Source: an uncultured Verrucomicrobiae bacterium
Lineage (GTDB): Bacteria > Verrucomicrobiota > Verrucomicrobiia > Chthoniobacterales > UBA10450
Length of the DNA: 64,000 bases
Direction of reading: 5' to 3'
NCBI GenBank assembly: GCA_963726745.1
Contig: CAVSDR010000003.1
Location: 960,001 to 1,024,000, forward strand
Shown here: positions 1-64,000 of the stretch, piece after piece
How the letters are laid out: each line of letters opens with the position of its first letter
Position numbering within the stretch: the stretch's first letter is position 1
Translations under genes and position numbers: made by a program
The notes under the pieces: model-generated
Database searches by the model: none
Told to the model about the DNA's origin: nothing
Seen by the model: the letters and a program-made list of their open reading frames with translations, nothing else

Positions 1-296
1 GGGAGCAGGCAAAGAAGAGCCAGCAAACTGGCGGTCCAAGGCCAGGAGGGCGCAGCGGGCAGTGGTCGATCCGGCCAACGCCTCGCAAACAGATACAGCG
101 CGAGAAAGGGCACGGTCCAGCCGTAGCTGTATTGCGGATTGATCGTCCACTCCATCCGCAGGTGATTGACGACCACAAACCAGAGCAGCCCGAAGGCGGC
201 AGCGACGACGCCCACGATCCAGGTTTGATTGCTCCCGCGCCGCACCATCCCGCCGGCACCGACCGGCGTGGAAAGCTGCGGGAGAGACGAAGACAT
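1..296 (-). CDS. Exosortase/archaeosortase-family membrane protein, N-terminal part (runs off window start)
   Basis: Manual translation from ATG 296: MSSSLPQ...AFGLLWFVVVNHLRMEWTINPQYSYGWTVPFLALYLFARRW. The W-x3-P-x-Y-S-(Y/H)-G-x2-VP pattern after a TM helix is the exosortase N-terminal signature. Absent from the ORF track. Confidence 0.75.
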   Translation of the reverse strand, partial: MSSSLPQLSTPVGAGGMVRRGSNQTWIVGVVAAAFGLLWFVVVNHLRMEWTINPQYSYGWTVPFLALYLFARRWPDRPLPAAPSWPWTASLLALLCLL

Positions 297-324
297 GACC
301 TGCGTCTTAGCAGGTTGCGCGCCC

Positions 325-1497
325 CTACGCCACTGGCGTCCGCGGCTGCAGGGCCCGAAGCTTCTCGATCACTCCCGGCACGAGAGCGAGCGCGCGCTCG
401 ATCTCTTCGTCATGGTTCAGTCGGCTAAGGGAAAATCGCAGGCTGCTGCGCACACGCTCGTCGCTTAGGCCCATCGCACGGAGCACATGCGAAGGCTCGG
501 GCGAACCGCTCCGGCAGGCCGAGCCCGCTGAGCAGCAAAGATTCGCCTGGTCGAGCAGGATGAGCGCCGCTGCGGAATCCACGCCGGCGAAGGAAAGACT
601 GGCGGTGTTCGGCAAGCGCGCGGTCGGATCGCCATTCACCGCCGCGCCAGGAACAGCCGCCAGCACGCCGCTTTCAAAGCGATCTCGCAGCGCCTGCACG
701 CGAGGCATCTCGCTGGCTAATTTCTCCCGGGCCAATTCCGCCGCTTTCCCGAAGCCGACAATGCCCGCGACGTTCTCGGTTCCCGCGCGCCGGCCTTCTT
801 CCTGGCTGCCGCCTAGCTGGCGCGCGCGGAAAGCCGTGCCGCGCTGCACGTAGAGCGCGCCCACGCCTTTCGGCCCATGAAGCTTGTGCGCGGAGAGCGA
901 AAGAAAATTAGCCGGCAACTCGTCCGCGGCGATCGGCACCTTCCCCGCCGCCTGCACCGCGTCGCTGTGGAAAAGCACCCGTTTCCGGCGCGCGATCTCC
1001 GCGATCTCGCGCACCGGGAAAAGCACACCGGTCTCGTTGTTGGCCCACATCACGGAGACGATCGCAGTCGCGGGCGTGATCGCGGCCTCGAGTGCATCGA
1101 GATCGATCCGTCCCAAGTGGTCGACGCCAAGGAAGGTCACCGGGTGCCCGCGCTCCTGAAGTTGCTGGCAAAATTGCCGGGTCGCGCTGTGTTCCACCGC
1201 CGTGGTCACAACCCCCTGGCGGGTCGGGTCGAGCGCGAGCGCGGAGGCCAGCGCGGTGTTGCTCGCTTCCGTGCCGCAACTGGTGAAAACGATCTCGCCC
1301 GGCCGCGCGCCGATCAGCGCCGCGACCTGCGCGCGCGCGTGCTCGATCGCCTCGCGCGCCTGCGCGCCAAAGCGGTAACCGCTCGAGGGATTACCGTAGT
1401 AGCTGGTGAGGAACGGCAGCATCGCCTCGACCACCGCCGGGTCGAGCGCAGTGGTGGCGTTGTTGTCGAGATAGATGATCTGCGCGGGCTCGAGCAC
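325..1497 (-). CDS. iscS: Cysteine desulfurase, IscS/NifS family
   Basis: IYLDNNATT, SAHKLHGPKG (PLP lysine), catalytic loop SAGSAC. Confidence 0.92.
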   Translation of the reverse strand: MLEPAQIIYLDNNATTALDPAVVEAMLPFLTSYYGNPSSGYRFGAQAREAIEHARAQVAALIGARPGEIVFTSCGTEASNTALASALALDPTRQGVVTTAVEHSATRQFCQQLQERGHPVTFLGVDHLGRIDLDALEAAITPATAIVSVMWANNETGVLFPVREIAEIARRKRVLFHSDAVQAAGKVPIAADELPANFLSLSAHKLHGPKGVGALYVQRGTAFRARQLGGSQEEGRRAGTENVAGIVGFGKAAELAREKLASEMPRVQALRDRFESGVLAAVPGAAVNGDPTARLPNTASLSFAGVDSAAALILLDQANLCCSAGSACRSGSPEPSHVLRAMGLSDERVRSSLRFSLSRLNHDEEIERALALVPGVIEKLRALQPRTPVA

Positions 1498-1503
1498 AGC
1501 GTT

Positions 1504-1848
1504 TTATTCCGGCGGACGCGGTTCGTTGCCCGGATGTTTCGGATGCTGATGGGTGTAGCGGAAATAGAGATTCCGCAGGTAAATCGGGAGCGGCAGCGCG
1601 GTCATGATCACGCCCACGGAGTCGCGCTGATACATCGCAAAATAACTCAAGGTGAGAATGCTCCCGACGGCGCTGCATTCCCAAAAACCGAAAGGAATCA
1701 CACTCTTGCGTGCCTTCTCCGAGGCGATCCATTGGATCAGGAAACGCACGCCGAAAATGAGGCTGCCGCTCAGGCCGACGATCTTCCACGGATGAATCGC
1801 GATCCCGAAGACGTGCGTCTCGGCGAGGAGAAAGTGAAGGCTGTTCAT
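1504..1848 (-). CDS. Lipid A biosynthesis N-terminal domain (LAB_N) small membrane protein
   Basis: FGVRFLIQWIASEKARKSVIPFGFW motif; three hydrophobic segments; start ATG 1848 or 1866. Confidence 0.8.
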   Translation of the reverse strand: MNSLHFLLAETHVFGIAIHPWKIVGLSGSLIFGVRFLIQWIASEKARKSVIPFGFWECSAVGSILTLSYFAMYQRDSVGVIMTALPLPIYLRNLYFRYTHQHPKHPGNEPRPPE

Positions 1849-1902
1849 GGGCGCAAGGTAGCGCATGCTTCCCGCTTGCGAAGTCTTTGCTAGGTTCCAT
1901 CA

Positions 1903-3014
1903 ATGACGTCCATCTGGGAGCTGGCCAATGCGCAGTTGCGCGACCTCGCGGTCTACGAACCGGGGAAGCCGATCGAGGAAACAGCGCGCGAGCTGGGAGC
2001 GGACGCCGCCAGCATCATCAAGCTGGCCTCGAACGAAAACCCGCTCGGCCCTTCGCCGAAAGCGATCGAGGCGATGCGCGCTGCCCTCGCCGGAACGCAT
2101 CTCTACCCGGATGGCGGCGGCTATTACCTGCGCGAAGCGCTCGCGCAACAAACTCGGGGTCACCCGCGAGCACCTCATTCTCGGCAGCGGCTCGAATGAA
2201 GTGCTCGAGTTCCTCGGCCACGCTTTTCTCCATCCCGGCGCGGAGATCGTGATCTCGCAGCACGCTTTCGTGGCCTACAAATTGATCGCCGCGGTTTTCG
2301 GCGCGCGCACGATCGAGGTCCCGAGCCCGGATTACCGGCATCACCTCGATGCGATGCTGGCCGCAATCACGCCCGCGACCCGGCTGGTCTTTATCGCGAA
2401 CCCGAACAACCCCACCGGCACGTTGCTCACGCAGGCGGAGATCGACGATTTCATGCGGCAACTTCCCGGCCACGTCGTGGTCGCGTTCGACGAAGCCTAT
2501 TTCGAATACGTCGATGCGCCGCCGGACACGATCCAATACGTGCGCACGCAGCCGAACGTGATCGTGCTCCGCACCTTCTCGAAAATCCAGGGGCTCGCGA
2601 GCCTGCGCGTCGGCTACGGCGTGGCCCATCCGGAACTCATCCGGGTGTTGCAGAAAACGCGGCAACCTTTCAACGTCAACGGCCTCGGCCAGGCGGCCGC
2701 GCTCGCCGCGCTCGGCGACTCCGAGCACCAGCGCCGGACGAAGGAATTGACCGATGACGGCCGCGCTTATTTCGAGCGCGAGCTCGCGCGGCTTGGGCTC
2801 GAGTTCGTCCCCAGCGCAGCCAATTTCGTCCTCGTGCGCGTGGGCGATGGCGGCGGCGGTTTTCCGCGAACTGCTCGCGCGCCACATCATCGTGCGCGCG
2901 CTTAAAGGCTATGATCTCGCTGCCTGGATCCGCATTTCCATCGGCACGATGGCACAAAACCGCGCCTGCCTGGCCGCGCTCGAGGAAGTGCTGGCCGCCG
3001 TCGCCGCGCCCTAG
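1903..3014 (+). CDS. hisC: Histidinol-phosphate aminotransferase (two apparent +1 frameshifts near 2150 and 2850)
   Basis: [36 protein letters not shown]-x-GLA-x-LRVGY, IRISIG spread over three frames. Confidence 0.92.
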
Positions 3015-3017
3015 CAC

Positions 3018-4349
3018 GTGGACCCGCACGGCTCCGGCGAGACCATCGCCGCCATCTCCACCGCGGTCGGCGAAGGCGCGATTGCACTCGTTAGGCTTTC
3101 CGGGCCGGAAGCGGTCGCGATTGCCGACCGGCTTTTCCGCGGAAAAGCGCTCCCGTCGGCCTTCAGTTCGCACACGCAGCATCTCGGCGAATTGGTGGAA
3201 GACGGGCGTGTGATCGACCAGGTGGTGCTGGTGGTCCAGCGGGCGCCGCACAGCTACACCGGCGAGGACGTGGTGGAGATCAGTTGCCACGGTGGCGTGA
3301 TCGTGACCGGGCAGGTGCTGGCAGCGTGCTTGCAGGCTGGCGCGCGCGCGGCGCGGCCGGGCGAGTTTACCGAGCGCGCCTTTTTAAACGACAAGATGGA
3401 CCTGACCCAGGCCGAGGCGGTGATCGATCTGATCCGCGCGCAGACCGATCTCGCGGCCCGCTCTGCGACCGAGCAACTGCAGGGTCAGCTCGGCCGCGCG
3501 ATCGGCGCGCTCAACCAGGAGATCGTGGACCTGCTGGCGCACCTCGAGGCGGCGATTGATTTTCCGGAGGAAAACATTGCGCCCGACGAGGGCGAAAAGT
3601 TGCGCGCGCGCCGGGAGAAAGTGCTGGCTAAAATCGACGCGCTCCTCGCGACCGAGACGCGCGGCCGCATCCTGCGCGAAGGCTTGCGCGTGGTCATCTA
3701 CGGCCCGGTGAATGCCGGCAAGTCGAGCCTGCTTAACCGCCTCCTCGGCTACGAGCGCGCGATCGTGAGCCATCTGCCAGGGACCACGCGCGACACGATC
3801 GAGGAAGTGATCAACCTGCGCGGGATTCCGCTGCGCCTGCTCGACACCGCCGGCCTGCGGGAAACAGACGACGAGCTGGAACGCGCGGGGATCGCCCGGA
3901 CCGAGGAGTCGTTAGGCCGGGCCGATCTGGTGCTGCACGTGCTCGACCGGAGCGCGCCGCGGCCGGCCAATTTTAGCCAGCGAGATGAAGCGCGCGAGAT
4001 CCTGCTCTTGAACAAGAGCGACCTGCCCGAGCACACCGATTGGGCTGGCGTGGGGGCGCTCCGCATTTCCTGCCAGACCGAGGACGGCCTCGCCGGACTC
4101 GACGAGCACATCCTCGCGCAACTCGGCGCCCGACATCTGGGTGCGGAAAGCAGCGTGGCGATCAACACCCGCCATCGCGACTGCCTGCGGCGCGCGCGCG
4201 ACCTTGCGGCGGCGGCGCCGCTGACGGAGCCGGAGCTGGCCGCGCTCGACCTGCGCGCGGCCCTTCAGGCAAGCACGGAAGTGATCGCGCTGGAAAGCGA
4301 CGACGCCGTCCTCGACTCGCTCTTCGCGCAATTCTGCATCGGCAAATGA
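3018..4349 (+). CDS. mnmE: tRNA modification GTPase MnmE
   Basis: [39 protein letters not shown], terminal FCIGK. Confidence 0.97.
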
Positions 4350-5362
4350 GCGCGCTTTACCAGGCACTCGTCCGGCCGGGACTCTTCGCGCTCGACCCGG
4401 AGCGGGCGCATCATCTCGCGCTCGGCGCGCTCGAGCGGGCCTCGGCCTTCCCGCCAGCGCTGGCGTTTCTCCGCCGCTTCCAGCCACCGCGAAAACCGGT
4501 TTCGCTTTTCGGGCTCACCTTCCCCAATCCCGTCGGTCTCGCGGCCGGCTTCGACAAGAACGGCGTCGCGTTGCCGGCATGGGAGGCGCTCGGGTTTGGC
4601 TTCGTCGAGCTCGGCACGGTGACCGCGCGCGCGCAGCCGGGGAATCCGCGCCCGCGCATTTTTCGCTACCCGGAGCACGGCGCGCTTGATCAATCGCCTC
4701 GGCTTTAACAACGACGGCGCGGATGCGATTGCGGAGCGACTGCGAAGGCTGCGCGCGCGCGGCGGCTGGCCGCTCATTCCCGATCGGGATCAACCTCGGC
4801 AAATCGAAAACGACGCCGCTGGAGAAAGCGGCGGAGGATTACCTCCATTCTTTCCGGCGGCTGCGCGAATTTGCCGACTACCTGGTGCTGAACGTGAGCT
4901 CGCCGAACACGCCCGGCCTGCGCTCGCTCCAGGAGCACGAGGCGCTGGCGAAGTTGCTCGGCGCGATGCAGCGCGAGAACGCCCGCGGGCCGCGGAAGCC
5001 GGTGCTGCTGAAAATCGCGCCCGACCTGGGCGACGACGATCTCGGGCAAATCATCGCCACGCTGCGAGGCGCACGAAATTGCCGGCATTATCGCGACCAA
5101 CACCACGCTCGATCACCGCGCGCTCGCGGGCGCGCAGGACGAGACCGGCGGCCTGAGCGGAGCGCCGTTGCGGGCGCGCGCGACTGAAGTGGTCGGCAAA
5201 ATAGCCAGCCAGACGCAGCTGCCGGTGATCGGCGTGGGCGGGATCGCGGACGCGGCGAGCGCGCGGGAGAAACTCGCGGCGGGCGCGAAATTGATTCAGC
5301 TCTACACGGGCTACATCTATCGCGGCCCGGGGTTGCTCCGCGAAATTTGCGCGGCGCTTTAG
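4346..5362 (+). CDS. pyrD: Quinone-dependent dihydroorotate dehydrogenase (three apparent +1 frameshifts near 4686, 4780, 5061)
   Basis: [69 protein letters not shown]. Confidence 0.93.
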
Positions 5363-5423
5363 CCTCTGGCGGCAGGCAATGTTGTCCCTTTAGTTTTCTG
5401 AGCGCTTTCGCTAAGATCGACAA

Positions 5424-6311
5424 ATGGCCGTCGCGCCTCCGCTCCCCATCTCCCAGATCAACGACCATTCCAGCGAAAGCTCCTGCGGCCCGGTGCAGGT
5501 CGAGCAACTGCGCAAAGTGCCGCTCTTCGACGGCCTCACGGCGGGCGCGACCGAACGTCTCTGCGCGCTCCTGACGCTGCGCGAATTCAAGGCGCCCACC
5601 CGCCTCTTCAACGCGGGCGACTCCGGCGACGCGATGTATTTGATCGAGCGCGGCAAGGTGCAGATCACCGTGACCGATGCCGATGGCCACGAGGTCACGC
5701 TCTCGGAATTGCACGAGGGCGAGTTCTTCGGCGAGATGGCTTTGATCGATGGCGAGGAGCGCTCCGCGGGCGCGACCGTGCTGGAGGATTCGCGCCTGGC
5801 GATGCTCACGCGAAAGGATTTTCTCGCCTTCATCACGAGCGATTCGCAGGTCACGCTGGCGATGCTCGCGGCCATGGCGCGCCGGCTCCGGCGCACGGAC
5901 AATCTCCTGCGGCATCGCGTTTCGCGGAACCCGAACGTCGAGGCCGCGGCCCACACGACTTTAGCCGACCGGATGGCGGACTCGATCGCGAGCTTTGGCG
6001 GAAGCTGGAAGTTTATCACCGGCTCGGTGATTTTCCTCGGCGGCTGGATCGTGGTGAACCTCGTCTTCAACCGGACGTTCGATCCCTACCCGTTCGCTTT
6101 TCTGCTTTTCATCCTAAACATCCTGCAAGCTTTCCAGGCGCCGATCATCATGATGTCGCAAAACCGGCAGACGGAAAAAGACCGTCTGCGCGCCGACCTC
6201 GACTACGAGGTCAACTTGAAGAACGAACTGCTGCTCACGGAAATCCGCACCGTCCTCGCCGAGCAGGAACGCCGACGGCGCGAAGAGCGCGCGGGATTTA
6301 GTCGGGATTAA
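5424..6311 (+). CDS. Cyclic nucleotide-binding domain plus DUF1003 membrane domain protein
   Basis: cNMP motif GEFFGEMALIDGEERSA; DUF1003 motifs FGGSW, FDPYPF, QAPIIMMSQNRQ. Confidence 0.88.
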   Translation: MAVAPPLPISQINDHSSESSCGPVQVEQLRKVPLFDGLTAGATERLCALLTLREFKAPTRLFNAGDSGDAMYLIERGKVQITVTDADGHEVTLSELHEGEFFGEMALIDGEERSAGATVLEDSRLAMLTRKDFLAFITSDSQVTLAMLAAMARRLRRTDNLLRHRVSRNPNVEAAAHTTLADRMADSIASFGGSWKFITGSVIFLGGWIVVNLVFNRTFDPYPFAFLLFILNILQAFQAPIIMMSQNRQTEKDRLRADLDYEVNLKNELLLTEIRTVLAEQERRRREERAGFSRD

Positions 6312-6361
6312 CGGCGGCGGCGCGGGGGAAAATCCCGGCAGAGGCCCGGCCTCGCGCGTGG

Positions 6362-9300
6362 CTAGCGCATCTGGTAAATTTCGACCGAGGAGATGCCCGT
6401 GGTGTTGTTCTTCCCGCGAACGACGGCGCTGTAGCTGCCGGGATCGAGGCTGATCCGGAGCGCGGCTTCCTTGTCGTCCTTTGGCTGCAAGCCGGTGGCT
6501 TCGATGTCGCTGCGCGAGCCGACGCCGGCACCGCTCTGGGTTTTCCAGTTGTCGTTCGAGAAGACCTTCACCGAACCGCGGTAGATATCGAGCGTGGGAT
6601 CGGCCATGGCGTTGCTGATGCCGGCCGCCTTCAGGCTCGGCCCGAGAGCGCGCACGATGACTTCCTGCGCGGTGCCCGGTTCGTTGTTCGGCGCGGAGAC
6701 GATAAAGCCGGCAATGAGCGCGCCGTTATCGCCTTCGTTGACCTTGCCGCGGGTGGAGATGTTAACCAACCGGCTGACGGTGGTCGCACCGAGATCGTAG
6801 ACCTCGACCAGGCCGACGCCGTTGGTGGTGCCGCGCAAGATGGCGGTGTGCGGGCCGGCATTGAGCGTGGTCGACGAGGGCGGCCTCGCGCGTGTCCTCC
6901 GGCTTGAGGCCGTTGGCCGCGAGCGTCTGCTGGTCGCCGGCGGAATTGGTCGTGTAGTTGTCGTTATACCCGATCTGGTTGCCGTTCGAATCCATCAGCT
7001 GGACCGACGGATCCTGGATGGCATTGACCACGCCGCGCTGGGTGAGCGACGGCCCGAGGCCACGGATGATCACCTGCTTGCTGTCGCCTTGGACGATGAA
7101 CCCGGCAATCATGACGCCTTCCGCCTGCTCCACCGGGCCGCGGGTGGAGACGTTTCGCAGCTTCGTGCGCAGATCGAAATTATTGACCGTGACCGTAGCG
7201 CTCGAAGTGCCGCCTAATTCCGCGCCGCTGCTCGGATTCGAGAGGGTGACTTTGAACTGTTTCGAAGGCGTGCCCGCCGGTTGCGCCGTGAGCGGAACGG
7301 TGATGGTCCGCGAGGTTTCACCGGCGGCAAAGGTGAGCCGTCCAGAAGTCGCAGTGTAATCGGTGCCGGCCTGCGCCGTCAGGTCCGAGGTGGCGTAGTC
7401 GACGGTGAAGATGCCGTTCGGATTGCCCAGGCGCGAAAGCGTGACCGTGAGGGTGGCGCTGCCGCTGGAATTGTTCACCGCGTAAGTCGGCGAGCTGAAC
7501 TGGAAGGTGGTGGCGTCGTTATCCGCGATCGTAACGGTGGCCCGGCCGCTGCCGATGCGCGGCGCGCTTCCGTTCGTTGCGCCAAGAGGATTCGACAGGA
7601 CCACGTAGAAGAACTGGCTGCCTTCCTTGGTCGTGTTGTCGACAATCGGGACCGTGATCGTCTGCCGGGTGACGCCGGCGTTGAAGGTCAGGCGGCCGCT
7701 GGTGCGGGTGTATTTTCTGTCCGCCGCGGCGGTGCCGTCGGTGGTCGCGTAGTCGACCGTGACCACTTCGGCGGGATCGCCCACGCGCAGGGCTTCGACG
7801 GTCAAGGTGACCGAGCCAGAGCCTTCATCGATGCTGTAATCCGTGGGGTTGAAGCGGAAGGTCGTGGCATCGTTGTCGAGGATGTTGACCGTGGCCGTGC
7901 TCTGGCCGCCGACGAATCCGGTGCCGGTGGGCGAAGTGAGCGTGACCGTGAAAGTGAGCGTGGGATCGGCGGTGGCGTCGTCGATGATCGGGATCTGGAT
8001 GACCTTCGAGACCTCGCCAACGCCGAAGGTGACGCTCCCGGTAGTGGCCTGGTAATTCACGCCGGCGACGGCGGTGCCGTCGCTGGTGGCGTAGTTTACC
8101 GTGGCGGAAACGCCGAGGCCGCCCGAGCGGGTGACCGTGAGATTGGCGAAGCCGGCGCCTTCATCGACATCGAACGACTTCGCGGAGAAGCCGATCGTGG
8201 CCGAAGGCGAATCGTCATCCGCGATCTCGACCGTGGCGGTGGCAGCGGTGCCCACGGCGACGCCCGGGCCGGGATTGGAGAGCGCAACGAAGAAGTTCTC
8301 GGTGCTCTCGATCAGGTTGTCGTTCAGGATTTGGACGGTGATCGGCTTGCTGGTTTCGCCGGGGCCGAAGGTGAGCGTGCCCGAGGTGCCGACATAGTCA
8401 GCACCTTCCAAAGCGGTGCCGCTGTAGGTGCGATATTGCACGGTGAGCGTGTTGTTCGGATTCCCCTGCCGGCTGGCGACGACCATGACCGTGACCGTTC
8501 CTCCGAGCTCTGAAACGGTGTAATTGGCAGGGCTGAACTGGACGATGCTCTGCACGTCGTCATCGATGATCGTGACAATCGCGCTGCCCGGGGTGCCGAT
8601 GATTGATCCCGGGCTGGGGTCATTCAAGGTCACCCGGAAGGTCTCCGGATCTTCACTGATGGTGTCGTTATTGATCGGGACGAGAATCGTCTTGCTGGTC
8701 TCACCGGGCGCGAAGGTGAGCGTGCCGGAAACCGGCGAGAAATCGAAGCCGGCGTAGGCGCTAATCGGTGTGGCGGTAAAGTTGATCGAGGAAGCGCGGG
8801 AAGCGTCGCCGTTCGGGATCAGGTTGACCGTGAGGACGGCATTCCCGGCGTTTTCGACCACGCTGTAAGTCGCGCTGCTGAACTGGATGACGTTGCCGAG
8901 ATCGTCGTCCGTGATCGTGACCTTGGTGGTCGAGATGCTGCCTAATTGCGCCACGTCGCTGCTCAGGAGCGTGAGGTGAAAGGTGACGTCGCCCTGGATG
9001 AGCGTGTTATCCGGGATCGGGATGATGATCGTTTTCACGTGCTCGTTATCCACCACGACAGTGCGCGGCGGAGTCCCGATCTGCGCGAGCAACGGAGCGA
9101 AACGAATCTCGCCGGAAGTGGGCGTGAAATTGACGCCCGCCTGGGCGGTGTCGCCCGCGCGCAGTTCGGTGGTGTAGCGCGCGATCGTGCCATTCACATC
9201 GAAAGCGCCGAAGCGGACCACGGTAATGGCAATGGCTGCCTGGTCGCCTTCGCGGAAACGATGCGCGGTGGTGAGGAACTGGACCGTGTTCGGGCCGCTA

Positions 9301-11462
9301 TTGTCGAAGATGGTCACGCGCGCGGAGCTCTGCCGGCCGATGGAAGTGAACGGGCCAGGATTCGTTAGGCCGACGGTGAAAGTCTTCACGCCCTGGGCCG
9401 CGGGATTGTTGAAGATCGGGATGGTGACGCTCTGGACGCTTACCCCTGCAGGGAAGGTCACCGTGGTCGACGACGGATCCTGGTAGTCATCCGGATTGAC
9501 TGCGGTGTCGCCGGTCGCGCCGAGGGTAAGATTGACGGTTAAAACCTGGTTCGGATCGCCGCCGCGGACCGCGCGCACGCGCACCTGGACGGCGCCCTCG
9601 ATTTCGACCGCGCCATATTCGGCCGCGTCGAACTCCACCGTGTTCAAGCCGTCGTCATCCTGGATCGTGACCGTGGCCGACGAAGGCGAGCCGAGGAAGG
9701 CGTTGATCGGGTCGCTCAGGACGACGAAGAAATTCTGCGGCGGCTCGATCACGTTGTCGTTCAAGATCGGCACCACGATCGTAGCCACGGCAGAACCGGG
9801 CGCGAAATTGATCGTGCCGCTGGTCGGGACGAAGCGGGAATTGGAGGCCGAGCCGGCGACGGTGGTGAACTTAACGCTGGCGGCGGAGTTCGTGTTGCCG
9901 GTGCGATTAAGGAGGACGGTGAGCGTGACCGAACCGGAGCTCTCGGAGACAGCATAATTCGTGTTGCTGAACTGCACCGTGCCGGCGGCATCGTTGTCGA
10001 GAATGCTGAGCGTCGCGGCGGAATTCGCGCCCAGGGTGGCATTCGTTGGGTTCGCCAGGACCAGGCCGATGGTCTCGGTGTTTTCCGGGATGGTGTCGTC
10101 GATGATCGGAATGGAGAAGGTCTTGATCGTCTCGCCGGGGCCAAAAGTGAGGCGGCTGTTGGATTGCGCGCTCACCGGGGTGAAGTCCGAGCCGGGCGTG
10201 GCCGAACCGGTCTCGGTGAAATACTGCACGCTCACGGTGTCGCTGTTATTCCCGGCGCGATTTAACCGCACGGTCACGAGAGCATTGCCGTCCTGCTCGT
10301 TGACCGAGAAATCAGTCCCGGCAAATTCCACCGTGTTGGCGTTTTCGTTGTCGATGATCCGCACCTCGGCGGTGGCGGTCCCGCCGGGAACGGAAACGCC
10401 GGAGTTCGGGCTCGCAGTCAGCGAGACGTAAAAGGACTCGGTGCCCTCGACCTGACTATCGTCAAAGATCGGGATGTTGACCGTGGCAAAGGTTTGCCCT
10501 TGGGCGAAATCGACGTTTAACCCGGTGACGGAGGCGTAGTCGACATCCGGCGTGGCCGTGCCGCCCACCGTGGACACCTTGACCCGCGCCGCGCTGTTGG
10601 TATTCCCGGTGCGGAGCAGCGTGATGGTGGCATTGCCGGCATCTTCCGCGACCGAGTAGCTGCCGGCGCTGAAGTTCACCGTGCTGGTTTCGTTATCCAC
10701 GATCGTGACCGTGGCCGTGGCCCGGTCGAAACTATAGCGCGCGCCGGGCCCGGAAAGATTGACCGCAAAGGTCTCGTTCCCCTCGACCAGGGAGTCGTCG
10801 TAGATCGGGACGGTGATCGTCTGCGCCGTCGGACTACCGGCCGCGAAGACCAAGGTGCCGGCTGTGTTCTGGTAGTCGACGCCAGGATCCGGCAAATCGC
10901 CCCCAGTCGCTGAGCCGGGCTGAGTGGTGAAATTGACGACATCCTCCTGGGTGATATCTCCCGAACGCGTGACCGTGAGTGTGACTGAGCCGCCATTCTC
11001 CTGCACCGCGTAGCTATCGGGATTGAAGGTGATCACGGTTCCGCTGCCATCATTATCCTGGATCATGATCGTGGCGGTGCTCTTGGTCCCGTCGATCGTA
11101 GCGCCGGAGGGATTGCTGATCGTGAGCGTGAATTGCTCGGTGCTCTCCGCCACGAGGTCGTCGATGATCGGCACGGTGATCAGCTTGGCGGTGTCGTTAG
11201 GCCCGAAGGTCAGGGTGCCGGCGGTGGCGCGGTAATCGGAGCCGGCCACGGCCGAACCGTCGCTCGTCCCGTAGTTCACCGTCACGGTGTTGGCGTTGGA
11301 CCGCGCGAGCCGGACGATCACGTTCACGCTCCCGGCGTTCTCCACCACCGTGTAGGAGGTCTTGTCGAGCGAGAGGACATTTTGCCCCTGGGCGGAACTC
11401 CCCGCGGAGAGCGCGAAGAAAGCGATCAAGGCGACGAAAAAAGCGGAAAGACGAGGATTCAT
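6362..11462 (-). CDS. Large secreted protein with about 12 Calx-beta domains and two C-terminal NISTR-type domains (apparent frameshift near 6870)
   Basis: Signal peptide MNPRLSAFFVALIAFFALSAGSSAQG; repeats of F-x4-Y-x-V-x-E...GTLTF-x-PGET-x-K-x-I-x-VPI-x-DD...A-x-V-x-I-x-D(N/D)D; C-terminal LRNVSTRG-x-V and LVNISTRG-x-V. Confidence 0.88.
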
Positions 11463-11596
11463 AAGCGAACGGGACGAAGCGCCGAGAAGCGACGCGGCGC
11501 GGAGTGTGTCAGATGAGTTGGGCGAATGCAAAATGAAACTTTTTCCGCCCGGGGCGTGAACGAAAAAAGAGCGCAAATCGGCTGCCGGCGAAGGGG

Positions 11597-12151
11597 TTAA
11601 TTCCCGCCCTGCGCCGTTTGCACCACCGTTTTCAGGTCGCTGATGCTCCCGTCGGTAAAGATGATCAGGTTGCCGCTGCCGTGGACGTCGCCGGTCTCGA
11701 TGAACCAAGGCTGGCGGGCCCATTCGTGCGGCGTGCCTGGCTTGTCGTCGAAGGGGGTGGCCACGTAATCGATCCGCGCGGTCGCGGGCGTGGAGTAATC
11801 GGGGTTGTGCAGCAGATTTTGGATCGTGGGGCAGATCCAGGTTTTGCGCACCGGACCGAAAGGCGCGAGCGCATCGATCCAGGCTTGAGCGGTTACCTCC
11901 GGCGGGCTCGAAGAAGAGCCGACAGGGATTTGCGGCCAGACGCCGTTCTGCTGCAGGTAAAGCTCGGCTGCGACCGCGAGATTCTTCAGGTTATTCGAGC
12001 ATTCCACCCGCTGGGCCCGGGCACGTAGCTTGGAAATAAGCGGCACGCTCAGGACTGCGAGCACGCCGATAATGACGATCGCGACCGCGAGCTCGAGCAG
12101 CGAAAAAGCCCGCGCGCGCGCTGGTTTCACCGGCCGGAGAGAAAGCGGCAA
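11597..12151 (-). CDS. Prepilin-type N-terminal cleavage/methylation protein with H-X9-DG C-terminal motif
   Basis: RAFSLLELAVAIVIIGVLA N-terminus; C-x-NNLK; C-terminal HGSGNLIIFTDG. Confidence 0.85.
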   Translation of the reverse strand: MPLSLRPVKPARARAFSLLELAVAIVIIGVLAVLSVPLISKLRARAQRVECSNNLKNLAVAAELYLQQNGVWPQIPVGSSSSPPEVTAQAWIDALAPFGPVRKTWICPTIQNLLHNPDYSTPATARIDYVATPFDDKPGTPHEWARQPWFIETGDVHGSGNLIIFTDGSISDLKTVVQTAQGGN

Positions 12152-12157
12152 GCGCTC

Positions 12158-12784
12158 CTACCCGCCCGTCGTCGGCACGACAGCCGGCGCGGCGGTGACC
12201 GAGCTGGATTGCTTCACCCCGGAGACGACCAAAGAGAGAATGCTGGAAATGACCGGATCGCCATTCGCGGCCACCTGGCCCTGAGAAATCGAGAGGTTGG
12301 CGTCGCCGCGAATGACGGTGGCGCTGCTGGTCGCCGTGCCCCCGGAAACAGTGCCGCCCACGGTGGAAATCTTGGCATTCACCGGGCCGGCCGCGGTCGC
12401 GGTGATTGGGGTGGTCACCACCGTCTGGGTGCCATCGGCATTGGTCAGCAACGAGCTGAGATTGTAGGTGTAAGAGGCGGAGAGGATGCCCTTGAGCGAA
12501 GCCTTCTGCGGATTGGCAAAGGCCTGCGCGGTGCCGGTGAAGACGCGCCCGCGAGAGAACATAACGAAGGCGCCGGTGGCGTTACCCGAGCTGGGAACGC
12601 CTAACGAGAAGATACCAATGGAGTTGCTCGAGGCTGGGTTGGTCGGGTCAAAAACCCCCTGGAGCACGCCCGCGTAGGTGCCGACGATGTTGCTGCCCTG
12701 CGGATACGGCGGGCCGCCTTTGAGTGCCCACGACTGCGAGGTGCCGAGGAGCAGGCACATGAGGGAAGCGAGAACGATCCGCAT
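12158..12784 (-). CDS. Hypothetical secreted beta-rich protein
   Basis: Signal peptide MRIVLASLMCLLLGTSQSWA; S/T/G-rich; co-oriented with neighbours, GC3-rich codons. Confidence 0.7.
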   Translation of the reverse strand: MRIVLASLMCLLLGTSQSWALKGGPPYPQGSNIVGTYAGVLQGVFDPTNPASSNSIGIFSLGVPSSGNATGAFVMFSRGRVFTGTAQAFANPQKASLKGILSASYTYNLSSLLTNADGTQTVVTTPITATAAGPVNAKISTVGGTVSGGTATSSATVIRGDANLSISQGQVAANGDPVISSILSLVVSGVKQSSSVTAAPAVVPTTGG

Positions 12785-12793
12785 GCGCTGGAG

Positions 12794-13804
12794 TTAAGGA
12801 GTTGCCGCTGCGGGCGTCAATTCCATTCGCGGCGCGGCGCAGCTTTTCACCTCGTGCGCATGGGAATCGCCGGCCGCTTCGAGGTTGAGCCCGAGCTCGC
12901 GCAGGAGCGCAACGTCGGCATCGGCCGCGGGGTTCTCCGCCGTGAGCAGTTTGTCGCCGAAGAAAATGCTGTTTGCGCCGGCAAAGAAGCAAAGCGCCTG
13001 GCCTTCGCGCGTGAGCCGGGTGCGGCCGGCGGCGAGGCGCACCCGTGCTTTCGGGATCGCTAAACGCGTGACCGCGATCAGGCGCACGATCGCGAAGATA
13101 TCGACCGGCGGCTGGTCGGCCAGCGGCGTGCCGGGCATGGCCATGAGGCAATTAATCGGCACGCTCTCCGGTTGCGGATCAAAATTGCTCAAGACCTCGA
13201 GCATGCGCAGGCGGTCGTCCTCGCTTTCGCCCAGGCCGACGATCCCGCCAGAGCAGACCGACATTCCGCTCTGCTGGACCGCGGCGATGGTGCCCAGCCG
13301 GTCGGCAAAAGTGTGGGTGCTCACGATCTCCGGGTAGTATTCCGGCGAGGTGTCGAGGTTGTGATTGTAAGCGGTCACGCCGGCAGCCTTGAGCTTTTGC
13401 GCTTCGGTCGCGCCGATCTGGCCCAGGGTCACGCAGACTTCCATCCCGAGCTGGCCGACCTCGCGCACGGTCTCGAGGACTTGCTCGAACTTGGCGGTGC
13501 CGTCGCGCACTCCGCGCCAGGCCGCGCCCATGCAAAAGCGGGTCGCGCCCTGGGCGCGCGCGCGTTTCGCCGCCGTGAGAATGTCGGCTACCGGGAGCAG
13601 GTCCTCGCGCTCCAGGCCGGTGGAATAGTGCGCACTCTGCGCGCAGTAGCTGCAGTCTTCGCTACAGCCGCCGGTTTTGATGCTCAGCAGGCTGCAGCGT
13701 TGCACCTGTTCGCCGCGCCAATGTTGCAAATGGAGCGCACGGCTCTGCGTTATCAGGTCGAAAAGCGGCTGATCGTAAAGCGCGCGCAGCGTTTCAAATT
13801 TCAT
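12794..13804 (-). CDS. bioB: Biotin synthase
   Basis: KTGGCSEDCSYCAQS radical-SAM motif, RFCMGAAWR, YNHNLDTS, ESVPIN, AGANSIF. Confidence 0.97.
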   Translation of the reverse strand: MKFETLRALYDQPLFDLITQSRALHLQHWRGEQVQRCSLLSIKTGGCSEDCSYCAQSAHYSTGLEREDLLPVADILTAAKRARAQGATRFCMGAAWRGVRDGTAKFEQVLETVREVGQLGMEVCVTLGQIGATEAQKLKAAGVTAYNHNLDTSPEYYPEIVSTHTFADRLGTIAAVQQSGMSVCSGGIVGLGESEDDRLRMLEVLSNFDPQPESVPINCLMAMPGTPLADQPPVDIFAIVRLIAVTRLAIPKARVRLAAGRTRLTREGQALCFFAGANSIFFGDKLLTAENPAADADVALLRELGLNLEAAGDSHAHEVKSCAAPRMELTPAAATP

Positions 13805-13878
13805 CGCCCGACGACCCTACGGAAAGCGCGCGGGATTCCTAGAATTAAGTCGCGCCGCGCTGAGCAGAACTCGAAAAA

Positions 13879-14601
13879 TCAATACGCCCACTTGCCGCCG
13901 GGCGTGGCAATCACCGGCAGCTCATCGGTCATGAATTGCGTCTTGCCGACGACGCCCCACATCCGATTGCCGACACTTTCACGCCATTTTTGCGACATCA
14001 TCTCGCCGGTGTGGCAGCCCCAGCTGCGGACCTGCGCGTCGCGCGTGAAGACGCTGCGATTGATTTGCGAGAGCTGGCTTTGGTGCAGGAACGACTTCGC
14101 CGCGCTGTCGACGTTGCTGCTGTAGTCGAACATGAAACAGGCTTTGTTCGAATGGCCGAAGTATTCCAGGAACGCAACCTTCACGGTGTCGCGCGGCTGA
14201 CCGCTGTTGAGATACTTGATCACGTCGTCACCGTTGCGGAACCAAACGAGGTTGAGATTAAACTTGTCGCGCACGGAGTCGATGAAGCCGATCAGGTCGG
14301 TCTTCTCCTGCTGGCCGCGGTCGATGTAACCCTGCTTGTAAACCAGCCAGGTGATCTTGGCGTCGGGGCCGTATTTCTCGCGCAGTTGCTCGGTGCGAAT
14401 GCGGCTGGCGCGCACGAAATTAGCCCACCAGTTGTCATGCGGCTGTGCCTTGTATTTCTCCCACTGCATGAGCGATGGGCCGCCTACGAGGATGACGTAT
14501 TCGGGCGTGATCGCCGCCGCGCGCGCGGAACCGGCGAGGACAAGGAGGGCAAAGAAAGCAGCGAGGAGTCTTTTCACGGGTTTGGAGGGAGCACTATTCA
14601 T
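13879..14601 (-). CDS. Hypothetical secreted protein with possible His/Cys dyad
   Basis: Signal peptide; EYFGHSN and SWGCHTG motifs; normal codon usage. Confidence 0.7.
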   Translation of the reverse strand: MNSAPSKPVKRLLAAFFALLVLAGSARAAAITPEYVILVGGPSLMQWEKYKAQPHDNWWANFVRASRIRTEQLREKYGPDAKITWLVYKQGYIDRGQQEKTDLIGFIDSVRDKFNLNLVWFRNGDDVIKYLNSGQPRDTVKVAFLEYFGHSNKACFMFDYSSNVDSAAKSFLHQSQLSQINRSVFTRDAQVRSWGCHTGEMMSQKWRESVGNRMWGVVGKTQFMTDELPVIATPGGKWAY

Positions 14602-14685
14602 GCGTGGTCCTCGCTGCGCAAGAATCAGGGAAGAATCACCGCGAGGAGCACGGAGATCCGCGAGCCGAACTCTGAAACTCCGCGC

Positions 14686-15984
14686 TTAGGCAAAATCCCG
14701 CTCGCCTCGCACCAAATCCTCGAAGGTCTGCCGCTCCCGGATCAGCCGCGCCTCTCCGCCCTGCACCAGCACCTCCGCCGGCAGCGGGCGCGAATTGTAA
14801 GTCGAGGCCATGACAAAGCCATACGCGCCAGCGCTCATGATCGCGGCCAGCTCGCCTTCGGCCAACGGCGGCAGCTCGCGGTCTTGCGCAAAGAAGTCGC
14901 CGCTTTCGCAGACCGGGCCGACCACGTCGACTGGCTCGCGTCGGGCACCCGGCGCGGGCTCGGTCACGGGCACGATCTCGTGATAGCTCTGGTAGAGCGC
15001 GGGGCGAATGAGATCGTTCATCCCGGCGTCGACAATGACGAACTTCTTTTGCTCGGCCTGCTTCAGGTAGCGCACCCGGGTGAGCAGCACCCCGGCGTTG
15101 CCGACGAGAAAACGACCCGGCTCGAAGAGAATCCGCAAGCCTAACGAGCGCAGCGGCGGGACGATCGCGCGCGCGTATTCGTCGATCGTCAGCGGGTGGG
15201 AGCCAGCACTTTCATCGCGCCACCATTCCCCTTCGCCACTGGCCAGCGACGAGCGGTAAACGATTCCCATCCCACCGCCGATGCTGAGAAATTCGATCCC
15301 GTAGCGCTCCTGCAAATCGCGCGCGATCGGCGCCACTTTCGCGATGGCGTCGGCAAACGGCCGCGCCTCGGTGATCTGCGAACCGATGTGCATTTGCACC
15401 CCGCGCAGCTGGAGGTGCGGGAGCGTCGCCGCGTGCGCATAAACCTCCGGAATGCGCGCGAGCGCGATCCCGAACTTGTTCTCGCTCTTCCCGGTGGAGA
15501 TGTATTTGTGCGTGCTTGCCTCGACGTCGGGATTCACCCGCAAGGCCACCGGCGCGCGCAGGCCTTTCGCTGCAGCGATCCGGTGGATGTAATCCAGCTC
15601 CGCTTCGCTCTCGACGTTGAAACAGAAGACACCTTCCGCGAGCGCATACTCGATTTCCTCGCGCGATTTCCCCACGCCGGCGAAGGTGCAACGGTCCGCC
15701 TTCCCGCCCGCGGCGAGCACTCGATAGAGTTCGCCGCCGGAGACGATGTCGAAGCCAGACCCGGCCTCCGCCAGCAGGCGCAGGATGGCGCGGTTGGAGT
15801 TCGCTTTGACCGCGTAGCAAATGAGGTGATCGAGCTCGCCGAGCGCGCGATCGAGGCGGCGGTAGTGATCGCGGATTGTGCCCGCGCTGTAGACATAAAG
15901 CGGCGTGCCGAACTCCTCCGCTACTTGCGCGAGATCGGCCGCTTCGCAGTGCAGCCGGCCCTGGCGATAATGAAAGGAGTGCAA
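14686..15984 (-). CDS. lysA: Diaminopimelate decarboxylase
   Basis: GTPLYVYS, CYAVKANSN, FDIVSGGE, HIGSQI, EPGR, GPVCESGD, GAYG, YNSRP; probable TTG start at 15984. Confidence 0.96.
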   Translation of the reverse strand: MHSFHYRQGRLHCEAADLAQVAEEFGTPLYVYSAGTIRDHYRRLDRALGELDHLICYAVKANSNRAILRLLAEAGSGFDIVSGGELYRVLAAGGKADRCTFAGVGKSREEIEYALAEGVFCFNVESEAELDYIHRIAAAKGLRAPVALRVNPDVEASTHKYISTGKSENKFGIALARIPEVYAHAATLPHLQLRGVQMHIGSQITEARPFADAIAKVAPIARDLQERYGIEFLSIGGGMGIVYRSSLASGEGEWWRDESAGSHPLTIDEYARAIVPPLRSLGLRILFEPGRFLVGNAGVLLTRVRYLKQAEQKKFVIVDAGMNDLIRPALYQSYHEIVPVTEPAPGARREPVDVVGPVCESGDFFAQDRELPPLAEGELAAIMSAGAYGFVMASTYNSRPLPAEVLVQGGEARLIRERQTFEDLVRGERDFA

Positions 15985-16089
15985 GCGGCCAAATTGCACG
16001 CTCCACCCGCGCCCCTCAACCAGCACTTCCAGCGCTCTCCTTCCGCGGCACGTTTCCGGCTCTGGAAGGCCAGTCCTTACGCCGCCCTT

Positions 16090-17250
16090 GTGAAAAAAGA
16101 ACTCATCGATCCGCTCCTCACCGCCATGGTCCAAAGCGGCGACGGCATCTCCGATTTGCTTTTTGCCGTCGGGCGCCCGCCGATGACGGAGCAACACGGC
16201 GCTCTCCAGTCTTTCCCGATCGACACCCCCGGCGGCGTCTTCACCCTGGAGCAGATCCAGGTGATTGCGCGGCACCTCATGCAGGGCCAACCGCGCCTTT
16301 TGGAAGATCTGGAGCGGCTCGGCGCGTGCGATTGCAGTTACTCGGTCGCAGGCCTGGCGCGTTTCCGGGTAAACATCTTCAAGCAAAACGGCCGCGAAGC
16401 GATCGTAATGCGGAAGCTGCAGACAGAGATTCCAAGTCTCGAGGGCCTCGGGTTGCCGCCTATTTTCCAGGAAATGACCCGGGAGAAAAACGGGATCATC
16501 TTCGTCACCGGCGCCACCGGCAGCGGCAAAACGACCACGCTCGCGGCAATGCTCAACGAGCTGAACGAACGCGAGCAGGTGCACATCCTCACGCTCGAGG
16601 ACCCGATCGAGTTCCTCCACCCGTGCAAACAGGCGCTCTTCAATCAGCGCGAGCTCGGGAAAGACTTCCCGGATTTTGCCAGCGGTTTGCGCTCGGCGCT
16701 CCGCCAGGCGCCCAAGGCCATCCTCGTGGGCGAAATTCGCGACCGCGAGACCATGGAAATCGCGCTGACCGCCTCGGAAACGGGCCACATCGTTTACACC
16801 ACGATGCACACCATCAGTGCCGGGCAGACGATCAACCGCATCCTCGGCATGTATGGCAAAGACGAAGAGCAACAGCTCCGCCAGCGCCTCGCCGATACCC
16901 TGCGCTATGTGGTGAGCCAGCGACTGGTCGGCAAGGTCGGCGGCGGCCGCATGCTCATCACCGAAATCATGGGCTCGAGCATGCGCACCCGGGAGACTTT
17001 GCTCTACGGCGAAGCCGAGGGCCGCACCTTCCAGGAGATCATCGAGGCCGGCGGGACGATGGGCTGGCACAGCTTCGATCAATGCCTGATGGAGGCTTAC
17101 AAGAAAGACCTCATCACCGACGAGACGGCCTTCATTTTCTGCGCGCACAAAAACAAAATGCGGCGCGATCTCGACCTCTTGAAGAAGCTCCGCGACCAGC
17201 ATTACGAGGAACCCTCCGGCCTCCGGCTCGAGACGGCCGCGGCTTTCTAA
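16090..17250 (+). CDS. pilT: PilT/PilU-family type IV pilus retraction ATPase
   Basis: RFRVNIF, TGATGSGKTTT, TLEDPIE, ALRQAP, GEIRD, ETGH, TMHT; probable GTG start at 16090. Confidence 0.9.
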   Translation: MKKELIDPLLTAMVQSGDGISDLLFAVGRPPMTEQHGALQSFPIDTPGGVFTLEQIQVIARHLMQGQPRLLEDLERLGACDCSYSVAGLARFRVNIFKQNGREAIVMRKLQTEIPSLEGLGLPPIFQEMTREKNGIIFVTGATGSGKTTTLAAMLNELNEREQVHILTLEDPIEFLHPCKQALFNQRELGKDFPDFASGLRSALRQAPKAILVGEIRDRETMEIALTASETGHIVYTTMHTISAGQTINRILGMYGKDEEQQLRQRLADTLRYVVSQRLVGKVGGGRMLITEIMGSSMRTRETLLYGEAEGRTFQEIIEAGGTMGWHSFDQCLMEAYKKDLITDETAFIFCAHKNKMRRDLDLLKKLRDQHYEEPSGLRLETAAAF

Positions 17251-17271
17251 GAATCCCGACTGCTCTCCGCG

Positions 17272-17964
17272 ATGGAAACCAATACAATGAACCGAGTCAT
17301 GGAATTAGCCGACGCCGCGGACGCGCGTGCGCTCGAAACGGTCAACGACCCGAACGCCGCCGCGATGCAGGAGTTGCGCGAGAGCTTGAATCACAAGCTG
17401 CGCACACCCTTGAATGCGATCATCGGCTTCGCCGAGTTGCTCACCCTCCAGGCAGACAACAAGCGCAAGGATGCCGACATCAAGCAAATCCTCCAGGCTG
17501 CGCGCGAGATGCTCCAAGTGATCGAGCGCGAGCTCTGCGAAGCCAACGCCGCCCGCCCTTTCGTCGAAAGCGGGACCGACAACACCGCTTCCACCCGCAC
17601 CTGCGACGTGCTCTACGTGGAAGACGATTCGGTGAACTTCATGCTCATGGAACGGATCATGGAATATCGGCCCAAGGTGCAGCTCATCCACGCGCCGCAA
17701 GGTGGCCTGGGCCTCCAGCTCGCCGAGGCCTACCGGCCGAAGTTGATCCTGCTCGACCTGAACCTGCCGGACATGTCCGGCGATGAAGTCCTCCGGCGCC
17801 TGCAAAGCCAGCCGGAGACGAAAGACCTTCCGGTCGTGATCCTGAGCGCAAACGCTTCGCCCAGCAAAATCGAGCGTTTGCTCGCCGGCGGCGCCCGCAA
17901 TTACCTCACGAAGCCGTTTAACATCGACCACTTCCTCACCGTGGTGGACGAGTTCGTCTCGTAG
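17272..17964 (+). CDS. HisKA (DHp) plus receiver-domain protein with no ATPase domain
   Basis: HKLRTPLNAIIGFAELL H-box followed directly by REC (VEDD, LLDLNLPDMSG, SA, KP). Confidence 0.8.
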   Translation: METNTMNRVMELADAADARALETVNDPNAAAMQELRESLNHKLRTPLNAIIGFAELLTLQADNKRKDADIKQILQAAREMLQVIERELCEANAARPFVESGTDNTASTRTCDVLYVEDDSVNFMLMERIMEYRPKVQLIHAPQGGLGLQLAEAYRPKLILLDLNLPDMSGDEVLRRLQSQPETKDLPVVILSANASPSKIERLLAGGARNYLTKPFNIDHFLTVVDEFVS

Positions 17965-18130
17965 TTTCCGCGCACGGAGCCTCAACCCACGCGAGGCCCA
18001 AAACGTCGCCTCTTCCGGCCTGGCCGTTTGACGGCCCGGCCATCGCTCGCTCCTGTCTAGGGAGAAACAAGCAGCGAGTTGTCTCTCATTCGAGAGGCGC
18101 AAGGAACCCTCGAACCACGTATATACTTAT

Positions 18131-18640
18131 ATGATCAATCCCAATGGCGGCGACCAATTCGCCAAGCATGATCCGCTCGCAGGTGCGACGAAGCCGAGCG
18201 AACCACAGACTCTCCCCGGCGCGACCAGCCGATACGAAAGCACTTCCGAGAAAGTTTCCGCCGCAGCCAGCGATGCCTGGCGGCAGACGCGCGAGAAGGC
18301 CGGCGTAGCCCGCGAGCGCACGGAGTTTTTCCTGCGCGAAAATCCGGTGCCCACCGTCCTCGGCGCCCTCGCCCTCGGCGTCGCCATCGGCCTGGCGATC
18401 CGTTATTCCTCGGAGTCGAAACGCGAAGTCGAAGTCAAATCCAGCCTCGGCAATCTCGACCTCGGCGCCCTCGGCCTCGCTTCCATCCTCCCGTTGCTCA
18501 AAGGCGCGCGTCATCGCTACGAAGACGCCGCCGGGGTGGTAAAGGATCGCGTGAGCGGTGGCGTCGATCGCCTCCGCAGCGTCGATGTCGACGATTACGT
18601 CCAGCCGCTGCGCAAGAAATGGCGCAGCTGGATGAACTAG
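18131..18640 (+). CDS. DUF883/ElaB-YqjD-like small membrane-anchored protein
   Basis: FLRENPVPTVLGALALGVAIGLAIR motif. Confidence 0.6.
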   Translation: MINPNGGDQFAKHDPLAGATKPSEPQTLPGATSRYESTSEKVSAAASDAWRQTREKAGVARERTEFFLRENPVPTVLGALALGVAIGLAIRYSSESKREVEVKSSLGNLDLGALGLASILPLLKGARHRYEDAAGVVKDRVSGGVDRLRSVDVDDYVQPLRKKWRSWMN

Positions 18641-18753
18641 CCAGCACGCTCACTACTGCAGTCATCCCGAGCACAGCGCCGCGGGGTCGAGAGACCTCGC
18701 GCGCTGGGCGCGGTTTTTGACCTCATCGTTTGCCCGCCGAAACTACCGGCGAC

Positions 18754-20559
18754 ATGGCGACCTCTCCCGCCGGCCGCCCAGCTTGGCAGCGCAATCGCGT
18801 CTTCGCATTTTTCGCTTCGCTCCGGCTCGCGGTTGTTCTCCTCGCGGTCCTCATTCTCGCGGGCCTTGCCGGCACGTTTCTCGAATCGCGCTTCGACGCG
18901 AAGGTCGCGCGCGCCTACGTCTACGGCGCTCCATGGTTCCTCGGCTGGCTGCTTTTGCTGGTCGCGAATCTCACTGCCTCCGCTCTCTCCCGCTGGCCGT
19001 GGCGGCAACATCACGTCGCTTTTCTCGTCACTCATCTCGGCATCATTACGCTCCTCTTCGGCGCGCTCATCGGACGCCTGTGGGGGATCGAAGGAACGAT
19101 TACGCTGCATCAGGGCCACCCTCCTGACCGTCGCCTCCTGCTCGACGAACGGGAACTGCGCGTGCGCGCCAGCGACGGCACCGTGCGCGTTTTCCCGGTG
19201 GAGTTCGCGCAGCGTCCGCGTGAACTCGGACGCCTCGCCTCCGGCGCGCGGCTGCATCTGGTCGAGTATGCGCCGGCGCTGGAATCCCGGCTCGATCCAA
19301 AACCACTCGCGGACGGCGGCGCGCCCGCGCTCCATTGGACCCTCCGGACCGCGATGATGGGGCAGCAACTCGACGGCTGGCTCCTCGCCGGCGAAAACCC
19401 CGAGCAGGCCCGATTCGACCTCGGCGGTCTGGCCAGGCTCGAGCTCCGGCGCGGTGCCGCGCCCGCCCTCGTCCCGGCCGATCTCGAGGAAGCCATTTTC
19501 GCTTTCGCAAAAGCGCCTAACGACCAGATCACCCGGCCCACGCAGGGCGGCCGCATCGGTGCGCAGGTCGTCCTGGCCGAGCCGCACGCCGGCGACTCCG
19601 GCGAAGTCACCGTGGTCATAGCCGGCAAGATGTGGTCGCACGACGTCGCCTCGAACCTCGGGAAAAACCTCCCGCTCGAGGGCAGCCCATTCACCCTGCG
19701 CATCGAGGGATATTGGCCCGATTTCCGGATCGAAAACGGCCAGCCGGCGAGCGCTTCCGACCAGCCAAACAATCCCGCCGTGGTCGTGACCCTGCGCGGC
19801 CATGCCCTGCCCGCGGTCGAGGACGACTCGGCGAATCGCGCCACCCTCTTCCTGGCCGAGAACGGCACCCTGAGCTACGAGCTTTCCTCCCGCCAAAACG
19901 GCCGCTCCACCGGCACGCTCGCGCCCGGCGCGCCCCTCGCGACCGGCTGGGCCGACTGGCAATTCACCGTCGACCAAATCCTGCCACACGCCGAAGCCGC
20001 GACCGCATACCGGCCTGTGACCGGCTTTGCCAAACAAGGCCGCCACTCGCCCGATGGCGTCCGCCTTCGCGTCGCCGATGGATCCGGCCGCGCCCCCGTT
20101 GAGCGGTGGATTCCCGCCGGTCGCGAGATCACCCTGCCGGCCACGCCCGCGCCGTTGGAGGTCGCGTTTGGCCCGCGGCAGCGCGCGCTCCCGATCGCGC
20201 TTGAGCTGCTCGCTTTCGAAGTCGAGCGCAACGAAGGCAGCCATAGCCCGGCCGCCTTCCGCAGCACCGTGCGCGTGACCGATCCGGAAGGCCGGAGCGC
20301 AGTCGGCGAATGCTCGATGAATCACCCCTTCAGTTTCCCTAACGAGTGGTGGCGCACCTGGACCGGGCTCACCTTTAAGCTCTCGCAAGCCTCGTGGGAT
20401 CCCGACGATCCCGAGCAAAGCACCATCCAGGTGCTGCGCGATCCGGGCTGGCTCCCGAAATGGCTCGGCGCGCTTCTCGTTTGCCTCGGCATCTTTTTGC
20501 TCTTCTACGTAAAACGATTCCGCCGCCCGACGGACGAAACCGCCGGGACAAGTCGCTGA
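18754..20559 (+). CDS. ResB/Ccs1-like cytochrome c biogenesis protein
   Basis: FFASLRLAVVLL, third TM THLGIITLLFG, large periplasmic region, SMNHP, C-terminal RDPG plus TM. Confidence 0.75.
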   Translation: MATSPAGRPAWQRNRVFAFFASLRLAVVLLAVLILAGLAGTFLESRFDAKVARAYVYGAPWFLGWLLLLVANLTASALSRWPWRQHHVAFLVTHLGIITLLFGALIGRLWGIEGTITLHQGHPPDRRLLLDERELRVRASDGTVRVFPVEFAQRPRELGRLASGARLHLVEYAPALESRLDPKPLADGGAPALHWTLRTAMMGQQLDGWLLAGENPEQARFDLGGLARLELRRGAAPALVPADLEEAIFAFAKAPNDQITRPTQGGRIGAQVVLAEPHAGDSGEVTVVIAGKMWSHDVASNLGKNLPLEGSPFTLRIEGYWPDFRIENGQPASASDQPNNPAVVVTLRGHALPAVEDDSANRATLFLAENGTLSYELSSRQNGRSTGTLAPGAPLATGWADWQFTVDQILPHAEAATAYRPVTGFAKQGRHSPDGVRLRVADGSGRAPVERWIPAGREITLPATPAPLEVAFGPRQRALPIALELLAFEVERNEGSHSPAAFRSTVRVTDPEGRSAVGECSMNHPFSFPNEWWRTWTGLTFKLSQASWDPDDPEQSTIQVLRDPGWLPKWLGALLVCLGIFLLFYVKRFRRPTDETAGTSR

Positions 20560-20570
20560 CTAATTTTCCC

Positions 20571-21221
20571 ATGAACCACCGACATCTACTCGTGCCCATT
20601 CTCTCTCTTGCTCTCGCCGGTTGCGCCCCGCGCCGGCTTGATGTGGCCAAGCTCGCCGCGCGCGAGCAAAAGCAGCTCGATCGCCAGGCCGCAAAAGCGA
20701 AGGAAGCGCGCCCCGGCAATTGGGGGTTCTTTAGCGGCGAGATCGATGCGCGCTGGGAAGAGGACGGCCTGACCATGGTCCTCTTGAGCGAACTCCGTTA
20801 CACCGATCCCTACGGCGTCGTCTGGACTGCGCCCGCCGGTTCGCGGGTCAACGGCGCCTCCATTCCGCGCGCTTTCTGGAGCATCATCGGCGGTCCGTTT
20901 GAAGGAAAATATCGCAAGGCTTCCGTGCTGCATGATGTCGCCTATGACCGGCAAGACCGTCCGCCCGAGGAAGTGGACCTCATGTTTTACAATGCGATGC
21001 GCGCCAGCGGCGTCGGCATCGTGACCGCGAAGACGATGTACTACGCGCTCCTCCGGCACGGGCGGCATTGGAAACACCGGCAAGCCATCGCGGTCGACTC
21101 CGATCCCGACCGCCGCACGGAAGTGCGACCCGGCGAAATGAACGAAATCCAAAGCTGGATCCGCAGCAACGATCCCGATCTCACGCAAATCCGCGGTCGC
21201 GCCCAGGGAACCCCTCGTTAG
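20571..21221 (+). CDS. DUF1353-like lipoprotein
   Basis: Lipobox LAGC; NGASIPR-x-FW, ASVLHD-x2-Y, D-x2-FYNAM motifs. Confidence 0.8.
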   Translation: MNHRHLLVPILSLALAGCAPRRLDVAKLAAREQKQLDRQAAKAKEARPGNWGFFSGEIDARWEEDGLTMVLLSELRYTDPYGVVWTAPAGSRVNGASIPRAFWSIIGGPFEGKYRKASVLHDVAYDRQDRPPEEVDLMFYNAMRASGVGIVTAKTMYYALLRHGRHWKHRQAIAVDSDPDRRTEVRPGEMNEIQSWIRSNDPDLTQIRGRAQGTPR

Positions 21222-21250
21222 GCAAAAAAATTAGCCAGCAAGATGAAGCC

Positions 21251-22042
21251 GTGACGCTCCTCGATCTCCAACACGAAGATTGCGTCGCGGGAATGGCGAA
21301 ATTGCCGCCGGCTTCCGTCGATCTGATCGTCACCTCTCCGCCGTACAACCTCGGCATTCGTTACGGCGCCTATGCCGATACCGCCGAGCGCGCGAGCTAC
21401 CTCGACTGGTCCATGCTTTGGGCCACCGCAGCGCGTCGCGTCTTGAAAACAGACGGCGCTTTGTATCTCAACATCGGCGCCGCGCCCTCGAACCCGATGC
21501 TGCCGCACGAGCTCGTGCTCCGGTTGCGCGAGCTCTTTGTCCTGCAAAACACGATCCACTGGATCAAATCGATCGCGCTCGAAGACGGCACGCGCGGGCA
21601 CTTCAAGCCGATCAATTCCCCGCGCTTCCTGAACGATTGTCACGAATACATCTTCCAACTCACGCCCGAGGGCCGCACGCCGCTCGACCGGCTCGCGCTC
21701 GGCGTGCCCTATGAGGACAAGAGCAACGTCGCGCGCTGGGGCCATACCGAAGGGCGCGATCTCCGCTGTCGCGGCAACACCTGGTTCGTCCCTTACCAGA
21801 CGATCAAGAGCCGCGATCGGCAGCGTCCGCACCCGGCGACTTTCCCGGTCGAACTGGCGGTCAATTGCCTGAAGCTCCACGGCGTCACGCGCGTGCACAC
21901 CATGCTCGACCCGTTCCTCGGCCTGGGGAATTCCGCCGTCGCCGCGCAGCAATGCGGCGTGCCGCAGTTCATCGGCTACGAGATCGATGAAGGCTACCTC
22001 GCGGAAGCGCAGCGTCGCACCGAGGGGACGCTTCCCGCCTAG
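21251..22042 (+). CDS. Site-specific DNA methyltransferase (amino-MTase, beta-class motif order)
   Basis: Catalytic TSPPY before HPATFP and SAM-binding DPFLGLG; probable GTG start at 21251. Confidence 0.9.
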   Translation: MTLLDLQHEDCVAGMAKLPPASVDLIVTSPPYNLGIRYGAYADTAERASYLDWSMLWATAARRVLKTDGALYLNIGAAPSNPMLPHELVLRLRELFVLQNTIHWIKSIALEDGTRGHFKPINSPRFLNDCHEYIFQLTPEGRTPLDRLALGVPYEDKSNVARWGHTEGRDLRCRGNTWFVPYQTIKSRDRQRPHPATFPVELAVNCLKLHGVTRVHTMLDPFLGLGNSAVAAQQCGVPQFIGYEIDEGYLAEAQRRTEGTLPA

Positions 22043-23076
22043 TTTTCCTGCGCGCCGAACTTTGCCAGCGGCTTCACCAGGTTCCCCGGCAACGGCCGCA
22101 CCCGATCGTAGATCCGCTCCGCAATCGGCTTCGCCACCAGGTAACCGGCGGCGAACATTTCCATCCGCGCATCCAGGTTATCGATGTAGTTGAGCGCCAT
22201 CGCTTCCGGTGTTTTCGGCGCCACCGGCGACCCAAACTGCGGCTCCCCATGATGCGCGCCGATCAAGTGCAACAGGTGCAGCCGAACGTCCTCCGAAGCC
22301 GGTGCGAGCGCGCTCCAAGTCTTCCAGTTCTCGCCCGACTGCAGCTTTCGCCAGAGCGAATTGACCAGCTCCATCCCGATCGAGATGTGGCCCATGAGTT
22401 CGCCCCGCTCATCGAAACCCATGGTAAAGCCATTCTCCGGCAGGTGATTTTCCCAGAGCTTGCCGCTGTCGTGAAAGAGGACCCCGGCGATGAGCAGGTC
22501 GCGGTTGAGCTGCGGGTAGAGCGGCACGATCGCCTCGGCCGTGCGCAGCATCTGCGCGGTGTGCTCCACCAGGCCGCCGCGCCGCGCGTGATGGTAGCTT
22601 CGCGCACCGGCGGTGCGCCGGAAGCGGTCGCCAAAGTCCGCCAGGAGCGCTTCGCAAAGCGCGCGCAAGCGCGGATCGCCGATCGTGACCACGCGCTCGA
22701 TGATAAATTCCCAATCCGCTGTCTGTCGGGCGCGTAACTCCGCCGGGCCCGCGAGCAGGTCCGCCGTCTCTTCACTCGTTAGGCGGCGCATTTTCCACTG
22801 TCGCGTCTCCAGCCCGAACTGCGCATGGAGGGCGAAATCGCCCGCGACCTCGATGAACTCCGAAGCCTCGAGGGCGGCGCACGCGCGGTAGTCGGCGTGG
22901 TCGCTCCAAACGCGCAGCGTCATCCGATCGCACGCGTCCGCCAGCGAGAGCTCGCAGTACGGCTTCCCGTCGCGGCTCGCCTTTGGCTCGGAGGCGTTGA
23001 TCTGCACATGCACCCGCGCGGAAACGATCCCGCTCTGGGTGCCGCGGCGGACTTCGCTCAGGCTTAAGAGATCCAC
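22039..23076 (-). CDS. YhaM/Cbf1-like OB-fold plus HD-domain 3'-5' exoribonuclease
   Basis: N-terminal OB fold; YHHARRGGLVEHT, FHDSGK, GHI, AHHG, PKTPEA, IDNLDA. Confidence 0.85.
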   Translation of the reverse strand: MDLLSLSEVRRGTQSGIVSARVHVQINASEPKASRDGKPYCELSLADACDRMTLRVWSDHADYRACAALEASEFIEVAGDFALHAQFGLETRQWKMRRLTSEETADLLAGPAELRARQTADWEFIIERVVTIGDPRLRALCEALLADFGDRFRRTAGARSYHHARRGGLVEHTAQMLRTAEAIVPLYPQLNRDLLIAGVLFHDSGKLWENHLPENGFTMGFDERGELMGHISIGMELVNSLWRKLQSGENWKTWSALAPASEDVRLHLLHLIGAHHGEPQFGSPVAPKTPEAMALNYIDNLDARMEMFAAGYLVAKPIAERIYDRVRPLPGNLVKPLAKFGAQEN

Positions 23077-23095
23077 GCGCGCCGTTTCTGCCGGC

Positions 23096-23626
23096 TTAAT
23101 TCTTGGCCACGCCGATCACGCCGCAGGCCAGGCGGCCACCGGCATCGCCCGTCGGCTGCGACTTCAGGTCGTCGGCTTTCTCGTGCACGATGATTGCGTG
23201 CCCGACGATCGCGTCGTCGCCGCTCAGCTTCATCATCTTGTCGGTTAATTCCAGGTGCGCCTTGCCGCTGGCATCGGCTTCCAGGTTGCCCATGTCACCC
23301 GTGTGGCGCTTCTCCGCATCGTGCCCGGCGTGCGCATCTTTGGTGGGATTGAAATGTCCACCGGCCGAGGTCGCATCAGGGGCCGAGCAATCGCCGAATT
23401 CATGGATGTGGAAGCCATGCTTCCCGGCGGTGAGCCCGCTCACATCCGCGACCACTTTCACGCCGTCGGCCGTCTTGGTGAAGGTGACCGTGCCGAGGAC
23501 CTTGCTGCCGGCGGTCGGATGCAGGACAGCGATGGCTTTCTCAGTGTCGCCAGCCGAGGCGAGCTGCGGCGCGAGGCCGAAGGCGGAGAGAGCGAGAGCC
23601 GAAACGAGGAGGGTTTTCGTGGTCAT
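23096..23626 (-). CDS. sodC: Periplasmic Cu/Zn superoxide dismutase
   Basis: Signal peptide; HGFHIHE, SAGGHFNP, RHTGDMGN, GDAGGRLACG. Confidence 0.95.
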   Translation of the reverse strand: MTTKTLLVSALALSAFGLAPQLASAGDTEKAIAVLHPTAGSKVLGTVTFTKTADGVKVVADVSGLTAGKHGFHIHEFGDCSAPDATSAGGHFNPTKDAHAGHDAEKRHTGDMGNLEADASGKAHLELTDKMMKLSGDDAIVGHAIIVHEKADDLKSQPTGDAGGRLACGVIGVAKN

Positions 23627-23680
23627 GCCCCGAGCATACACCCGCACCGCCGGGCTGCGCAAAATCTGCCAGCGCTTTGC

Positions 23681-24565
23681 TTAATCAATCAGCCGCTGCT
23701 CGATCCCGTCGTAGGCGTCGATCCGCCGATCGCGCAGGAACGGCCAATGCGTCCGCTGCTCGTCGATCCGACCCCACTCCACATCCGCTGCGATGATCTC
23801 CTCCCGGTCGACGCTCCCCTTCGCGAGGATCTCGCCGCTCGGCGCGCAAAGAAAACTCTGCCCCCAAAATTCCAAGCCCGGCCCGCCGACTGGCGCCTCG
23901 TGGCCGACCCGATTGACCGCCGCGACGAAGCAGCCGTTCGCGATCGCGTGGCTCCGCTGCATCGTCTCCCAGCTCGAGTGCTGCGCCACGCCGTACTTCT
24001 CCTTCTCACCGGGATGCCAGCCGATCGCCGTGGGATAAAATAGGAGCTGCGCGCCGCGCAACGCGGTCAACCGCGCCGCTTCCGGATACCACTGGTCCCA
24101 GCAGACACAGACGCCGATGTTCCCGCGCTGCGTCGCCCAGGCCTTGAAGCCGAGATCGCCGGGCGTGAAGTAAAACTTCTCGTAGAACGACGGGTCATCC
24201 GGGATGTGCATCTTGCGATACTTCCCCATGAGCGAGCCGTCGGCGTCGATGATCGCGGCGGTGTTGTGATACAGCCCCGCGGTTCGTTTCTCGAAGAGCG
24301 AGGCCACGATCACCACTTTGTGCTCGCGCGCGACCGCGCTCAGCGCGTCGGTCGACGGCCCGGGAATTTCTTCCGCGAGCGCGAAGTTCGCGTGATCCTC
24401 CGACTGGCAAAAATACTGCGAGCGAAAGAGCTCCGGCAGGCAGACGATCTCCGCCCCTTCCTCCGCCGCCTGGCGAACGAAGCGCACTGCCTTCTCCAGG
24501 TTGGCCGCGGGTTCCACCCCGCAGCTCATCTGCACGAGCGCGACCCGCGAACTTGCCGCGGCCAT
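23681..24565 (-). CDS. Carbon-nitrogen hydrolase, N-carbamoylputrescine amidase-like
   Basis: PELF, YRKMHIPDDP-x-FYEKFYF, CWDQWYPE (E-K-C triad), YPTAIG. Confidence 0.88.
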   Translation of the reverse strand: MAAASSRVALVQMSCGVEPAANLEKAVRFVRQAAEEGAEIVCLPELFRSQYFCQSEDHANFALAEEIPGPSTDALSAVAREHKVVIVASLFEKRTAGLYHNTAAIIDADGSLMGKYRKMHIPDDPSFYEKFYFTPGDLGFKAWATQRGNIGVCVCWDQWYPEAARLTALRGAQLLFYPTAIGWHPGEKEKYGVAQHSSWETMQRSHAIANGCFVAAVNRVGHEAPVGGPGLEFWGQSFLCAPSGEILAKGSVDREEIIAADVEWGRIDEQRTHWPFLRDRRIDAYDGIEQRLID

Positions 24566-24567
24566 CG

Positions 24568-25212
24568 TTACTTCACCGAATCAGCCGGCACGATCTTCAC
24601 GCTCTCGAGCGCGACTCGATTCACCGGCTTGCTGCGCTCGCCGCCGTTGCTCATCGTTACCGGCACGTTCGCCAGCTTATCGAGCACGTCGTCGCCTTTG
24701 ATGATCTTCCCGAAGGTGGTGTATTGCCCGTCGAGCTGCGCCACTTTGCCGAAGCAGAGGAAGAACTGGCTCCCGGCCGAATCCGGATCGCTCGAGCGCG
24801 CCATCGAAAGCACTCCGCGCTCATGCGCCTTTTTGTTGAATTCCGCCTTCACCTTGTAGCCCGGACCGCCCGTGCCCCAGCGGCTTTCGGCCGCGGGATC
24901 TTTCGTGAGGGGATCGCCGCCCTGCGCCATGAAGCCCTTGATGATCCGATGGAACGCGGTCCCGTCGTAGAAGCCTTCCTTCGCGAGCTTCTTGAAATTT
25001 TCCACCGTCTTCGGGGCCACGTCCGGCCAGAACTCGGCGACCATTTCTCCTTCGCTGGTCTTGATGATGGCGACTTCTTTGGCGGCGGGACTGGATTCTG
25101 GCGTCATGGTTGGTTTGGCTGTGGTGGAAGGTGATGGACTGGCCTCCTCGCTGCGGGCATTCGTCACTCCAAGAGCAAGCGCCGCGAGGCAACCGAGCAA
25201 GACGGATTTCAT
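24568..25212 (-). CDS. Cyclophilin-type peptidyl-prolyl isomerase, exported
   Basis: FYDGTAFHRII, QGGDP, SMAR, AGSQFF; signal peptide from ATG 25212. Confidence 0.93.
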   Translation of the reverse strand: MKSVLLGCLAALALGVTNARSEEASPSPSTTAKPTMTPESSPAAKEVAIIKTSEGEMVAEFWPDVAPKTVENFKKLAKEGFYDGTAFHRIIKGFMAQGGDPLTKDPAAESRWGTGGPGYKVKAEFNKKAHERGVLSMARSSDPDSAGSQFFLCFGKVAQLDGQYTTFGKIIKGDDVLDKLANVPVTMSNGGERSKPVNRVALESVKIVPADSVK

Positions 25213-25244
25213 GTTGTGACCACTTCCACGAAGTGCGGGCGAAG

Positions 25245-26216
25245 TCACGCGGGATATCGGCCGGGCTGCCAGAGGCCGGCGATCTCCGGCAAACCGAGCG
25301 CGAGGTTCATGCACTGCACCGCCTGGCTGGCCATGCCTTTCCCGAGATTATCCAGCGCCACCAGGATCGCCGCCGTGCCGTTGGCGCTGACAAACGCGAC
25401 GTCGGCGAAGTTGCTCCCCGCGACCGCGCTCACGCGCGGGCTCCCTTCCACGATCCGGACAAACGGCCGGTCGCGGAAGACCGTCGCTACCCGGGCGGCA
25501 AGATCGACCGCCTCCGGCAGCTGGCATTGCACCGTCGCGAAAATCCCGCGCACGAACGGCCCGCTGTGCGGCACGAAGGAAAACGTCCCCTTGATCTCGT
25601 TTGCCGACATCATCAGCGCCACCTCCCGGTCATGCTGGTGCGCGAGCATCTTGTAAGCGCGGTAATCGCCCGCGCGCGTCGGATGATGCGTCCCGGCCGC
25701 CGCGACCGTGCCGCTGCCACTCGAGCCGGTGACCGCGCTCGCCGCGATGAAGCCGACCTCCAGCCCGCGCAACGGGAGCAGCGCCAGCTGCAAGGCGGTG
25801 GCAAAACATCCCGCGCTGGCGATCCGGCGCGCGCCTGCGAGCTGCTCGCGATTCCATTCCGGCAAGCCGTAAACGAAGCGCTCGTCGAAGCGAAAATCCG
25901 CCGCGAGATCGATCACGAGCGCGTGGTCCGGCAGGTGGCTTTCGAAAGTAGGCAGCAACTTCGCCAGCTCGCCATGCGGCAAGGCCGAGAAAACCACCGG
26001 TTGCTCCGCCTGCGCAAAATCCTTCCACGGGATCTCGCTCTCAAAATTTCCCGGCACCACCCCGAGCAGATTCGGGTGCGCTTCCGCGAACGGCTTGCCG
26101 CCTAACGAGCGCGACGTCCCGCGCACGCTGGCCACGTTCGGATGCAACGCGAGCCAGCGGAGCAGTTCGCCGCCGCCGTAACCGGAAGCGCCGAGAATGG
26201 CGACGTCGAGCTTCAT
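25245..26216 (-). CDS. argC: N-acyl-gamma-glutamyl-phosphate reductase
   Basis: GASGYGG, ALPHG, DLAADFR, VYGLPE, AGCFATA, TGSSGSG, DNLGKG; start ATG 26216. Confidence 0.93.
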   Translation of the reverse strand: MKLDVAILGASGYGGGELLRWLALHPNVASVRGTSRSLGGKPFAEAHPNLLGVVPGNFESEIPWKDFAQAEQPVVFSALPHGELAKLLPTFESHLPDHALVIDLAADFRFDERFVYGLPEWNREQLAGARRIASAGCFATALQLALLPLRGLEVGFIAASAVTGSSGSGTVAAAGTHHPTRAGDYRAYKMLAHQHDREVALMMSANEIKGTFSFVPHSGPFVRGIFATVQCQLPEAVDLAARVATVFRDRPFVRIVEGSPRVSAVAGSNFADVAFVSANGTAAILVALDNLGKGMASQAVQCMNLALGLPEIAGLWQPGRYPA

Positions 26217-27265
26217 TTGCTGCGCAGGTGCGGCCGCAATTTCTCGAGCACGAAATCGCCCAGTTGTTTCGCGTTCGTGCGCGCGTTCACCGCGGGCAGG
26301 CCTAACGACTCCACGAAACGCGTGCCCACGCGGTTGTCCGTCGCCGGGCCGGTGACGACGTCGACGCTCAAGCCAAAAGCGTCGCGAAAATGCGTTACCG
26401 CACCGGCCACGCCCACCGGATCGTTCGCGCAGAGCACGTGCAGCTTCCCCCAGGCCTGCAGCTCCGGGTCCTTCAAGATCGTCTGCACGCCGTACTCGCC
26501 CATGATCCCGTCGCCTGTTTCTGCGATGATCAAGTCCACGTCGCGCGCCGCCAGTTCGCTCAAGATCACGCGCGCCAGCCGCCCCGAAGTGTCCGGCCCG
26601 GTGCAGGCCACGCCTGCATCGGTGAAATCCAGGACCGCATCCGCGCCGTAGTCGCGCATCGAGAGGATGTCGCGTTGCAAACTCACGCCGGTCAGCTTCG
26701 CCCCGCCAACCTTGTAGCCTTCCTGCGAAAGTCGCCGGACGAGTGCACAAGCCGCATGCGTTTTCCCCGCGTTCATGCAGGTGCCGGCGATGTAAACCAC
26801 CGGGACCGGCTTCGCGTCCGGCCGGCCCTTGATCGCGGCCGACTCGATCGTGGCCGGCTGCCCAATGCGGCTGCCAAATTCCGGGAAGAGCAGCACCTGC
26901 CCGAGAATCTCCACCTCGAACGGCTTGCCCACATCGGGGCTGCCGGAGATCGCCTGCCCGATCACGCCACCGACGTTCAGGAGATTGAGCGCGTCGCCTG
27001 TTTTCACCGCGGTCGGCATCACGCCTTCGTAGCCTTGGAGCGCGTTGCGATGGCCGAGCGCGCCCACGATCACGTCGCCATCATGGAGCACGCTCATGCG
27101 CCCGTGCACATCTTCGAGCTGGTTGTAGACGCTCTTCTCGCCGTGCACCCGGCCGACTACCACCGCGCCCGGTCGCACCTCGATCTCGTCGGCTAAAGTC
27201 ACCTGCCGCCCGAGCCGCAAGTTCCGCGTCACGGAGGCAATTTTGTCCAGGTGCGTGCGGATCAT
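26213..27265 (-). CDS. DUF1611-like P-loop protein embedded in the arg operon
   Basis: GDVIVGALGHRNA, P-loop GTCMNAGKT, AKLTG, VLDFTDAG, ETGDG; ATGA overlaps with argG and argC. Confidence 0.75.
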   Translation of the reverse strand: MIRTHLDKIASVTRNLRLGRQVTLADEIEVRPGAVVVGRVHGEKSVYNQLEDVHGRMSVLHDGDVIVGALGHRNALQGYEGVMPTAVKTGDALNLLNVGGVIGQAISGSPDVGKPFEVEILGQVLLFPEFGSRIGQPATIESAAIKGRPDAKPVPVVYIAGTCMNAGKTHAACALVRRLSQEGYKVGGAKLTGVSLQRDILSMRDYGADAVLDFTDAGVACTGPDTSGRLARVILSELAARDVDLIIAETGDGIMGEYGVQTILKDPELQAWGKLHVLCANDPVGVAGAVTHFRDAFGLSVDVVTGPATDNRVGTRFVESLGLPAVNARTNAKQLGDFVLEKLRPHLRSK

Positions 27266-28446
27266 GGTTCGTTCCTCTTCATCGCGAGCATCTGCGGCAC
27301 GCCAAAAATTTTCCCGTAGGCCGCCGCTTCCGCGCCGGTCCAAAACGACGTCCCCTCGCCGTAGCTCGCGATGTCCGCGCGCATCAAGCTATGCGGCGAG
27401 CGCACGCCTTCGACCGTGAAACTCCGCGGACTTAAACGCAGCCGCACCTCGCCGCTGACCATCGCCTGGCTGGATGCGAGGAAAGCCTCGAGGTCGCGCG
27501 CCAGCGGATCGAAGAATTGCCCTTCGTGCAAGAGCGAGCCGTAGAGATTGCCGAGGTTTTCCTTCCAGAACATCTGCTTCCCGGTGAGCACGAGCTTCTC
27601 CAGCTCGCGATGGGCCGCGATCAATAAATGCGCCGCCGGCGCTTCAAAGCCGACCCGCCCTTTGATCCCGAGAATGGTGTCGCCGAGATGAATTCCGCGC
27701 CCGATGCCGAACGAGCGGCCAAGCGCATTCAGTCGCTCGATGATCGCAACCGCGTCCAACATCTCGCCGTCTAATTTCGCCGGCACGCCCTGCTCGAATG
27801 CGATCACCAGCGTGTGCGACGGCGTCGCCGGGTCGATCGCGCCGCCGGGATAAGCCTCCTCCGGGAGATGCTGCCACGAGTCATGCGTTTCCTTGCCGCC
27901 GATGCTCGTGCCCCACATCCCTTCGTTGAAGCTGTATTGCTCCACCTTCTCCGGAAACTGGAAGCCGCGGGCATCGAGGTAGGCGCGCTCTTCCGCGCGA
28001 GTCGGCGCGAGGTCGCGGATCGGCGTGAGAATTTCCAAGCCCGGCGCGAGCGTGCGAAAGGCCACGTCGAACCGCACCTGATCGTTGCCCGCGCCGGTGG
28101 AGCCGTGCGCGAGCGCGCCCGCGCCGATCTCCTGCGCATAGCCGACCACACGCCGCGCCTGGCAGACGCGCTCCGCGCTCACCGAAAGCGGATACAAGCT
28201 GCCGCGCAGGACGTTTCCGAAAAGGAGAAAACGGATGTAATCGCGGAAGAGTTCCTCACGCGCATCGATCGTCCGGTGCGAGGCCGCGCCCAGTTTGCCA
28301 GCGAGTTCTTCGATCCGCTGGAGCTCCGCGGCGTCGAAGCCGCCGGTGTTGACCGTGACCGTGTGGACTTCGCGGCCCTGCTCGCGCAGCCAGAGGACGC
28401 AGTAGGAAGTGTCGAGGCCGCCGGAGAAAGCGAGGAGGGTTTTCAT
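27262..28446 (-). CDS. argG: Argininosuccinate synthase
   Basis: AFSGGLDTS, YPLSVSAER, HGSTGAGNDQVRF, GIKGRVGFEAPA; start ATG 28446. Confidence 0.95.
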   Translation of the reverse strand: MKTLLAFSGGLDTSYCVLWLREQGREVHTVTVNTGGFDAAELQRIEELAGKLGAASHRTIDAREELFRDYIRFLLFGNVLRGSLYPLSVSAERVCQARRVVGYAQEIGAGALAHGSTGAGNDQVRFDVAFRTLAPGLEILTPIRDLAPTRAEERAYLDARGFQFPEKVEQYSFNEGMWGTSIGGKETHDSWQHLPEEAYPGGAIDPATPSHTLVIAFEQGVPAKLDGEMLDAVAIIERLNALGRSFGIGRGIHLGDTILGIKGRVGFEAPAAHLLIAAHRELEKLVLTGKQMFWKENLGNLYGSLLHEGQFFDPLARDLEAFLASSQAMVSGEVRLRLSPRSFTVEGVRSPHSLMRADIASYGEGTSFWTGAEAAAYGKIFGVPQMLAMKRNEP

Positions 28447-29759
28447 TTCCAATCGAAAAGGTCGGCGGTTTTCTGCGCGAGGAACTGCCGGCGCTCCGCC
28501 AGCCAATCCCGGCTGCGCGACAGCCCGTCGGCTAACGAGTCATAATCCGGCGTCTCGGCCGCGGAGGATTCTGCGGAAAACTTTCCGCGCTGGAGCTGTT
28601 GCGCGACCTGCTGGTAAGCGTCGCGGAAGGGCGTGCCTTCTGCCGCCAACCGGCAGGCTTCACGCGCCGCCTGGAGCTCGTCGGTGCAGGCCGCCGCGCA
28701 AGCTTGCTGGTTAATTTCGAGGCCCGGAAGAAGATGCGTCAGCACGCGGAAAAGCTCTTCGCCTTTCGCAGTGATCTCGAGCAGCGGCGCCTTCAGCAGT
28801 TGCTGGTCGCGGTGATAACTCGAGGGCAATCCGCCCGCGAGTTGCCCGAGCAAGCCGGCCAGCCCGCGCAGTTCGCGGCAGCGCGCTCGCGCCAGCTCGA
28901 GCACGTCGGGGTTCCGCTTCTGCGGCATCAAACTCGAGCCAGTGGTGAAAGCATCCGGCAGCCTAACGAATCCATATTCCTCCGTGCTCCAGACGAGCAA
29001 ATCCCAAAGCGCCTTCTCCAGCGTGCCGCCGGCGGAAGTGATCCACGCCGCCAGCGCTTGCTCGTGGCGCCCGCGGCTGTTCATCACATCGATCGGGCTG
29101 CGCTGCGCGCGCGAAAAGCCGAGCAGCTCGGCGCTGCGCTCGCGGTCGAGCGGGACGGGCGATCCGAAGCCCGCGGCCGCGCCCAGCGGGGAACGATCCA
29201 GCCGCTGCCAAAGTGCTGGCAGTTGCTCCAATTCCTCGAGCAAACCTTCCGCAAAAGCGGCACCCCACATTCCCCAACTCGAAGGCATCGCCGGCCGCAT
29301 ATGGGTGTAGCCCGGCAGGACGATCGCCCCATGCTTTTGCGCGAGCGCGAGAAAGGCCGCGGCGCAGCCGTGCAGCGCCTCGCCCAGGTCGAGCAGGCGC
29401 GCGCGCATGAGCAAGCGGAGCGCGGTTTGCACCTGGTCGTTGCGCGAGCGCGCGAGATGAATCCGGCGCCCGGTCGCGCCGAGCTTGGCGGTCAAGGCGG
29501 CTTCCAGCGCAGTGTGCCCATCTTCCTGCTCGGGCGTGATTGTGGGCGGATTTTCTTGCAGCGTCCGCAATTCCCTAACGAGTGCTTTCGCTTCCGCTTC
29601 CGGGAGCAGGCCGGTCTCGCCGAGCATGCGTGCATGCGCCGCGCTCGCTTCCGCATCAAAGGGCAGGAGCGCGAGATCGGTCACGCGATCGTTCCCGACG
29701 GTGAACGCATGGAGCTGTGCATCGAGCGGCAGGTCCTTGGCCCAAAGCGACTCAGACAT
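28443..29759 (-). CDS. argH: Argininosuccinate lyase
   Basis: IHLARSRNDQ, PGYTH, TGSSLMPQKRNPD, PFRDAY; start ATG 29759. Confidence 0.95.
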   Translation of the reverse strand: MSESLWAKDLPLDAQLHAFTVGNDRVTDLALLPFDAEASAAHARMLGETGLLPEAEAKALVRELRTLQENPPTITPEQEDGHTALEAALTAKLGATGRRIHLARSRNDQVQTALRLLMRARLLDLGEALHGCAAAFLALAQKHGAIVLPGYTHMRPAMPSSWGMWGAAFAEGLLEELEQLPALWQRLDRSPLGAAAGFGSPVPLDRERSAELLGFSRAQRSPIDVMNSRGRHEQALAAWITSAGGTLEKALWDLLVWSTEEYGFVRLPDAFTTGSSLMPQKRNPDVLELARARCRELRGLAGLLGQLAGGLPSSYHRDQQLLKAPLLEITAKGEELFRVLTHLLPGLEINQQACAAACTDELQAAREACRLAAEGTPFRDAYQQVAQQLQRGKFSAESSAAETPDYDSLADGLSRSRDWLAERRQFLAQKTADLFDWK

Positions 29760-30822
29760 GCGCCACCTCCGCTTGCGCGACGCGCGCGAAATACTCACGG
29801 GCCAGCTGCGCGTAAAAACCGGCGCCGGCGTCGAGTTCCGAGAGAAGCAAATACTCGTTAGGCCGATGGCTCCGGTGAGTGTCGCCGGGCCCGGCCTTGA
29901 CTGCCGGGAGATCACGCAGGAAAGCCCAGTCCGACGCGGTCGCAGAACCGATCGACTCACGCCGGCCTGCGGCCGCGAGGGCGGCCTGCACGATCGCTTC
30001 TTCGGGATCAGTCCCGACCGGTTCGTAGCGCATCGAATGCACCGCGACTTCGCTGTCCAAAGTGCCGGCTATTTTGGCGGCAACTTCGGCCTGCTGGAGA
30101 TTCGGCGTGGTCCGCAGATCGACGAAGAATTCGCAGGTGTCCGGCACCTGATTCCGCGCCAGGCCTCCGTGGATTTGCGTCGTCTGCGCACGGGTTTCGC
30201 CAAGAAGCGGGTGCGGCTCGAAGCGCATCTCCGCGAGCCTGGCGATGTCGCTCGCAGCGACATGGATTGCGTTCCGCCCGAGCCCCGCGTGGGCCACGTG
30301 CGCCGACTCCCCGCGCGCGGTGCACTGCAACAGGAGCATCCCGCGCTGGGCGGTGCACACTTCGAGCGCCGTCGGTTCGCCCACGACCGCGGCATCGAGC
30401 GGGCCGAGGAGCGGTTTGACTGCGCGGATCCCGTCGCCGCCGCGCTCCTCCATTTCCACAAAAGCGAAAGTGACGCGTCCCTCGAGCGCTTCCGCGCGCA
30501 GAGCGCGGGCAGCCAGGATCATCGCGGCCACGCAGCCCTTGGCGTCGTTCGCGCCCAGGCCGGTCAGTTTGCCGTCGACCCAGCGCGGCTGCAGTGGATC
30601 ACTCGACCAGCCTTCGCAGGCCGGGACAGTGTCGAGGTGACTAACGAACAGAAGATGCGGGCGCGCCGCCGCGCCGAGGCTGAACCAGATGCTCGCACCG
30701 GCGCGCTGGACCTCGAAGCCTTCGTCGCGCAACTGCGCGCCCAGCTTGTCGGCTAATTCCGCTTCGCTCCCCGAAACGCTCGGAGTGGCCACGAGGAACT
30801 CCAGGAGGGCGGCCGCATTCAC
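29752..30822 (-). CDS. argE: M20-family deacylase (ArgE-like)
   Basis: SHLDTV, GLGANDAKG, MEE, GEPT, GPG...HRPNE; inside the arg operon. Confidence 0.82.
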   Translation of the reverse strand: MNAAALLEFLVATPSVSGSEAELADKLGAQLRDEGFEVQRAGASIWFSLGAAARPHLLFVSHLDTVPACEGWSSDPLQPRWVDGKLTGLGANDAKGCVAAMILAARALRAEALEGRVTFAFVEMEERGGDGIRAVKPLLGPLDAAVVGEPTALEVCTAQRGMLLLQCTARGESAHVAHAGLGRNAIHVAASDIARLAEMRFEPHPLLGETRAQTTQIHGGLARNQVPDTCEFFVDLRTTPNLQQAEVAAKIAGTLDSEVAVHSMRYEPVGTDPEEAIVQAALAAAGRRESIGSATASDWAFLRDLPAVKAGPGDTHRSHRPNEYLLLSELDAGAGFYAQLAREYFARVAQAEVAHV

Positions 30823-31715
30823 GGGCTCGATTCGTTAGGCCGCTGCGCCACCACCATCGTGCCGCTGCCTTCGTTGGTGAAGACCTCGGCGAGGATGGCA
30901 TCGGAAAGCAGGCCGGAAACGAGGTGAACGCTCGGGACGCCGTCGGACAAGGCGTCGCGCGTGGCCGCGATCTTTGGTTTCATCCCGGTTTGGATCGCGC
31001 CGCTCGCCTCGAGTTCGTTCAGTTTCGCCAAATCGACCAGCGGCAGGAGGCTGCGCTCGTCATTTGGATTCGCGAGCAGGCCGGGCGCGCGCAGGACAAA
31101 GAAAAGTTTCTCCGCGCCTAACGAGGAGGCGACCGCGGCCGCGACGGAGTCGGCATTGGTGTTAAGAATTTGCTGTTTGTCGTCCACGGTGAAAGGCGCG
31201 ATCACCGGGACGTAGTGCGCGCTGATCAAGTGACGCAGGAGTTGAGGACGGACTTTCTCGATGTCGCCCACGCAACCGAAGTCGACCGTCTGGCCATCGA
31301 TCTCCACCGGAGGGCGGCGCCGACTGCGAATGAGTCCGCAGTCCTGCCCGGACAAGCCCACCGCCGGCAAACCGGCCGCCTGCAGGTCGGCGATCAAGTT
31401 CATCTGCGCCTGGCCTTTCAAGGCCATCTTCGCGACCTCGAGTGCTTCGGGCGATGTGATCCGCCGGCCGCCGACCTTGCTCGTGCTCACCCCGAGCTTT
31501 TCGCACAGCGCGTCCGTCGCCGGGCCGCCGCCGTGCACGATCACCAGCGGAATGGCAAAGCTGGAGAGCAACGCGAGCTGGCCGCAGACGCTCCGGCGCA
31601 GGGTGTCATCGGCCAGAATGTCGCCGCCGATTTTGACCACGAAAGGTTTGTCGCGAAAGGCGCGCACGTATTTGGCGGCGTCCTTCAGCGGATCGAATGG
31701 GGAGGAGTGCGGCAT
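30819..31715 (-). CDS. argB: N-acylglutamate kinase
   Basis: FVVKIGG, IVHGGG, GRRIT, NTNAD, GMKPKI, GSGT; start ATG 31715. Confidence 0.93.
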   Translation of the reverse strand: MPHSSPFDPLKDAAKYVRAFRDKPFVVKIGGDILADDTLRRSVCGQLALLSSFAIPLVIVHGGGPATDALCEKLGVSTSKVGGRRITSPEALEVAKMALKGQAQMNLIADLQAAGLPAVGLSGQDCGLIRSRRRPPVEIDGQTVDFGCVGDIEKVRPQLLRHLISAHYVPVIAPFTVDDKQQILNTNADSVAAAVASSLGAEKLFFVLRAPGLLANPNDERSLLPLVDLAKLNELEASGAIQTGMKPKIAATRDALSDGVPSVHLVSGLLSDAILAEVFTNEGSGTMVVAQRPNESSP

Positions 31716-31720
31716 CGTCG

Positions 31721-32707
31721 TTAGTTCAGCAACCATTCAAGCAGCGCACGCTGCACATGAAAGCGGTTTTCCGCCTCGTCGATCACGCGGCTGCGCGGCC
31801 CGTCGAGGACCGCGTCTGCGATCTCGACATTCCGGCGCACCGGCAGGCAGTGGAGGAAAATCGCGTCGCGCGCTGCCTGGGCAAAGTGCTCCGGCGTGAC
31901 CATCCAACCGGGAAACTGCGTGACTGTTTCCGGCGGCAACCCCGCAGCCGTCGCTGGTCCCCAGGCCTTCGCGTAAACCGCGCGCGCGCCAGCGAGGGCG
32001 GCGCTTTGCTCGTGCGTGAAAGTGATGCTGCCACCGGTGGCCGCGGCGTATTGTGCGGCCTCGGCGATGACGCTCGGGTGCAATTCGAAGCCCGGCGGGT
32101 GGGCCACGCGGATCTCACAGCCGCGCGCCGCGGCGGTCAGGAGAAAGCTATTCGGCACGGCTTTTGGCAGCGGTTTGATGTGTGGCGCCCAGGTGAGGGC
32201 AACGGGCAGGCCGCGCGCGGCGCCGAAGTTTTCCTCGATCGTGAGCAGGTCGGCCAGACCCTGGCAGGGATGCTCGCGCGCGCTTTCCAGACTAACGACC
32301 GGCACGGTCGCGAATTGCTCGAAGGCATGGAGGATGCGGTCGGCGTTGTCGTCGTCGTCGTTTTGGTTGGCGGCGAAAGTGCGCACGCCGAGCGCGTCGA
32401 CGTAACGGCTGAGCACGGGGACCGCTTCCTTCAGATGCTCGGGGCGATCGGCGTTCATGATCGCGCCAACGCGATCCTCGACCTTCCAGGTGTCGCCGGT
32501 GTCGAGCACGATGGCGTTGCCGCCGCCGCGGAGCATGACCGCCTCGAAGGAAGTGCGGGTGCGCAGCGAGGGATTGAAGAAAAGCAGGCCGAGGATCTTG
32601 CCGGCTAAATTCTGCTGGTGCGGCTGGCCTTTCGCGGCCTGCGCTGCGGCCAGGAGCCGGTCGACGTTTTCCAGGCCGAGCCGGGCGATCGAGGTGGCGT
32701 GCTGCAT
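31721..32707 (-). CDS. argF: N-acyl-ornithine transcarbamylase (ArgF'), succinyl-type signature
   Basis: FFNPSLRT, DRPEHLKEA, HPCQ, TWAPHIKPLP, HCLPVRRNV: AOTCase/SOTCase-type motifs rather than classical OTC STRT and SMG. Confidence 0.88.
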   Translation of the reverse strand: MQHATSIARLGLENVDRLLAAAQAAKGQPHQQNLAGKILGLLFFNPSLRTRTSFEAVMLRGGGNAIVLDTGDTWKVEDRVGAIMNADRPEHLKEAVPVLSRYVDALGVRTFAANQNDDDDNADRILHAFEQFATVPVVSLESAREHPCQGLADLLTIEENFGAARGLPVALTWAPHIKPLPKAVPNSFLLTAAARGCEIRVAHPPGFELHPSVIAEAAQYAAATGGSITFTHEQSAALAGARAVYAKAWGPATAAGLPPETVTQFPGWMVTPEHFAQAARDAIFLHCLPVRRNVEIADAVLDGPRSRVIDEAENRFHVQRALLEWLLN

Positions 32708-32713
32708 GACTCG

Positions 32714-33838
32714 TTAGCCGAAGCGATGCACTTCCGCGGCGAGCGCAGCCATCGCGTCGTCACTCAGGTTCAAGGGCGGCATCAGCCGCAAAACCTCCGG
32801 GTCGCTGCTGCCACCGACGAGGATGCAGTTCTCTTGCAGGTGTGCCTTCAGCTCCTTTGCCGCCCCCGGGACTTCGAGGCCGAGGAGCAAGCCGCTCCCG
32901 CGCACCGCCTGCACGCAGGAACCGTCGAGCATTTGCCGGAGCTTCCGCTCGCAGGTGAGCGCGCGCTCCATCAATTGCTCCTGCTCGATCACCTCGAGCG
33001 TGGCCAGCAGGGCCGCGCAAGCCAGCGGTGAGCCGCCGAAAGTGCTGCCTAAATCGCCCTGCTTAAGCTGCGCCGCGATTGCTTCCGTCATCAGCAATGC
33101 GCCGATCGGCACACCGGAGGCGAGGCCTTTCGCGCTCGTGATCATGTCCGGCAGCACACCATGTTTGGTCGCTGCATACGGGAAACCCAGGCGGCCCACG
33201 CCGGTCTGGATCTCATCGAAGATCAAGAGCGTGCCGGCTGCACTCGTTAGGCGGCGGAGCTTCTCCAGGAAGCTGGTCGTCGCCGGTCGAATCCCGGACA
33301 TGCTCTGGATCGGCTCGAGCAGAACCGCGGCGACGGTGGCGAAATCGAAGGCGTCGAGCGCAGCTTCGTCGTTCCAGGGCAACTGCGTGCAAGGCGCAAG
33401 CAACGGCGCGTAAGGCGCGGAGATTTTCGGGTCGTCGGTCAGCGAAAGCGGGAGGGTGCCGCGGCCATGCCAGCCGCCGGCGAAGGCGGCGAAGCGATGG
33501 CGCCCGGTGATTTTGACGGCCACCTTGAGCGCGTTCTCGTTCGCTTCGCTGCCGCTATTGCAAAAAAAGACGCTCGCCATGCCGGCGAACCTAACGAGTG
33601 CTTCCGCGGCTTGATTCCGCACCGGCACTTCCGCGGCGGTGCTGTAGAATAAAAGCTCGTGCGCCTGCGCGCTGATCGCGTCGGCTATTTTCGGGTGCGC
33701 GTGCCCGGTGCTGCAGACGCAATGGCCGCCGTAAAAGTCGAAGTAGCGGCGGCCTTCCGCATCGAAAACGCAATCGCCTTTCCCGCGCACGAGCGGAAAC
33801 GGGTAGGGCGGGTAGGTCGGTAGGAGCGCGGCGCTCAA
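32714..33838 (-). CDS. argD: N-acyl-ornithine aminotransferase
   Basis: DFYGGH, CNSGSEANE, HGR, EPIQ, DEIQTG, SAKGLASG, GSTFGG. Confidence 0.9.
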   Translation of the reverse strand: MSAALLPTYPPYPFPLVRGKGDCVFDAEGRRYFDFYGGHCVCSTGHAHPKIADAISAQAHELLFYSTAAEVPVRNQAAEALVRFAGMASVFFCNSGSEANENALKVAVKITGRHRFAAFAGGWHGRGTLPLSLTDDPKISAPYAPLLAPCTQLPWNDEAALDAFDFATVAAVLLEPIQSMSGIRPATTSFLEKLRRLTSAAGTLLIFDEIQTGVGRLGFPYAATKHGVLPDMITSAKGLASGVPIGALLMTEAIAAQLKQGDLGSTFGGSPLACAALLATLEVIEQEQLMERALTCERKLRQMLDGSCVQAVRGSGLLLGLEVPGAAKELKAHLQENCILVGGSSDPEVLRLMPPLNLSDDAMAALAAEVHRFG

Positions 33839-36800
33839 GGATGATATTCCTGGAGGCTCTTCACGGTGATGCCGTGACTTTGCAGGGCGCGAATCCCGAC
33901 CACGCTGGCCTGGGCGGCGCGCATCGTGGTGATGATCGGGATCTTCGCGGTGCGCGCGCGGCTGCGCATGGTCAGCTCGTCTTCGCGCGGAATTTTGCCG
34001 CTCGGGGTGTTGATGATCAGCTGGACGTCGCCGTTCATGATCCGATCGAGCACGTGCGGCCGACCTTCGCGCAGCTTGAAAACGCGCGTCACCGGCAGGC
34101 CGGCTTCGCTCAAGGTATCGGCGGTGCCGCTGGTCGCGATGATCCCGAAGCCTAACGAGAGGTAATCCCGCGCCAGCGGGACGACGCGCTGCTTGTCGGT
34201 GTCTTTCACGCTGATGAAAACGTTGCCTGTTTTCGGGAGCGGCGGCGGCGCGGCCATCTGCGACTTCGCGTAGGCGCGGCCGAGGTCGACGTCGATGCCC
34301 ATGACTTCGCCGGTGGATTTCATCTCCGGGCCGAGGGCGGTGTCGCTCCCGAGATAACGCAGGAACGGGAAGACCGGCTCCTTGACCGAGAAATGTTTCG
34401 GCAAAATCTCTGCGGTAAAACCGAGCGTGCTCAGCTTTTCGCCGGCCATGACTTTGGCCGCGAGCTTGGCCAGCGGAACGCCGATCGCCTTGCTCACGAA
34501 CGGGACCGTGCGCGAGGCGCGCGGGTTGACCTCGAGCACGTAGAGGTCGTCGCCTTTGACGGCGAACTGCACGTTCATCAGGCCGCGCACTTCGAGCTCA
34601 CGCGCCATCGCTTTCGTCGCGGTGGAGATTTCAGCCAGCACTTTGTCGGGGAGCGAAAACGTCGGGATGGCGCAGGCGCTGTCGCCGCTGTGAATGCCGG
34701 CGAGCTGGACGTGTTCCATGATCGCGCCGATGACCGCGGTCTCGCCGTCGGCAATGCAATCCACATCCACCTCGACCGCGTCCTCGAGGAAGCGGTCGAC
34801 CAGAATAGGCCGGTCGGGGCTGACCTCGATCGCCGTCTGCATGTAGCGCGCGAGATCGGTGTCGTTGTAGACCAGCTCCATCGCCCGTCCGCCAAGGACA
34901 AACGATGGCCTAACGAGCACTGGATAGCCGACACGCTGCGGCGATCGCAAGCGCTTCCTCCGCGCTGACTGCGGTGCCGCTGGGCGTTTGCCGCAGGCCG
35001 AGCTTGTCGAGCATGGCGGCGAAAAGCTTGCGGTCTTCCGCTTTCTCGATGCTCTCGGGTTGCGTGCCGAGAATGGGGACGCCGGCCGCGCGCAGGCCGG
35101 CGGCGAGGTTGAGCGGAGTTTGTCCGCCGAACTGCACGATCACGCCCTCGGGTTGTTCCTGGTCGTAAATGTTGAGCACGTCTTCGAGCGTGAGCGGCTC
35201 GAAGTAGAGTTTGTCGCTGGTGTCGTAATCGGTCGAAACGGTCTCGGGATTCGAGTTCACCATGATCGTCTCGAAGCCGAGCTCGCGGAGCGCGAAGGCG
35301 GCGTGCACGCAGCAGTAATCGAACTCGATGCCCTGGCCGACGCGATTCGGGCCGCCGCCGAGGATCATAATCTTCCGGCGATCGCTCCGACGCATCTCGT
35401 TCTCGGTCCCGTAGGTCGAGTAGTAGTAGGGAGTAAAAGCTTCGAATTCCGCCGCGCAGGTGTCGACCAGGCGGTAAGTCGGGATCACGCCTAACGACTT
35501 ACGAAGGTCGCGGATCGCGGACTCCGATGGAATTCCAGGCGACCGCGAGCTGGCGATCGGAGAAGCCGAGCTTCTTCGCGCGGCGGAGGGTGTGGAGGTC
35601 AGGCTTCCAGCCTGACTCGGCGAGCAGGCTTCCAGCCTGCTCATCTCCTAACTGCAAAACGGCCGCATCACGTAGAACAAACGAACCGGACGCCAATCCG
35701 GCCAGATCGGGATTCCGCCGGATATATTCCCGCGAAGCCGCCAGATGCGCTGCGTCGTGGACAATCGTGTCGAAGCTCTCAGCCATCCAAACCGGTCCGG
35801 CATGCTGCAAGTCGCGGTTGAGTGCATTGGCAGTGAAGGATTTCCAGGAATGCAGTATCTCGCCGAGGGTCCGTCCCTCGTTAGGCCGGACGAGAACATG
35901 CACGTGGTTAGGCATGACCACGAAGGCGTCGAGCGCGTAGCGTTCGCCGTCGAAATGCTCGAGCGCTTCCGCGACAACCTTGGCGGCAGCCGGTTGCGCG
36001 AGCAGGCAGCTGCCATGGCCGCGGTCGAGCCATTCCTCGCGGTTTTCTTCGCAGAGGCGGAGGTATGAGCGGGCGGTTTGCCAATCCCATGGCTGAGGGT
36101 GCGCAGCCACGAATCGCTCGGTTTCCTCGCGCCACTGCTCGAGGACTTCTGCCGGGACAGAGTCGGCCAGGCGGAAAGTGACGAAGTAGGTCGCGCCGGG
36201 TTGTTCCCAGTGGGGGAGATGGCGGCGGGTTTGGTGGATTGCGGCTTGTGGGTCCAGGCCCTGGAAGATTGGTGGCTCTTTGCGACGGGCTGGAAGCCCG
36301 TCGGCCGAGTCAGCCTGGAAGCCTGACTTCCGGGCTTGTGGCAGGTCCGCGGCAGCTTCCACGATTTGGCGGATGTTGTGCAGGAACCACGGGTCGATTT
36401 TCGTCAGCTGGTGGATTTCTTCGGTCGTTAGGCCGTCCTGGAAGGCTTGGGCGACGTAGAAAATGCGCTCGGCGTTCGGGACGGCGAGCTTCAGGCGGAG
36501 CGCCTCGGGGTCGACGCGTTTTTCGGCGCCGTCGGCGCAGAGGCCAAAACGTTTGATCTCAAGCGAGCGCAATGCTTTTTGTAGCGCTTCCTTGAAGGTG
36601 CGGCCGATGGCCATGGCTTCGCCGACGCTTTTCATTTGCGTGGTGAGCGTCGCGTCTGCTTGCGGAAATTTTTCGAAGGTGAAGCGCGGGATTTTGACCA
36701 CGCAATAATCGATCGTCGGCTCGAAGCTCGCCGGCGTCTCGCGGGTGATGTCGTTGCGGATTTCGTCGAGGGTGTAGCCGACCGCGAGCTTGGCCGCGAT

Positions 36801-37766
36801 CTTAGCAATCGGGAAACCGGTGGCCTTGGAAGCGAGCGCGCTCGAGCGGGAAACGCGCGGATTCATCTCGATGACGCACATCCGGCCGTTCTGCGGATTG
36901 ACAGCAAATTGAATGTTCGAGCCGCCGGTCTCGACGCCGATCTCGCGGATGACCGCGAAGGAAGCGTCGCGCATGAGCTGGTACTCGCGGTCGCTTAAAG
37001 TCTGCGTGGGCGCGACGGTGATGGAGTCGCCGGTGTGCACGCCCATCGGATCGACGTTCTCGATCGCGCAAATGACCACGCAGTTGTCCGCGCAGTCGCG
37101 CATCACCTCCATCTCAAATTCCTTCCAGCCGACAAGCGATTCCTCGATCAGGACCTCGCTCACGGGGGAAAGCTCGAGGCCGAGGCCGGCGATCTGGTCG
37201 AGTTCCTCGCGGTTGTAGGCAATGCCGCCGCCGCGTCCGCCGAGGGTGAAGGCCGGGCGGATGATGAGCGGGAAGGTGCCGATGTTGTCGGCAATTGTCG
37301 AGAGCTCGCCTAACGAGTGCGCGACTCCGGAGCGCGGGACGTCGAGTCCGATGCGGAGCATGGCTTCCTTGAAGAGCTGGCGATCTTCGCCCTTGGCGAT
37401 GGCCTGGGCATTCGCGCCGATGAGCTTCACGCCGTGGCGCGCGAGCGCGCCGTTGCGATTCAATTCCATCGCGGCATTGAGCGCGGTCTGGCCACCCATC
37501 GTCGGGAGGATCGCGTCCGGCTTCTCGCGTTCCATGATCGCCTCGATCACCTCGGGAGTGATTGGCTCGATGTAGGTCCGGTCGGCAAATTCCGGATCGG
37601 TCATGATCGTGGCCGGGTTCGAATTAACCAGCACCACCTGGTAGCCCTCCTCGCGCAACGCCTTGCAGGCTTGCACCCCGGAATAATCGAACTCGCACCC
37701 TTGGCCAATGACGATCGGGCCGGAACCGATAAGGAGGATTTTCTTGAGCTCGTTGTTGCGCGGCAT
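33835..37766 (-). CDS. carB: Carbamoyl-phosphate synthase large subunit with an in-frame RAYT insertion (apparent +1 frameshifts near 35527 and 34938)
   Basis: [59 protein letters not shown] domain INTP; start ATG 37766. Confidence 0.96.
35594..35642 (+). repeat. REP-like double-hairpin repeat, distal end of the RAYT cassette
   Basis: GGAG GTCAGGCT-TCC-AGCCTGAC TCGGC GAGCAGGCT-TCC-AGCCTGCTC; GTGG at 35592-35595. Confidence 0.9.
36283..36331 (-). repeat. REP-like double-hairpin repeat, proximal end of the RAYT cassette (inverted copy)
   Basis: Minus strand GGAA GTCAGGCT-TCC-AGGCTGAC TCGGC CGACGGGCT-TCC-AGCCCGTCG. Confidence 0.9.
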
Positions 37767-37818
37767 CGGCGCGCGAACATTAGACGAAAAGGTTGGCGCG
37801 TCACGAAGGAATGCTTCG

Positions 37819-37868
37819 CTGGGCGAGATGCCCAGGAGGCCCACAGGCGGAACGCCTGGGCGACACGG
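37819..37868 (-). repeat. Degenerate REP-like double hairpin upstream of carB
   Basis: Plus strand CTGGGC-GAGAT-GCCCAG, then CAGGCG-GAA-CGCCTG. Confidence 0.5.
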
Positions 37869-37874
37869 CCGACG

Positions 37875-38345
37875 CTACGCGGCGGCAGCGGCGCGGCGCT
37901 GGCGGTCGAGGTAGACCTTACAAATTCCCTTCATCCGCGTGAGGATGTAATAGGTCGTTTGGCTGCGCACGCGCACGAGCTCCGCACCGACGATGCGGGT
38001 GACGAAGTCGCTGGGTAAATCGATGATCTCCTGCGGCGTGGCGCCATCGAGGCCCTTGCACAAAATGGAGGCCATCGCGCGGGTGAGCGTTTGCACTTCC
38101 GGGCCGAGGGTCATGCGGAAGTGCGCGCGGCCTTCGTCGTCCACCTGCAGGTAAACGCCCACGGTATCGGCGCATTCCTCGTCCTTGCGCACGTCTTCCA
38201 GCTGGAAAGTTTCGCCCGCGCGCGGCTCCTGTTTGCGCGCGCTGTCGGCATAGGAAACGAGGGTCTCGCGGCGCTCCACTTCCGGCAACATCTCGAAGAG
38301 GTGGATGATCTGGTCGAGCTTCGGCGGATACATCGGTTTACTCAT
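37875..38345 (-). CDS. SufE-like sulfur acceptor protein
   Basis: ERRETLVSYA, ECADTV (Cys), GATPQEIIDLP, C-terminal R; start ATG 38345. Confidence 0.7.
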   Translation of the reverse strand: MSKPMYPPKLDQIIHLFEMLPEVERRETLVSYADSARKQEPRAGETFQLEDVRKDEECADTVGVYLQVDDEGRAHFRMTLGPEVQTLTRAMASILCKGLDGATPQEIIDLPSDFVTRIVGAELVRVRSQTTYYILTRMKGICKVYLDRQRRAAAAA

Positions 38346-39103
38346 GCACGCCGCTCCGGCGCGGACAAGTGCCGCACAAATTCCCCGACCAGTGGAAAGT
38401 GATCCGAGGCGACACACGCGAGGGCAGTGCGATGGACCTCGAGCGAGACCGGATGGAGCGCGGCATTGGTGAAAATGTGGTCCACCGCCAGAGTTGGCCA
38501 TCTCGTCGGATAAGTCCGGCGCGGGTGCGGCGAGGGCAACAAGGCCCGCGCTTCGCGCAAAGTGCTGGCAAAAATCTGGTGGATGCGCGAACCGGGCCGG
38601 CTATTGAAATCGCCCATCAGGAGAAGCGGCTCATCTGTGGGAGCGGCCCCGAGATGCTCGGTTTTGACCAGCGCTTGCGCCTGGAGAAGACGCTCCGACA
38701 GCCCGAGGCCGAAGTGGGTATTGATCGTCTGCACGCGCCCGATTTCCGTCTCCACCTCGGCCCAAAGCGCGACCCGCTGCTCGCGGCAATACCAGGTGCC
38801 GCAGCCAGGCAATTCAATCGAGCGCGCATGCGTGAGCGGGAAGCGGCTGATGACTGCATTGCCATACTGTTCCTCCGCGCGGCGCATCGCCGGCTCGAAG
38901 AGAAATTGCCAGCCGAGCTCGGCCGCGATCGCCTGCGCCTGGTCGACGCCCGCCGAGCGCGCCCGGCCGAGGTCGAGTTCCTGCAAACCGACCAGATCCA
39001 CCTGCATGCTCGCAATCACTTCCGCGATGCGCTTCTCCGAGCGCTGGCGGTCGATCCCGACACAGCCATGCACATTGTAGGTGGCGACGCGGAGCCCGGG
39101 CAT
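38342..39103 (-). CDS. Endonuclease/exonuclease/phosphatase-family protein
   Basis: ATYNVH, LQELD, YGNA, NTHFGL, GDFN, DHIF, SDHFP. Confidence 0.9.
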   Translation of the reverse strand: MPGLRVATYNVHGCVGIDRQRSEKRIAEVIASMQVDLVGLQELDLGRARSAGVDQAQAIAAELGWQFLFEPAMRRAEEQYGNAVISRFPLTHARSIELPGCGTWYCREQRVALWAEVETEIGRVQTINTHFGLGLSERLLQAQALVKTEHLGAAPTDEPLLLMGDFNSRPGSRIHQIFASTLREARALLPSPHPRRTYPTRWPTLAVDHIFTNAALHPVSLEVHRTALACVASDHFPLVGEFVRHLSAPERRA

Positions 39104-39106
39104 GGT

Positions 39107-40411
39107 TCAGAGTTGCGGGCGCAAGGGGAGCGCGAGCCGCCCACGCCACTTGTCCTTCCACGGGCGTTGCCGCCAATCCGCGAGCGTGACTTCGCGTGAG
39201 TGGCTTTTGTCCTCCTCGAAAACACGCGTGTGCCGGCGCACGAAGTCGCGGCCCAGGACGTTGAGATTCGCCTCTTCGTTCAGCGAGAGGGAGCGGTTGT
39301 CGAGATTGGCCGAGCCGACCGAAGCCCAGACGTCGTCGACCAGGAGATACTTGCAGTGGAAGCGCGCCGGCAGGTATTCGAAGAAACGCGCGCCCGCCTC
39401 GAGCAACGGACCCCAGAGCGTCTGCCCGACGGCGCGCACGGTCTTCGCGTCAATGTCCGGGCCGGGGGTAATGATCTCGACCTTCACGCCGCGCTCGAGC
39501 GCCTGCAGCAACGTGTCGAGGCAAAGCTGATCGGGAATAAAGTAGGCGTTGGCGATCCGGATGGTGTGCCGCGCGGAGGCGATCGAGACCAGCAACATCA
39601 GGCGCGCGCTCGCGGAGCCTTCGCCGGCGGAACTCTTGAAGACCTGGCAACGGTCGTCGCCCGCCACCTCGAGCGCGGGAAAATAGTCGTCGCCATGGAG
39701 AAGCTCGGCGCGCGTCTGCAGCCAGTTATCCATGAAGGCCTGCTGCATCTGGCCGACCGCGGGACCTTCGAGTTCGTAATGCGAATCGCGCCAAAGATGT
39801 TTCGTGCGGCCGTCGCCCCGCCAATCGTCCGCGATCCCGGTGCCGCCGATGTAGCCATGCCGGCCATCGACGATCAGGAGCTTGCGGTGCGTGCGGAAAT
39901 TCATCGTTAGGCCGATGAAGCGAAAGACCTCGAGCTGCACCGGCGAAGCGCGGATGCGGTTCATCGCGCGCGCGTGCAGCCCATCGCAGCCGAGCGCGTC
40001 CTGCAGGAAATGCACCTTCACCCCGGCCTCGGCCCGCTCCACCAAAGCGTCGGCAAACGCCTCCGCGATTTCGCCTTCCCGCCAGAGGAAATTCTCGAAG
40101 CAAACCGTGCGCTCAGCGCTGCGGATGGCGGCCAGCATGGCCGGGAAAATTTGGTCGCCATTTTCCAGCGGGAGCACGCGGTTCCCGTCGAGCAACGGCG
40201 GCCCGAGCATCTGCCCCATGGTCCGGGCAAAGACTTCGTCGCCCGCGTCGTAATCCGCCTCGATCCGGTGGCCGACCTTCTTCTCGTTAGGGAAAAAATT
40301 CCGCGCGATCAGGAGCGAGGCCAGGCCGCCGGCCGCGGCCGCCGCCAGGAGCCGGGGCCATTGCGCTTCGTCGCCGGGAGCATCGTGCCACTTCACTCTC
40401 TCTATTCGCAT
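39107..40411 (-). CDS. cls: Cardiolipin synthase / phospholipase D family
   Basis: Two HKD motifs, HRKLLIVDG and HCKYLLVDD; GSANLDNRS. Confidence 0.88.
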   Translation of the reverse strand: MRIERVKWHDAPGDEAQWPRLLAAAAAGGLASLLIARNFFPNEKKVGHRIEADYDAGDEVFARTMGQMLGPPLLDGNRVLPLENGDQIFPAMLAAIRSAERTVCFENFLWREGEIAEAFADALVERAEAGVKVHFLQDALGCDGLHARAMNRIRASPVQLEVFRFIGLTMNFRTHRKLLIVDGRHGYIGGTGIADDWRGDGRTKHLWRDSHYELEGPAVGQMQQAFMDNWLQTRAELLHGDDYFPALEVAGDDRCQVFKSSAGEGSASARLMLLVSIASARHTIRIANAYFIPDQLCLDTLLQALERGVKVEIITPGPDIDAKTVRAVGQTLWGPLLEAGARFFEYLPARFHCKYLLVDDVWASVGSANLDNRSLSLNEEANLNVLGRDFVRRHTRVFEEDKSHSREVTLADWRQRPWKDKWRGRLALPLRPQL

Positions 40412-40450
40412 CTCTCGGGCGCGACGCGCCCTTCCCCGTGATCTCGCTGC

Positions 40451-41290
40451 CTAACGAACGGGCGGCGGCGTCGGCTGCTGGTTCGCCTTTGCCGGTGGCG
40501 TGCGTCCCGGCGGCCGCTGGCCGCGCCCGGGCGGATTGCGTCCCGTGCCGCCGCCGCTGCCGCCGCCGAGATTGATCGAGGGCAAGCCGAGCCCGCCGAG
40601 GCCGGAGAGGATGGGGCCAACGCCGCCACCGGAGACCTGCGTCCCTTGGTAGACCGGCTCGTTGTGCGCCGCCTCCGCGATCAGGTCGCGGCTGGGCAAC
40701 GGCGCGAATCCCACGATCAACGGATGCGTCTGCATGAGCTGGTCGAGGTCGATCTTGACCGGCTGCCCGAGCGTGGTCGCGCCCGCGGGCACCTCGAGCA
40801 TCTGGCCACCGCGCAGGTCGCGCGTTTGCGCCGGGACCTTGCGGAGGGAAAGACGCGCGTTGCCCTCGAGGACAATCAGCCGGCTGCGTCCGCCGCGGCT
40901 GCTTTCGAGGATCAAGGTGGTTCCCGTAACGGCGACGCTCACGGCGTTCCCGCGCACGCTCGCGCCGCCGGTGTTTTTCGGCACGCGCAAGAGGATGGAA
41001 CCGCTCTCCAGCTCCACGCTGCGGCCGCCGCGGGAATGGGTGTAGATCGTGTTCTCGCCCAGGCGGGTGAGCGTGAGATCGCGGAAGGTGAGCTCGGATT
41101 TCGAGCGCTCGCCGGTGCGGACCGCAGTCGTCTCGTCCACGACCGCATCGAGTTTCGCCGGCTGGGGCTTGCTCTCGTTAGGCAGCAAGTTCACTTCGCG
41201 GACGATGCGGGTGACGCGGGCCTCCTTCCCGGCGGCCAGGAGGACCGTCGGCAGCGCGAGAAAAAGGAGAAGGCAGGCGCGGCCGCTCAC
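40451..41290 (-). CDS. Secreted FecR-domain protein
   Basis: Signal peptide from GTG 41290; VRTGERSKSELTF, TRLGENT, VAVTGT, VLEG. Confidence 0.78.
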   Translation of the reverse strand: MSGRACLLLFLALPTVLLAAGKEARVTRIVREVNLLPNESKPQPAKLDAVVDETTAVRTGERSKSELTFRDLTLTRLGENTIYTHSRGGRSVELESGSILLRVPKNTGGASVRGNAVSVAVTGTTLILESSRGGRSRLIVLEGNARLSLRKVPAQTRDLRGGQMLEVPAGATTLGQPVKIDLDQLMQTHPLIVGFAPLPSRDLIAEAAHNEPVYQGTQVSGGGVGPILSGLGGLGLPSINLGGGSGGGTGRNPPGRGQRPPGRTPPAKANQQPTPPPVR

Positions 41291-41372
41291 TCCGTGATTC
41301 TCGGAAACGCGCGCGCGGAAGTCGAGCTTCCTTCTCGACCAGCGGCGCGCTTTCGTGCTCATTGGCGCCGGC

Positions 41373-41813
41373 ATGAACGCGCATTTTTGGCAGACCAACC
41401 AAACCCTCTTCGATCTCGCCTTGCTCCTCTTCCGGCTCGCCCTTGGGATTTGTTTCGTGGTCCACGGCCTGGGCAAACTCGGGGTGGTCGGGCCCGGGAG
41501 TATGAGCGGCTTCACCGGCTGGCTGCAGTCGCTCGGCTTCCCCATGCCGGCGCTGCAGGCACGGGTCGCGATGCTCTCGGAGTTAATCGGCGGTGCCTTT
41601 ATCGCGGCCGGTTTCCTGACCAGGTTGTCGGCTATTTTCGTTTGCGTGGCGATGGCGGTAGCGGCGGCCGTGGGGCACAAGGGCGGCGGCTATTTGATCA
41701 CCAATACGCCGCCCGGGAACGAGTATGCGCTCAATCTCGCGCTGCTCATGATCGTGCTTCTGCTCCTGGGGCCCGGGAGCCTCTCGCTCGATGCGCTCCT
41801 TTTCACTCGTTAG
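41373..41813 (+). CDS. DoxX-family membrane protein
   Basis: LLFRLALG...HGLGKL, ELIGG, GFLTR, EYAL, GPGSLSLD. Confidence 0.88.
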   Translation: MNAHFWQTNQTLFDLALLLFRLALGICFVVHGLGKLGVVGPGSMSGFTGWLQSLGFPMPALQARVAMLSELIGGAFIAAGFLTRLSAIFVCVAMAVAAAVGHKGGGYLITNTPPGNEYALNLALLMIVLLLLGPGSLSLDALLFTR

Positions 41814-41862
41814 GCGGCGCGGGTTTGCGTTCGCCGGTCGCCTTGCGTAGCAGTCCCTCGCT

Positions 41863-42594
41863 GTGAAAGCCTTTATCGCGCGCCAAGGAACCGAGCTGGG
41901 CGAGTTCACCCGCGAGCAGATCGAGCAGCTCACGCGCGTAGGCGAATTCCTCCCCGGCGACATGTACTGGGAGCAAGGAATGGAGGATTGGCAGCCGCTG
42001 GTGGAAGTGCTGGGTCCAAATTTTTGGGCGAAACCCGAGCCGCCGCTGAGCGTGCGGCAACGGCTCGCAATTGGCGGCGGGATTGCGCTTCTGGCGCTCG
42101 CGATTTTCGCGCTGGTGATTCGCTGGACGATCACGGATGCGCCGAGCACGCCGATCGCCACGCGGGCGGCGGCGCCGGTGACGCAGACCGCGCCGCTCGA
42201 CCAAGGCGCGGAGAAAGAGGTGCGCGCACAGGCGATCGACGCGCTTCGGCGGAAATTGCAGGCGCTCCCGAGCCAGGCGACGGCGCCGCTCTTCCTCGCT
42301 TATTACGATGTCGCGGTGGAGATGCGGCGCTCGCTGATGGCGAACACGCCCTACGAGGTGACGATCCACGGGAGCGAAAACAGCGTCGACCCCGCGACGC
42401 AGGAAACGACGCGGCGCACGACCTTCGACCTCCTGGCGGAGTACACCGCCGGCGAGTGGACCTTTCGACGCTACCTCGGCTCGGTGCAGAGCACCGATAA
42501 CTCGGACACGATCGTGATCGAGGCCGGGCCGGGATCAGATACGTTGCCGACAATAGTGACGCTGCTCGGGTTGAAAGTGCCGGCTAAACCCTGA
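41863..42594 (+). CDS. GYF_2 (DUF4339) domain membrane protein
   Basis: GEF...L...G...D-x2-WEQGMEDWQPL followed by a single TM. Confidence 0.72.
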   Translation: MKAFIARQGTELGEFTREQIEQLTRVGEFLPGDMYWEQGMEDWQPLVEVLGPNFWAKPEPPLSVRQRLAIGGGIALLALAIFALVIRWTITDAPSTPIATRAAAPVTQTAPLDQGAEKEVRAQAIDALRRKLQALPSQATAPLFLAYYDVAVEMRRSLMANTPYEVTIHGSENSVDPATQETTRRTTFDLLAEYTAGEWTFRRYLGSVQSTDNSDTIVIEAGPGSDTLPTIVTLLGLKVPAKP

Positions 42595-42607
42595 ACGCTT
42601 GGGAAAA

Positions 42608-45106
42608 TTACTCGGCCCGGAGGGCAGCGATGGGGTTCACGCGCGTGGCCCGGAGCGCGGGCACGAGGATGGCCGCCGCCGCGACCGCGGTGAGCAAGGC
42701 CGCGACCGAGCTGTAGATCACCGGGTCGAGGGTGTTCACCCGGAAAAGGAAATTCTGCATCGCCGCGCGGCCGATCACGCCGAGGAGCACCGCGGCCGCG
42801 CCCACGCCTAACGAGAGCCCGATGACGAGCTGCCAGGCGCCCTGTCGCATGACCAGCCGGAGGATCCGAGCCGCGTCCGCGCCCAGCGCCATGCGGATGC
42901 CAAACTCCTGTGTGCGCTGATTGACCGAGAAACTCATGACGCCATACAAGCCGACGGCAGAGAGCAAAACTGCGACCACGCCGAAAGCGGTGAAGAGCGT
43001 CGCGGTGATGCGATTGACGCCGAGAATTTCATCGTGCAAACGCGCCGGCGTGCCGCCGAAGTAGGTCGGCAAATTGGAATCGAGCTGGCTCACCGCCTGG
43101 GCCAGCGGCGTGGCCAAAGTCTCGGCACGCTGGCCGCGATGCGGGCGCACCATGAGGGTGGCAAATTGCGAAACCTGCTCGGTGCCGAGCAGCGGCATGT
43201 AGAAGCCGGCGCTGTCCGTCTGCTGGTTAAACGGCCCTTGCATGAGCATATCCGGAACGACCCCAACGATCGTGCGCCAGGGCTGCGGCGCGGCCGGATT
43301 GAAGACGCGAATGCGCCGTCCGAGCGGGCTGGCGTTGCCCCAATATTTTCGCGCGAAGGTGGCATTGACGATCGCCACCGGCTGGCTGGCGTCGCTGTCG
43401 GCCACGGTGAAATCGCGGCCTTCCAGAAGCTTCAAACCCACGGTCTCGAAGTAACCATCGGAGACGGACTCGAAATTGCCGCGCGGGCGGTCGCGTTCGG
43501 TCACGTAACTTTCGCCATCGACTTCGTATTGCGCGAAAGGGGCGAAGGTCATGCGGAAGCGATCCGTCATGGCCGCGGCTTCGAAGTTCGGATTGCCGCG
43601 GAGTTCGCGCAGAGCGCGCACGAAGAACTGCTGGCGCGCCTGGGCCGTGGGATAATCGCCTTCAAACAAGCCCATGCGCGCGGTGTAAAAGCTCGCTTCG
43701 TCGTAGCCGTAGTTCAGGTGGATCTGGTTGCGGACGGATTTGATCTGCAAGGTCGCGGCGATGAGGAGCGCGGCGGTGAGCGCGATCTGCGCGATCACCA
43801 GCGTGCGCGTGAGGACATTCACCAGCCGGCTGCTGTTGCCGCGGCCGCCTTCTTTCATGACCTCGGCCGGGCTGGCCCGGACCGCGAGGAGCGCGGGCAC
43901 CAGGCCGGAAACCACCGAAGCCACGAGCGTGATCGCGATCGTGAATAGCAGCACCGGTCCGTCGATGGTAAACGAAACCCAATAAGGCAATGGGAAGGGC
44001 AAGGCGTTCGTGGTGCGCACGAGCAAGCTCACGGCCCAATGCGCCAGGAGCACGCCCACCGCCGCGCCGAGCAGGGCCACGAGCAGGCTTTCGGTGAGCA
44101 TTTGCCGCACGATCCGCGCGCGCGTGGCCCCGAGCGCTCCGCGAATAGCCAGCTCTTTGGCACGCAGAGCGACGCGGCCAAACTGCATATTCATCACGTT
44201 CACGCATGCGATCAGGAGCACGACGATGACCGCGCCGAGCATCGCATAAACGGTCTGGCGAAGCTGCGGGCCGGTGAAGCTGTTAAGCAACGGCTGCACT
44301 TTCGCGGAGACGAGCTGGCCATTGGTCTTCGGATATTCCCGCGCCAGGCGGCGCGCGAGCTCGACAAATTCCAGGTTCACCTGGTCAAGGCTCACGCCGG
44401 GCTTGAGCCGGCCGATGATCGCCGGGCCGTTGTTTTGCGCGGTCGGATCCTCGCGCGGCTTTGCCGGGAACTCATTGAAGAGCGGCACCCAGAGCTGCTC
44501 CGCCACCGGGAAAGCAAAGCCTTTCGGCATCACGCCGACGACGGTGGCAGCCTTGCCATTAATCCGGATGGCCTGGCCGACGATCTGCGGATCGGCATTG
44601 AAATCTCGCTGCCAAATCTCGTGTCCCAGGATCGCGACCTTCTCTGCGCCCGGCTGGTTATCCGCCGCGGTAAAGTCGCGGCCGAGCACCGGCGAGACGC
44701 CGAGGATGCGGAAGAAATCCTCGGTGACGTAACCGCCGGTGTAGCGCGTGGGATTGTTCTTATAGGTGACGTTGACGGTCGAGCCATTGAGGTAGGCGAC
44801 CATCATGGAGAAAGATCGCTGCGCCTCGCGCAGGTCGAGGTAATCCTGCGCCGTGGGGATATTGCCGGCGCCGTTGTTGTTTTGATTGTCGGTCGCCTGC
44901 GGGTCGAGCAAGCCCACGCCCACGAGCTGCTCGGCCTGGGGAAAGGAGAAGCCGCGAAGCACGAAGGCGTTGACCACGGTGAACTGCGTGGTCACACCAC
45001 AGATGCCGAGCGCGAGCACGGTCACGGCGAGGAAACAGAAGGTCTTCTCTTTCGTGAGCACGCGCAGGCCGACGCGGAGATCCTGGAAGAAGGATTCGAA
45101 AAACAT
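42608..45106 (-). CDS. ABC transporter permease, duplicated MacB-PCD/FtsX (ADOP-like)
   Basis: QDLRVGLR, LLIACVNV, ELAIRGALGA, GLYGVMSFSVNQRTQEFGIRMALGA, PIAALRAE; start ATG 45106. Confidence 0.92.
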   Translation of the reverse strand: MFFESFFQDLRVGLRVLTKEKTFCFLAVTVLALGICGVTTQFTVVNAFVLRGFSFPQAEQLVGVGLLDPQATDNQNNNGAGNIPTAQDYLDLREAQRSFSMMVAYLNGSTVNVTYKNNPTRYTGGYVTEDFFRILGVSPVLGRDFTAADNQPGAEKVAILGHEIWQRDFNADPQIVGQAIRINGKAATVVGVMPKGFAFPVAEQLWVPLFNEFPAKPREDPTAQNNGPAIIGRLKPGVSLDQVNLEFVELARRLAREYPKTNGQLVSAKVQPLLNSFTGPQLRQTVYAMLGAVIVVLLIACVNVMNMQFGRVALRAKELAIRGALGATRARIVRQMLTESLLVALLGAAVGVLLAHWAVSLLVRTTNALPFPLPYWVSFTIDGPVLLFTIAITLVASVVSGLVPALLAVRASPAEVMKEGGRGNSSRLVNVLTRTLVIAQIALTAALLIAATLQIKSVRNQIHLNYGYDEASFYTARMGLFEGDYPTAQARQQFFVRALRELRGNPNFEAAAMTDRFRMTFAPFAQYEVDGESYVTERDRPRGNFESVSDGYFETVGLKLLEGRDFTVADSDASQPVAIVNATFARKYWGNASPLGRRIRVFNPAAPQPWRTIVGVVPDMLMQGPFNQQTDSAGFYMPLLGTEQVSQFATLMVRPHRGQRAETLATPLAQAVSQLDSNLPTYFGGTPARLHDEILGVNRITATLFTAFGVVAVLLSAVGLYGVMSFSVNQRTQEFGIRMALGADAARILRLVMRQGAWQLVIGLSLGVGAAAVLLGVIGRAAMQNFLFRVNTLDPVIYSSVAALLTAVAAAAILVPALRATRVNPIAALRAE

Positions 45107-45196
45107 AAGGGGAGGTCCTGGGGGGTTGGTTCGCGCCGGCGGGACCGGCACGACTCCGCGCGCGAAAGCGAGGCCGTGCCGTGGGGCTTTGCTGAT

Positions 45197-45430
45197 TTAG
45201 ACAGCAGGCTGGGCCGTCGGGGCAGCGGCGTGCTGGCTCACAATGGCTCCACGGGTGAGGTTGGTGGGCACCGTGAACGGCTGCTGCGCAATCTGCCAGA
45301 CAGCGAAGACCGCGCTCAGGATCAAGAGAGCGTAGGCCAGGGTCTCGGAGACGGTGCGCTCGCGCTCCTCGGAACGGAGGATCAAGGCGTAGGTGGATTC
45401 GAACTGCGGGATTTCGGGGTAGGTTTTCAT
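45197..45430 (-). CDS. Small single-TM hypothetical protein (77 aa)
   Basis: MKTYPEIPQFESTYALILRSEE...YALLILSAVFAVWQ; lies directly downstream of a sigma54 promoter. Confidence 0.65.
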   Translation of the reverse strand: MKTYPEIPQFESTYALILRSEERERTVSETLAYALLILSAVFAVWQIAQQPFTVPTNLTRGAIVSQHAAAPTAQPAV

Positions 45431-45460
45431 GGTGGTTTGGGGTTGTTGCCTGAATAGCTT

Positions 45461-45476
45461 TGCAAGGGCTGTGCCA
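45461..45476 (-). promoter_or_regulatory. Sigma54 (-24/-12) promoter
   Basis: Minus strand TGGCAC-AGCCC-TTGCA matches TGGCAC-N5-TTGCW exactly, 30 nt before ATG 45430. Confidence 0.85.
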
Positions 45477-45493
45477 CGCCGATCGCCGAGTCG

Positions 45494-45506
45494 TAAGCCG
45501 TTGATT
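45494..45506 (-). promoter_or_regulatory. IHF-type binding site upstream of the sigma54 promoter
   Basis: Minus strand AATCAA-CGGC-TTA matches WATCAA-N4-TTR. Confidence 0.65.
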
Positions 45507-45753
45507 CCAAGCGAGTTTGTGTCCGCGGCGGAAAACTCGCCGCCCGCCGCGCATATCGACTGTGGGACCGGCCTGTCCGCTTTCGGGACGCGGCGGTTGA
45601 TCTTGTCGGCTATTTCCAGCGAGGGGTTCATCAGCTTCCCCAATGCGATGCCCGCCGGCCTGCTTTCGGATTCAATTTTTCGCCGTCGCCTCGTAGGGCG
45701 GCGAAATTTTCCTGTTCCCTCGCGGGGAACTCTGTCATCGTGAACTCTTAATC

Positions 45754-46209
45754 ATGCAGATGTTCTCACCCAATCGGAGACCGGAACCGGCGACTCCGAC
45801 TCACCCCGAGCCGACCGCTCCTCTCGCCACGATGACTCCCACCTCTCCGCTTCCGTCTGCCCGTCCGTCCCGCGGCGGCGTCCTCTCGGCCGGTGTTTCG
45901 ATCAATGGTTCGCTCACCTTCGGCGAAGAACTGGTGATCGATTGCCAACTAGAAGGTTCGATCACTTCTGCCGGAAAACTCACGATCGAAAAGAACGCGC
46001 ACATCACGGGCGAGATTCGCGCCGGCTCCGTTACCGTCCTCGGGACGGTCGATGGCAATGTGACCGCGGGGGAACGTTGCGAGCTGCGCGCTGGTTGCAC
46101 CCTCCGGGGCGACATCGAGGCACCACGACTCGTGGTCGATGACGACGCGACCTTCGTGGGCAGCGCGAAGATTACCAAGCGCGCTCAGCCCGCCTCCGCG
46201 GCGGCTTAA
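45754..46209 (+). CDS. Bactofilin (polymer-forming cytoskeletal protein)
   Basis: Pro-rich N-tail, then beta-helix repeats INGSLTF, LEGSI, ITGEI, VDGNV, LRGDI, FVG. Confidence 0.88.
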   Translation: MQMFSPNRRPEPATPTHPEPTAPLATMTPTSPLPSARPSRGGVLSAGVSINGSLTFGEELVIDCQLEGSITSAGKLTIEKNAHITGEIRAGSVTVLGTVDGNVTAGERCELRAGCTLRGDIEAPRLVVDDDATFVGSAKITKRAQPASAAA

Positions 46210-46242
46210 GTTTCCCTCGCGACGGCCGCCGGCCGCTCCGCG

Positions 46243-46794
46243 CTAGGAGGTGAACTTCGCGTAGACCGCCAGCACCGGGTAGTAGCAACGGTTCTTGCTG
46301 CGGTAATCGCTCACGAAGCCGTTCTTCGTGCGCAACTCCACATGCCCGGCGCCGTTGCTTCCGCGGCCGTAGACGATGACCGCGCCCAGCGGTGCCTCAT
46401 ACGGGTCGCGGGTGGCGAGTTTCTTGAAGCCGTGATTGCGCACCAACTCCTCGCCCGCCTGGCAGGCAAAGTTGGTCTTCGGATAGGAAGTGACCGCGCC
46501 TGCGGCGAGCAGAGCTTCTTTCACGTAGCGCCAGCAACGGGCCTGCGTATGCGCATTCGCCCGCTCCTCGGCGATGCTCACGGCGCGAAAAAGGCGTCGA
46601 TCAAAGCGCGCATCGAGGCGGGCTTCGGGATGTATCACGCCATAATAACGGCGAATGACCTGCACCGAAGTGATCCGGCCTCCGCGGCCGACATAGTAGA
46701 AACGCTTACTCGATTTCGTCAGCCCAGCCGCATGCAGCGGCATCGGGAAGAGACACACGAGACCTAAAAAAAAGAAAGCGACCAGTCGAGGCAC
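46243..46794 (-). CDS. Secreted protein, possible NlpC/P60- or CHAP-like Cys-His amidase
   Basis: Signal peptide; RCWRYVKEAL and GAVIVY...GHVE. Confidence 0.6.
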   Translation of the reverse strand: MPRLVAFFFLGLVCLFPMPLHAAGLTKSSKRFYYVGRGGRITSVQVIRRYYGVIHPEARLDARFDRRLFRAVSIAEERANAHTQARCWRYVKEALLAAGAVTSYPKTNFACQAGEELVRNHGFKKLATRDPYEAPLGAVIVYGRGSNGAGHVELRTKNGFVSDYRSKNRCYYPVLAVYAKFTS

Positions 46795-46902
46795 GCGCCT
46801 GTGTAGTGCAAGGCTTGTGCCATGTCACTTGGAATTTCTCGCAATCTCATTTCGCTGGCTAAATCCTGGTAGCCAGCGCCTTTGCTCCGCCGAGAGTCTC
46901 CC

Positions 46903-47362
46903 ATGTTTGCGCCTGACGATCTGCGCGCCGCGGAGGAATTCATGCACCGCCAGATTCCGCTTACCCGCGCGATGGGTCTCCGTCTCGTCGCTGCCGGGCC
47001 CGAAGGCTTCGCCGTGGAAGCGCCGGTGGCTTCCAATTCGAACCATCTCGGCACCGCTTTTGGCGGTAGCATCAACGCGGTGGCGACACTCGCGGCCTAC
47101 GGATTTCTTTGGCTCGTGCTTCGGGATTCCGCGGTGGAGATCGTAATCGCCGAAAGCTCCATTCGCTTTCTCGCGCCGGTGCGGGAGATGATTCACGCGC
47201 GCTGCCAGGCGCCCACAGCCGACACTTTGGCGAGCTTTCCGCAAGGCGCTGGCGTCTGAGGGGCGCGCGCGTCTTCCGCTGCAGGTGCGGGTGGACGAGG
47301 GGGCGACGCACGCGGCCGATTTCCGCGGAACCTTCGTGGCCGTTGGCAAAAGCACAGCCTGA
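46903..47362 (+). CDS. YiiD C-terminal-like hotdog thioesterase (apparent +1 frameshift near 47238)
   Basis: IPLTRAMG, NSNHLGTAFGGS, IRFLAPV; continues in the next frame as ...GRARLPLQV...FRGTFVAV. Confidence 0.8.
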
Positions 47363-47433
47363 GCGCCGGGCACGCGCGTAACTTTTGGCTGGCCCTTTCG
47401 CTCGCGCCGCTTCGCGCCGAAATTGCCGACGCC

Positions 47434-47844
47434 ATGGAACCGCTTCGCTCGATCAAACTTCGCTGGCTGCAGAGCGCGCTCGGCGACGTCTCCTACCGCG
47501 TCACCACGATGCATTTTCTCCCATCCGGCCCACCGACCTGGCAGCCGGCGATCAATGCTTACCGCTGCGCCGATTGCCTGCGCATCTGCGTCGAGCTTGC
47601 CGGGGTCGATAAGTCGTTAATCGATCTGTCTGTGGAGCCGGAACGGCTGGTTCTCCGTGGAACCCGCGAAGTGCCGGAACCGAGCGGTGCTCAGGGCCGC
47701 GCGCTCCAGACGATCGCGATGGAAATCGATTACGGGCCCTTCGAGCGCGAAATTCGTTTCCCCGCTGAGGTCAATGTCGCCGAAGTCACCGCCGAGCAAC
47801 GCGAAGGCCTGCTCTGGATCATTCTGCCGCTAAAAAAATCGTGA
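47434..47844 (+). CDS. Hsp20/alpha-crystallin family protein
   Basis: WQPAINAY, VELAGV, MEIDYGPFER, EGLLWIILP. Confidence 0.88.
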   Translation: MEPLRSIKLRWLQSALGDVSYRVTTMHFLPSGPPTWQPAINAYRCADCLRICVELAGVDKSLIDLSVEPERLVLRGTREVPEPSGAQGRALQTIAMEIDYGPFEREIRFPAEVNVAEVTAEQREGLLWIILPLKKS

Positions 47845-50266
47845 GCGACGAGACCCAGAGCGCCCTGCAATCCGATCTTCAGCGCGACCGCCGCGGAGGT
47901 TCCGCCTAACGACTCCAAGACGGTCGCTGAAAGTGTCGGCAAAATCCCGGAAACGCTCGCGATCTTGCCGGTGCGCGGCTTTGTCCTTTTTCCTGGAACG
48001 ATTGCGCCGCTGCAAGTTCGTCGCGCGGCCTCGATCCAGCTCCTCGACGAAACCCTGCCGCAAAGCAAAATCGTCGGCCTCATCACGCAGCGCGACGAAA
48101 ACATCGAAGAGCCGCAGCCGCACGACCTTTACGAAATCGGCACCGCCGTCCTGGTCATGAAACTTCTGCGGCAGGCCGATGACCACTTGGTCGTGGTGGT
48201 GCAAGGTTTGCGCCGTTTCAAGCTGCGCAAAATTATCGGCACCTCGCCATTTTTGCGCGCCGAGATCGACTTGCTCGAGTCCCGGCCCGCGCCCACCGGC
48301 CCGGAATGGCAGGCCGCTTTCCGCAACCTGCGCGATTCTGCCGCGCAATGGCTCGAGCTCACGCCCGATGTCCCGAGCGAAGCCGCCGCCGCCGTTCGCG
48401 GGATCGAGGAGGCCGAGCAATTAGTCGATTTTCTCGCGCCGAACCTCCAGATCGACACCGCGCAAAAACAGGCCTTGCTGGAGGAACTGGATCTCGAGAA
48501 ACGCCTGCGCGCGGTCCAGACCGGCATCTCCTCGCAGCTCGAGATCGCGCAGATCCAGCAGAAGCTGCAAAAGGATGTGCAGTCGCAATTCTCCGATGCG
48601 CAGCGGCGCGCGTATCTGCGCGAGCAGGTCAAAGCGATCCAGCGCGAGCTCGGCGAAGGCGATGCCGGAACGGACGAGCAAATGGCGCAATTGCGCACGC
48701 GCCTGGAGAACGCGCAGCCACCGGCCGAGGTTATGGCGCAGGCCGAGCGCGAGCTGAAACGGCTCGAATTCATCCCGCCGGCGAGCCCGGAATATTCTGT
48801 GATCGTCGGTTATGTGGAGACGATCGCCGATCTCCCCTGGACGAAGTTGAGCGAGGACAACCTTGACCTCGACAAGGCGCAGGAAATTCTCGATCGCGAT
48901 CACTACGACCTCGAGAAAGTAAAGCGCCGGCTGGTGGAATTCCTGGCGGTGCGCAAACTCAACCCGAAAGGCCAGGGCCCGATTCTCTGCCTGTTAGGGC
49001 CGCCCGGAGTCGGCAAGACCAGCCTTGGGCAATCGATCGCCGATGCGCTCGGGCGAAAGTTTGTCCGCATCAGCCTCGGCGGGATGCGCGACGAAGCGGA
49101 AATCCGCGGGCATCGCCGCACTTACATCGGCTCCATGCCCGGCCGTATCATCCAGGAGCTCCGCCGCACCGGCACGCGCAACCCGGTGATGATGCTGGAT
49201 GAGATCGACAAAATCGGCGCCGACTTCCGGGGCGACCCCGCGAGTGGTTTGCTCGAGGTGCTCGATCCGCGGCAGAACTTTGCCTTTGTCGATCGCTACC
49301 TCGACGTCCCGTTCGACCTCTCGCAAATCATCTTCATCGCGACCGCGAATTACGTCGACGGCATTCCCGCGCCCCTGCGCGACCGCATGGAAGTGATTTC
49401 GCTCGCGGGCTACACCGAGCGCGAGAAGCTCGAGATCGCGCGGCGTTACATCGTCCGCCGGCAGCTCGAGGAAAATGGTCTTCAGCCCGGAGCAAATCGA
49501 GTGGGAGGAGAGCGCGCTGCGGCTGATCATTAATGACTACACGCGCGAAGCTGGCGTGCGCGAACTCGAGCGGCAGATCGGCGCCGTCAGCCGCAGCGTG
49601 GCCGCGCGGGTCGCTCGCGGCGAGACCGCGCACGTGAAAATAGACGACGCTTTGGTGCGCGAGTTTCTCGGCGCGGAGCTCTATGTGCGCGAGAGCCGGC
49701 TCAAGGCGAGCGCGCCCGGCGTGGTCACTGGATTAGCCTACACGCCGGTGGGCGGCGAAGTCTTGCACATCGAGGCCACGCGTTATCCCGGAAAAGGCAA
49801 CATCACCCTCACCGGCCAGATCGGCGACGTGATGAAGGAAAGCGTGCAGGCTGCGCTCAGTCTGGTGCGCAGCCGCGACGGCGCGATCGGCGCGCACGCG
49901 GACGACTTTCGCGAGAACGACATCCACGTGCACGTCCCAGCGGGCGCGGTCCCGAAGGATGGGCCGTCCGCCGGCGTGGCCATGTTCACCGCGCTCGCTT
50001 CGCTCTTCAGCAATCGCAAGGTGCGCGCCGATGTCGCCATGACCGGCGAGGTTACGCTCCGCGGTTTGGTTTTGCCGATCGGTGGCTTGAAGGAAAAAAG
50101 CCTCGCCGCGATGCGCGCCGGGATCACCACGGTGATCTTTCCGAAGCTAAACGAGAAAGACCTGGCCGACGTCCCCGCGGAAGCGAAGGAGAAGATCAAA
50201 TTCATCCCGGTGGAAAACGTCGATGAAGTTTTAGCCAGCGCTTTGGAACCGGAGGAAGCGAAGTGA
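47841..50266 (+). CDS. lon: ATP-dependent protease La (apparent +1 frameshifts near 47872 and 49487)
   Basis: GPPGVGKTS, RGHRRTYIG, LDEIDK, PKDGPSAG (catalytic Ser), GGLKEK (catalytic Lys). Confidence 0.96.
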
Positions 50267-50776
50267 GCCGCGCCTTCGTGCGCGAGGACGATCGTCCCGA
50301 GCCGCCGCTGGCCCGGCCAGCCTCGGCCTTGCCGGAAGGCGCGAAGAATTACATCACCGCCGATGGCCTCGCGCGGCTGCGGGAGGAACTGCGGAAGCTG
50401 GTCGAAGAAGAACGCCCGCCGCTCCTGGCCGCGACCGATGATCCGGACTCAAAGCGTCGGCTCCTTTCTCTCGAGCAACGCCGGCAAAGTCTGGAGGAAA
50501 GCCTGCTCTCCGCCGAAGTGCCGGAGCCGCGCGGCCGATCCCGAGGTGGTCCGCTTCGGCGCGAGCGTGCGCGTGCGCCGCGCCGATGGCGAGGAGGATG
50601 ACTACCGCATCGTCGGCGTGGATGAGATCGATCTCGACCGGAGCTGGGTCAGCTGGCTGTCGCCGATCGCGCGCGCGCTCCTGAACGCCCGGCGCGGCCA
50701 GCGGGTGCGCTTTCGTTTTCCCTCCGGCGAAGAGGAACTCGAGATCGTCGAAATTTCCTACGACGCTCCGCGGTGA
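50263..50776 (+). CDS. GreA/GreB-family factor (apparent +1 frameshift near 50530)
   Basis: MSRAFVRE, NYITADG, VRFGASV, YRIVGVDE, SWLSPIARALL. Confidence 0.82.
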
Positions 50777-50807
50777 AGCTGCGGCGCGCGTGTGTTAGGT
50801 TCGCGCG

Positions 50808-51605
50808 ATGTCCGACCAGTCCGCCAAGCTCACCATCGCCGGCCGCGAGTTCACTTCGCGCCTCCTGCTCGGCACGGGCAAGTTCGCTTCGAACGAGTCG
50901 ATGCGCGACGCCCTCGCGGCCAGCGGCACCGAGATCGTGACCGTGGCCTTGCGCCGCGCCGATCTTTCCGGAAAGGCCGACCCGTTCGCGAACATCCTCG
51001 AGTTCATCGATCCGCAACGTTACCTGCTCCTGCCGAACACCAGCGGCGCGCGCAACGCCGCCGAAGCCGTGCGCCTGGCGCGGCTCGCCGTTACCGCCGG
51101 CTTGCCGAATTGGGTGAAGCTCGAGATTCATCCCGACCCGCGCTATCTCCTGCCCGACGGCGTCGAGACGCTCGCGGCCGCGGAGATTCTCGTGAAGGAA
51201 GGCTTCGTCGTCCTGCCTTACATCAACGCCGACCCGGTGCTGGCAAAGAGACTGCAAGATGTGGGCACGGCCACGGTCATGCCGCTCGGTTCGCCCATCG
51301 GGAGCAACCGCGGCATCGAGACGCGCGCGCAGATCGAGATCATCATCGAGCAGGCGACCGTGCCCGTGGTGGTCGATGCCGGCCTGGGCGCGCCCAGCCA
51401 GGCAGCCGAGGCGATGGAGATGGGGGCCGATGCCGTGCTCGTGAACACCGCGATCGCGATCGCCTCCGATCCGAGCCGAATGGCGCAGGCTTTCCGCAAA
51501 GCGGTCGAAGCCGGGCGCGACGCGCGCGAGATCGGTCTCGCGGAAGCGCGGCAAACCGCGAGCGCGACCAGCCCGCTCACCGGCTTCTTCTCGGAGAAGG
51601 ATTAA
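50808..51605 (+). CDS. thiG: Thiazole synthase
   Basis: [42 protein letters not shown]. Confidence 0.97.
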
Positions 51606-51617
51606 GCGCGCCCTCGC

Positions 51618-51863
51618 CTAACGAATCCCCGGCGTCGGCCCGCTCTGCCAGCGCGCGTAGGTGTCGTTGTAAAATTGAAACTGCCGGCCGCCCAGCCGGC
51701 GCACGGTGCTCCAGCCGTTGCGCGTGGCAAAGTCCTGCAGCTCGGCCGCGGTCAGTTGTTGCAGGATCAGGAGCTCGCTCGGGTGCGTGATGAAACACTC
51801 CGGCCGCCCGGCGAGGGCGCTGGCTATTTTTGTTTCGATCGCGGATAGCTCGTCAGAGATCAT
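51618..51863 (-). CDS. Small hypothetical protein (81 aa)
   Basis: Strong SD GAGGAGG just before ATG 51863; GC3-rich codons. Confidence 0.65.
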   Translation of the reverse strand: MISDELSAIETKIASALAGRPECFITHPSELLILQQLTAAELQDFATRNGWSTVRRLGGRQFQFYNDTYARWQSGPTPGIR

Positions 51864-52029
51864 TGACCTCCTCATTCGTCCGGCGCGCCGGCGGCTCGTT
51901 CTTTTCGATCTCGCCGCCGGGAAAAGTGGGCGGCGGTTTCGGTGGCCGATTCAATTTCTCTCCGAGCGCATCGTGCGCTTTCGCCGAGGGCGACGGCCCG
52001 TGGGCCTCTGGTTTTTCGGGGTTGCTCAT
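51853..52029 (-). CDS. Small Pro/charge-rich hypothetical protein (58 aa)
   Basis: Manual translation MSNPEKPEAHGPSPSAKAHDALGEKLNRPPKPPPTFPGGEIEKNEPPARRTNEEVNDL; overlaps the next start; below the ORF-track cutoff. Confidence 0.45.
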   Translation of the reverse strand: MSNPEKPEAHGPSPSAKAHDALGEKLNRPPKPPPTFPGGEIEKNEPPARRTNEEVNDL

Positions 52030-52133
52030 GTGGCGTTGCCTTCCACTGAGGAAACGCAGCCCGCCCCGCCCGCGGCCCTGTATCCCGCGGGCCGGTTCGC
52101 CTTCCTTCGCTGGTTAGGCTAAACTCCGCCCGC

Positions 52134-53348
52134 ATGTCGACCGAAACTATCGAGCTCCGCGGACACATCATCGATTCGCTTATTCTTCCCAAAGTGCTGG
52201 ATGAAATCCTGACCCGCGGCGCGGAATTCAAGATCGCCGAGATCCGCATCGGCCAGAATCGCGTCGACCAAAGCTACGCCCGCATCGAAGTCTCCTCCGA
52301 CTCGAGCGAGACTCTCGGCGAACTGCTCCTGCGCCTGCGCCAGCACGGCGGCGAAGTGCAGGAGCGCAAGGACGTGCAGCTCGCGCCCGCGCCGGCCGAC
52401 GGCGTTTTCCCCGAGGGTTTCTACGTGACCACCAACGGCCAGACCTTTGTGCAACTCAGCGGCCAGGAAGTCGCGGTCGAGTCGCCGATGATGGACAGCG
52501 GGATCGCGGTCGACGCGGCCGGCAAGACCGCGCGCACGGTGAAATTCAACGATCTCCGCGCAGGCGACCAGGTGGTCGTGGGCCAGCAAGGCATCCGCGT
52601 GGCGCCGATGCAGCGCGACACGACGCACACGAACGTGTTCCAGTTTAACAACAACGTCTCCGCGGAAACACCGAAGACCGCGATCATCCGCGAGATTGCC
52701 GGCGAGCTGCGCCGCATCCGCGAAAAGGACGGCAAAATCCTCGTCGTGGCCGGGCCTTCCGTGGTTCACACCGGCGCCGGCGGCTATCTCGAGAAGCTGA
52801 TCGAGCTTGGCTTCGTGCAGCGCTTCTTCACCGGCAATGGCCTCGCGGTTTACGATGTCGAGAGCGCTTTCTACGGCACCTCGCTCGGGGTGAATCTCGA
52901 GCGTGGCGCGCTCACCGACGAGAGCCACGACAACCACATGCGCGCGATCAACCGCATCCGCCAGGCCGGCGGGATTGCCGCCGCGGTGGAGCAGAAAATT
53001 CTCACGCGCGGGATCATGGCCGCCTGCGTCCGGCACCAGGTCGATCTCGTCCTCGCCGGCTCCATTCGCGACGACGGCCCGATTCCCGGCGTCATCACCG
53101 ACACGGTCGAGGCCCAGCGCGTCATGCGCGAAAAGCTCCGCGGCGTTTCGCTCGTGCTCATGCTCGGCTCGATGCTCCACTCGATCGCGGCGGTGAACAT
53201 GCTCCCGGCGAGCGTGCGCATGGTCTGCGTGGACATCGCCCCGCGCGTGGTCGCCCGGCTGACCAGTGCGCATCCTTTCCAGGCCGTCGGCCTGGTCACC
53301 GATGTGGAGCCGTTCCTGCGCGAGTTGCTCGACGATCTCGCTGGCTAA
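52134..53348 (+). CDS. TIGR00300-family protein (ornithine cyclodeaminase-like, C-terminal part of cyanobacterial ArgZ/AgrE)
   Basis: IELRGHIIDS, DGVFPEGFYVTTN, MDSGI, AGPSVVHTG, LAGSIRDDGPIP, MLHSI, GLVTDVEPFL. Confidence 0.85.
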   Translation: MSTETIELRGHIIDSLILPKVLDEILTRGAEFKIAEIRIGQNRVDQSYARIEVSSDSSETLGELLLRLRQHGGEVQERKDVQLAPAPADGVFPEGFYVTTNGQTFVQLSGQEVAVESPMMDSGIAVDAAGKTARTVKFNDLRAGDQVVVGQQGIRVAPMQRDTTHTNVFQFNNNVSAETPKTAIIREIAGELRRIREKDGKILVVAGPSVVHTGAGGYLEKLIELGFVQRFFTGNGLAVYDVESAFYGTSLGVNLERGALTDESHDNHMRAINRIRQAGGIAAAVEQKILTRGIMAACVRHQVDLVLAGSIRDDGPIPGVITDTVEAQRVMREKLRGVSLVLMLGSMLHSIAAVNMLPASVRMVCVDIAPRVVARLTSAHPFQAVGLVTDVEPFLRELLDDLAG

Positions 53349-53359
53349 TTCCTTTGTTT

Positions 53360-54167
53360 ATGCGCGAGCTTCTTCTCTGTCCGCCGGATCACTACAGCAT
53401 CCAATACGAGATCAATCCCTGGATGAGCCGCGCCCAGGAGGCGGACAAGGACCTCGTGATGCAGCAGTGGAAAAATCTTCACCGCGAACTCAGCGCGCTC
53501 GACACCAAGGTCCATGTGATCACAGCCGGACGAGAAGCTGCCGGACATGGTCTTCACCGCGAATGCCGGGCTCGCGGTCGGCCGCAAATTTATCCCGAGT
53601 AATTTCCGCCACGAGGAACGCTCGGGTGAAGCGCCGCTCTTCGCCGCCTGGATGGAGGAGCGCGGCTACGAAATCATCTGGCTGCCCAAGGATCTCTACT
53701 TCGAGGGCGAAGGCGACGCGCTCTTCGGCAACGACGCCCTTTTCTGCGGCTACAAATTCCGCACCGACATCAACTCCCATCGCGCGATCGCCGACTTGTT
53801 AGGCTGCCTCGTCATCTCGGTGGAGCTGGTCGACCCGCGCTTCTATCACATCGACACCTGCTTTTGCCCGCTGGGCGATGGCGGCGCGATGTGGTTCCCG
53901 CAGGCCTTCGACGAATACGGCCAGCGCGCCATCCGCGATCGGCTCACGAACTTGATCGATGTCTCCGAGGAGGAAGCGACCGTCTTCTGCTGCAACGCCG
54001 TCGTCCTCGAGCGCGACATCGTCCTCCCGCAAGGCGCGCCCAAATTAGTCGACAAGCTCACCGAGCGCGGCTTCACCTGTCACCCGCTGCCGATGTCGGA
54101 ATTCCTCAAGGCCGGGGGCGCCTGCAAGTGTTTGACCATGCACATGCCGCAGCGGCAGTCGGTCTGA
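53360..54167 (+). CDS. Amidinotransferase/DDAH-fold enzyme, ArgZ N-terminal arginine dihydrolase-like (apparent +1 frameshift near 53528)
   Basis: YEINPWM, PDMVFTANAG, FEGEGD, FYHIDTCFCPL, EFLKAGGACKC. Confidence 0.87.
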
Positions 54168-55938
54168 TCACCGTTCCCGCTTCCGCTTCGCCAAAAGCGC
54201 CGCCTCGATCTTCCCCAGCGGCAGGCAATTCATCACGTCGGCTTTCGTGAGCCAGCCTTTGCGCGCCACGCCCACGCCGAACCATAACTCCTGCAGCCGC
54301 TCGACCGCGTGCGCGTCGGGATTGATCACGCACTTCACCCCTTTCTCCTTCGCCAGCGGCCACCAACGCCAGTCGAGATCGAGACGCTTGGGCGCGGCGT
54401 TGATCTCGATCCACGTGCCCGTTTCCGCGGCCGCTTCCAGCACCGCCGGGATGTCGACCGCGTAGGGCTCGCGCCGCAGGAGCAGCCGGCCGGTCGGGTG
54501 CGCCAGGAACGTCACGTAAGGGTTTTGCATGCGCGCGGATGATCCGCTCCGTCATCTCCGCTTCCGGCAGGGTGAAAGCCGAGTGCACCGAGGCGACCAC
54601 GTAATCGAGCTCCGCGAGGAACTCGTCCGGGAAATCGAGCGAGCCATCGCGCAGGATGTCGCACTCCACCCCGGCAAAAATCCGGAAATCGCCATCTCGC
54701 TCGCTATTTAGCCGGCGAATTGTCGCCAGCTGCACGCGCAGGCGCGCCTCGTCCAGGCCGCGCGCCTGCACCGAGCTGCGGCTGTGATCCGCGATCCCGA
54801 GATATTGCAGCCCCAGCTCCTCCGCCGCGGCCGCCATTTCCTCGAGCGAATTGCGGCCATCACTCGCGGTGGTGTGGCAGTGAAACGTCCCGCGCAGATT
54901 TTCTTTCTCGAGCAACCGCGGGAGCGCGTGCTTCTCCGCGGCCTCGAACTCGCCGCAATTCTCGCGCAGCTCCGGCGGCACATAGTCCAGGCCTAACGAG
55001 CGGTAAAGCTCCGCCTCCTCGCGCACTTCTGGAATCGGCTCGGAGATTTTCGCCTTCCGCTTCGCCGCCGGGTCGACCGGCACCGGGCTGAGGCGATACT
55101 CGTTCAAGGTCCACCCGCGCTGGAGCGCGCGGTTTCGCATCACGATGTTGTGCTCCTTGCTCCCGGTAAAATAATTGAGCGCGAAGGGATACTCCGCGGG
55201 CGTGACCACGCGCAGGTCGCACTGGATCCCGGAGCGCAGGCGCACGCTCGTCTTCGTCGCCCCCGCGACGATGACCGACTCCACCAGCGGATGCCGGACG
55301 AACGCTTCCGAGATCGCCGCCGGCTCTTTCGTCGCCACGATGAAATCAAGATCGCGCACGATCTCCTTCCGGCGGCGGTAGCTCCCGGCGACCGAGACCT
55401 GGAGCGCGGCCTCGAGCGCGCACAGATCGTCGCGCAAAGTTTCCGCCTCGCCCGCGATCGCGCCGAGCTGGAAAGAGCCGACATGCTTCACGCGATCGGC
55501 GATCGCCTGCGCGAGCTTCTCCTGCGTGGTCTTGCCGAAGCCAGGCAACTCCGCGACGCGGCCGGAGTCGCACGCTTCCTTGAGCTGCGCGATCGAGCTG
55601 ACCGCGAGCTTTTCGTAGAGCGCCTTGATCTTCTTCGCGCCCAAACCCGGGAGGGTGAAAAGCTCGAGAATGTCCGCGGGAAATTCCGCGCGCAGCTGTT
55701 CGAAGATCTCCGAGCGCCCGCTTTCCGCGAGCTCGCGCACCACGCCGGCGATGCCTTTGCCGATCCCCGGAATTTTAGCCAGCGTCTCGGGATTTTGCAG
55801 GTCAGCCACGGTCCCGCCCCAGGTCTCGATCGAGCGCGCGGCGTTGGTGTAGGCGCGGATCTTGAACGGGTTCTCCGCCTTCAATTCCAGCAGCGTCCCG
55901 ATTTTTTCCAGAGTGTCGGCTATCCCCGCCTTGTCCAT
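54168..55938 (-). CDS. polX: DNA polymerase X with PHP exonuclease domain (apparent +1 frameshift near 54533)
   Basis: IPGIGKG, GSYRRRKE, RDLD, YFTGSKEHN, FHCHT, DHS, HPTGR, DAH. Confidence 0.93.
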
Positions 55939-55991
55939 GGGCTCATCGATAATCCGGGAATCGCTGCGCGTCGATTGTGCTACCGTCCCGG

Positions 55992-57056
55992 ATGAAATTC
56001 CGCCTGCTGGCCGCGGTGCTTTTCATGGCCGCGCTTTCACCCGCGCCCGCGGTCATCCTCTTCCGCACAGCCGATCCGGAAGCGAACACGACCGCGCCGG
56101 GCGGTGATCTTGCCGGCAGCGGCTGGCAATACGAAGGCCTCTGGGGAGGCTTTCTCGGCACGCCGATCGCGCCGCAATATTTCATCTCCGCAAAACATAT
56201 CGGCTTGCAGGGCGACCTCGTGTTTCAAGGTGCGACCTACCACGTCGTTGCGGCCTTTCCCGATCCCGCAAGCGACCTGCAAATCCTGAAAGTGGCGGAG
56301 ATTTTTCCGTCGTTCGCGCCGCTTTATAGCCGGCAGGATGAAGTCGGCCAACGCTTGGCCGAGTTCGGCCGCGGGACGCAGCGCGGCCCGGAGATTTTTC
56401 TTGGCGGGACGCTGCGCGGCTGGGCTTGGGGCGCGGGCGATGGCCGGATGCGCTGGGGCGAAAATCTCGTGAGCGCGATCTTCAGCGAGAACGCGGAGAA
56501 CGATTACCTCGTCTCGGCTTTCGACCAGAATGGGCTGCCTAACGAGTGCCACCTTTCGGCGGGCGACTCCGGAGGCGCGGCTTTCATCAACGATGCCGGC
56601 ATTTGGAAACTGGCCGGGATCAATTACGCGGTCGATGGCCCGCTCTACACCGACAGCGCGGGGAACGGCGCCTTCACCGCGGCGCTCTTCGATGCCCGCG
56701 GTTTCTTTGCCGAGGAGAATGGCAACTATGTCGAAATTACCGGTCCCACCGCGGTGCCGACATCGTTTTATCCCACGCGCATTTCACGCCGCCTGCCTTG
56801 GATCGCGAGCGTGCTCGCCGAGGGCCTCCTCACGCGGGAGGCGGATCGCATCGCCTTCACCTACACCCGGCTGCTGCTTCCGCCGACGGACTTGAGCTAC
56901 GCGCTCGAGCAATCCAACGATCTCCGCAATTGGTCGCCCGCCGCGCTCACCGAGGAAGTCCTCTGGAGCAACGCCTCGGTCGAGCGCGTGCGCGCCAGCC
57001 GCCCGCTGGCCGATGCCGGGCCGCTCTTCTTCCGGCTGCGCCTCAGCGCGCCTTAG
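55992..57056 (+). CDS. Secreted trypsin-like serine protease with C-terminal beta domain
   Basis: Signal peptide; ISAKH, SDLQI, GDSGG catalytic triad motifs. Confidence 0.8.
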   Translation: MKFRLLAAVLFMAALSPAPAVILFRTADPEANTTAPGGDLAGSGWQYEGLWGGFLGTPIAPQYFISAKHIGLQGDLVFQGATYHVVAAFPDPASDLQILKVAEIFPSFAPLYSRQDEVGQRLAEFGRGTQRGPEIFLGGTLRGWAWGAGDGRMRWGENLVSAIFSENAENDYLVSAFDQNGLPNECHLSAGDSGGAAFINDAGIWKLAGINYAVDGPLYTDSAGNGAFTAALFDARGFFAEENGNYVEITGPTAVPTSFYPTRISRRLPWIASVLAEGLLTREADRIAFTYTRLLLPPTDLSYALEQSNDLRNWSPAALTEEVLWSNASVERVRASRPLADAGPLFFRLRLSAP

Positions 57057-57073
57057 CAGTCGTTAGGCGCGGA

Positions 57074-57673
57074 TCACATCCGCCCGCGGCGCTTGTAGAA
57101 GTCCACCCGCGCGAGGATCGAGTCGACGTAATTGCGCGTCCCGGGGAAGTCGATGCTTTGGCGGAAATCCTCCGGCGCCAGAACCACGGAATCGTCGCCG
57201 CCGGCCCAGCGGATCGCGCGGCTGGCGCCGGCGTTGTATTCCGCGAGCGCGAAAGGCAACGGATCGCTCTGGTGCTTCCAATGCTGGAGCGCGCGCGCCA
57301 GATACCAGCTCCCAGCCTGCAGGTTCACTCGTGGATCGAAGAGCTCCTCCGCGCGAAAATCCTCCACCTTCGTCTCCCGGGCCCATTCCTGCGCGGCGCG
57401 CTCGGTCACCTGCATGAGCCCGCGCTCGCCCGCGCTACCGAACTTCCGCGGATCGAACCGGCTCTCGCGCCAGACGACCGCCTTCACCACCATCGGGTCG
57501 AGATGATGCTGCGCCGAGACTGCGGTGATGAGCGCATCCTGCCCCTGGAAGCGCGCCGGGCTGAGCCACTCGTGCAGCGTGTAGACCGGGTCGCCCGAGC
57601 GGAGGGCAAACATGGCCACCGCCGCGCCGGCCGCGAGCAGGCAACAGATCAGGAGTTTGAGAAAAAAACGCAT
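57074..57673 (-). CDS. Lytic transglycosylase (SLT domain)
   Basis: WRESRF, GLMQV, GSWYL, EYNAG, TRNYV; N-terminal anchor. Confidence 0.9.
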   Translation of the reverse strand: MRFFLKLLICCLLAAGAAVAMFALRSGDPVYTLHEWLSPARFQGQDALITAVSAQHHLDPMVVKAVVWRESRFDPRKFGSAGERGLMQVTERAAQEWARETKVEDFRAEELFDPRVNLQAGSWYLARALQHWKHQSDPLPFALAEYNAGASRAIRWAGGDDSVVLAPEDFRQSIDFPGTRNYVDSILARVDFYKRRGRM

Positions 57674-57704
57674 CGCGGAATCAATTCGTGGCGGCCCGGG
57701 CGTT

Positions 57705-57746
57705 GAACATCGAACATCGCACCGCGAACGTCGAATGCTGAACCCG
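57705..57746 (+). repeat. Degenerate heptamer tandem repeat spanning the priA start
   Basis: GAACATC GAACATC GCACCGC GAACGTC GAATGCT GAACCCG. Confidence 0.6.
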
Positions 57747-59970
57747 CCCCAATTCGCCCGCGTTATTCTTGATCGCGCGATTCACCGCGAGCTCGACTAC
57801 GCCATCCCGGAAAATTTAGCCGACCGGCTGAACATCGGCTGGCGCGTGCGGGTGCCTTTTCGCGAGCGCTCCGCGCTCGGGACGGTCGTTGGCTTGCTCG
57901 AGAAATCCGACGCGCAAGGGCTGCGGCCGATCGAGGCGATCGTGGGCGACGGCCCGGCGTTGAACGCCAAGCTGCTTGAGCTCGCGCGCTGGATGGCGGC
58001 TTACTATTGCTGCTCGATCGAGACGGTCATGCGCAGCCTCCTGCCGCAGGTCATCCGGCGCGCGGAGGTGAGCTTCAAGAAGCAGCTCTTCGTCGAGCGC
58101 GGTCGCGCGCCGACCGCGGAGGAACTCGAGAAACTCCAGCGCCGCGCCCCGCGACAGGCGGAACTTCTGGAGGCGGTCGGCAAATTAGCCAGCGCGATCG
58201 CCGCCGCCGATCTCCTCCGCCAAACCTCGCTCGATAACCAAACTCTGCGCGCGCTCGAGAAGCGCGGCTTCGTGCAATTGCGCGAGACCGCGGTCCGCCG
58301 CGACCCGCATGCGGACGAGCAATTCATCGCCACGAGCAATCTCGAGTTGAACCCCGAGCAGGCAATCGCGCTGGCCGCGGTCGAGCAGTCGTTAGGCGAT
58401 CCCGCGAATGCAAAGCCGCTCCTCCTGCACGGCGTCACCGGCAGCGGCAAGACGGAGATTTACCTGCAAGCCATCCGTTGGACGCTCGACCGCGGGAAGA
58501 CCGCGATCGTGCTCGTGCCGGAGATTTCGCTCACGCCGCAGACGGTCGAGCGCTTCAAGAGCCGCTTCGCGGAAGCGCCAGACACCGTCGCGGTTTTACA
58601 CAGCAAGCTCTCGGAAGGTGAGCGCCACGACGAATGGCACAAGATCCAGATGCGGCGCGGCGCGCATCGTCATTGGCGCGCGCAGCGCGATCTTCGCGCC
58701 GCTGGAAAACCTCGGGCTCATCGTGGTGGATGAAGAACACGAGACAACCTACAAGCAGGAAGAAGCGCCGCGCTACCAGGCGCGCGACGTCGCCGTGGTT
58801 CGCGCGAAACTCGAGGGCTGCGTGGTCTTGTTAGGCAGCGCCACGCCTTCGCTCGAAAGTTATTACAACGCCACCCGCGGGAAGTATCAGCTGCTCAACC
58901 TGACCCTGCGGGTGGACGACAACCAGATGCCGATGATCCGGATCGTCGATCTGCGGCTGGAATCGCGAAAGGCCAAGGGGCTCACGATCATCGGCGAAAA
59001 ATTATACAGCGCGATCACCGCGCGGCTGGAGAAGCGCGAGCAGACGATCCTGTTCCTGAATCGCCGCGGCTTCTCGACTTCGCTTCTTTGCCGCGCCTGC
59101 GGCGAAGCGCGGGAATGTCCGAACTGCAGCGTCGCGCTCACCTTCCACCGCACGGCCGCGCGCTTGAGCTGCCACCTCTGCGGCCACACCGCGACGGTGC
59201 CGAAGAAATGCCCGGCCTGTCATGAGGACGCGCTGATCTATTCCGGCTTCGGGACCGAGAAAGTCGAGGCGCACGTGCAGCAGATTTTTCCGAAAGCGGT
59301 GGTCAAGCGGATGGATGCCGACTCGATGACGCGCAAAGACGCCTTTCGCGACACCCTGCGCGCCTTTCGCGCGGGCAAGATCGATGTCCTCGTGGGCACG
59401 CAGATGATCGCGAAAGGGCTGCATTTTCCCAACGTCACGCTCGTCGGAATCATCAACGCCGATCTCGCGCTCCACTTGCCCGATTTCCGCGCGGGCGAGC
59501 GGACCTTCCAATTGCTCACGCAGGTCGCCGGGCGGGCCGGGCGCGGCGAGACGCCGGGCGAAGTTTTCGTGCAAACGTTCACGCCGTTTTCGCCCTCGAT
59601 TCAGTTTGCGCGGCACCATGATTTCGCTGGCTATTTCGAGCAGGAACTCGAGTTCCGGGAGCGCTGCGACTTTCCGCCGTTCAAGCACGCGGTCCTGGTG
59701 ACGATCCGCTCCGAGCACGAGGCGCGCGGGAAATTCTCCGCGGAAACGATCGCGCGCCGCCTGCGCGAGGCGCTCCCGGCGGAGTTCATCCTCGGCGAGC
59801 CGACGCCGGCGCCGCTGGAGAAATTGCAAAGCCAATACCGCTTCCACATCCTCCTGCGCGGCGACGCGATCGTGCGCCTGAGCCGGCTCTTGCGCGAGAC
59901 ACTCGACAAGCTGCCGCTGCCGGAAGACGTGATCGCCTCGGTCGACGTGGACCCGTATCAACTGCTCTGA
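57735..59970 (+). CDS. priA: Primosomal protein N' (apparent +1 frameshift near 58650)
   Basis: GVTGSGKTE, VPEISLTPQ, DEEH, SATPS, four CxxC pairs, GTQMIAKG, QVAGRAGR, DVDP. Confidence 0.96.
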
Positions 59971-61325
59971 GGCGGGGTGAGCGTCTGCGACTCCGCTACG
60001 ACTTCGCTCGGGACGGCGAGGTGGACGGTTTCGCCTTCCTTCGCGGCCGCGACCTCGAGCTGGCCGCCTTGTTCCCGCACGCGCTCGCGGGCCCGCTCGA
60101 CCATCGCGTCGACCTTTTCGTCGTGATGATCGGGATCGTGATGAAACAAGAAAAGCCGCCTTGCCTTGGCGCGCAGGGCGAGCTGCACGGTGTCGTCGGC
60201 GCAGGTGTGGCCCCAGCCGCGGCGCGCCGGGTATTCGATCGCGTCGTATTGCGAATCGGCGATCACGACCTCGGCGTCGCGCAGGAAATCGATCACCTTT
60301 TCGTCCTGGATGCGGGCGTATTCCAGGCCATGCGCGGAGGTCTCGTGGTCGGCTTTTTGCCGCTCCAGTTCGCAGCGCTCGTAGGCTTCGTGATCCGGCA
60401 GGTAAACCACGTCGCCGGCAGGAGTCGTTAGGCGATAGCCCAGGCAAATCCCGGGGTGATTGGCAAACATCGTCCGCACCTGGACCGCGCCCATGTCGAA
60501 CTGCATGTCGTTTAATTCCTCGAAGGTCAGGTGCGTCGCCATCTGGTGCAGGCCCACGGGAAAGAAAGCGCTCTGCATTTGCTCGAAGAGCGCCCCGCGC
60601 AGGCCGTGGACCGCGCCTTCGTAACCGAGGATGCGGATGTTTACCTTGGGATGGTAGGCCGGGACGAAGAACGGGAAGCCCTGGATGTGATCCCAATGCG
60701 TGTGAGTCACGAGCATGATCACCTCCAGTCCATCCGGCCCGATCTCCCGCATGAGCGCCTGGCCCAGCCGGCGAATTCCCGAGCCGGCATCGAGGATGAT
60801 GATCTGCCCGCCGACGCGCAGCTCCACGCAGGAGGTGTTGCCGCCATAGCCGGAAGTCTCGCGACCCGGTGTGGGAATGGAGCCGCGCACGCCCCAGAAG
60901 CGGAGCAAGGTCGGGCCCGCGGCCGTTGGCCTAACGACTGGTTCCGCGACCGCGGTCTGGCCGTTGTGGCCCGCGGCCTCGAGCATGCGCAGGAGTTCCG
61001 CGGGCACGATCGGCTTGAGCAAGTAATCATCCGTGCCCGCGGCGAAGGCGGTCTCGCGATCATTCGCAAAACGGCTCCCGCTGGTGAGCACCACGCGGGT
61101 GTGTGCGAGCGTTTCCTGCTCGCGAATGTGCCGGCAAACCTGGAAGCCATTCCGCCGCGGCGTGCGCAGGTCGCAGACGACCGCATCGGGCCGGTGCTGG
61201 TTGACCAACTCGAGCCCAGCCTGGCCGTTTTCCGCCTCGAAAATGAGCCACTCGCCCCCTGCGAGACACTCGCCAATGAGCGTGCGCGTGAGCGCGTCGC
61301 TATCGATCAGCACGAGCGTCTTCAT
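59958..61325 (-). CDS. Receiver domain fused to an MBL-fold metallohydrolase
   Basis: N-terminal REC; FWGVRGSIP, GGNTSC, THTHWDHIQG, WGH, FHHDP. Confidence 0.88.
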   Translation of the reverse strand: MKTLVLIDSDALTRTLIGECLAGGEWLIFEAENGQAGLELVNQHRPDAVVCDLRTPRRNGFQVCRHIREQETLAHTRVVLTSGSRFANDRETAFAAGTDDYLLKPIVPAELLRMLEAAGHNGQTAVAEPVVRPTAAGPTLLRFWGVRGSIPTPGRETSGYGGNTSCVELRVGGQIIILDAGSGIRRLGQALMREIGPDGLEVIMLVTHTHWDHIQGFPFFVPAYHPKVNIRILGYEGAVHGLRGALFEQMQSAFFPVGLHQMATHLTFEELNDMQFDMGAVQVRTMFANHPGICLGYRLTTPAGDVVYLPDHEAYERCELERQKADHETSAHGLEYARIQDEKVIDFLRDAEVVIADSQYDAIEYPARRGWGHTCADDTVQLALRAKARRLFLFHHDPDHHDEKVDAMVERARERVREQGGQLEVAAAKEGETVHLAVPSEVVAESQTLTPPQSS

Positions 61326-62423
61326 AGATTAGCCGACACTTTCTCGGCCTGGGGAATCCGCAGGGTGAAGCAATTGCCCACGGGCTCCCGCGCTTCGTAA
61401 AGAATTTCCCCGCCCGCGCGCTCCACCGCCGCGCGGCAAAATTGCAGACGCAAAAGCGAGGCATCGGAGCCCTCGGAGGACGCCTTCGAAAGCAGGCCGT
61501 CGCAGAGATCGGGCGGGAGCGGCGGCCCGTCGTCGCACAACTTCAAGGCCACGCTCTGTTCCTCCGCGCGCAGCTCGAAGCTGACCACGCCACCGGCCTT
61601 GGTGTTCGTTAGGCAAATTTCCAGGACGCTGCAAACGGCGCGGCGAAGGTGGTCGCCGCTCATGGCCACGCGCGTGTCCGGCGGGGTCTGATCGGAGACC
61701 GCCAGCCGCGCCGGCTTCTCCCACGCGGCCGCGGTTGCGCTTGCGGCGCGCACGATTTCCGCGAGCCCGCAGGCCGGCGGGGAGTCCGCGCTTTGCCCGT
61801 AGAGCGTTTCCAGCTCCGAGCGGAAGACGGTGAGGATGCGATGAATCAGCGCCTGTTGATCGGCCGCGGCGCGGGCGGCCAGGCTGAGCAGCTGGCGAGT
61901 GCGCGGCGGGTGGTTGTTCTCCAATTCGAGGAGGCGCAGCGAGGTGATCAAGTTCCCGAGCGCGGCGGTCATCTGCTCGGCGATCCAGCTCAAGAGCACT
62001 TCTTTTTTGCGCGTCTCGCTGTTTAAACGCTGGAGCGCGATCACGGTCTCGCGCGCGGTCTGGAGCATCTGCCGTTTGGTCTCGAAGGCTTCGCCTTGCC
62101 GTTCGAGCAGGAGCACGGCGGCGCCGCCGACCCGGAGCGCGCTCGCTTCCAGGGTAACCTCGCGGCCGTCGGGCGCGGTCTCGATCCACGGGCCGGATTG
62201 CACCCGCAGCTCGCTGTCTGTTTGCCAGCATTCTCGGGCGTCGATCAGGAAATTTTCGAGAAACGGCGAGGCCTGCGCGACCGGCAGCTCGCCCGTCGTT
62301 TTGCAGTTGCGGCCAGAGCGCGCGGAGCCAAGCGGGCGGGTCGCCCTGCAGCCGGAGCGCGCCATCCTCGGCCTGGTGAAACACCGCCAGGCCGAGGGCG
62401 GTGAGGAGATCGTGCGCCGACAT
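61322..62423 (-). CDS. Degenerate histidine-kinase-like protein (apparent +1 frameshift near 62293)
   Basis: N-terminal SPFLENFLIDA...SGPW domain, coiled coil, HATPase-like DDGP; no H-box His; N and G2 boxes degenerate. Confidence 0.65.
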
Positions 62424-62932
62424 CAGCGTTCGTTAGGCAGCGTGATCATCCGGCGGCTGAGCTCGGCGAAAATTTCCTCCACCGCCGCGCCTTCCTTCGC
62501 GCTGGTGCGAAAATAGGTCCAGCCCTTCGTGTCCAGCTGCGCGGTGTGGGCGTCGTCGATCTCCCATTGCGCGGCGAGGTCGGCCTTGTTCAAGGCGAGC
62601 AGAAACGGCACCGGGCCGACGACCTCCGCGACACGTCCCTGGAGCTCGATCGCCTGGTCGAGTGTGACCGCGCGGGTGCCATCGGCGACTAAAAGATAGC
62701 CGCTCGTCCCGCGCAGATAGGAAGTCTGCAGGCGCTGGTAATCGTCGTCGCCCGCGAGATCCCAGATCATGAGCAGGACTTCGGTCCCGCCGGCGTCGAC
62801 CGTTTTCTTGTCGATCTTCACGCCCACGGTGGTGAGATATTTTTCCGAGAAAAGGCTGTGCACGAACTTGGCCACCAGGCTGGTTTTGCCGACGCCGGAG
62901 GTGCCAAGGAGGCAGACTTTTTTCTGGATCAT
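62423..62932 (-). CDS. Small Ras/Rab-like GTPase
   Basis: G1 GTSGVGKT, G2 TTVG, G3 WDLAG, G4 NKAD, G5 TSAK. Confidence 0.92.
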   Translation of the reverse strand: MIQKKVCLLGTSGVGKTSLVAKFVHSLFSEKYLTTVGVKIDKKTVDAGGTEVLLMIWDLAGDDDYQRLQTSYLRGTSGYLLVADGTRAVTLDQAIELQGRVAEVVGPVPFLLALNKADLAAQWEIDDAHTAQLDTKGWTYFRTSAKEGAAVEEIFAELSRRMITLPNER

Positions 62933-64000
62933 GGAAGCGCGAGTGGCCGCGGCACGACCTTGAATTGCACCCGGCGCTCGGCCTCGTCGGGAAGCGGCTT
63001 GCCCTCCGGTGTAGTCGGCGGCGCCTCCTGCGGAAGAGGCAGCAACATCTCGCTGCGAAAGCCGCAGGCCTGCAGGAAATCCCGCACCTTCTCCGCGCGG
63101 CGCAGGCTCAGGTCGCGGTTCTTTTCCTCGGCGCCTACGGAGTCGGCGTGCCCGTGGATTTCGAGCAGAATCTCCAGCCCCAGCCGGCTGGCGGCGCTTT
63201 GACAGCGGCGCAATTCCTCCGGCAAACGCGAGAGCGCGGCGAAGCCCTCGGTGGCGATGTTGTCCTTCCCGAGCAGGAAATAGACGAAGGCATTTGCGAT
63301 CACGGAGCGGGACTCGTTAAAGGCGCGCTGGTCGACGTCGACGACCTTGCGCTCGTCGAGCGCGGTGATTCCCGGGAGCGTGGTCGCGCGGTCGCGGATT
63401 TTCGCGAGCCAGCGATGTGAGGCTTCGCCGGTGAGGATGAGTTTGCCGTTGGCCACGGCCGCGGTCACGCCCTCCGGCAGGCCGAGTTGCTCCTCGAAAC
63501 GGCGGGCCGCGAGCGCGGGATCGTAGGCAATGCGGAGGTCGCGTTCCTCGATCGCGGCAACGCCGGCGACGAGCGTGCCTTCGCTGCGCACGCGCGTGAG
63601 CCACTCGTAAGGCGCGGCCCCGGAGACGACGAGATGATTGCCCTCGACCGCGAGCCGCGCGCCGGCTGGCGGCTGGAAACGCTGGTCGACGCGCCGCTGC
63701 ACGCTCGCGGGATCGAGCGCAAGATAATCCTTCCAGGCGAAGCGGATGCGCGCGGGATTCATCCCGGTGCGCTGCGCGACCTGCTCCGGGTCGACCGCCG
63801 CGTGGTCGCGCAGGCCGGAGACTTCCGAAGGGCGAAACCAATGCCGCTGCGCTTCCGTGATCACGATCCCGGGCTGCGCGGCGAGCTCGCCGACAAAGTG
63901 CTGCCAACGCCGCTCCGCCCGCCAGAGGCTCACGATCGCGCCGGCACAAAGTGCTGCCAAAATCACCAGGAGAAACCACGCACGCGATGGGCGGCGGCCG
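62929..64000 (-). CDS. OmpA-family protein with BON-like repeats, C-terminal part (runs off window end)
   Basis: TM, two repeats of L-x2-(S/T)G-x-A-x3-WL, then IHGHADSVG, NRDLSLRRA, RRVQF. Confidence 0.82.
   Translation of the reverse strand, partial: GRRPSRAWFLLVILAALCAGAIVSLWRAERRWQHFVGELAAQPGIVITEAQRHWFRPSEVSGLRDHAAVDPEQVAQRTGMNPARIRFAWKDYLALDPASVQRRVDQRFQPPAGARLAVEGNHLVVSGAAPYEWLTRVRSEGTLVAGVAAIEERDLRIAYDPALAARRFEEQLGLPEGVTAAVANGKLILTGEASHRWLAKIRDRATTLPGITALDERKVVDVDQRAFNESRSVIANAFVYFLLGKDNIATEGFAALSRLPEELRRCQSAASRLGLEILLEIHGHADSVGAEEKNRDLSLRRAEKVRDFLQACGFRSEMLLPLPQEAPPTTPEGKPLPDEAERRVQFKVVPRPLALP

Follow-up and report, generated by a model that had tools for sequence, protein, structure and literature searches.

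Two dispersed words in a Chthoniobacterales genome as candidate DNA uptake tags, one of them identical to an integron crossover end

What maintains dozens of copies of one short word, on both strands and mostly inside genes, in a single stretch of a bacterial chromosome? The window, by which we mean the whole stretch of 64,000 nucleotides analyzed here from an uncultured Verrucomicrobiae bacterium (Chthoniobacterales), holds 41 copies of what we call word A. The initial annotation had placed 20 of them as TCGTTAGG and 21 as CCTAACGA, and every position was exact, as was its count of 37 copies extending to the 9-mer TCGTTAGGC; its GC content of approximately 67% was too high, the measured value being 64.7%. 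Dinucleotide shuffles of the window gave a mean of 0.43 copies and a maximum of 4. According to the gene calls, 32 of the 41 copies lie within genes, 5 straddle the end of a gene, and the other 4 are extragenic; one of these last, at 54992, falls inside a DNA polymerase X-type ORF (54106-55938). The four TAG stop codons that word A had been proposed to supply agree with the gene calls (Table 1), and a fifth, at 34909, terminates a frameshifted carB piece. The assembly carries several frameshifts.

Table 1. Coordinates of dispersed words and context genes in the window
Feature	Position	Strand	Basis
Word A, dispersed, 41 TCGTTAGG (37 TCGTTAGGC)	3088..62437	both	exact-word count
Word A example; TAG is the stop of gene 20643-21221	21215..21223	+	gene calls
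Word A as TAG stop of DoxX gene 41355-41813	41807..41815	+	gene calls
Word A as TAG stop of FecR-domain gene 40451-41290	40449..40457	-	gene calls
Word A as TAG stop of ORF 51618-51863	51616..51624	-	gene calls
Word B, dispersed, 40 profile sites	706..61343	.	profile, at least 13 bits
Word B example, 27 bits, directly follows the A site at 21215	21227..21245	+	profile score
PilT/PilU-family pilus retraction ATPase (context only)	15970-17250	+	TIGR01420 above cut-off
Prepilin-like protein, N-methyl motif, DUF1559-like (context only)	11597-12130	-	sequence

The genome (3.4 Mb) contains 1,514 copies of the 8-mer and 1,312 of the 9-mer (631 forward and 681 reverse), with word A on all seven contigs and a genome-wide profile of W-S-S-a-C-T-C-G-T-T-A-G-G-C. 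Word A might be put down to biased codon or peptide use, to a repeat element, or to an artifact of assembly, as SLG, a common tripeptide, is encoded by 450 copies (SLG and PNE are the most enriched tripeptides, behind PTP/TPT repeats only) and the assembly is frameshifted in places. These explanations are refuted, and we assign them next to no probability. The enrichment survives the codon-aware comparison that the initial annotation had named: 973 in-gene copies were observed, compared with 12.7 in a genome-wide synonymous shuffle, 22.1 in a within-gene codon shuffle, and 209 in a dicodon model that had the word itself in its training data. Relative to Markov and shuffle nulls, the excess is 40- to 80-fold; the word occupies four reading frames, and approximately 85% of copies lie within or across genes. 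The sequence around word A is unrelated from copy to copy, ortholog alignments have no indel excess (12 of 303 A sites have a gap nearby, versus 110 of 4,580 controls), and the window has no Rfam match. The word also recurs in 160 independent assemblies, relatives among them, which is not the pattern of a technical artifact.

Chi and KOPS are strand-polar. Word A resembles them as a short, nonpalindromic chromosome signal but is not polar: with leading and lagging strands assigned from local GC skew on the seven contigs, 493 copies lie on the G-rich strand and 476 on the other (p 0.61), whereas the polar control GGGNAGGG gave 173:51 in the same strand test. The lack of strand bias described for the window thus holds, and the replichore skew named as its refutation is absent. 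Chi is also enriched only about six-fold in Escherichia coli, as reported in PMC1939737, compared with 40- to 80-fold for word A.

A second word, B, which the initial annotation missed, is equal in abundance to A in the window. Its consensus is RAAWTAGCCRRCRMNWTS, a loose 16-bp pseudo-palindrome with about 2,200 to 2,600 genomic sites nearly private to this genome; the strict pattern WWTAGCCRGCR matches 17 of the 40 window sites. Within genes it occurs 608 times compared with 29 expected from codon usage, and its replichore counts (802:786) likewise have no polarity. A further word, C (AAGATCGACAW), is found in other genera. The three are not single-base variants of each other, and A and B have only TAG.C in common. 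No clear private words emerged from the low-A genomes G002, G005, G018, G059, G062, G067, G077, G097, and G140, whose samples of 52 to 220 kb each are of a depth at which degenerate B-like words could escape, and the top-scoring words there are tandem or local repeats. An apparent dialect in genome G096 is actually an attC array.

The two words differ from ordinary short words in how they are spaced. Among pairs 15 to 300 bp apart, 136 A-A pairs were observed versus 288 +/- 14 expected, 151 B-B pairs versus 244 +/- 17, and 634 A-B pairs versus 526 +/- 21; the observed/expected ratios of 0.47 for A and 0.61 for B compare with 0.81 to 1.78 for 60 control 7-mers. Close A pairs are scarce in the same, +-, and -+ orientations alike and are four- to five-fold depleted below 100 bp, while the self-avoidance of B is less clear for -+ pairs below 100 bp (26 versus 21). 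Because A and B each avoid themselves but ignore one another, the spacing points to two independent readers. The orientation test was negative for a polar Chi-like reading of A. At larger scale, A and B are even across all contigs, also past a GC-skew switch on contig C2 (the genome is not closed), and a Fourier test, which differs from the method of PMC5861425 and covers two contigs, found no period of 15 to 150 kb on contigs C3 and C6 (p 0.16 to 0.89). A dif-like match at C3:106347 never resolved into a clear site.

Across the phylum, word A is limited to one family. It exceeds the outside maximum of 19 in 159 of 160 family genomes and reaches at most 18 copies in each of 298 other genomes of the phylum; within the family, copies range from 13 to 4,336. 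Orthologous positions are identical in 48 cases, carry one mismatch in 9, and carry four or more in 174, and amino acid identity to orthologs is 61% in A codons versus 77% in the flanks. Word A has been written in register by substitutions, at a codon and amino acid cost, and is kept free of near-misses. The same ortholog patterns are described for the DUS of Neisseriaceae and the USS of Pasteurellaceae in PMC2397512 and PMC2817400. Contigs from three DNA runs of one study were short and mixed.

These comparisons bear on whether the words are binding sites of a nucleoid or chromosome-organizing protein, selected for even coverage, in the manner of matS, parS, and SBS/NBS or of the architectural function that has been suggested for HIP1. 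Even short-range spacing and the retention of some A sites between species at 75 to 80% amino acid identity, low-A genomes included, would be expected of such sites, and the pseudo-palindrome of B would suit a dimeric protein. However, A is neither confined to nor excluded from a chromosome domain, unlike matS, parS, and SBS/NBS, and it has no long-range period, whereas HIP1 is periodic in 22 of 50 genomes according to PMC5861425 and at 18 to 94 kb in many. The sharing of no more than 18 of 58 A sites with high-A relatives, the family-wide copy range, and thousands of B sites nearly private to one genome also argue against this explanation, which we regard as improbable. The initial annotation had offered an uptake-like or chromosome-organizing signal: the first part gains from short-range self-avoidance and turnover between species, and the second loses for want of a domain or a period.

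Word A is also unevenly distributed among genes. In the tenth of genes with the lowest GC3, its density is 0.29 per kb versus 0.46 to 0.64 elsewhere, in keeping with the island depletion suggested as a check, GC3 being only a proxy for recent acquisition. In genes with at least 85% identity it is 0.31 per kb, so that density falls by about half in both groups. Perfect copies are absent from some stretches of 12 to 35 kb, and deserts of the word occur in polysaccharide clusters. Depleted low-GC islands and even spacing could also reflect a defense system in which a nuclease or sensor spares DNA bearing the word every kilobase or so, and of 12 viral contigs selected because they hold two close copies (400 to 430 bp apart; none tied to this family), not one is dense in the word (2 to 4 copies in 5 to 20 kb). 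Gaps of 12 to 35 kb sit poorly with a self mark of that kind, and a freshly arisen private word like B would presumably be useless until thousands of sites had accumulated, making this a very unlikely explanation.

A feature of word A that the initial annotation missed is that it matches the crossover end CTCG-TTAGGC of the attC and attI-like sites of the family's integrons, an integron core site (G/TTRRRY). All 15 attC-like sites of the genome end in CTCGTTAG(R)(Y). The same ending is seen in ten family genomes at the first, attI-like site next to intI, and also in the attC arrays of G096 and of outgroup G028; Rfam returned no match for the attC arrays. The tolerated variants TTGTTAGGC and TCGTTAGCC are presumably compatible with integron cores, and word C has CAAGATC in common with the bottom strand of the attC left box. 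An integron integrase (IntI) or related recombinase might therefore have written A as a half-site by abortive recombination or might favor incoming DNA that bears it, and IntI is able to use numerous attG sites around a genome for cassette insertion, as described in 10.1101/2022.09.11.507474. Several observations weigh against this, and we consider it quite improbable. The genome has XerC and XerD but no IntI was found in it, and its attC array sits midway along a contig of 1 Mb. Of 21 high-A genomes, 6 gave no IntI match, and IntI is present in 8 of 10 outgroups without the dispersed word; IntI was rejected as the writer of A, as its presence does not track the word. True attC ends vary at their last two positions (AT 63, GC 57, AC 43, and GT 34 of 210), unlike dispersed A, which prefers GC; TCGTTAGAT occurs seven times in the genome, always inside attC sites, compared with 1,312 copies of TCGTTAGGC, 5 of which are true attC ends. 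Dispersed A also lacks the inverse core and hairpin of attC, as an upstream inverse core (40 to 140 bp) accompanies 57 of 1,312 copies versus 56 in the downstream control. No att counterpart was found for word B.

The PilT and prepilin-like genes reported in the window are both present, and the genome encodes comEC, dprA, a comM-like gene, three secretins, and PilB/PilC/PilM/PilT. ComEC occurs in 78 and PilM in 76 of 80 genomes, word-free ones included, and both were rejected as markers of the word; because PilT, pilM, and comEC occur almost throughout the order, they are no evidence for an uptake tag. A strong match to the ComEA HhH domain is present in all 20 other genomes with at least 1,000 A copies versus 23 of 49 with fewer, in a sample of 70 hand-picked, related genomes whose high-A members span six genera; the ComEA of the window genome is unmatched in G058 (100% complete, 852 A copies). 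In the window genome itself ComEA is split: the nuclease half ends ahead of the HhH domain, of which only a 34-residue remnant is left, on another contig, although word A shows no decay. Among candidate receptors, no ComP-like protein matched above threshold (one pilin has a sub-threshold Pfam ComP match in its helix), and none of 19 pilins examined is strongly basic. Two pilV/pilW/pilX-like cassettes each have a third gene with a DUF7305 domain, which we take to resemble Thermus ComZ. These tip-pilins were rejected as the two readers, as the query is unmatched in 16 of 20 other high-A genomes; a 71% ortholog in G062, a genome with 13 A copies, weakens them further, and the candidate has no PDB sequence match.

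The split ComEA is compatible with nonspecific uptake followed by a drive of the kind ascribed to HIP1 of cyanobacteria (GCGATCGC), in which the word, possibly in a modified form, shields imported DNA or helps it to recombine. Word A resembles HIP1 in being hyperabundant, in genes, in several frames, and without strand bias. HIP1 increases transformation through routes that depend on homology and on methylation, as described in 10.1101/2024.09.10.611283, and a predicted orphan N6/N4 methyltransferase lies at 21293-22042 of the window (a motif scan for methyltransferases failed to pick it up). A and B could then act at separate steps, and their independence is as expected for two multiplicative steps. 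However, HIP1 is a palindrome with a methylase site, whereas TCGTTAGGC is nonpalindromic (reverse complement GCCTAACGA) and has no 4- to 6-bp palindrome inside; a polar Chi-like step would also predict redundancy in the same orientation only, and all orientations are depleted. We judge such a postuptake drive unlikely, if less so than the other alternatives.

We favor, at a probability of roughly 0.55, the explanation that word A is an uptake tag spread by biased transformation and that B and C are of the same kind. Word A would act as a "self" tag that, like DUS and USS, biases which outside DNA a cell imports and recombines. An envelope protein of the type IV pilus/ComEA/ComEC pathway may bind A on short fragments, and fragments bearing A would replace resident alleles more often, so that new copies would sweep; a second copy on one fragment would add little. 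Word B would be a second tag that has a separate reader or acts at a separate step and that arose mostly in the lineage of this genome, and C may be its counterpart in other genera. The identity of A with attI/attC is left unexplained by the uptake tag model.

Known tags offer close parallels. Like DUS, as described in PMC3630211 and PMC2397512, word A is a clade-specific, nonpalindromic word in the 9- to 12-mer class with one to six thousand copies, on both strands and in genes, providing a stop codon in one frame and originating in register, with orthologs that carry many mismatches. Like USS (PMC2817400, PMC7811141, and PMC12616744), it consists of a 9-bp core flanked by weaker positions, numbers about 1,300 to 1,500 copies, comes with enriched tripeptides, is less dense in foreign and highly constrained genes, and saturates in close pairs; two USS less than 100 bp apart bring no gain in uptake, as reported in PMC7811141. 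The differences are equally plain. Word A has another sequence and another phylum than DUS, and it lacks inverted terminator pairs, described for all dialect genomes in PMC3630211; of 1,305 neighboring A pairs, a single +- one falls within 20 bp. Approximately 85% of A copies are in or across genes compared with about 35% for DUS (PMC2817400), and A has none of the AT-rich downstream tracts of USS. Close A pairs are depleted, whereas in Haemophilus influenzae 23% of USS lie less than 100 bp from another (PMC7811141). The DUS receptor is ComP and the predicted USS receptor is PpdA/ComN; a ComP-like receptor for A was not found. DUS has eight dialects in Neisseriaceae, two of them in the one genome of Simonsiella muelleri (PMC3630211); the dialects have a common core with single-base differences, unlike the co-resident and independently placed A and B. 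A literature search that covered few subscription journals and no supplements gave, among the matches listed, nothing on word A or on uptake sequences in Verrucomicrobia.

A bolder version, which we put forward tentatively and think doubtful, is a multitag uptake code in this soil family, in which a family-wide tag that is also the integron crossover core is joined by an unrelated, lineage-specific tag (B here and C elsewhere) with its own reader. If true, cells would give preference to gene cassettes, along with the DNA of kin, in what they import. The family would then be the third among bacteria with sequence-specific uptake, and the first in which a single genome has two independent tags. 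"Candidatus Udaeobacter," a member of the Chthoniobacterales, is among the most abundant soil bacteria, and a third case in this order would show that tags are not peculiar to mucosal pathogens. The 300-fold spread in copy number over 160 genomes, together with the extra words gained and lost, forms a natural series that bears on whether tags spread by drive alone and on how new tags start. The words would also offer a handle for transforming or binning a mostly uncultured group.

All 41 positions that the initial annotation reported for an iterated word in the window are exact, and 37 of them reach the 9-mer TCGTTAGGC (word A); its chance expectation was near one copy, and shuffles give 0.43. 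The window corresponds to C3:960001-1024000 of the source genome. Across the 3.41-Mb source genome (G000; seven contigs), word A occurs 1,312 times, a frequency exceeded among 9-mers by the GCGCGCGCG pair alone; its enrichment over an order-2 model is 82-fold. A mixture model over all TAG anchors gives approximately 2,180 sites with the profile W-S-S-a-C-T-C-G-T-T-A-G-G-C. Outside this profile the flanks share no common sequence, and word A is therefore a word rather than a repeat element. At none of the six core positions do single mismatches exceed the level in shuffles, and decayed copies therefore form no halo around the word.

Gene calls made for this analysis (3,020 genes, 86% coding) place 972-973 copies within genes, 152 across gene ends, and 188 between genes. 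The in-gene copies are distributed over four frames (450, 230, 217, and 75), and 450 of 764 SLG tripeptides are encoded exactly as TCG TTA GGC. The abundance of word A is not codon bias: the enrichment survives codon-preserving nulls, with 973 in-gene copies against 12.7 under a genome-wide synonymous shuffle, 22.1 under a shuffle within genes, and 209 under a dicodon model trained with word A included. The absence of strand or replichore bias was also confirmed (493:476 over those 50-kb windows whose GC skew is clear); GGGNAGGG, which we take to be a KOPS-like word and used as a polarity control, splits 173:51 in the same windows. Word A density is alike on every contig, and no period of 15-150 kb in its spacing was found on C3 or C6. 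Deserts correspond to polysaccharide clusters and other low-GC stretches, and density drops by half among the tenth of genes lowest in GC3, as it does among the most conserved genes. That the copies are sites for a nucleoid protein seems to us quite unlikely, and that they are a defence mark highly improbable.

Relatives carry the word as well. Among 160 genomes of the family (the clade carrying dispersed word A), counts range from 13 to 4,336, with more than 19 copies in 159, at least 100 in 138, and at least 1,000 in 35; where counts are low, some of the copies are attC sites (integron sites). Two genomes named Ca. Udaeobacter contain 146 and 163. Other families of the same order have 1-19 copies (16 genomes), and none of 298 phylum genomes from beyond the family exceeds 18. 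Our conclusions are independent of six unpublished genomes (G001, G008, G042, G046, G164, and G192), of which G001 and G164 fall within the 35.

G000 proteins were aligned to sampled stretches of 17 relatives, retaining 949 of 1,914 tblastn hits (identity at least 55%, non-overlapping) and yielding 303 mutually non-independent site-by-genome comparisons for word A. Orthologous sites were identical in 48 (control 11%), differed by one base in 9 (control 23%), and differed by four or more in 174 (control 23%); a gap lay nearby in 12, against 110 of 4,580 controls. Amino-acid identity was 61% within sites versus 77% in flanks. Certain sites are old, surviving in low-A genomes too; others turn up in several distinct high-A lineages, and 18 of 58 are common to high-A relatives. 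For DUS (Neisseriaceae uptake sequences), all-or-none divergence of the same kind is described in PMC2397512, and tripeptide enrichment is likewise described in PMC2817400.

Two further dispersed words have sequences unlike word A. Word B, RAAWTAGCCRRCRMNWTS, has approximately 2,600 sites in G000 under the same mixture model; 2,172 reach at least 13 bits (40 within the window), and 119 of these share their TAG with an A site. Genes contain 608 copies of its strict form, WWTAGCCRGCR, versus 29 after shuffling. Word B has no strand bias (802:786), and orthologue alignments show it arising in register. Strict copies number 814 in G000 and 186 in G015; the remaining 91 of the 92 genomes examined hold 88 or fewer, with the maximum in G046. 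Word C, AAGATCGACAW, surfaced as dispersed CAAGATCGACAW in a 184-kb sample of G072. At least 500 copies occur in 22 of 73 family genomes, hand-picked and weighted toward low-A ones, with a maximum of 4,514 in G065, which also holds 1,803 A copies; the count is 17 in G000 and no more than 13 in any of seven outgroups. Word C is strand-balanced, and in one frame it consists of common codons; the figures for it are raw counts, and its spacing sample was small (57 sites of G045). GAAGTAG runs and ACACAGATGA units (G002, G062) were rejected as dispersed words, being local: in stretches L025, L014, L071, L080, and L082 of these genomes they are examples of tandemly repeated heptamers and of short repeats lying in clusters.

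Relative to sites re-drawn inside 20-kb blocks, pairs 15-300 bp apart numbered 136 for A-A (288 expected), 151 for B-B (244 expected), and 634 for A-B (526 expected); sixty control 7-mers gave ratios of 0.81-1.78. The A-A ratio is approximately 0.25 below 100 bp and rises to 1 near 400 bp. Close A pairs are depleted in all three orientations and close B pairs in the same and +- orientations, depletion in -+ under 100 bp being not clear. We infer that a second copy is redundant on double-stranded DNA of a few hundred bases in either orientation, and that A does not substitute for B, pointing to two independent readers (putative proteins that would bind the words). Regions permissive for both words are the probable source of the slight A-B excess. 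For USS (Pasteurellaceae uptake signal sequences), a result within PMC7811141 is that two copies at most 100 bp apart bring no gain in uptake.

G000 carries comEC, dprA, a comM-like gene, three secretins, PilB, PilC, PilM, two PilT-family ATPases, and many pilins. ComEC is present in 78 of 80 genomes and PilM in 76, outgroups included; being near-universal, they are therefore no proof of word-linked uptake. ComEA of the family is a fusion of a secreted nuclease (SNase) and HhH of approximately 300 residues. Among the other genomes, HhH was matched strongly (E no higher than 1e-12) in all 20 that hold at least 1,000 A copies and in 23 of the 49 below that number. With G000 included, Fisher's test gives p 1e-4, a significance exaggerated by kinship among the genomes; short open frames occur in three HhH-positive genomes. 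Two observations count against uptake: the G000 fusion is split, its nuclease half ending before the HhH domain and moved from its usual upstream neighbour, and G058 gave no ComEA match despite 852 A copies. A drive acting after uptake is an alternative that we consider unlikely. A DUF7305 tip pilin was tried as a receptor and failed its test.

Word A matches attC and attI-like ends. All 15 attC sites of G000 end CTCGTTAG(R)(Y), and an attI-like first site is also present. The same end is found at first sites adjacent to intI (integron integrase) in ten family genomes, in arrays of outgroup G028, and at single sites in two Acidobacteria genomes with only 19-22 A copies; among 80 listed records (164 matches), 74 bear the labels Verrucomicrobiota, Chthoniobacterales, Spartobacteria, or Ca. 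Udaeobacter. Together with the two Ca. Udaeobacter genomes above, these labels point to Chthoniobacterales as the lineage. An integrase-related site would account for this match; however, G000 lacks IntI, a search of 21 high-A genomes failed to find it in 6, 8 of 10 outgroups possess it, and attC ends lack the GC preference of dispersed word A, making this explanation very doubtful. A reader may have evolved on the core of the att sites, these sites may instead have acquired the tag, comparable to the presence of DUS in terminators, or the match may be partly chance.

Features located in G000 and in one relative
Feature	Location	Strand	Observation
Calx-beta protein gene	window 6762-11462	-	1,566 residues, 12 Calx-beta domains; holds two A sites and one B site
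Orphan N6/N4 DNA methyltransferase	window 21293-22042	+	an A and a B site lie side by side just upstream of it
carB, split	window 33835-37766		two or three frames; probably assembly indels
carB N-terminal frame	window 35499-37766	-	in-frame insert of ~230 residues with Y1 transposase (IS200/RAYT-like) Pfam match inside oligomerisation domain; alignments of most relatives break across ~760 bp, G023 and G016 align straight through
lon, split	window 47965-50266		two or three frames; probably assembly indels
priA, split	window 57735-59970		two or three frames; probably assembly indels
Ras-family small GTPase	window 62423-62932	-	Pfam Ras, E 1e-33; histidine-kinase-like and OmpA-domain genes, one each side
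Secretin gene, split	G000 C6:319701-322374		two or three frames; probably assembly indels
ComEA nuclease half	G000 C4:17230-17874
ComEA HhH remnant	G000 C2:230178-230279
Usual upstream neighbour of ComEA	G000 C4:94409-95329
Three-gene minor-pilin cassettes	L090:8383-10936 and L091:9578-12133 (G000 C3, C6)		each ends in a 481-492-residue DUF7305 pilin; one adjoins dprA and ssb; patchy, multi-copy across family
attC cassette array	G000 C6:736000-745300		14 sites plus an attI-like site; IntI absent from G000
Lone attC site	G000 C4:150943
Long attC array (L206)	G096:C3:350001-370000		~20 sites in 20 kb; IntI not found in search of G096

The initial annotation had read the word as uptake-sequence-like or protein-binding, and the former stands in that word A resembles DUS and USS in every genomic test run except terminator pairing, which makes it a candidate member of this group. 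Overall, word A is real, family-specific, and actively kept, and belongs to a set of three or more words of this kind; we give a probability of roughly 0.55 to its being maintained by drive at the uptake stage.

Follow-up and report, generated by a model that had tools for sequence, protein, structure and literature searches.

To our knowledge, all characterised enzymes that N-acylate glutamate for arginine synthesis use acyl-CoA or acyl transfer. The gene described here, gene X, is proposed to act at the same step of the pathway as ArgA (TIGR01890), ArgJ (PF01960) and the short GNAT synthases (NF005921), and another enzyme at this proposed step is the GNAT-type N-succinylglutamate synthase of Bacteroides. 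The glutamate-acylating protein DgcN uses acetyl-CoA. BioD, CTP synthase and formyl-THF synthetase make C-N bonds via phosphorylated intermediates.

DgcN N-acylates glutamate and is named an N-acetyltransferase (PDB title 7xrj; GapMind 2026, accessible part). In the accessible part of GapMind 2026 (bioRxiv 2024; PLoS Genet, Nov 2026), the Steroidobacter protein ACG33_RS14135 is predicted, on computational grounds, to be an N-succinylglutamate synthase; the prediction leans on likeness to DgcN (7XRJ), and the acyl donor goes unnamed in that part of the source. As far as this text describes them, proteins of the ACG33_RS14135 type share several features with X: they are hypothetical proteins in arg clusters (argB, C, D, F', G, H and sometimes argE), they have no co-occurring ArgA, and in fold they remotely resemble DgcN 7XRJ. 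Position 92 of the adjacent ArgF' is A, P, S or V in the described clusters and A, P or S, plus one T, at X loci. Three gammaproteobacterial X loci (L066, L067 and L075) have no argE in the cluster, as is described for Steroidobacter. From these matching descriptions we infer that X and ACG33_RS14135 belong to the same family. With a gammaproteobacterial X copy as query, no Steroidobacter-named homologue appeared among the 120 matches listed. Orthologues of X occur in Myxococcus xanthus and Geothrix fermentans, and GapMind gives branched-chain amino acids as the sole auxotrophy of M. xanthus.

A preliminary description of this DNA had presented X as a new first enzyme of arginine biosynthesis. 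That novelty falls away, because a published prediction already assigns this role to a protein of the same kind (GapMind 2026). Our literature search found no further report of the X-type family in arginine biosynthesis, and the papers found to cite DgcN state no mechanism. What is new here is that X lies outside DUF1611, with an all-beta N-terminal domain for which no solved fold was matched, a P-loop domain nearer to BioD and a BioD-type residue set.

Gene X within an arginine operon

The window, by which we mean the whole 64,000-nucleotide stretch analysed, carries on its minus strand the gene order carB-argD-argF'-argB-argE-argH-argG-X-argC, based on Pfam and NCBIfam assignments (Table 1). 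Junction coordinates bear out the earlier reading that these genes mostly overlap or nearly abut. The ATGA coupling of X on both sides can likewise be seen in the sequence: the argG stop (27262-27264) shares ATGA with the X start codon, and the X stop shares ATGA with the argC start at 26216. The three motifs named before are present in the translation, namely GTCMNAGKT (residues 161-169), AKLTG (189-193) and DFTDAG (213-218). No Pfam or NCBIfam family matches X above its cut-off, and the AlphaFold2 model of the protein has a pLDDT of 97.5.

Table 1. Features of the arginine operon and of gene X.
Feature	Position	Strand	Basis and remarks
argC	25245..26216	-	TIGR01850, 270.6 bits against a cut-off of 233.6; ATGA overlap with X
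Gene X, candidate N-succinyl-L-glutamate-forming enzyme	26213..27265	-	ORF and translation; intact 350 aa, ATG at 27265, TGA at 26213-26215
X N-terminal domain, residues 1-148	26822..27265	-	all-beta (DSSP on the full model)
X C-terminal P-loop domain, residues 149-350, BioD/DUF1611-type SIMIBI	26213..26821	-	VIA-align, hhalign
Walker A loop, G161-T-C-M-N-A-G-K168-T169	26759..26785	-	sequence; aligned with BioD GTDTGVGKT
Invariant Lys190 codon (AKLTG)	26696..26698	-	aligned with invariant BioD Lys37
Asp199 codon	26669..26671	-	aligned with invariant BioD Asp (D46, alignment A3)
Glu249 codon (AETGDG)	26519..26521	-	aligned with Glu of BioD VEGxGG
argG, argininosuccinate synthase	27262..28446	-	PF00764 and PF20979; ATG at 28446 overlaps the argH stop
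argH, argininosuccinate lyase	28443..29759	-	Lyase_1; ATG at 29759, 8-nt overlap with the argE end
ArgE/DapE-family M20 deacylase, presumed N-succinylcitrulline desuccinylase	29752..30822	-	Peptidase_M20 and M20_dimer
argB, N-acylglutamate kinase	30819..31736	-	start at 31736 or 31715; TIGR00761, 206.5 bits against 151.3
argF', N-acylornithine carbamoyltransferase	31721..32707	-	NF003384, 406.7 bits against a cut-off of 288; Pro89
argD, N-acylornithine aminotransferase	32714..33838	-	Aminotran_3; ArgD models below their cut-offs
carB, interrupted	33835..37844	-	three ORF pieces and an insert at 35616-36326

For the M20 deacylase, the ArgE and DapE models tie in score and every one stays below its cut-off. 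No acetyltransferase domain was found in argB with Pfam or with the ArgA model. The operon had also been described as otherwise complete, which does not stand: carB is interrupted, with about 711 bp inserted in frame and two apparent frame changes, so the organism may be unable to run the arginine pathway. No RNA run was listed among the sequencing runs, and in no run did the share of sampled words exceed 0.15.

X belongs to a large family without a name, which counts 3408 proteins at E <= 0.001 among the 8000 candidates scored; a separate search gave 1394 cluster representatives. Among 73 members, G167 and K168 never vary, and at least 90% retain T169. We examined 80 X loci from Verrucomicrobiota, Acidobacteriota, Myxococcota, Gammaproteobacteria, Armatimonadota and Planctomycetota, and the linkage to arg genes extends well beyond the window: argC directly follows X in 77/80, and the remaining 3 run to a contig edge. 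Upstream, argG precedes X in 70/80, while 8 loci begin too near a contig end and 2 have another order of arg genes. Distant paralogues of X (26-29% identity) lie outside arg operons in genomes that have ArgJ. Those outside arg operons adjoin M20 peptidases.

X is also linked to ArgB. One protein of 626 aa, P0196, is a natural fusion of X with an AA_kinase (ArgB) domain and is found with identical sequence on 4 contigs. A predicted X + ArgB complex scored 0.35, compared with 0.00 for the best of 3 controls; its runs share at least 64% of contacts and the partner pLDDT is at least 91. The mark used for such predictions is reached by 116/157 solved complexes and 2/215 mismatched pairs; just 18/157 of the solved complexes and the two mismatched pairs reach it with a score of 0.60 or below. 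Accordingly, the modelled complex gives weak support to the pairing. An X-ArgC fusion, P0199, was left out of the evidence: it occurs on one contig only, and the ATGA overlap of X and argC means that a single indel would fuse the two genes.

X, ArgJ and ArgA across genomes, and the acyl form

In sequence and fold, X is unlike ArgA, ArgJ and the GNAT synthases, and it is never found together with them among the genomes searched; it has no match to TIGR01890, PF01960 or the GNAT models. The window had been reported to lack a GNAT-type ArgA and an ArgJ. Profile searches agree, and they extend this result to the whole genome (completeness 94.7%): ArgJ is absent (0/1), and the ArgA model TIGR01890 matches only the argB kinase domain, with no full ArgA (0/1). 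The genome has 13 GNAT (PF00583) matches with unassigned substrates, 0/13 of which lie inside the window, and 0/13 reach any NCBIfam cut-off for an N-acetylglutamate synthase.

The same pattern holds in further sets of X-carrying genomes, where ArgJ was found in 0/5, 0/40, 0/9 and 0/18 (the sets may share genomes) and full ArgA above cut-off in 0/40 and 0/18. In a sample of the same phylum, 197/201 genomes have ArgJ and only the genome studied here has a close X. Within its order, one genus has X in 9/18 genomes and ArgJ in 0/18, and twelve other genera have X in 0/12 and ArgJ in 12/12. Similarly, a sample of 81 Acidobacteriota contains X in 18 genomes, ArgJ in 16 and both in none, and full ArgA passes its cut-off in 1/81, a genome without X. 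The genomes searched include related ones and are not independent samples. Taken as such, X anticorrelates with ArgA and ArgJ, as the preliminary description had expected, and these were found together with X in no X genome searched.

Some findings count against the reading of X as the first enzyme. First, X, ArgJ and ArgA are all absent in 47/81 of the Acidobacteriota, so such absence often has other causes there. Second, some Myxococcus genomes contain GNAT frames that weakly resemble the ArgA acetyltransferase domain (E ~4e-10, model positions 318-411); given these and the 13 GNATs of the genome studied here, an unlinked GNAT may supply the first step. X would then be an accessory NTPase, such as a metal-insertion chaperone for the M20 enzyme, a regulator or a kinase of another step, as the presence of paralogues outside arg operons in genomes with ArgJ would also allow. 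Nevertheless, this explanation leaves the X-ArgB fusion and the strict complementarity with ArgJ without an account, and none of the 13 GNATs reaches the synthase cut-off. X is also kept at loci with no argE in the cluster (L066, L067, L075, L083 and L091), and the published Steroidobacter case, in the accessible part of the source, has no ArgE altogether. We therefore consider an accessory NTPase unlikely.

The acyl form can be approached through ArgF'. In the window, Pro89 of argF' occupies the position of X. campestris Glu92 ('NADRPEHL' against wild-type 'DGDTEEHI' in the PDB alignment), and the best PDB match, 3l04, has P at that position. At 56 X loci, ArgF' has Ala at this position 45 times and Pro 9 times, Ser and Thr once each, and Glu never. 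A proline in place of the Glu92 of the acetyl-specific enzyme points to succinylated intermediates. The rule that separates succinyl from acetyl forms by this residue is taken from Appendix 2 of GapMind 2026, there citing Shi 2007, and the accessible part of GapMind 2026 gives the same residue pattern for 70 proteins. The product of X might instead be N-acetyl-L-glutamate or another acyl form, since the model that matches argF' carries the name N-acetylornithine carbamoyltransferase and acyl specificity is judged here from a single ArgF' residue. With A, P or S in 55/56 ArgF' proteins, Glu in none, and Pro both in the window and in the best PDB chain, we regard a non-succinyl product as very improbable.

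Based on the adjacency to argC, the absence of ArgJ and ArgA from X genomes, the Pro, Ala or Ser of ArgF' and the X-ArgB fusion, we conclude that X probably supplies N-succinyl-L-glutamate to the arginine pathway in place of ArgA or ArgJ. The proposal of a non-orthologous enzyme forming an N-acyl-L-glutamate, most likely the succinyl form, thereby gains comparative support.

Fold and active-site residues of X

For the P-loop domain of X, VIA-align gives the DUF1611 protein 2g0t as top match (Z 17.2, rmsd 3.2, 177 aligned), with 2obn at Z 15.2 and DgcN 7xrj at Z 14.6 (rmsd 3.4, 180 aligned). BioD structures score Z 15.8-16.1 (3of5, 16.1). Since the lead of 2g0t is about 1 Z, we read the comparison of this model as roughly a tie between DUF1611 and BioD. 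Neighbours at Z 13.5-16 are BioD, CTP synthase and formyl-THF synthetase, and the list also has UreG (Z 14.2) and HypB (Z 14.1). Foldseek with the whole model places SRP/FtsY GTPases first (E 2e-7), and 7xrj is not among the matches listed. The SRP/FtsY, UreG and HypB matches speak for an accessory NTPase; against it, no Cys/His metal motif was seen in X, and C163 varies and falls outside the columns that at least 90% of members share. A GTPase or metallochaperone was rejected as a candidate because X has no conserved metal motif, is kept without argE and complements ArgJ.

The N-terminal domain alone matches no solved fold (best VIA Z 3.4, best Foldseek E 0.32), in a model whose pLDDT of only 79.1 means that the empty search does not establish a novel fold.

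The preliminary description had called X DUF1611-like. DgcN and the DUF1611 proteins (PF07755 and PF17396; 7xrj, 2g0t, 2obn) resemble X in having two domains, about 350 aa and a C-terminal P-loop of BioD-like fold, and some X members are labelled 'DUF1611 domain-containing protein' at NCBI. The only ESM Atlas matches to X are clusters that are unnamed or labelled 'DUF1611 domain-containing'. Yet X scores 17.3 bits against PF07755, below the cut-off of 25 and over residues 146-186 only; weak matches occur in 21/73 family members (best E 1.3e-5) and DUF1611_N (PF17396) in 0/73. The N-terminal domain of X is all-beta with no known match, whereas DUF1611_N is Rossmann-like. Profile alignment with hhalign gives 44.7% against true DUF1611 (E 2.3e-4), covering only X columns 147-347 and thus not the N-terminal domain, and 93.7% against BioD (E 1.8e-7, 128 columns). 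The X profile searched against PDB sequences finds BioD 3fgn best (E 1.6e-4), with no DUF1611 structure among the matches listed; the single X sequence finds nothing significant in the PDB (best E 0.17). Judged by these sequence comparisons, X is not a member of DUF1611. The likeness to DgcN thus stands for the C-terminal fold, but the family label fails on the missed Pfam cut-off, the differing N-terminal domain and the profile nearer to BioD.

The residues of the P-loop domain follow the same division. X has GTCMNAGKT and AKLTG (GK-T) where DUF1611 has GTDCNVGKM and TGQTG (GK-M), and K190 of X aligns with the invariant Gly (G196) of DUF1611. X has the whole BioD-type set of GKT, Lys, Asp and Glu, which DUF1611 proteins do not. 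K168/T169, K190, D199 and E249 align with K15/T16, K37, D46 and E107 of BioD, invariant in the 15 sequences of alignment A3, and they are also kept in the 26-29% identical X paralogues. The BioD Lys follows strand 2, and we take the BioD Asp and Glu equivalent to D199 and E249 to bind Mg2+. X shares with BioD (TIGR00347; 1dts, 3fgn) the loop GTxxxxGKT as well as the positions of Lys, Asp and Glu. Nevertheless, it is not BioD proper: it scores 16.1 bits against TIGR00347 (cut-off 83.3), carries an extra 148-residue N-terminal domain and has Met164 where BioD has Thr11, and the genome has a separate bioD at G000:C6. Beside BioD, CTP synthase and CobQ/CobB have related ATP-dependent amidoligase P-loop domains.

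The same role could be filled by other chemistry, in which X is a succinyl-CoA:L-glutamate N-succinyltransferase whose P-loop holds the phosphates of CoA and not ATP. The evidence of context and complementarity fits this equally, DUF1611 structures are among the best folds, and the weak Pfam matches and the NCBI names point the same way. The GapMind 2026 prediction, in its accessible part, rests on likeness to 7XRJ, and DgcN is an acetyltransferase. The sub-threshold Pfam score and the absence of the DUF1611 N-terminal domain weigh against such a transferase, as do the profile nearer to BioD and the presence in X of GKT, K190 and D199, absent from true DUF1611. Succinyl transfer from CoA is a serious contender, though a doubtful one.

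Proposed reaction and its meaning

We favour ATP-dependent ligation over succinyl-CoA transfer because the X profile is nearer to BioD and the BioD-type residue set is kept. Role and mechanism together, X would be a BioD-type ATP-dependent ligase of free succinate and glutamate, a combined reading that we put forward tentatively and at somewhat less than even confidence. Several points speak against this reading: the top structural match, if narrowly, is the DUF1611 protein 2g0t; DgcN, the sole neighbour known to acylate glutamate, is named an N-acetyltransferase; the characterised glutamate-acylating enzymes of arginine synthesis known to us draw on acyl-CoA or acyl transfer; and an intact Walker A loop fits other NTP-dependent roles too.

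In the proposed reaction, the P-loop domain would hold Mg-ATP through K168/T169, K190, D199 and E249. A carboxylate of free succinate would be phosphorylated to succinyl phosphate, which the alpha-amino group of L-glutamate would then attack; N-succinylglutamate would result, along with ADP and phosphate. A lid or a substrate site may be formed by the all-beta N-terminal domain. X would thereby open a linear, succinyl-protected pathway that continues through ArgB, ArgC, ArgD, ArgF' (as succinylornithine transcarbamylase), an ArgE-type desuccinylase, ArgG and ArgH.

More broadly, and a shade more tentatively still, X may make the first step of arginine synthesis independent of CoA, as a ligase that works through succinyl phosphate, with an N-terminal fold unseen in solved structures and perhaps in complex with ArgB; its wider family, paralogues outside arg operons included, would then be ATP-dependent N-acyl-amino-acid synthetases of a new class.

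X is 58-92% identical across six phyla, and within the order of the genome studied here it occurs in only one genus, which indicates that the pathway was replaced by horizontal transfer. We regard this as a clear case of such replacement of an arginine pathway. When pathways are read from the genomes of Verrucomicrobiota, Acidobacteriota and Myxococcota from soil, the first arginine step is the usual gap, and a genome that shows it is scored as an arginine auxotroph; if the role of X is confirmed, this gap would be closed for thousands of genomes. If X is ATP-dependent, arginine synthesis would gain its first glutamate N-acylating enzyme independent of an acyl-CoA pool, and the amide-forming P-loop enzymes of the BioD, CobQ and CTP synthase type would extend to the N-acylation of amino acids.

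Gene X in the arginine operon

Gene X lies between argG and argC (table below). An ATGA overlap joins the TGA of argG to the ATG of X, and another joins the TGA of X to the ATG of argC. The ORF, this coupling on both sides and the three motifs quoted in the preliminary description were all found again in the translation and junctions, and its arg gene order matches our Pfam and NCBIfam assignments: carB, argD, argF', argB, a gene for an ArgE/DapE-type M20 deacylase, argH, argG, X and argC. The junctions are tight, with TTGA at carB/argD, GTGA at argB/argE, an 8-nt overlap at argE/argH and ATGA three times.

Coordinates of X, of carB and of associated features
Feature	Sequence	Position	Strand	Remarks
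Gene X	window	26213-27265	minus	intact ORF, 350 codons, ATG start, TGA stop
carB	window	33835-37844	minus	interrupted; three separate ORFs
carB insert	window	35616-36326		in frame, ~711 bp
carB frame changes	window	near 35537 and near 34930		apparent
Genes downstream of argC	window	22039-25314	minus	cyclophilin-type PPIase, carbon-nitrogen hydrolase, Cu/Zn superoxide dismutase, HD-domain protein
X-like paralogue	locus L003	1366-2361	plus	directly downstream of an M20 peptidase gene
X-like paralogue	locus L004	1402-2427	plus
Second X-like stretch	genome G260, contig C14	57640-58428		67% identity, five in-frame stops

The operon had been described as otherwise complete, which is true of its gene order but not of carB, its first gene. 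Residues 1-488, 507-702 and 706-1069 of E. coli CarB map onto the separate ORFs, and the oligomerisation domain is split by the insert, whose product is an IS200/RAYT-like protein of the Y1-transposase type. From one end of the insert, the first ~46 nt come back as an inverted copy of ~39 nt at the opposite boundary and at three sites elsewhere in the genome. In soil metagenomes, contigs with related carB genes have no such insert, and this genome has a single carB locus. Misassembly may account for the two frame changes, given that matches to ArgE and ArgD are likewise split in related assemblies with long contigs. On the other side of the operon, the position of the PPIase and carbon-nitrogen hydrolase genes is kept in five of the fetched loci (L013, L014, L015, L017 and L023), and that of the PPIase gene in L018.

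Among 8000 candidates scored, 3408 relatives of X were found at E <= 0.001; all 120 relatives among the matches listed are unnamed or 'hypothetical', without a precomputed Pfam domain. Searching without word index at E <= 0.001 gave 1394 cluster representatives, and the full-length members among them reach as low as ~30% identity. Scanning one genome per species, we confirmed 270 X loci and kept the best 80 (58-92% identity), which span Chthoniobacterales and Udaeobacter, Holophagaceae and Geothrix, Myxococcus and Hyalangium, Gammaproteobacteria, Solibacteraceae, Fimbriimonadaceae and Planctomycetota. When the window's own Arg proteins are placed on these best 80 of 270 loci, argC directly follows X in 77 and the remaining 3 stop at a contig edge; argG stands before X in 70, while 8 begin too close to a contig end to judge and two (L083 and L091) arrange their arg genes differently. 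The full argD-argF'-argB-argE-argH-argG-X-argC block is found in most of the 80, and argE is missing from it in three gammaproteobacterial loci (L066, L067 and L075).

X also occurs in a natural fusion (P0196, 626 aa, identical on 4 contigs), in which X occupies residues 4-312 and is followed by an amino-acid-kinase domain (363-597); its JGI name is 'acetylglutamate kinase'. Another predicted protein (P0199, 687 aa, on one contig only) combines X with an ArgC-like C-terminal part; given the ATGA overlap of X and argC, a single indel could give rise to it.

Distribution of X, ArgJ and ArgA

The absence of ArgA and ArgJ noted for the window extends to the whole genome. ArgJ has no match anywhere in the assembly (3.41 Mb, 7 contigs, 94.7% complete), and the ArgA model, with a cut-off of 202.85 bits, hits nothing but the kinase domain of argB at 116.5 bits. 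The genome has 13 GNAT-domain matches, none of them within the window; none of the 13 reaches any NCBIfam N-acetylglutamate synthase cut-off (best 28.3 bits against 180, NF005921). Likewise, ArgJ was found neither in five isolates carrying X (Geothrix fermentans, G. rubra, Holophaga foetida and two Myxococcus) nor in 40 further X-carrying genomes. The ArgA model has some match in each of the latter 40 genomes, none over the cut-off, and the top matches cover the kinase part only.

In a sample of 201 genomes of the window's phylum, 197 have ArgJ. The window's own genome is among the four without it. It is also the only one of the 201 with a close X; a further two genomes of the sample carry distant but full-length relatives (33% and 29% identity), and nine more have short P-loop matches only. 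Within the window's genus, X is present in 9 of 18 genomes (G246-G263; the unpublished G246 is among the nine) and ArgJ in none. In the same order, 12 of 12 other genera have ArgJ and none has X. Neither gene was found in the other nine genomes of the genus; most of them are fragmentary assemblies, although one, G247, has a completeness rating of 96%, and part of the genus may really have lost arginine synthesis. One genome of this genus, G260, has a second X-like stretch in addition to its intact X and, on another contig, split copies, a picture that suggests a decaying duplicate or an artefact of assembly.

Among 81 Acidobacteriota genomes (G201, G274-G353), X is found in 18 (including the unpublished G297), ArgJ in 16 and both in none, against ~3.6 expected under independence, although related genomes are not independent. 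Full ArgA is present in a single genome, which also has ArgJ. Because of this relatedness, and because X, ArgJ and full ArgA are all missing from 47 of the 81, Acidobacteriota alone give modest support. In the 47, the first step may be run by further enzymes not yet recognised or by carrier-protein routes; alternatively, many of these genomes may be incomplete or auxotrophic. The complementarity pattern is cleanest within the window's own order.

Fold and relatives of X

The AlphaFold2 model of X, built from a 73-sequence alignment (pLDDT 97.5, pTM 0.93), predicts an all-beta N-terminal domain (~residues 1-130) and an alpha/beta P-loop domain (~residues 150-350). In a structural search against representatives only the P-loop domain was matched, and the DUF1611 and BioD rows are close to tied, as the best DUF1611 chain is ahead by only ~1 Z. 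Folded alone (pLDDT 79.1), the N-terminal domain gave no fold match (best VIA Z 3.4, best Foldseek E 0.32).

Structure and profile comparisons of X
Comparison	Family	Score	Extent
2g0t	DUF1611	Z 17.2	rmsd 3.2, 177 aligned
3of5, 1a82, 3fgn	BioD	Z 16.1, 15.8, 15.8
7dpt	CTP synthase	Z 15.5
2obn	DUF1611	Z 15.2
7xrj	DgcN	Z 14.6	rmsd 3.4, 180 aligned
4ioj	formyl-THF synthetase	Z 13.5
X vs profile	DUF1611	44.7%, E 2.3e-4	180 columns, P-loop domain only
X vs profile	BioD	93.7%, E 1.8e-7	128 columns
DUF1611 vs BioD profile		86.2%, E 4.9e-6	171 columns

Calling X DUF1611-like, as had been done from the sequence, is not borne out. X matches zero Pfam families at E <= 0.001; its best match at a lax threshold is DUF1611, with 17.3 bits against a cut-off of 25 and over residues 146-186 only, followed by MobB, CbiA and AAA_26. 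Among the 73 family members, Pfam gives weak DUF1611 in 21, MobB in 27 and CbiA in 22, and none matches DUF1611_N. In profile comparisons with a DUF1611 alignment (29 sequences, every one with PF07755 and PF17396) and a BioD alignment (15 sequences from related genomes), BioD is the nearer. The best PDB sequence match of the X profile is BioD 3fgn (E 1.6e-4), and DUF1611 structures are absent from the PDB matches listed.

At the residue level, G161-T-C-M-N-A-G-K168-T169 of X aligns with the invariant GTDTGVGKT of BioD, K190 with invariant K37, D199 with invariant D46 (numbering of our BioD alignment) and E249 with the invariant Glu of VEGxGG. We take these BioD residues to be those of Mg-ATP binding and phosphoryl transfer (K15, T16, K37, D54 and E115 in E. 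coli numbering). True DUF1611 proteins, in contrast, have a GTDCNVGK-M loop and an invariant Gly in place of K190. The BioD-aligned residues persist in paralogues of 26-29% identity. Two such paralogues, in L003 and L004, lie outside arg operons in Verrucomicrobiota genomes having ArgJ (33% and 29% identity to X by tblastn, 29% and 26% by alignment). As they keep GK[TS], K190, D199 and E249, the wider family probably has other substrates.

Predicted role and chemistry

The window's ArgF' falls under the NCBIfam N-acylornithine transcarbamylase model. Its NADRPEHL aligns with DGDTEEHI of the Xanthomonas wild type (3kzc), and its best-scoring PDB chain, 3l04, has Pro at the specificity position. 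When Glu92 gives way to Ala, Pro, Ser or Val, the substrate of the enzyme changes to N-succinylornithine (GapMind Appendix 2, bioRxiv 10.1101/2024.10.14.618325, citing Shi et al. 2007). Ala occupies this position in 45 of the 56 loci that cover the region beside X and Pro in 9; Ser and Thr occur once each, and Glu never. By that rule, the arginine pathway with X most likely runs on succinylated intermediates.

Gene context, complementarity, the ArgF' residue and the natural fusion together make it likely that X produces N-succinyl-L-glutamate for ArgB. The proposal of a non-orthologous N-acyl-L-glutamate synthase is thus well supported in its succinyl form; its novelty is not, since the role is already in print as a prediction. 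'Novel enzymes for amino acid biosynthesis in diverse bacteria and archaea: GapMind 2026' (bioRxiv 10.1101/2024.10.14.618325; PLoS Genet, 12 Nov 2026, PMC13759103) assigns it to Steroidobacter ACG33_RS14135 on the basis of conserved arg-cluster placement, no co-occurrence with ArgA, the ArgF' residue pattern and weak Foldseek similarity to DgcN (7XRJ, E 1.4e-7); the passages on this enzyme present the role as a prediction, without a reported experiment. X fits every descriptor given there, and the gammaproteobacterial X loci are without argE, like Steroidobacter as described. On these matching descriptions, the two proteins are very probably of one family.

A predicted complex of X with the window's ArgB scored 0.35, against 0.00 for the best control. 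Of 157 solved complexes 116 pass the mark used, as do 2 of 215 mismatched pairs, and scores of 0.60 or below include just 18 of the 157 together with both passing mismatches. Contacts agree by at least 64% between runs, with a partner pLDDT of at least 91. This prediction lends weak support to an X-ArgB complex.

BioD, CobQ/CobB, CTP synthase and formyl-THF synthetase form C-N bonds via a phosphorylated intermediate. By a comparable route, X would use ATP and free succinate to form succinyl phosphate and then N-succinyl-L-glutamate. On grounds of residue conservation, we tentatively favour this ATP chemistry over a transfer of the succinyl group from succinyl-CoA to glutamate, which we regard as only somewhat less likely: X keeps the complete BioD-type residue set that DUF1611 has lost. 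DgcN, the sole structural neighbour of X known to acylate glutamate, is an acetyltransferase. The interest of X lies in its N-terminal domain without a fold match and in its chemistry.

Follow-up and report, generated by a model that had tools for sequence, protein, structure and literature searches.

REPtrons, exemplified by E. coli TnpA-REP (4ER8) and by the subclasses that Quentin et al. 2018 (PMC6006769) number 2.4 and 2.7, consist of a RAYT gene with inverted hairpin pairs around it; the nucleases of these two subclasses carry the HUH and tyrosine motifs NHVH, W(Q/M) and YIxxNP. The chemistry of HUH-Y1 enzymes consists in cutting single DNA strands at hairpins and joining them again, as described in PMC8266576 for IS200/IS605 and TnpA-REP; PMC6006769 describes a guide tetranucleotide, GT[AG]G, for the foot of REP hairpins and cites Di Nocera et al. 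2013 for REP insertions within genes. Inteins with homing endonucleases represent another kind of insert, held in frame at fixed sites of conserved essential proteins, with a patchy distribution and with empty alleles. In Rickettsia, palindromic elements occur as in-frame palindromic repeats in genes, and IStrons avoid killing the host gene that they interrupt. Our searches of the openly accessible literature did not bring up any account of a RAYT gene that lies in frame within a host gene.

Such an arrangement occurs in the window, by which we mean the whole stretch of 64,000 nucleotides that was analysed. A stop-free ORF on the minus strand (37844..35499) passes from CarB into a segment with the motifs RRHLPHW, YFVTFRL, MPNHVHVLV and EYIRRNP and then back into CarB, which bears out the first-pass annotation, where a RAYT-type domain with HUH and tyrosine motifs had been described in the carB frame without a stop. 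The features of the locus are given below; the boundaries of the cassette were set by comparison with empty alleles and are accurate to a few bases.

37766..33835, minus strand: carB, whole gene
36333..37766, minus strand: N-terminal part of carB (MPRNNELKK...), comprising the first ATP-grasp half and the start of the oligomerisation domain (ORF; Pfam CPSase_L_D1/D2/D3)
35595..36332, minus strand: whole cassette, 738 nt or 246 codons in the carB frame, with neither a start nor a stop codon of its own
36283..36332, minus strand: left REP doublet (foot CGGAA, HP1 and HP2), read in frame as a linker
36327..36309, minus strand: HP1 (left, outer), 7-bp stem with one G.G mispair in this copy, loop TTCCA
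36303..36283, minus strand: HP2 (left, inner), 8-bp stem, loop TTCCA
35679..36230, minus strand: RAYT/TnpA-REP-like HUH-Y1 nuclease core (TRRHLPHW...PNHVHVLV...EYIRRNP), assigned from Pfam, NCBIfam, a profile match to 4ER8, fold, conservation and dN/dS
35595..35642, minus strand: right REP doublet (HP3 and HP4), inverted relative to the left one, read in frame as a linker
35642..35622, minus strand: HP3 (right, inner), 8-bp stem, loop TGGAA
35616..35598, minus strand: HP4 (right, outer), 7-bp stem, loop TGGAA
35538..35594, minus strand: carB continuing after the cassette, frame unchanged
35535..35538, minus strand: frame break 1 (...LAVA, then a new frame), probably a one-base assembly error
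34937..35536, minus strand: middle part of carB in a second frame (GIPSES...EEALAIAA), the pre-ATP-grasp region of the second half
34934..34937, minus strand: frame break 2 (...ALAIAA, then a new frame), one base more than in relatives
33835..34935, minus strand: C-terminal part of carB in a third frame (...QEYHP, stop), comprising the second ATP-grasp and the MGS-like domain

The CarB segment at the insert aligns with residues 458-471 of E. coli CarB (1BXR), and the cassette junctions (...PQA/RKSG and ...KPDL/HTL) are variable between copies. The length of 738 nt reported earlier is correct, while the span assigned to it, 36331..35594, lies one base off the codon register, the in-register span being 36332..35595. 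The terminal repeats, said earlier to be read as the linkers, are indeed two hairpin pairs, one at each end of the cassette and inverted to each other, that are read through. The consensus of the hairpin foot is CGGAAGTCAGGC; no clear GTAG or GTGG guide tetranucleotide was seen there, and a GTGG standing 2 nt outside the right hairpin is found in the window copy only. We also considered a separate RAYT protein made from an internal start and set it aside, for the aligned copies hold no conserved Met column in the stretch that leads from the left hairpins to the core.

With REPtrons the cassette has in common the HUH and tyrosine motifs, the RAYT fold, the inverted hairpin pairs around the gene and its presence as one copy in this genome, but it has no start or stop of its own, is placed in frame inside an essential gene, and is one of several types that replace each other at one site; from classical REP-RAYT systems it also differs by a very low REP copy number. 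The likeness to inteins goes beyond the fixed in-frame site, since here too the insert evolves faster than the host gene, contains a nuclease domain and is met in several host genes, among them those of tRNA synthetases, a helicase and a chaperone. Unlike inteins, whose nucleases are of the LAGLIDADG or HNH type, it encodes an HUH-Y1 single-strand enzyme and has DNA hairpin ends, possesses neither a Hint domain nor splicing residues, and occupies a variable loop and not a catalytic motif. As in the in-frame palindromic repeats, the reading frame passes through the hairpins and adds their codons to a loop; those repeats are short and non-autonomous, whereas in carB the frame passes through a complete autonomous unit together with its nuclease gene. 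A Y1 HUH transposase with subterminal hairpins is likewise typical for IS200/IS605, yet neither a TnpB nor a group I intron was found in the carB cassette, and where IStrons keep the frame by RNA splicing, this element would keep it by translation through itself.

For the HUH-Y1 assignment made earlier from motifs, the curated family scores are mixed: the insert matches the Pfam family Y1_Tnp (PF01797) barely above the cut-off (25.2 bits against 23), and with the NCBIfam model REP_Tyr_transpos (NF047646) its score of 64.2 bits (E 1.2e-17) falls below the equivalog cut-off of 80. A single-sequence query with the insert against PDB sequences returned nothing relevant; a profile of 46 homologues matches 4ER8 (TnpA-REP) with E 8.5e-6 and aligns EYIRRNP with YIYINP of that structure. 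The AlphaFold model of the insert (pLDDT 82.1) finds 4er8_A as its best Foldseek match (E 3.9e-5, TM 0.54 on the target), with the TnpA proteins of IS608 and ISDra2 next, and predicts an additional helical segment between strand 1 and the core. In the HUH metal-binding motif (PNHVHVLV) H142 and H144 are invariant among the 46 sequences, and the motif is kept in 28/28 carB copies; Y202 of the catalytic-tyrosine motif (YIxxNP) is nearly invariant in the same set, the motif being kept in 27 of the 28 copies, with N in L091. Free-standing relatives of 208-223 aa are present in other genomes.

Codon comparisons give dN/dS values of 0.048-0.159 for the RAYT core (nine of 12 pairs with finite dS) and 0.018-0.075 for the upstream CarB flank, from which we conclude that purifying selection acts on the core of the nuclease. 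The suggestion of a decaying nuclease is therefore unsupported for the family, which as a whole is under this selection. What had been called a diverged motif has two components: the change of IVRD to IVHD (R to H) is indeed private to this copy (1/28), while WM instead of WQ is mostly a family trait, seen in most of the 28 aligned copies. The mispair in the outer left hairpin is private as well (1/22). This particular copy could be decaying, or else its private blemishes could be assembly errors.

The hairpins covary. In the alignment of the left doublet (22 copies) 95.2% of cells are paired and in that of the right doublet (19 copies) 91.6%, against 9.5-44% in slid controls. Five pairs in HP2 and five in HP3 have changed on both sides in a compensatory manner; the compensatory cells number 18 (left) and 17 (right) versus 4.5 and 6.5 in shuffles, none of the 500 shuffles reaching as high. 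The outer left and outer right hairpins change together in L103, L106 and L110, and the type of the REP matches the clade of the RAYT. Type-A hairpins occur at two further loci of this genome, which makes three loci and four hairpin matches in total, and all 22 of the 22 genomes with a type-A cassette contain them in 1-16 copies, the control pattern giving 0. Among the 301 genomes of the family, which hold 0-16 type-A hairpin copies each, many dispersed REP or REPIN copies were not found, and these low copy numbers weaken the case for ongoing REP amplification. Even a profile search brought up no second RAYT copy in this genome.

Matches to the insert (E<=1e-5) are present in 251 of the 301 family genomes, and stop-free frames of 1311-1480 aa occur in 55 genomes of the family among the matches listed. 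At E<=1e-10 the insert matches 2130 long proteins, and 118 of the 120 matches listed carry CarB Pfam domains; JGI automatically names the CarB-type matches 'carbamoylphosphate synthase large subunit/REP element-mobilizing transposase RayT'. The insert stands in frame at the same site in 28 of the 34 loci examined, the span between two CarB anchor motifs being 273-336 aa in occupied alleles versus about 30 aa in empty ones, and in every intact copy examined the cassette with its linkers is stop-free in the carB frame. The distribution is patchy already within the genus, where 11 genomes are occupied (10 besides this one), 12 are empty and three could not be assigned to either state. Empty alleles, which the first-pass annotation had proposed to look for in close relatives, do exist; one of them, in G126, is 92% identical over a query of 223 aa. 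Each of the 10 occupied genus-mates has one CarB match with the query used and reads through the cassette in frame, and the tolerant loop of the CarB oligomerisation region proposed earlier as a safe haven for the element thus shows the same in-frame arrangement in the only detected carB of many relatives. As far as sequence comparison goes, the insert is not an artefact, given that kin cassettes occupy the same carB site in 10 other genomes of the genus.

Presence and absence mapped on the CarB tree require at least 11 changes, seven of which are forced by starred branches. Four REP/cassette types (A-D) are met at the single carB site. The type-A RAYTs form one clade (100/96), while a tree in which their hosts form a clade is rejected (lnL difference 350.6, p-AU 4.5e-9), with the reservation that the groups were named after the first tree had been viewed. 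The carB flanks track the kinship of the hosts as close as 150 nt to the junction: L004 (type D) and L108 (type A) have flank identities of 0.89 and 0.83, and D-D pairs 0.66-0.68. The discordance of cassette types with the host tree, together with flanks following the hosts up to the junction, suggests a site-specific turnover of cassettes. Exchange by homologous recombination through the carB flanks is not favoured, because hosts of the same cassette type show no excess of flank similarity. An old allelic polymorphism combined with short gene-conversion tracts, and not element-driven homing, could also account for the swapping. The occupied loci L082-L110 were picked as the best insert matches and so form a non-random sample. 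Loci L084, L093, L094, L098, L099 and L104, as well as L154, L155 and L156 of the genus, were left out of alignments and trees because contig ends or frame breaks had removed one or both CarB anchors; the motif-based extraction of cores left L136, L150, L116, L117, L118, L128 and L130 off the RAYT tree; and the carB of the window is absent from the host tree because a frame break cuts its downstream flank.

From this analysis we propose, with a probability of roughly 70%, that the cassette is a REPtron, that is, a RAYT between inverted REP pairs, nested in frame in a loop of CarB and translated as an unspliced insert. Having no start or stop of its own and lying in a variable, surface-type loop of the oligomerisation domain, it would obtain both transcription and translation from carB, and the most likely product would be a CarB chimera in which the nuclease forms an inserted domain on flexible linkers encoded by the REPs. 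The element would be kept because a frame-breaking change would destroy the only carB, and also because the nuclease and the hairpins are under selection of their own. The nuclease may act on the flanking REPs, and movement may proceed by single-strand cutting and rejoining at the hairpins, as in TnpA-REP and IS200/IS605. It would be logical to suggest that this cassette family is specific for one carB site and that host lineages acquire it, lose it and exchange it with one another, in an intein-like homing that would use HUH chemistry and dispense with splicing, sister lineages having settled in other housekeeping genes.

The same data may be read as those of a domesticated domain, fixed, vertically inherited and serving CarB or the cell, for instance as a REP/REPIN housekeeping nuclease that is anchored on an enzyme of high abundance, and no longer mobile. 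The strong purifying selection on the core and the status of the insert as the only RAYT of this genome speak for it, as do the subclades of the type-A RAYT tree, which largely agree with host subclades, and the general description of RAYTs as single-copy, vertically inherited domesticated transposases (10.1101/119735, PMC8266576). We nevertheless regard domestication as unlikely, since about half of the genus is without the insert, cassette types are swapped across host lineages, the GC3 of the cassette (0.70) is below that of carB (0.81-0.84), and domains of the same kind in at least nine unrelated host proteins poorly fit a role specific to CarB.

Removal of the insert before CarB matures, whether the DNA is precisely excised in some cells of a population, the RNA is spliced, or the protein is spliced or cleaved, seems improbable to us, even though precise excision is chemically plausible for HUH-Y1 enzymes (PMC8266576) and empty alleles with an intact loop exist. 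The 781-aa ORF matches no Hint or intein-type Pfam family at E<=0.01, the region 35300-36600 gives no Rfam match at E<=1 and hence no intron or ribozyme, and the junctions have no conserved Cys, Ser or Thr, so that the earlier description of the insert as intein-like without intein motifs is well founded; with the Hint domain and splicing residues absent, mature CarB probably retains the insert. A cassette spliced from RNA, moreover, would have no need to be stop-free, linkers included, in intact copies. Slightly less probable still is that nothing here is functional, the locus being a carB pseudogene with a dead insertion or the insert an assembly chimera. It is true that carB as assembled consists of three ORFs, with frame shifts near 35537 and near 34936, both downstream of the insert, which would make it a very recent pseudogene if the shifts were real; that a conserved Arg and one hairpin carry private changes; and that the contigs obtained from sequencing runs, which are short, come from soil metagenomes and represent many carB relatives, do not extend across the junctions or the frame breaks. 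Both breaks, which had escaped the earlier reading, are however most likely assembly indels and not gene decay, because 17 of 76 long orthologues in this genome are split over frames in the same way. Outside them all three carB pieces are open and align in full to the CarB of relatives, no second carB locus was found in this genome, one sequencing run yields a contig of 267 nt that covers 35920-36186 of the insert and shows 2 differences, and dozens of independent assemblies have an insert at the same site with intact frames.

The nested cassette in carB has counterparts in other housekeeping genes, where the earlier annotation had proposed to look: related domains stand in frame in ValS, PurL (at two sites), ClpB and MqnA, and also in RecG, AlaRS, ThrRS and MetH. 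We may tentatively go further, on odds somewhat short of even, and suggest a lineage of HUH-tyrosine cassettes that have given up expression signals of their own, translated unspliced in loops of these eight proteins and of CarB, each sub-lineage homing to its own site and being swapped between species. Acting through single-strand DNA hairpins, they would represent a bacterial analogue of inteins and of the genes for homing endonucleases, and the CarB-nuclease chimera would be the active enzyme.

A RAYT with intact ends is placed here where its loss or silencing would damage an essential gene. If the chimera is made and active, it would represent a new mode of persistence for transposable elements, a nesting at the level of translation that needs no splicing, and would point to a natural set of permissive sites for domain insertion in core enzymes. 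It would also supply a defined donor and target for REPtron movement, namely a single loop of carB for which alleles with and without the cassette are known at about 90% identity. For annotation it follows that surveys which drop RAYT proteins as 'too long' miss such inserts, and that fused 'CarB/RayT' calls are real genes and not errors.

Cassettes of the same kind were seen in carB and other housekeeping genes of related soil bacteria. Hairpin repeats may also be read through without a RAYT, in frame in thiC of this genome and at a second place in carB of L003.

The carB gene of the window is read on the minus strand, and its N-terminal part spans the first ATP-grasp half and runs on into the oligomerisation domain. 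The first-pass annotation had claimed a RAYT insert in frame within this gene, and this is confirmed, since 246 codons pass without a stop before CarB resumes; the limits proposed there, 36331..35594, cover the same 738 nt but are one base out of codon register. The relevant features are as follows.

37766, minus strand: start of carB (MPRNNELKK...), from the open reading frame and Pfam CPSase_L_D1, D2 and D3
36332..35595, minus strand: insert in codon register, 738 nt, after which CarB resumes
36327..36309, minus strand: left hairpin HP1, GTCAGGC-TTCCA-GGCTGAC, one G.G mispair
36303..36283, minus strand: left hairpin HP2, 8-bp stem
35642..35622, minus strand: right hairpin HP3, 8-bp stem, loop TGGAA
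35616..35598, minus strand: right hairpin HP4, 7-bp stem, loop TGGAA
near 35537, minus strand: first carB frame break (...LAVA / ...), from reading of the frames and comparison with relatives
near 34936, minus strand: second carB frame break (...ALAIAA / ...), one base in excess relative to relatives

We take the limits of the CarB oligomerisation domain to be residues 404-553. A CarB motif near the insert aligns to residues 458-471 of the E. coli protein (1BXR), which puts the insert about 8 residues beyond that motif and within the oligomerisation region. The loop is of variable length in insert-less relatives (29-79 aa between two anchor motifs), and GC3 is 0.70 in the insert versus 0.81-0.84 in carB. 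A second intact carB had been named as a possible objection; the search of the window's own genome (G000) found no second locus.

The insert matches Pfam Y1_Tnp with 25.2 bits (cut-off 23) and the NCBIfam family 'REP-associated tyrosine transposase' with E 1.2e-17 and 64.2 bits, short of the equivalog cut-off of 80. Our profile of 46 RAYT homologues (A3) finds E. coli TnpA-REP (4ER8) at E 8.5e-6, with IS200/IS605 transposases next, and aligns PNHVH with PEHMH and YIxxNP with YIYINP. The AlphaFold model of the insert has a mean pLDDT of 82.1, the first 38 residues (left linker and spacer) being below 50; in the PDB it matches 4er8_A best (E 3.9e-5) and the transposases of ISDra2 and IS608 next. 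In the model the first strand and the classical core are separated by an additional helical stretch, at about residues 60-125 of the insert.

The terminal repeats had been read as linkers, and the linkers are indeed two inverted hairpin pairs, the right one being the inverted complement of the left. By its sequence, the anatomy of the insert is that of a REPtron, a RAYT gene flanked by inverted REP hairpins. In 22 left and 19 right ends of type-A cassettes, the type to which the window copy belongs, 95.2% and 91.6% of cells, respectively, are paired, versus 9.5-44% in slid controls. The outer hairpins are nearly invariant, and in each inner hairpin both partners have changed at five pairs. Such changes amount to 18 and 17 cells, shuffling gave 4.5 and 6.5, and none of 500 shuffles came up to the observed numbers. 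Three loci (L103, L106, L110) have the same altered loop in both outer hairpins, left and right, as inverted complements. Because linker peptides are not expected to conserve DNA pairing, these hairpins matter as nucleic acid.

For the 184-codon RAYT core, 9 of 12 pairwise comparisons gave a finite dS, with dN/dS values of 0.048-0.159, and the other 3 were saturated; the upstream CarB flanks have values of 0.018-0.075. The HUH histidines are kept in all 28 aligned carB copies, and the catalytic tyrosine and the Arg of IVRD in 27 each, the latter being His in the window's copy. WM in place of WQ, earlier taken for motif divergence, is common in the family and no defect of this copy. The comparisons show a conserved enzyme and conserved hairpins, and three lines of evidence say that both are under selection of their own. 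The one copy with Asn for tyrosine (L091, genome G196) has RDNIARNP at this position and is otherwise intact; it may be a dead nuclease preserved solely by the carB frame.

In public contigs, four relatives with 87-90% CarB identity (L003, L004, L008, L013) have at this site an insert of 53-57% identity, within open frames that range from 1247 aa (truncated by a contig end) to 1386 aa. The empty alleles to be looked for in close relatives exist, for example in L002, L005 and L006 (87-88% CarB identity). The insert was matched at E<=1e-5 in 251 of 301 family genomes, a tally which, like those of genus CarB matches and hairpins below, includes genomes flagged unpublished, and no individual claim rests on these; among the matches listed, stop-free frames of 1311-1480 aa occur in 55 genomes. 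Both CarB anchors, 273-336 aa apart, are present in 28 of the 34 loci examined, the 6 without anchors being left out. A search of the protein collection matched 2130 long proteins (E<=1e-10), and 118 of the 120 listed have CarB domains. JGI names such proteins 'carbamoylphosphate synthase large subunit/REP element-mobilizing transposase RayT', so the arrangement is visible in databases; no paper describing a RAYT nested in frame in carB was found in the literature searched, while frame-keeping REP insertions in genes are already known, as an excerpt of PMC6006769 states. Judged from these genomes, the phenomenon is much wider than the window, and all intact copies examined preserve the carB frame. 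The carB of L003 also has, at about 7000-7120, a second in-frame insert, REP-only (RRIGFQPVSAHEHPARPSARRHAGSLPAGSGKMPDL), in the second ATP-grasp half. In L144 and L157 (two contigs of genome G099) the carB frames are of 1446 aa with the loop site empty, and about 370 extra residues must lie elsewhere in the gene.

Within the genus, 26 of 34 genomes have a CarB match with the window query: the site is occupied in 11 (G000 included; one single CarB match in each), empty in 12 and unresolved in 3. Four cassette types at this one site are told apart by their REP-encoded linkers, which are STAVPAVRPAGVSPA / AGETPAGRTAGTAV in type C and GILPV or GSLPV / GKMPV in type D, and include GKMPVFR in the type listed before C. 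On the CarB-flank tree (50 rows, 45 distinct) presence and absence require at least 11 changes, 7 forced by well-supported branches. Type-A RAYTs form one clade (100/96), and grouping their hosts into a single clade is rejected on the CarB flanks (28 occupied rows; lnL difference 350.6, p-AU 4.5e-9, for a group named after a first tree was seen). The flanks track host kinship right up to the junction: between the type-D locus L004 and the type-A locus L108, identity in the adjoining 150 nt of the two flanks is 0.89 and 0.83, versus 0.66-0.68 for D-D pairs. In L082 and L088, stretches like the left end of type C (...RNTAIPGARPAD..., ...RSTADAPVQPADIS...) stand directly upstream of a type-A cassette, as if one cassette landed beside remains of another, and short extra stretches in some 'empty' alleles, such as L153, may be scars. 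The alternative would be an old polymorphism with short conversion tracts; the tree changes, the rejected host clade, the kin-tracking flanks, the apparent remnants and the possible scars argue that cassettes have repeatedly been gained, lost and replaced at one carB site without co-transfer of neighbouring carB sequence. From these comparisons the cassette family appears site-specific and exchanged between lineages.

No further RAYT was found in G000, profile search included, and type-A hairpins occur there at two other loci.

C2:220129-220174, outside the window: left-end type-A REP doublet, in frame in thiC
C6:29434-29570, outside the window: REPIN-like unit that follows a reading frame's stop codon, with left-type and right-type doublets inverted

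The C6 unit has no RAYT between its doublets, i.e. it is a gene-less derivative of cassette ends. The thiC region (C2:220120-220245) holds, besides the doublet, two further in-frame hairpins of other REP types, and the frame changes just downstream in the assembly. The type-A hairpin is present in 22 of 22 genomes with a type-A cassette (1-16 matches, up to two from the cassette itself) and missing from 10 of 12 empty-site genomes of the genus, a co-occurrence that is descriptive, as kin are not independent; a control pattern gave 0 everywhere.

Within the limits of genome comparison, we show that the one detected carB contains, in frame within a variable loop, an entire REPtron that lacks start and stop codons. 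We propose that transcription and translation of carB would yield a chimeric CarB in which flexible linkers encoded by the REPs carry the nuclease. This nuclease domain would act on its own hairpins in single-stranded DNA, like TnpA-REP and IS200/IS605 enzymes, and so mobilise doublets of hairpins and, on rarer occasions, the cassette as a whole. The element may be shielded by its position inside an essential gene, because most deletions or disruptions would be lethal and only precise or in-frame losses would survive. Removal of the insert before the protein matures is unlikely, and nothing supports it: no Hint/intein family was found by Pfam on the carB-RAYT frame, and no Rfam intron in the insert region.

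The two frame breaks downstream of the insert were missed in the first-pass annotation. Outside them the three carB pieces are open and align over full length with relatives' CarB. For 152 ORFs (each at least 300 aa) in 280 kb of G039, a genome of the same genus, we sought orthologues (>=60% identity, >=70% coverage) in the seven-contig G000 assembly: of the 76 with an orthologue, 17 were split over more than one frame, and thiC is likewise split. Coding sequence in this assembly seems to contain roughly one indel every several kb. The splits have the pattern of assembly indel errors, not of gene decay, and the carB breaks are probably such artefacts.

The search for RAYT domains in frame in other housekeeping genes was fruitful: related domains lie in ValS (10 loci), PurL (4 loci, two different sites), ClpB (2 loci) and a menaquinone-biosynthesis protein of MqnA type (2 loci), and free-standing genes of 208-223 aa at 3 loci. 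When five genomes were searched with a profile, 58 matches reached E<=1e-8, 19 of them within large host frames; the 11 scanned with Pfam were five RecG, four AlaRS, one ThrRS and one MetH. Together with the same-site inserts in relatives and the negative intein and intron searches, these hosts support the main reading of the earlier annotation. In the RAYT tree copies group by host gene, with MqnA copies nested among carB copies of types B to D and PurL copies among those of ValS; monophyly of all carB copies is not rejected (p-AU 0.24). An AlaRS-like protein from Planctomycetota (P0091) has two in-frame RAYT domains, and a 661-aa frame (P0002) also has two, with a long series of REP units read as protein connecting them.
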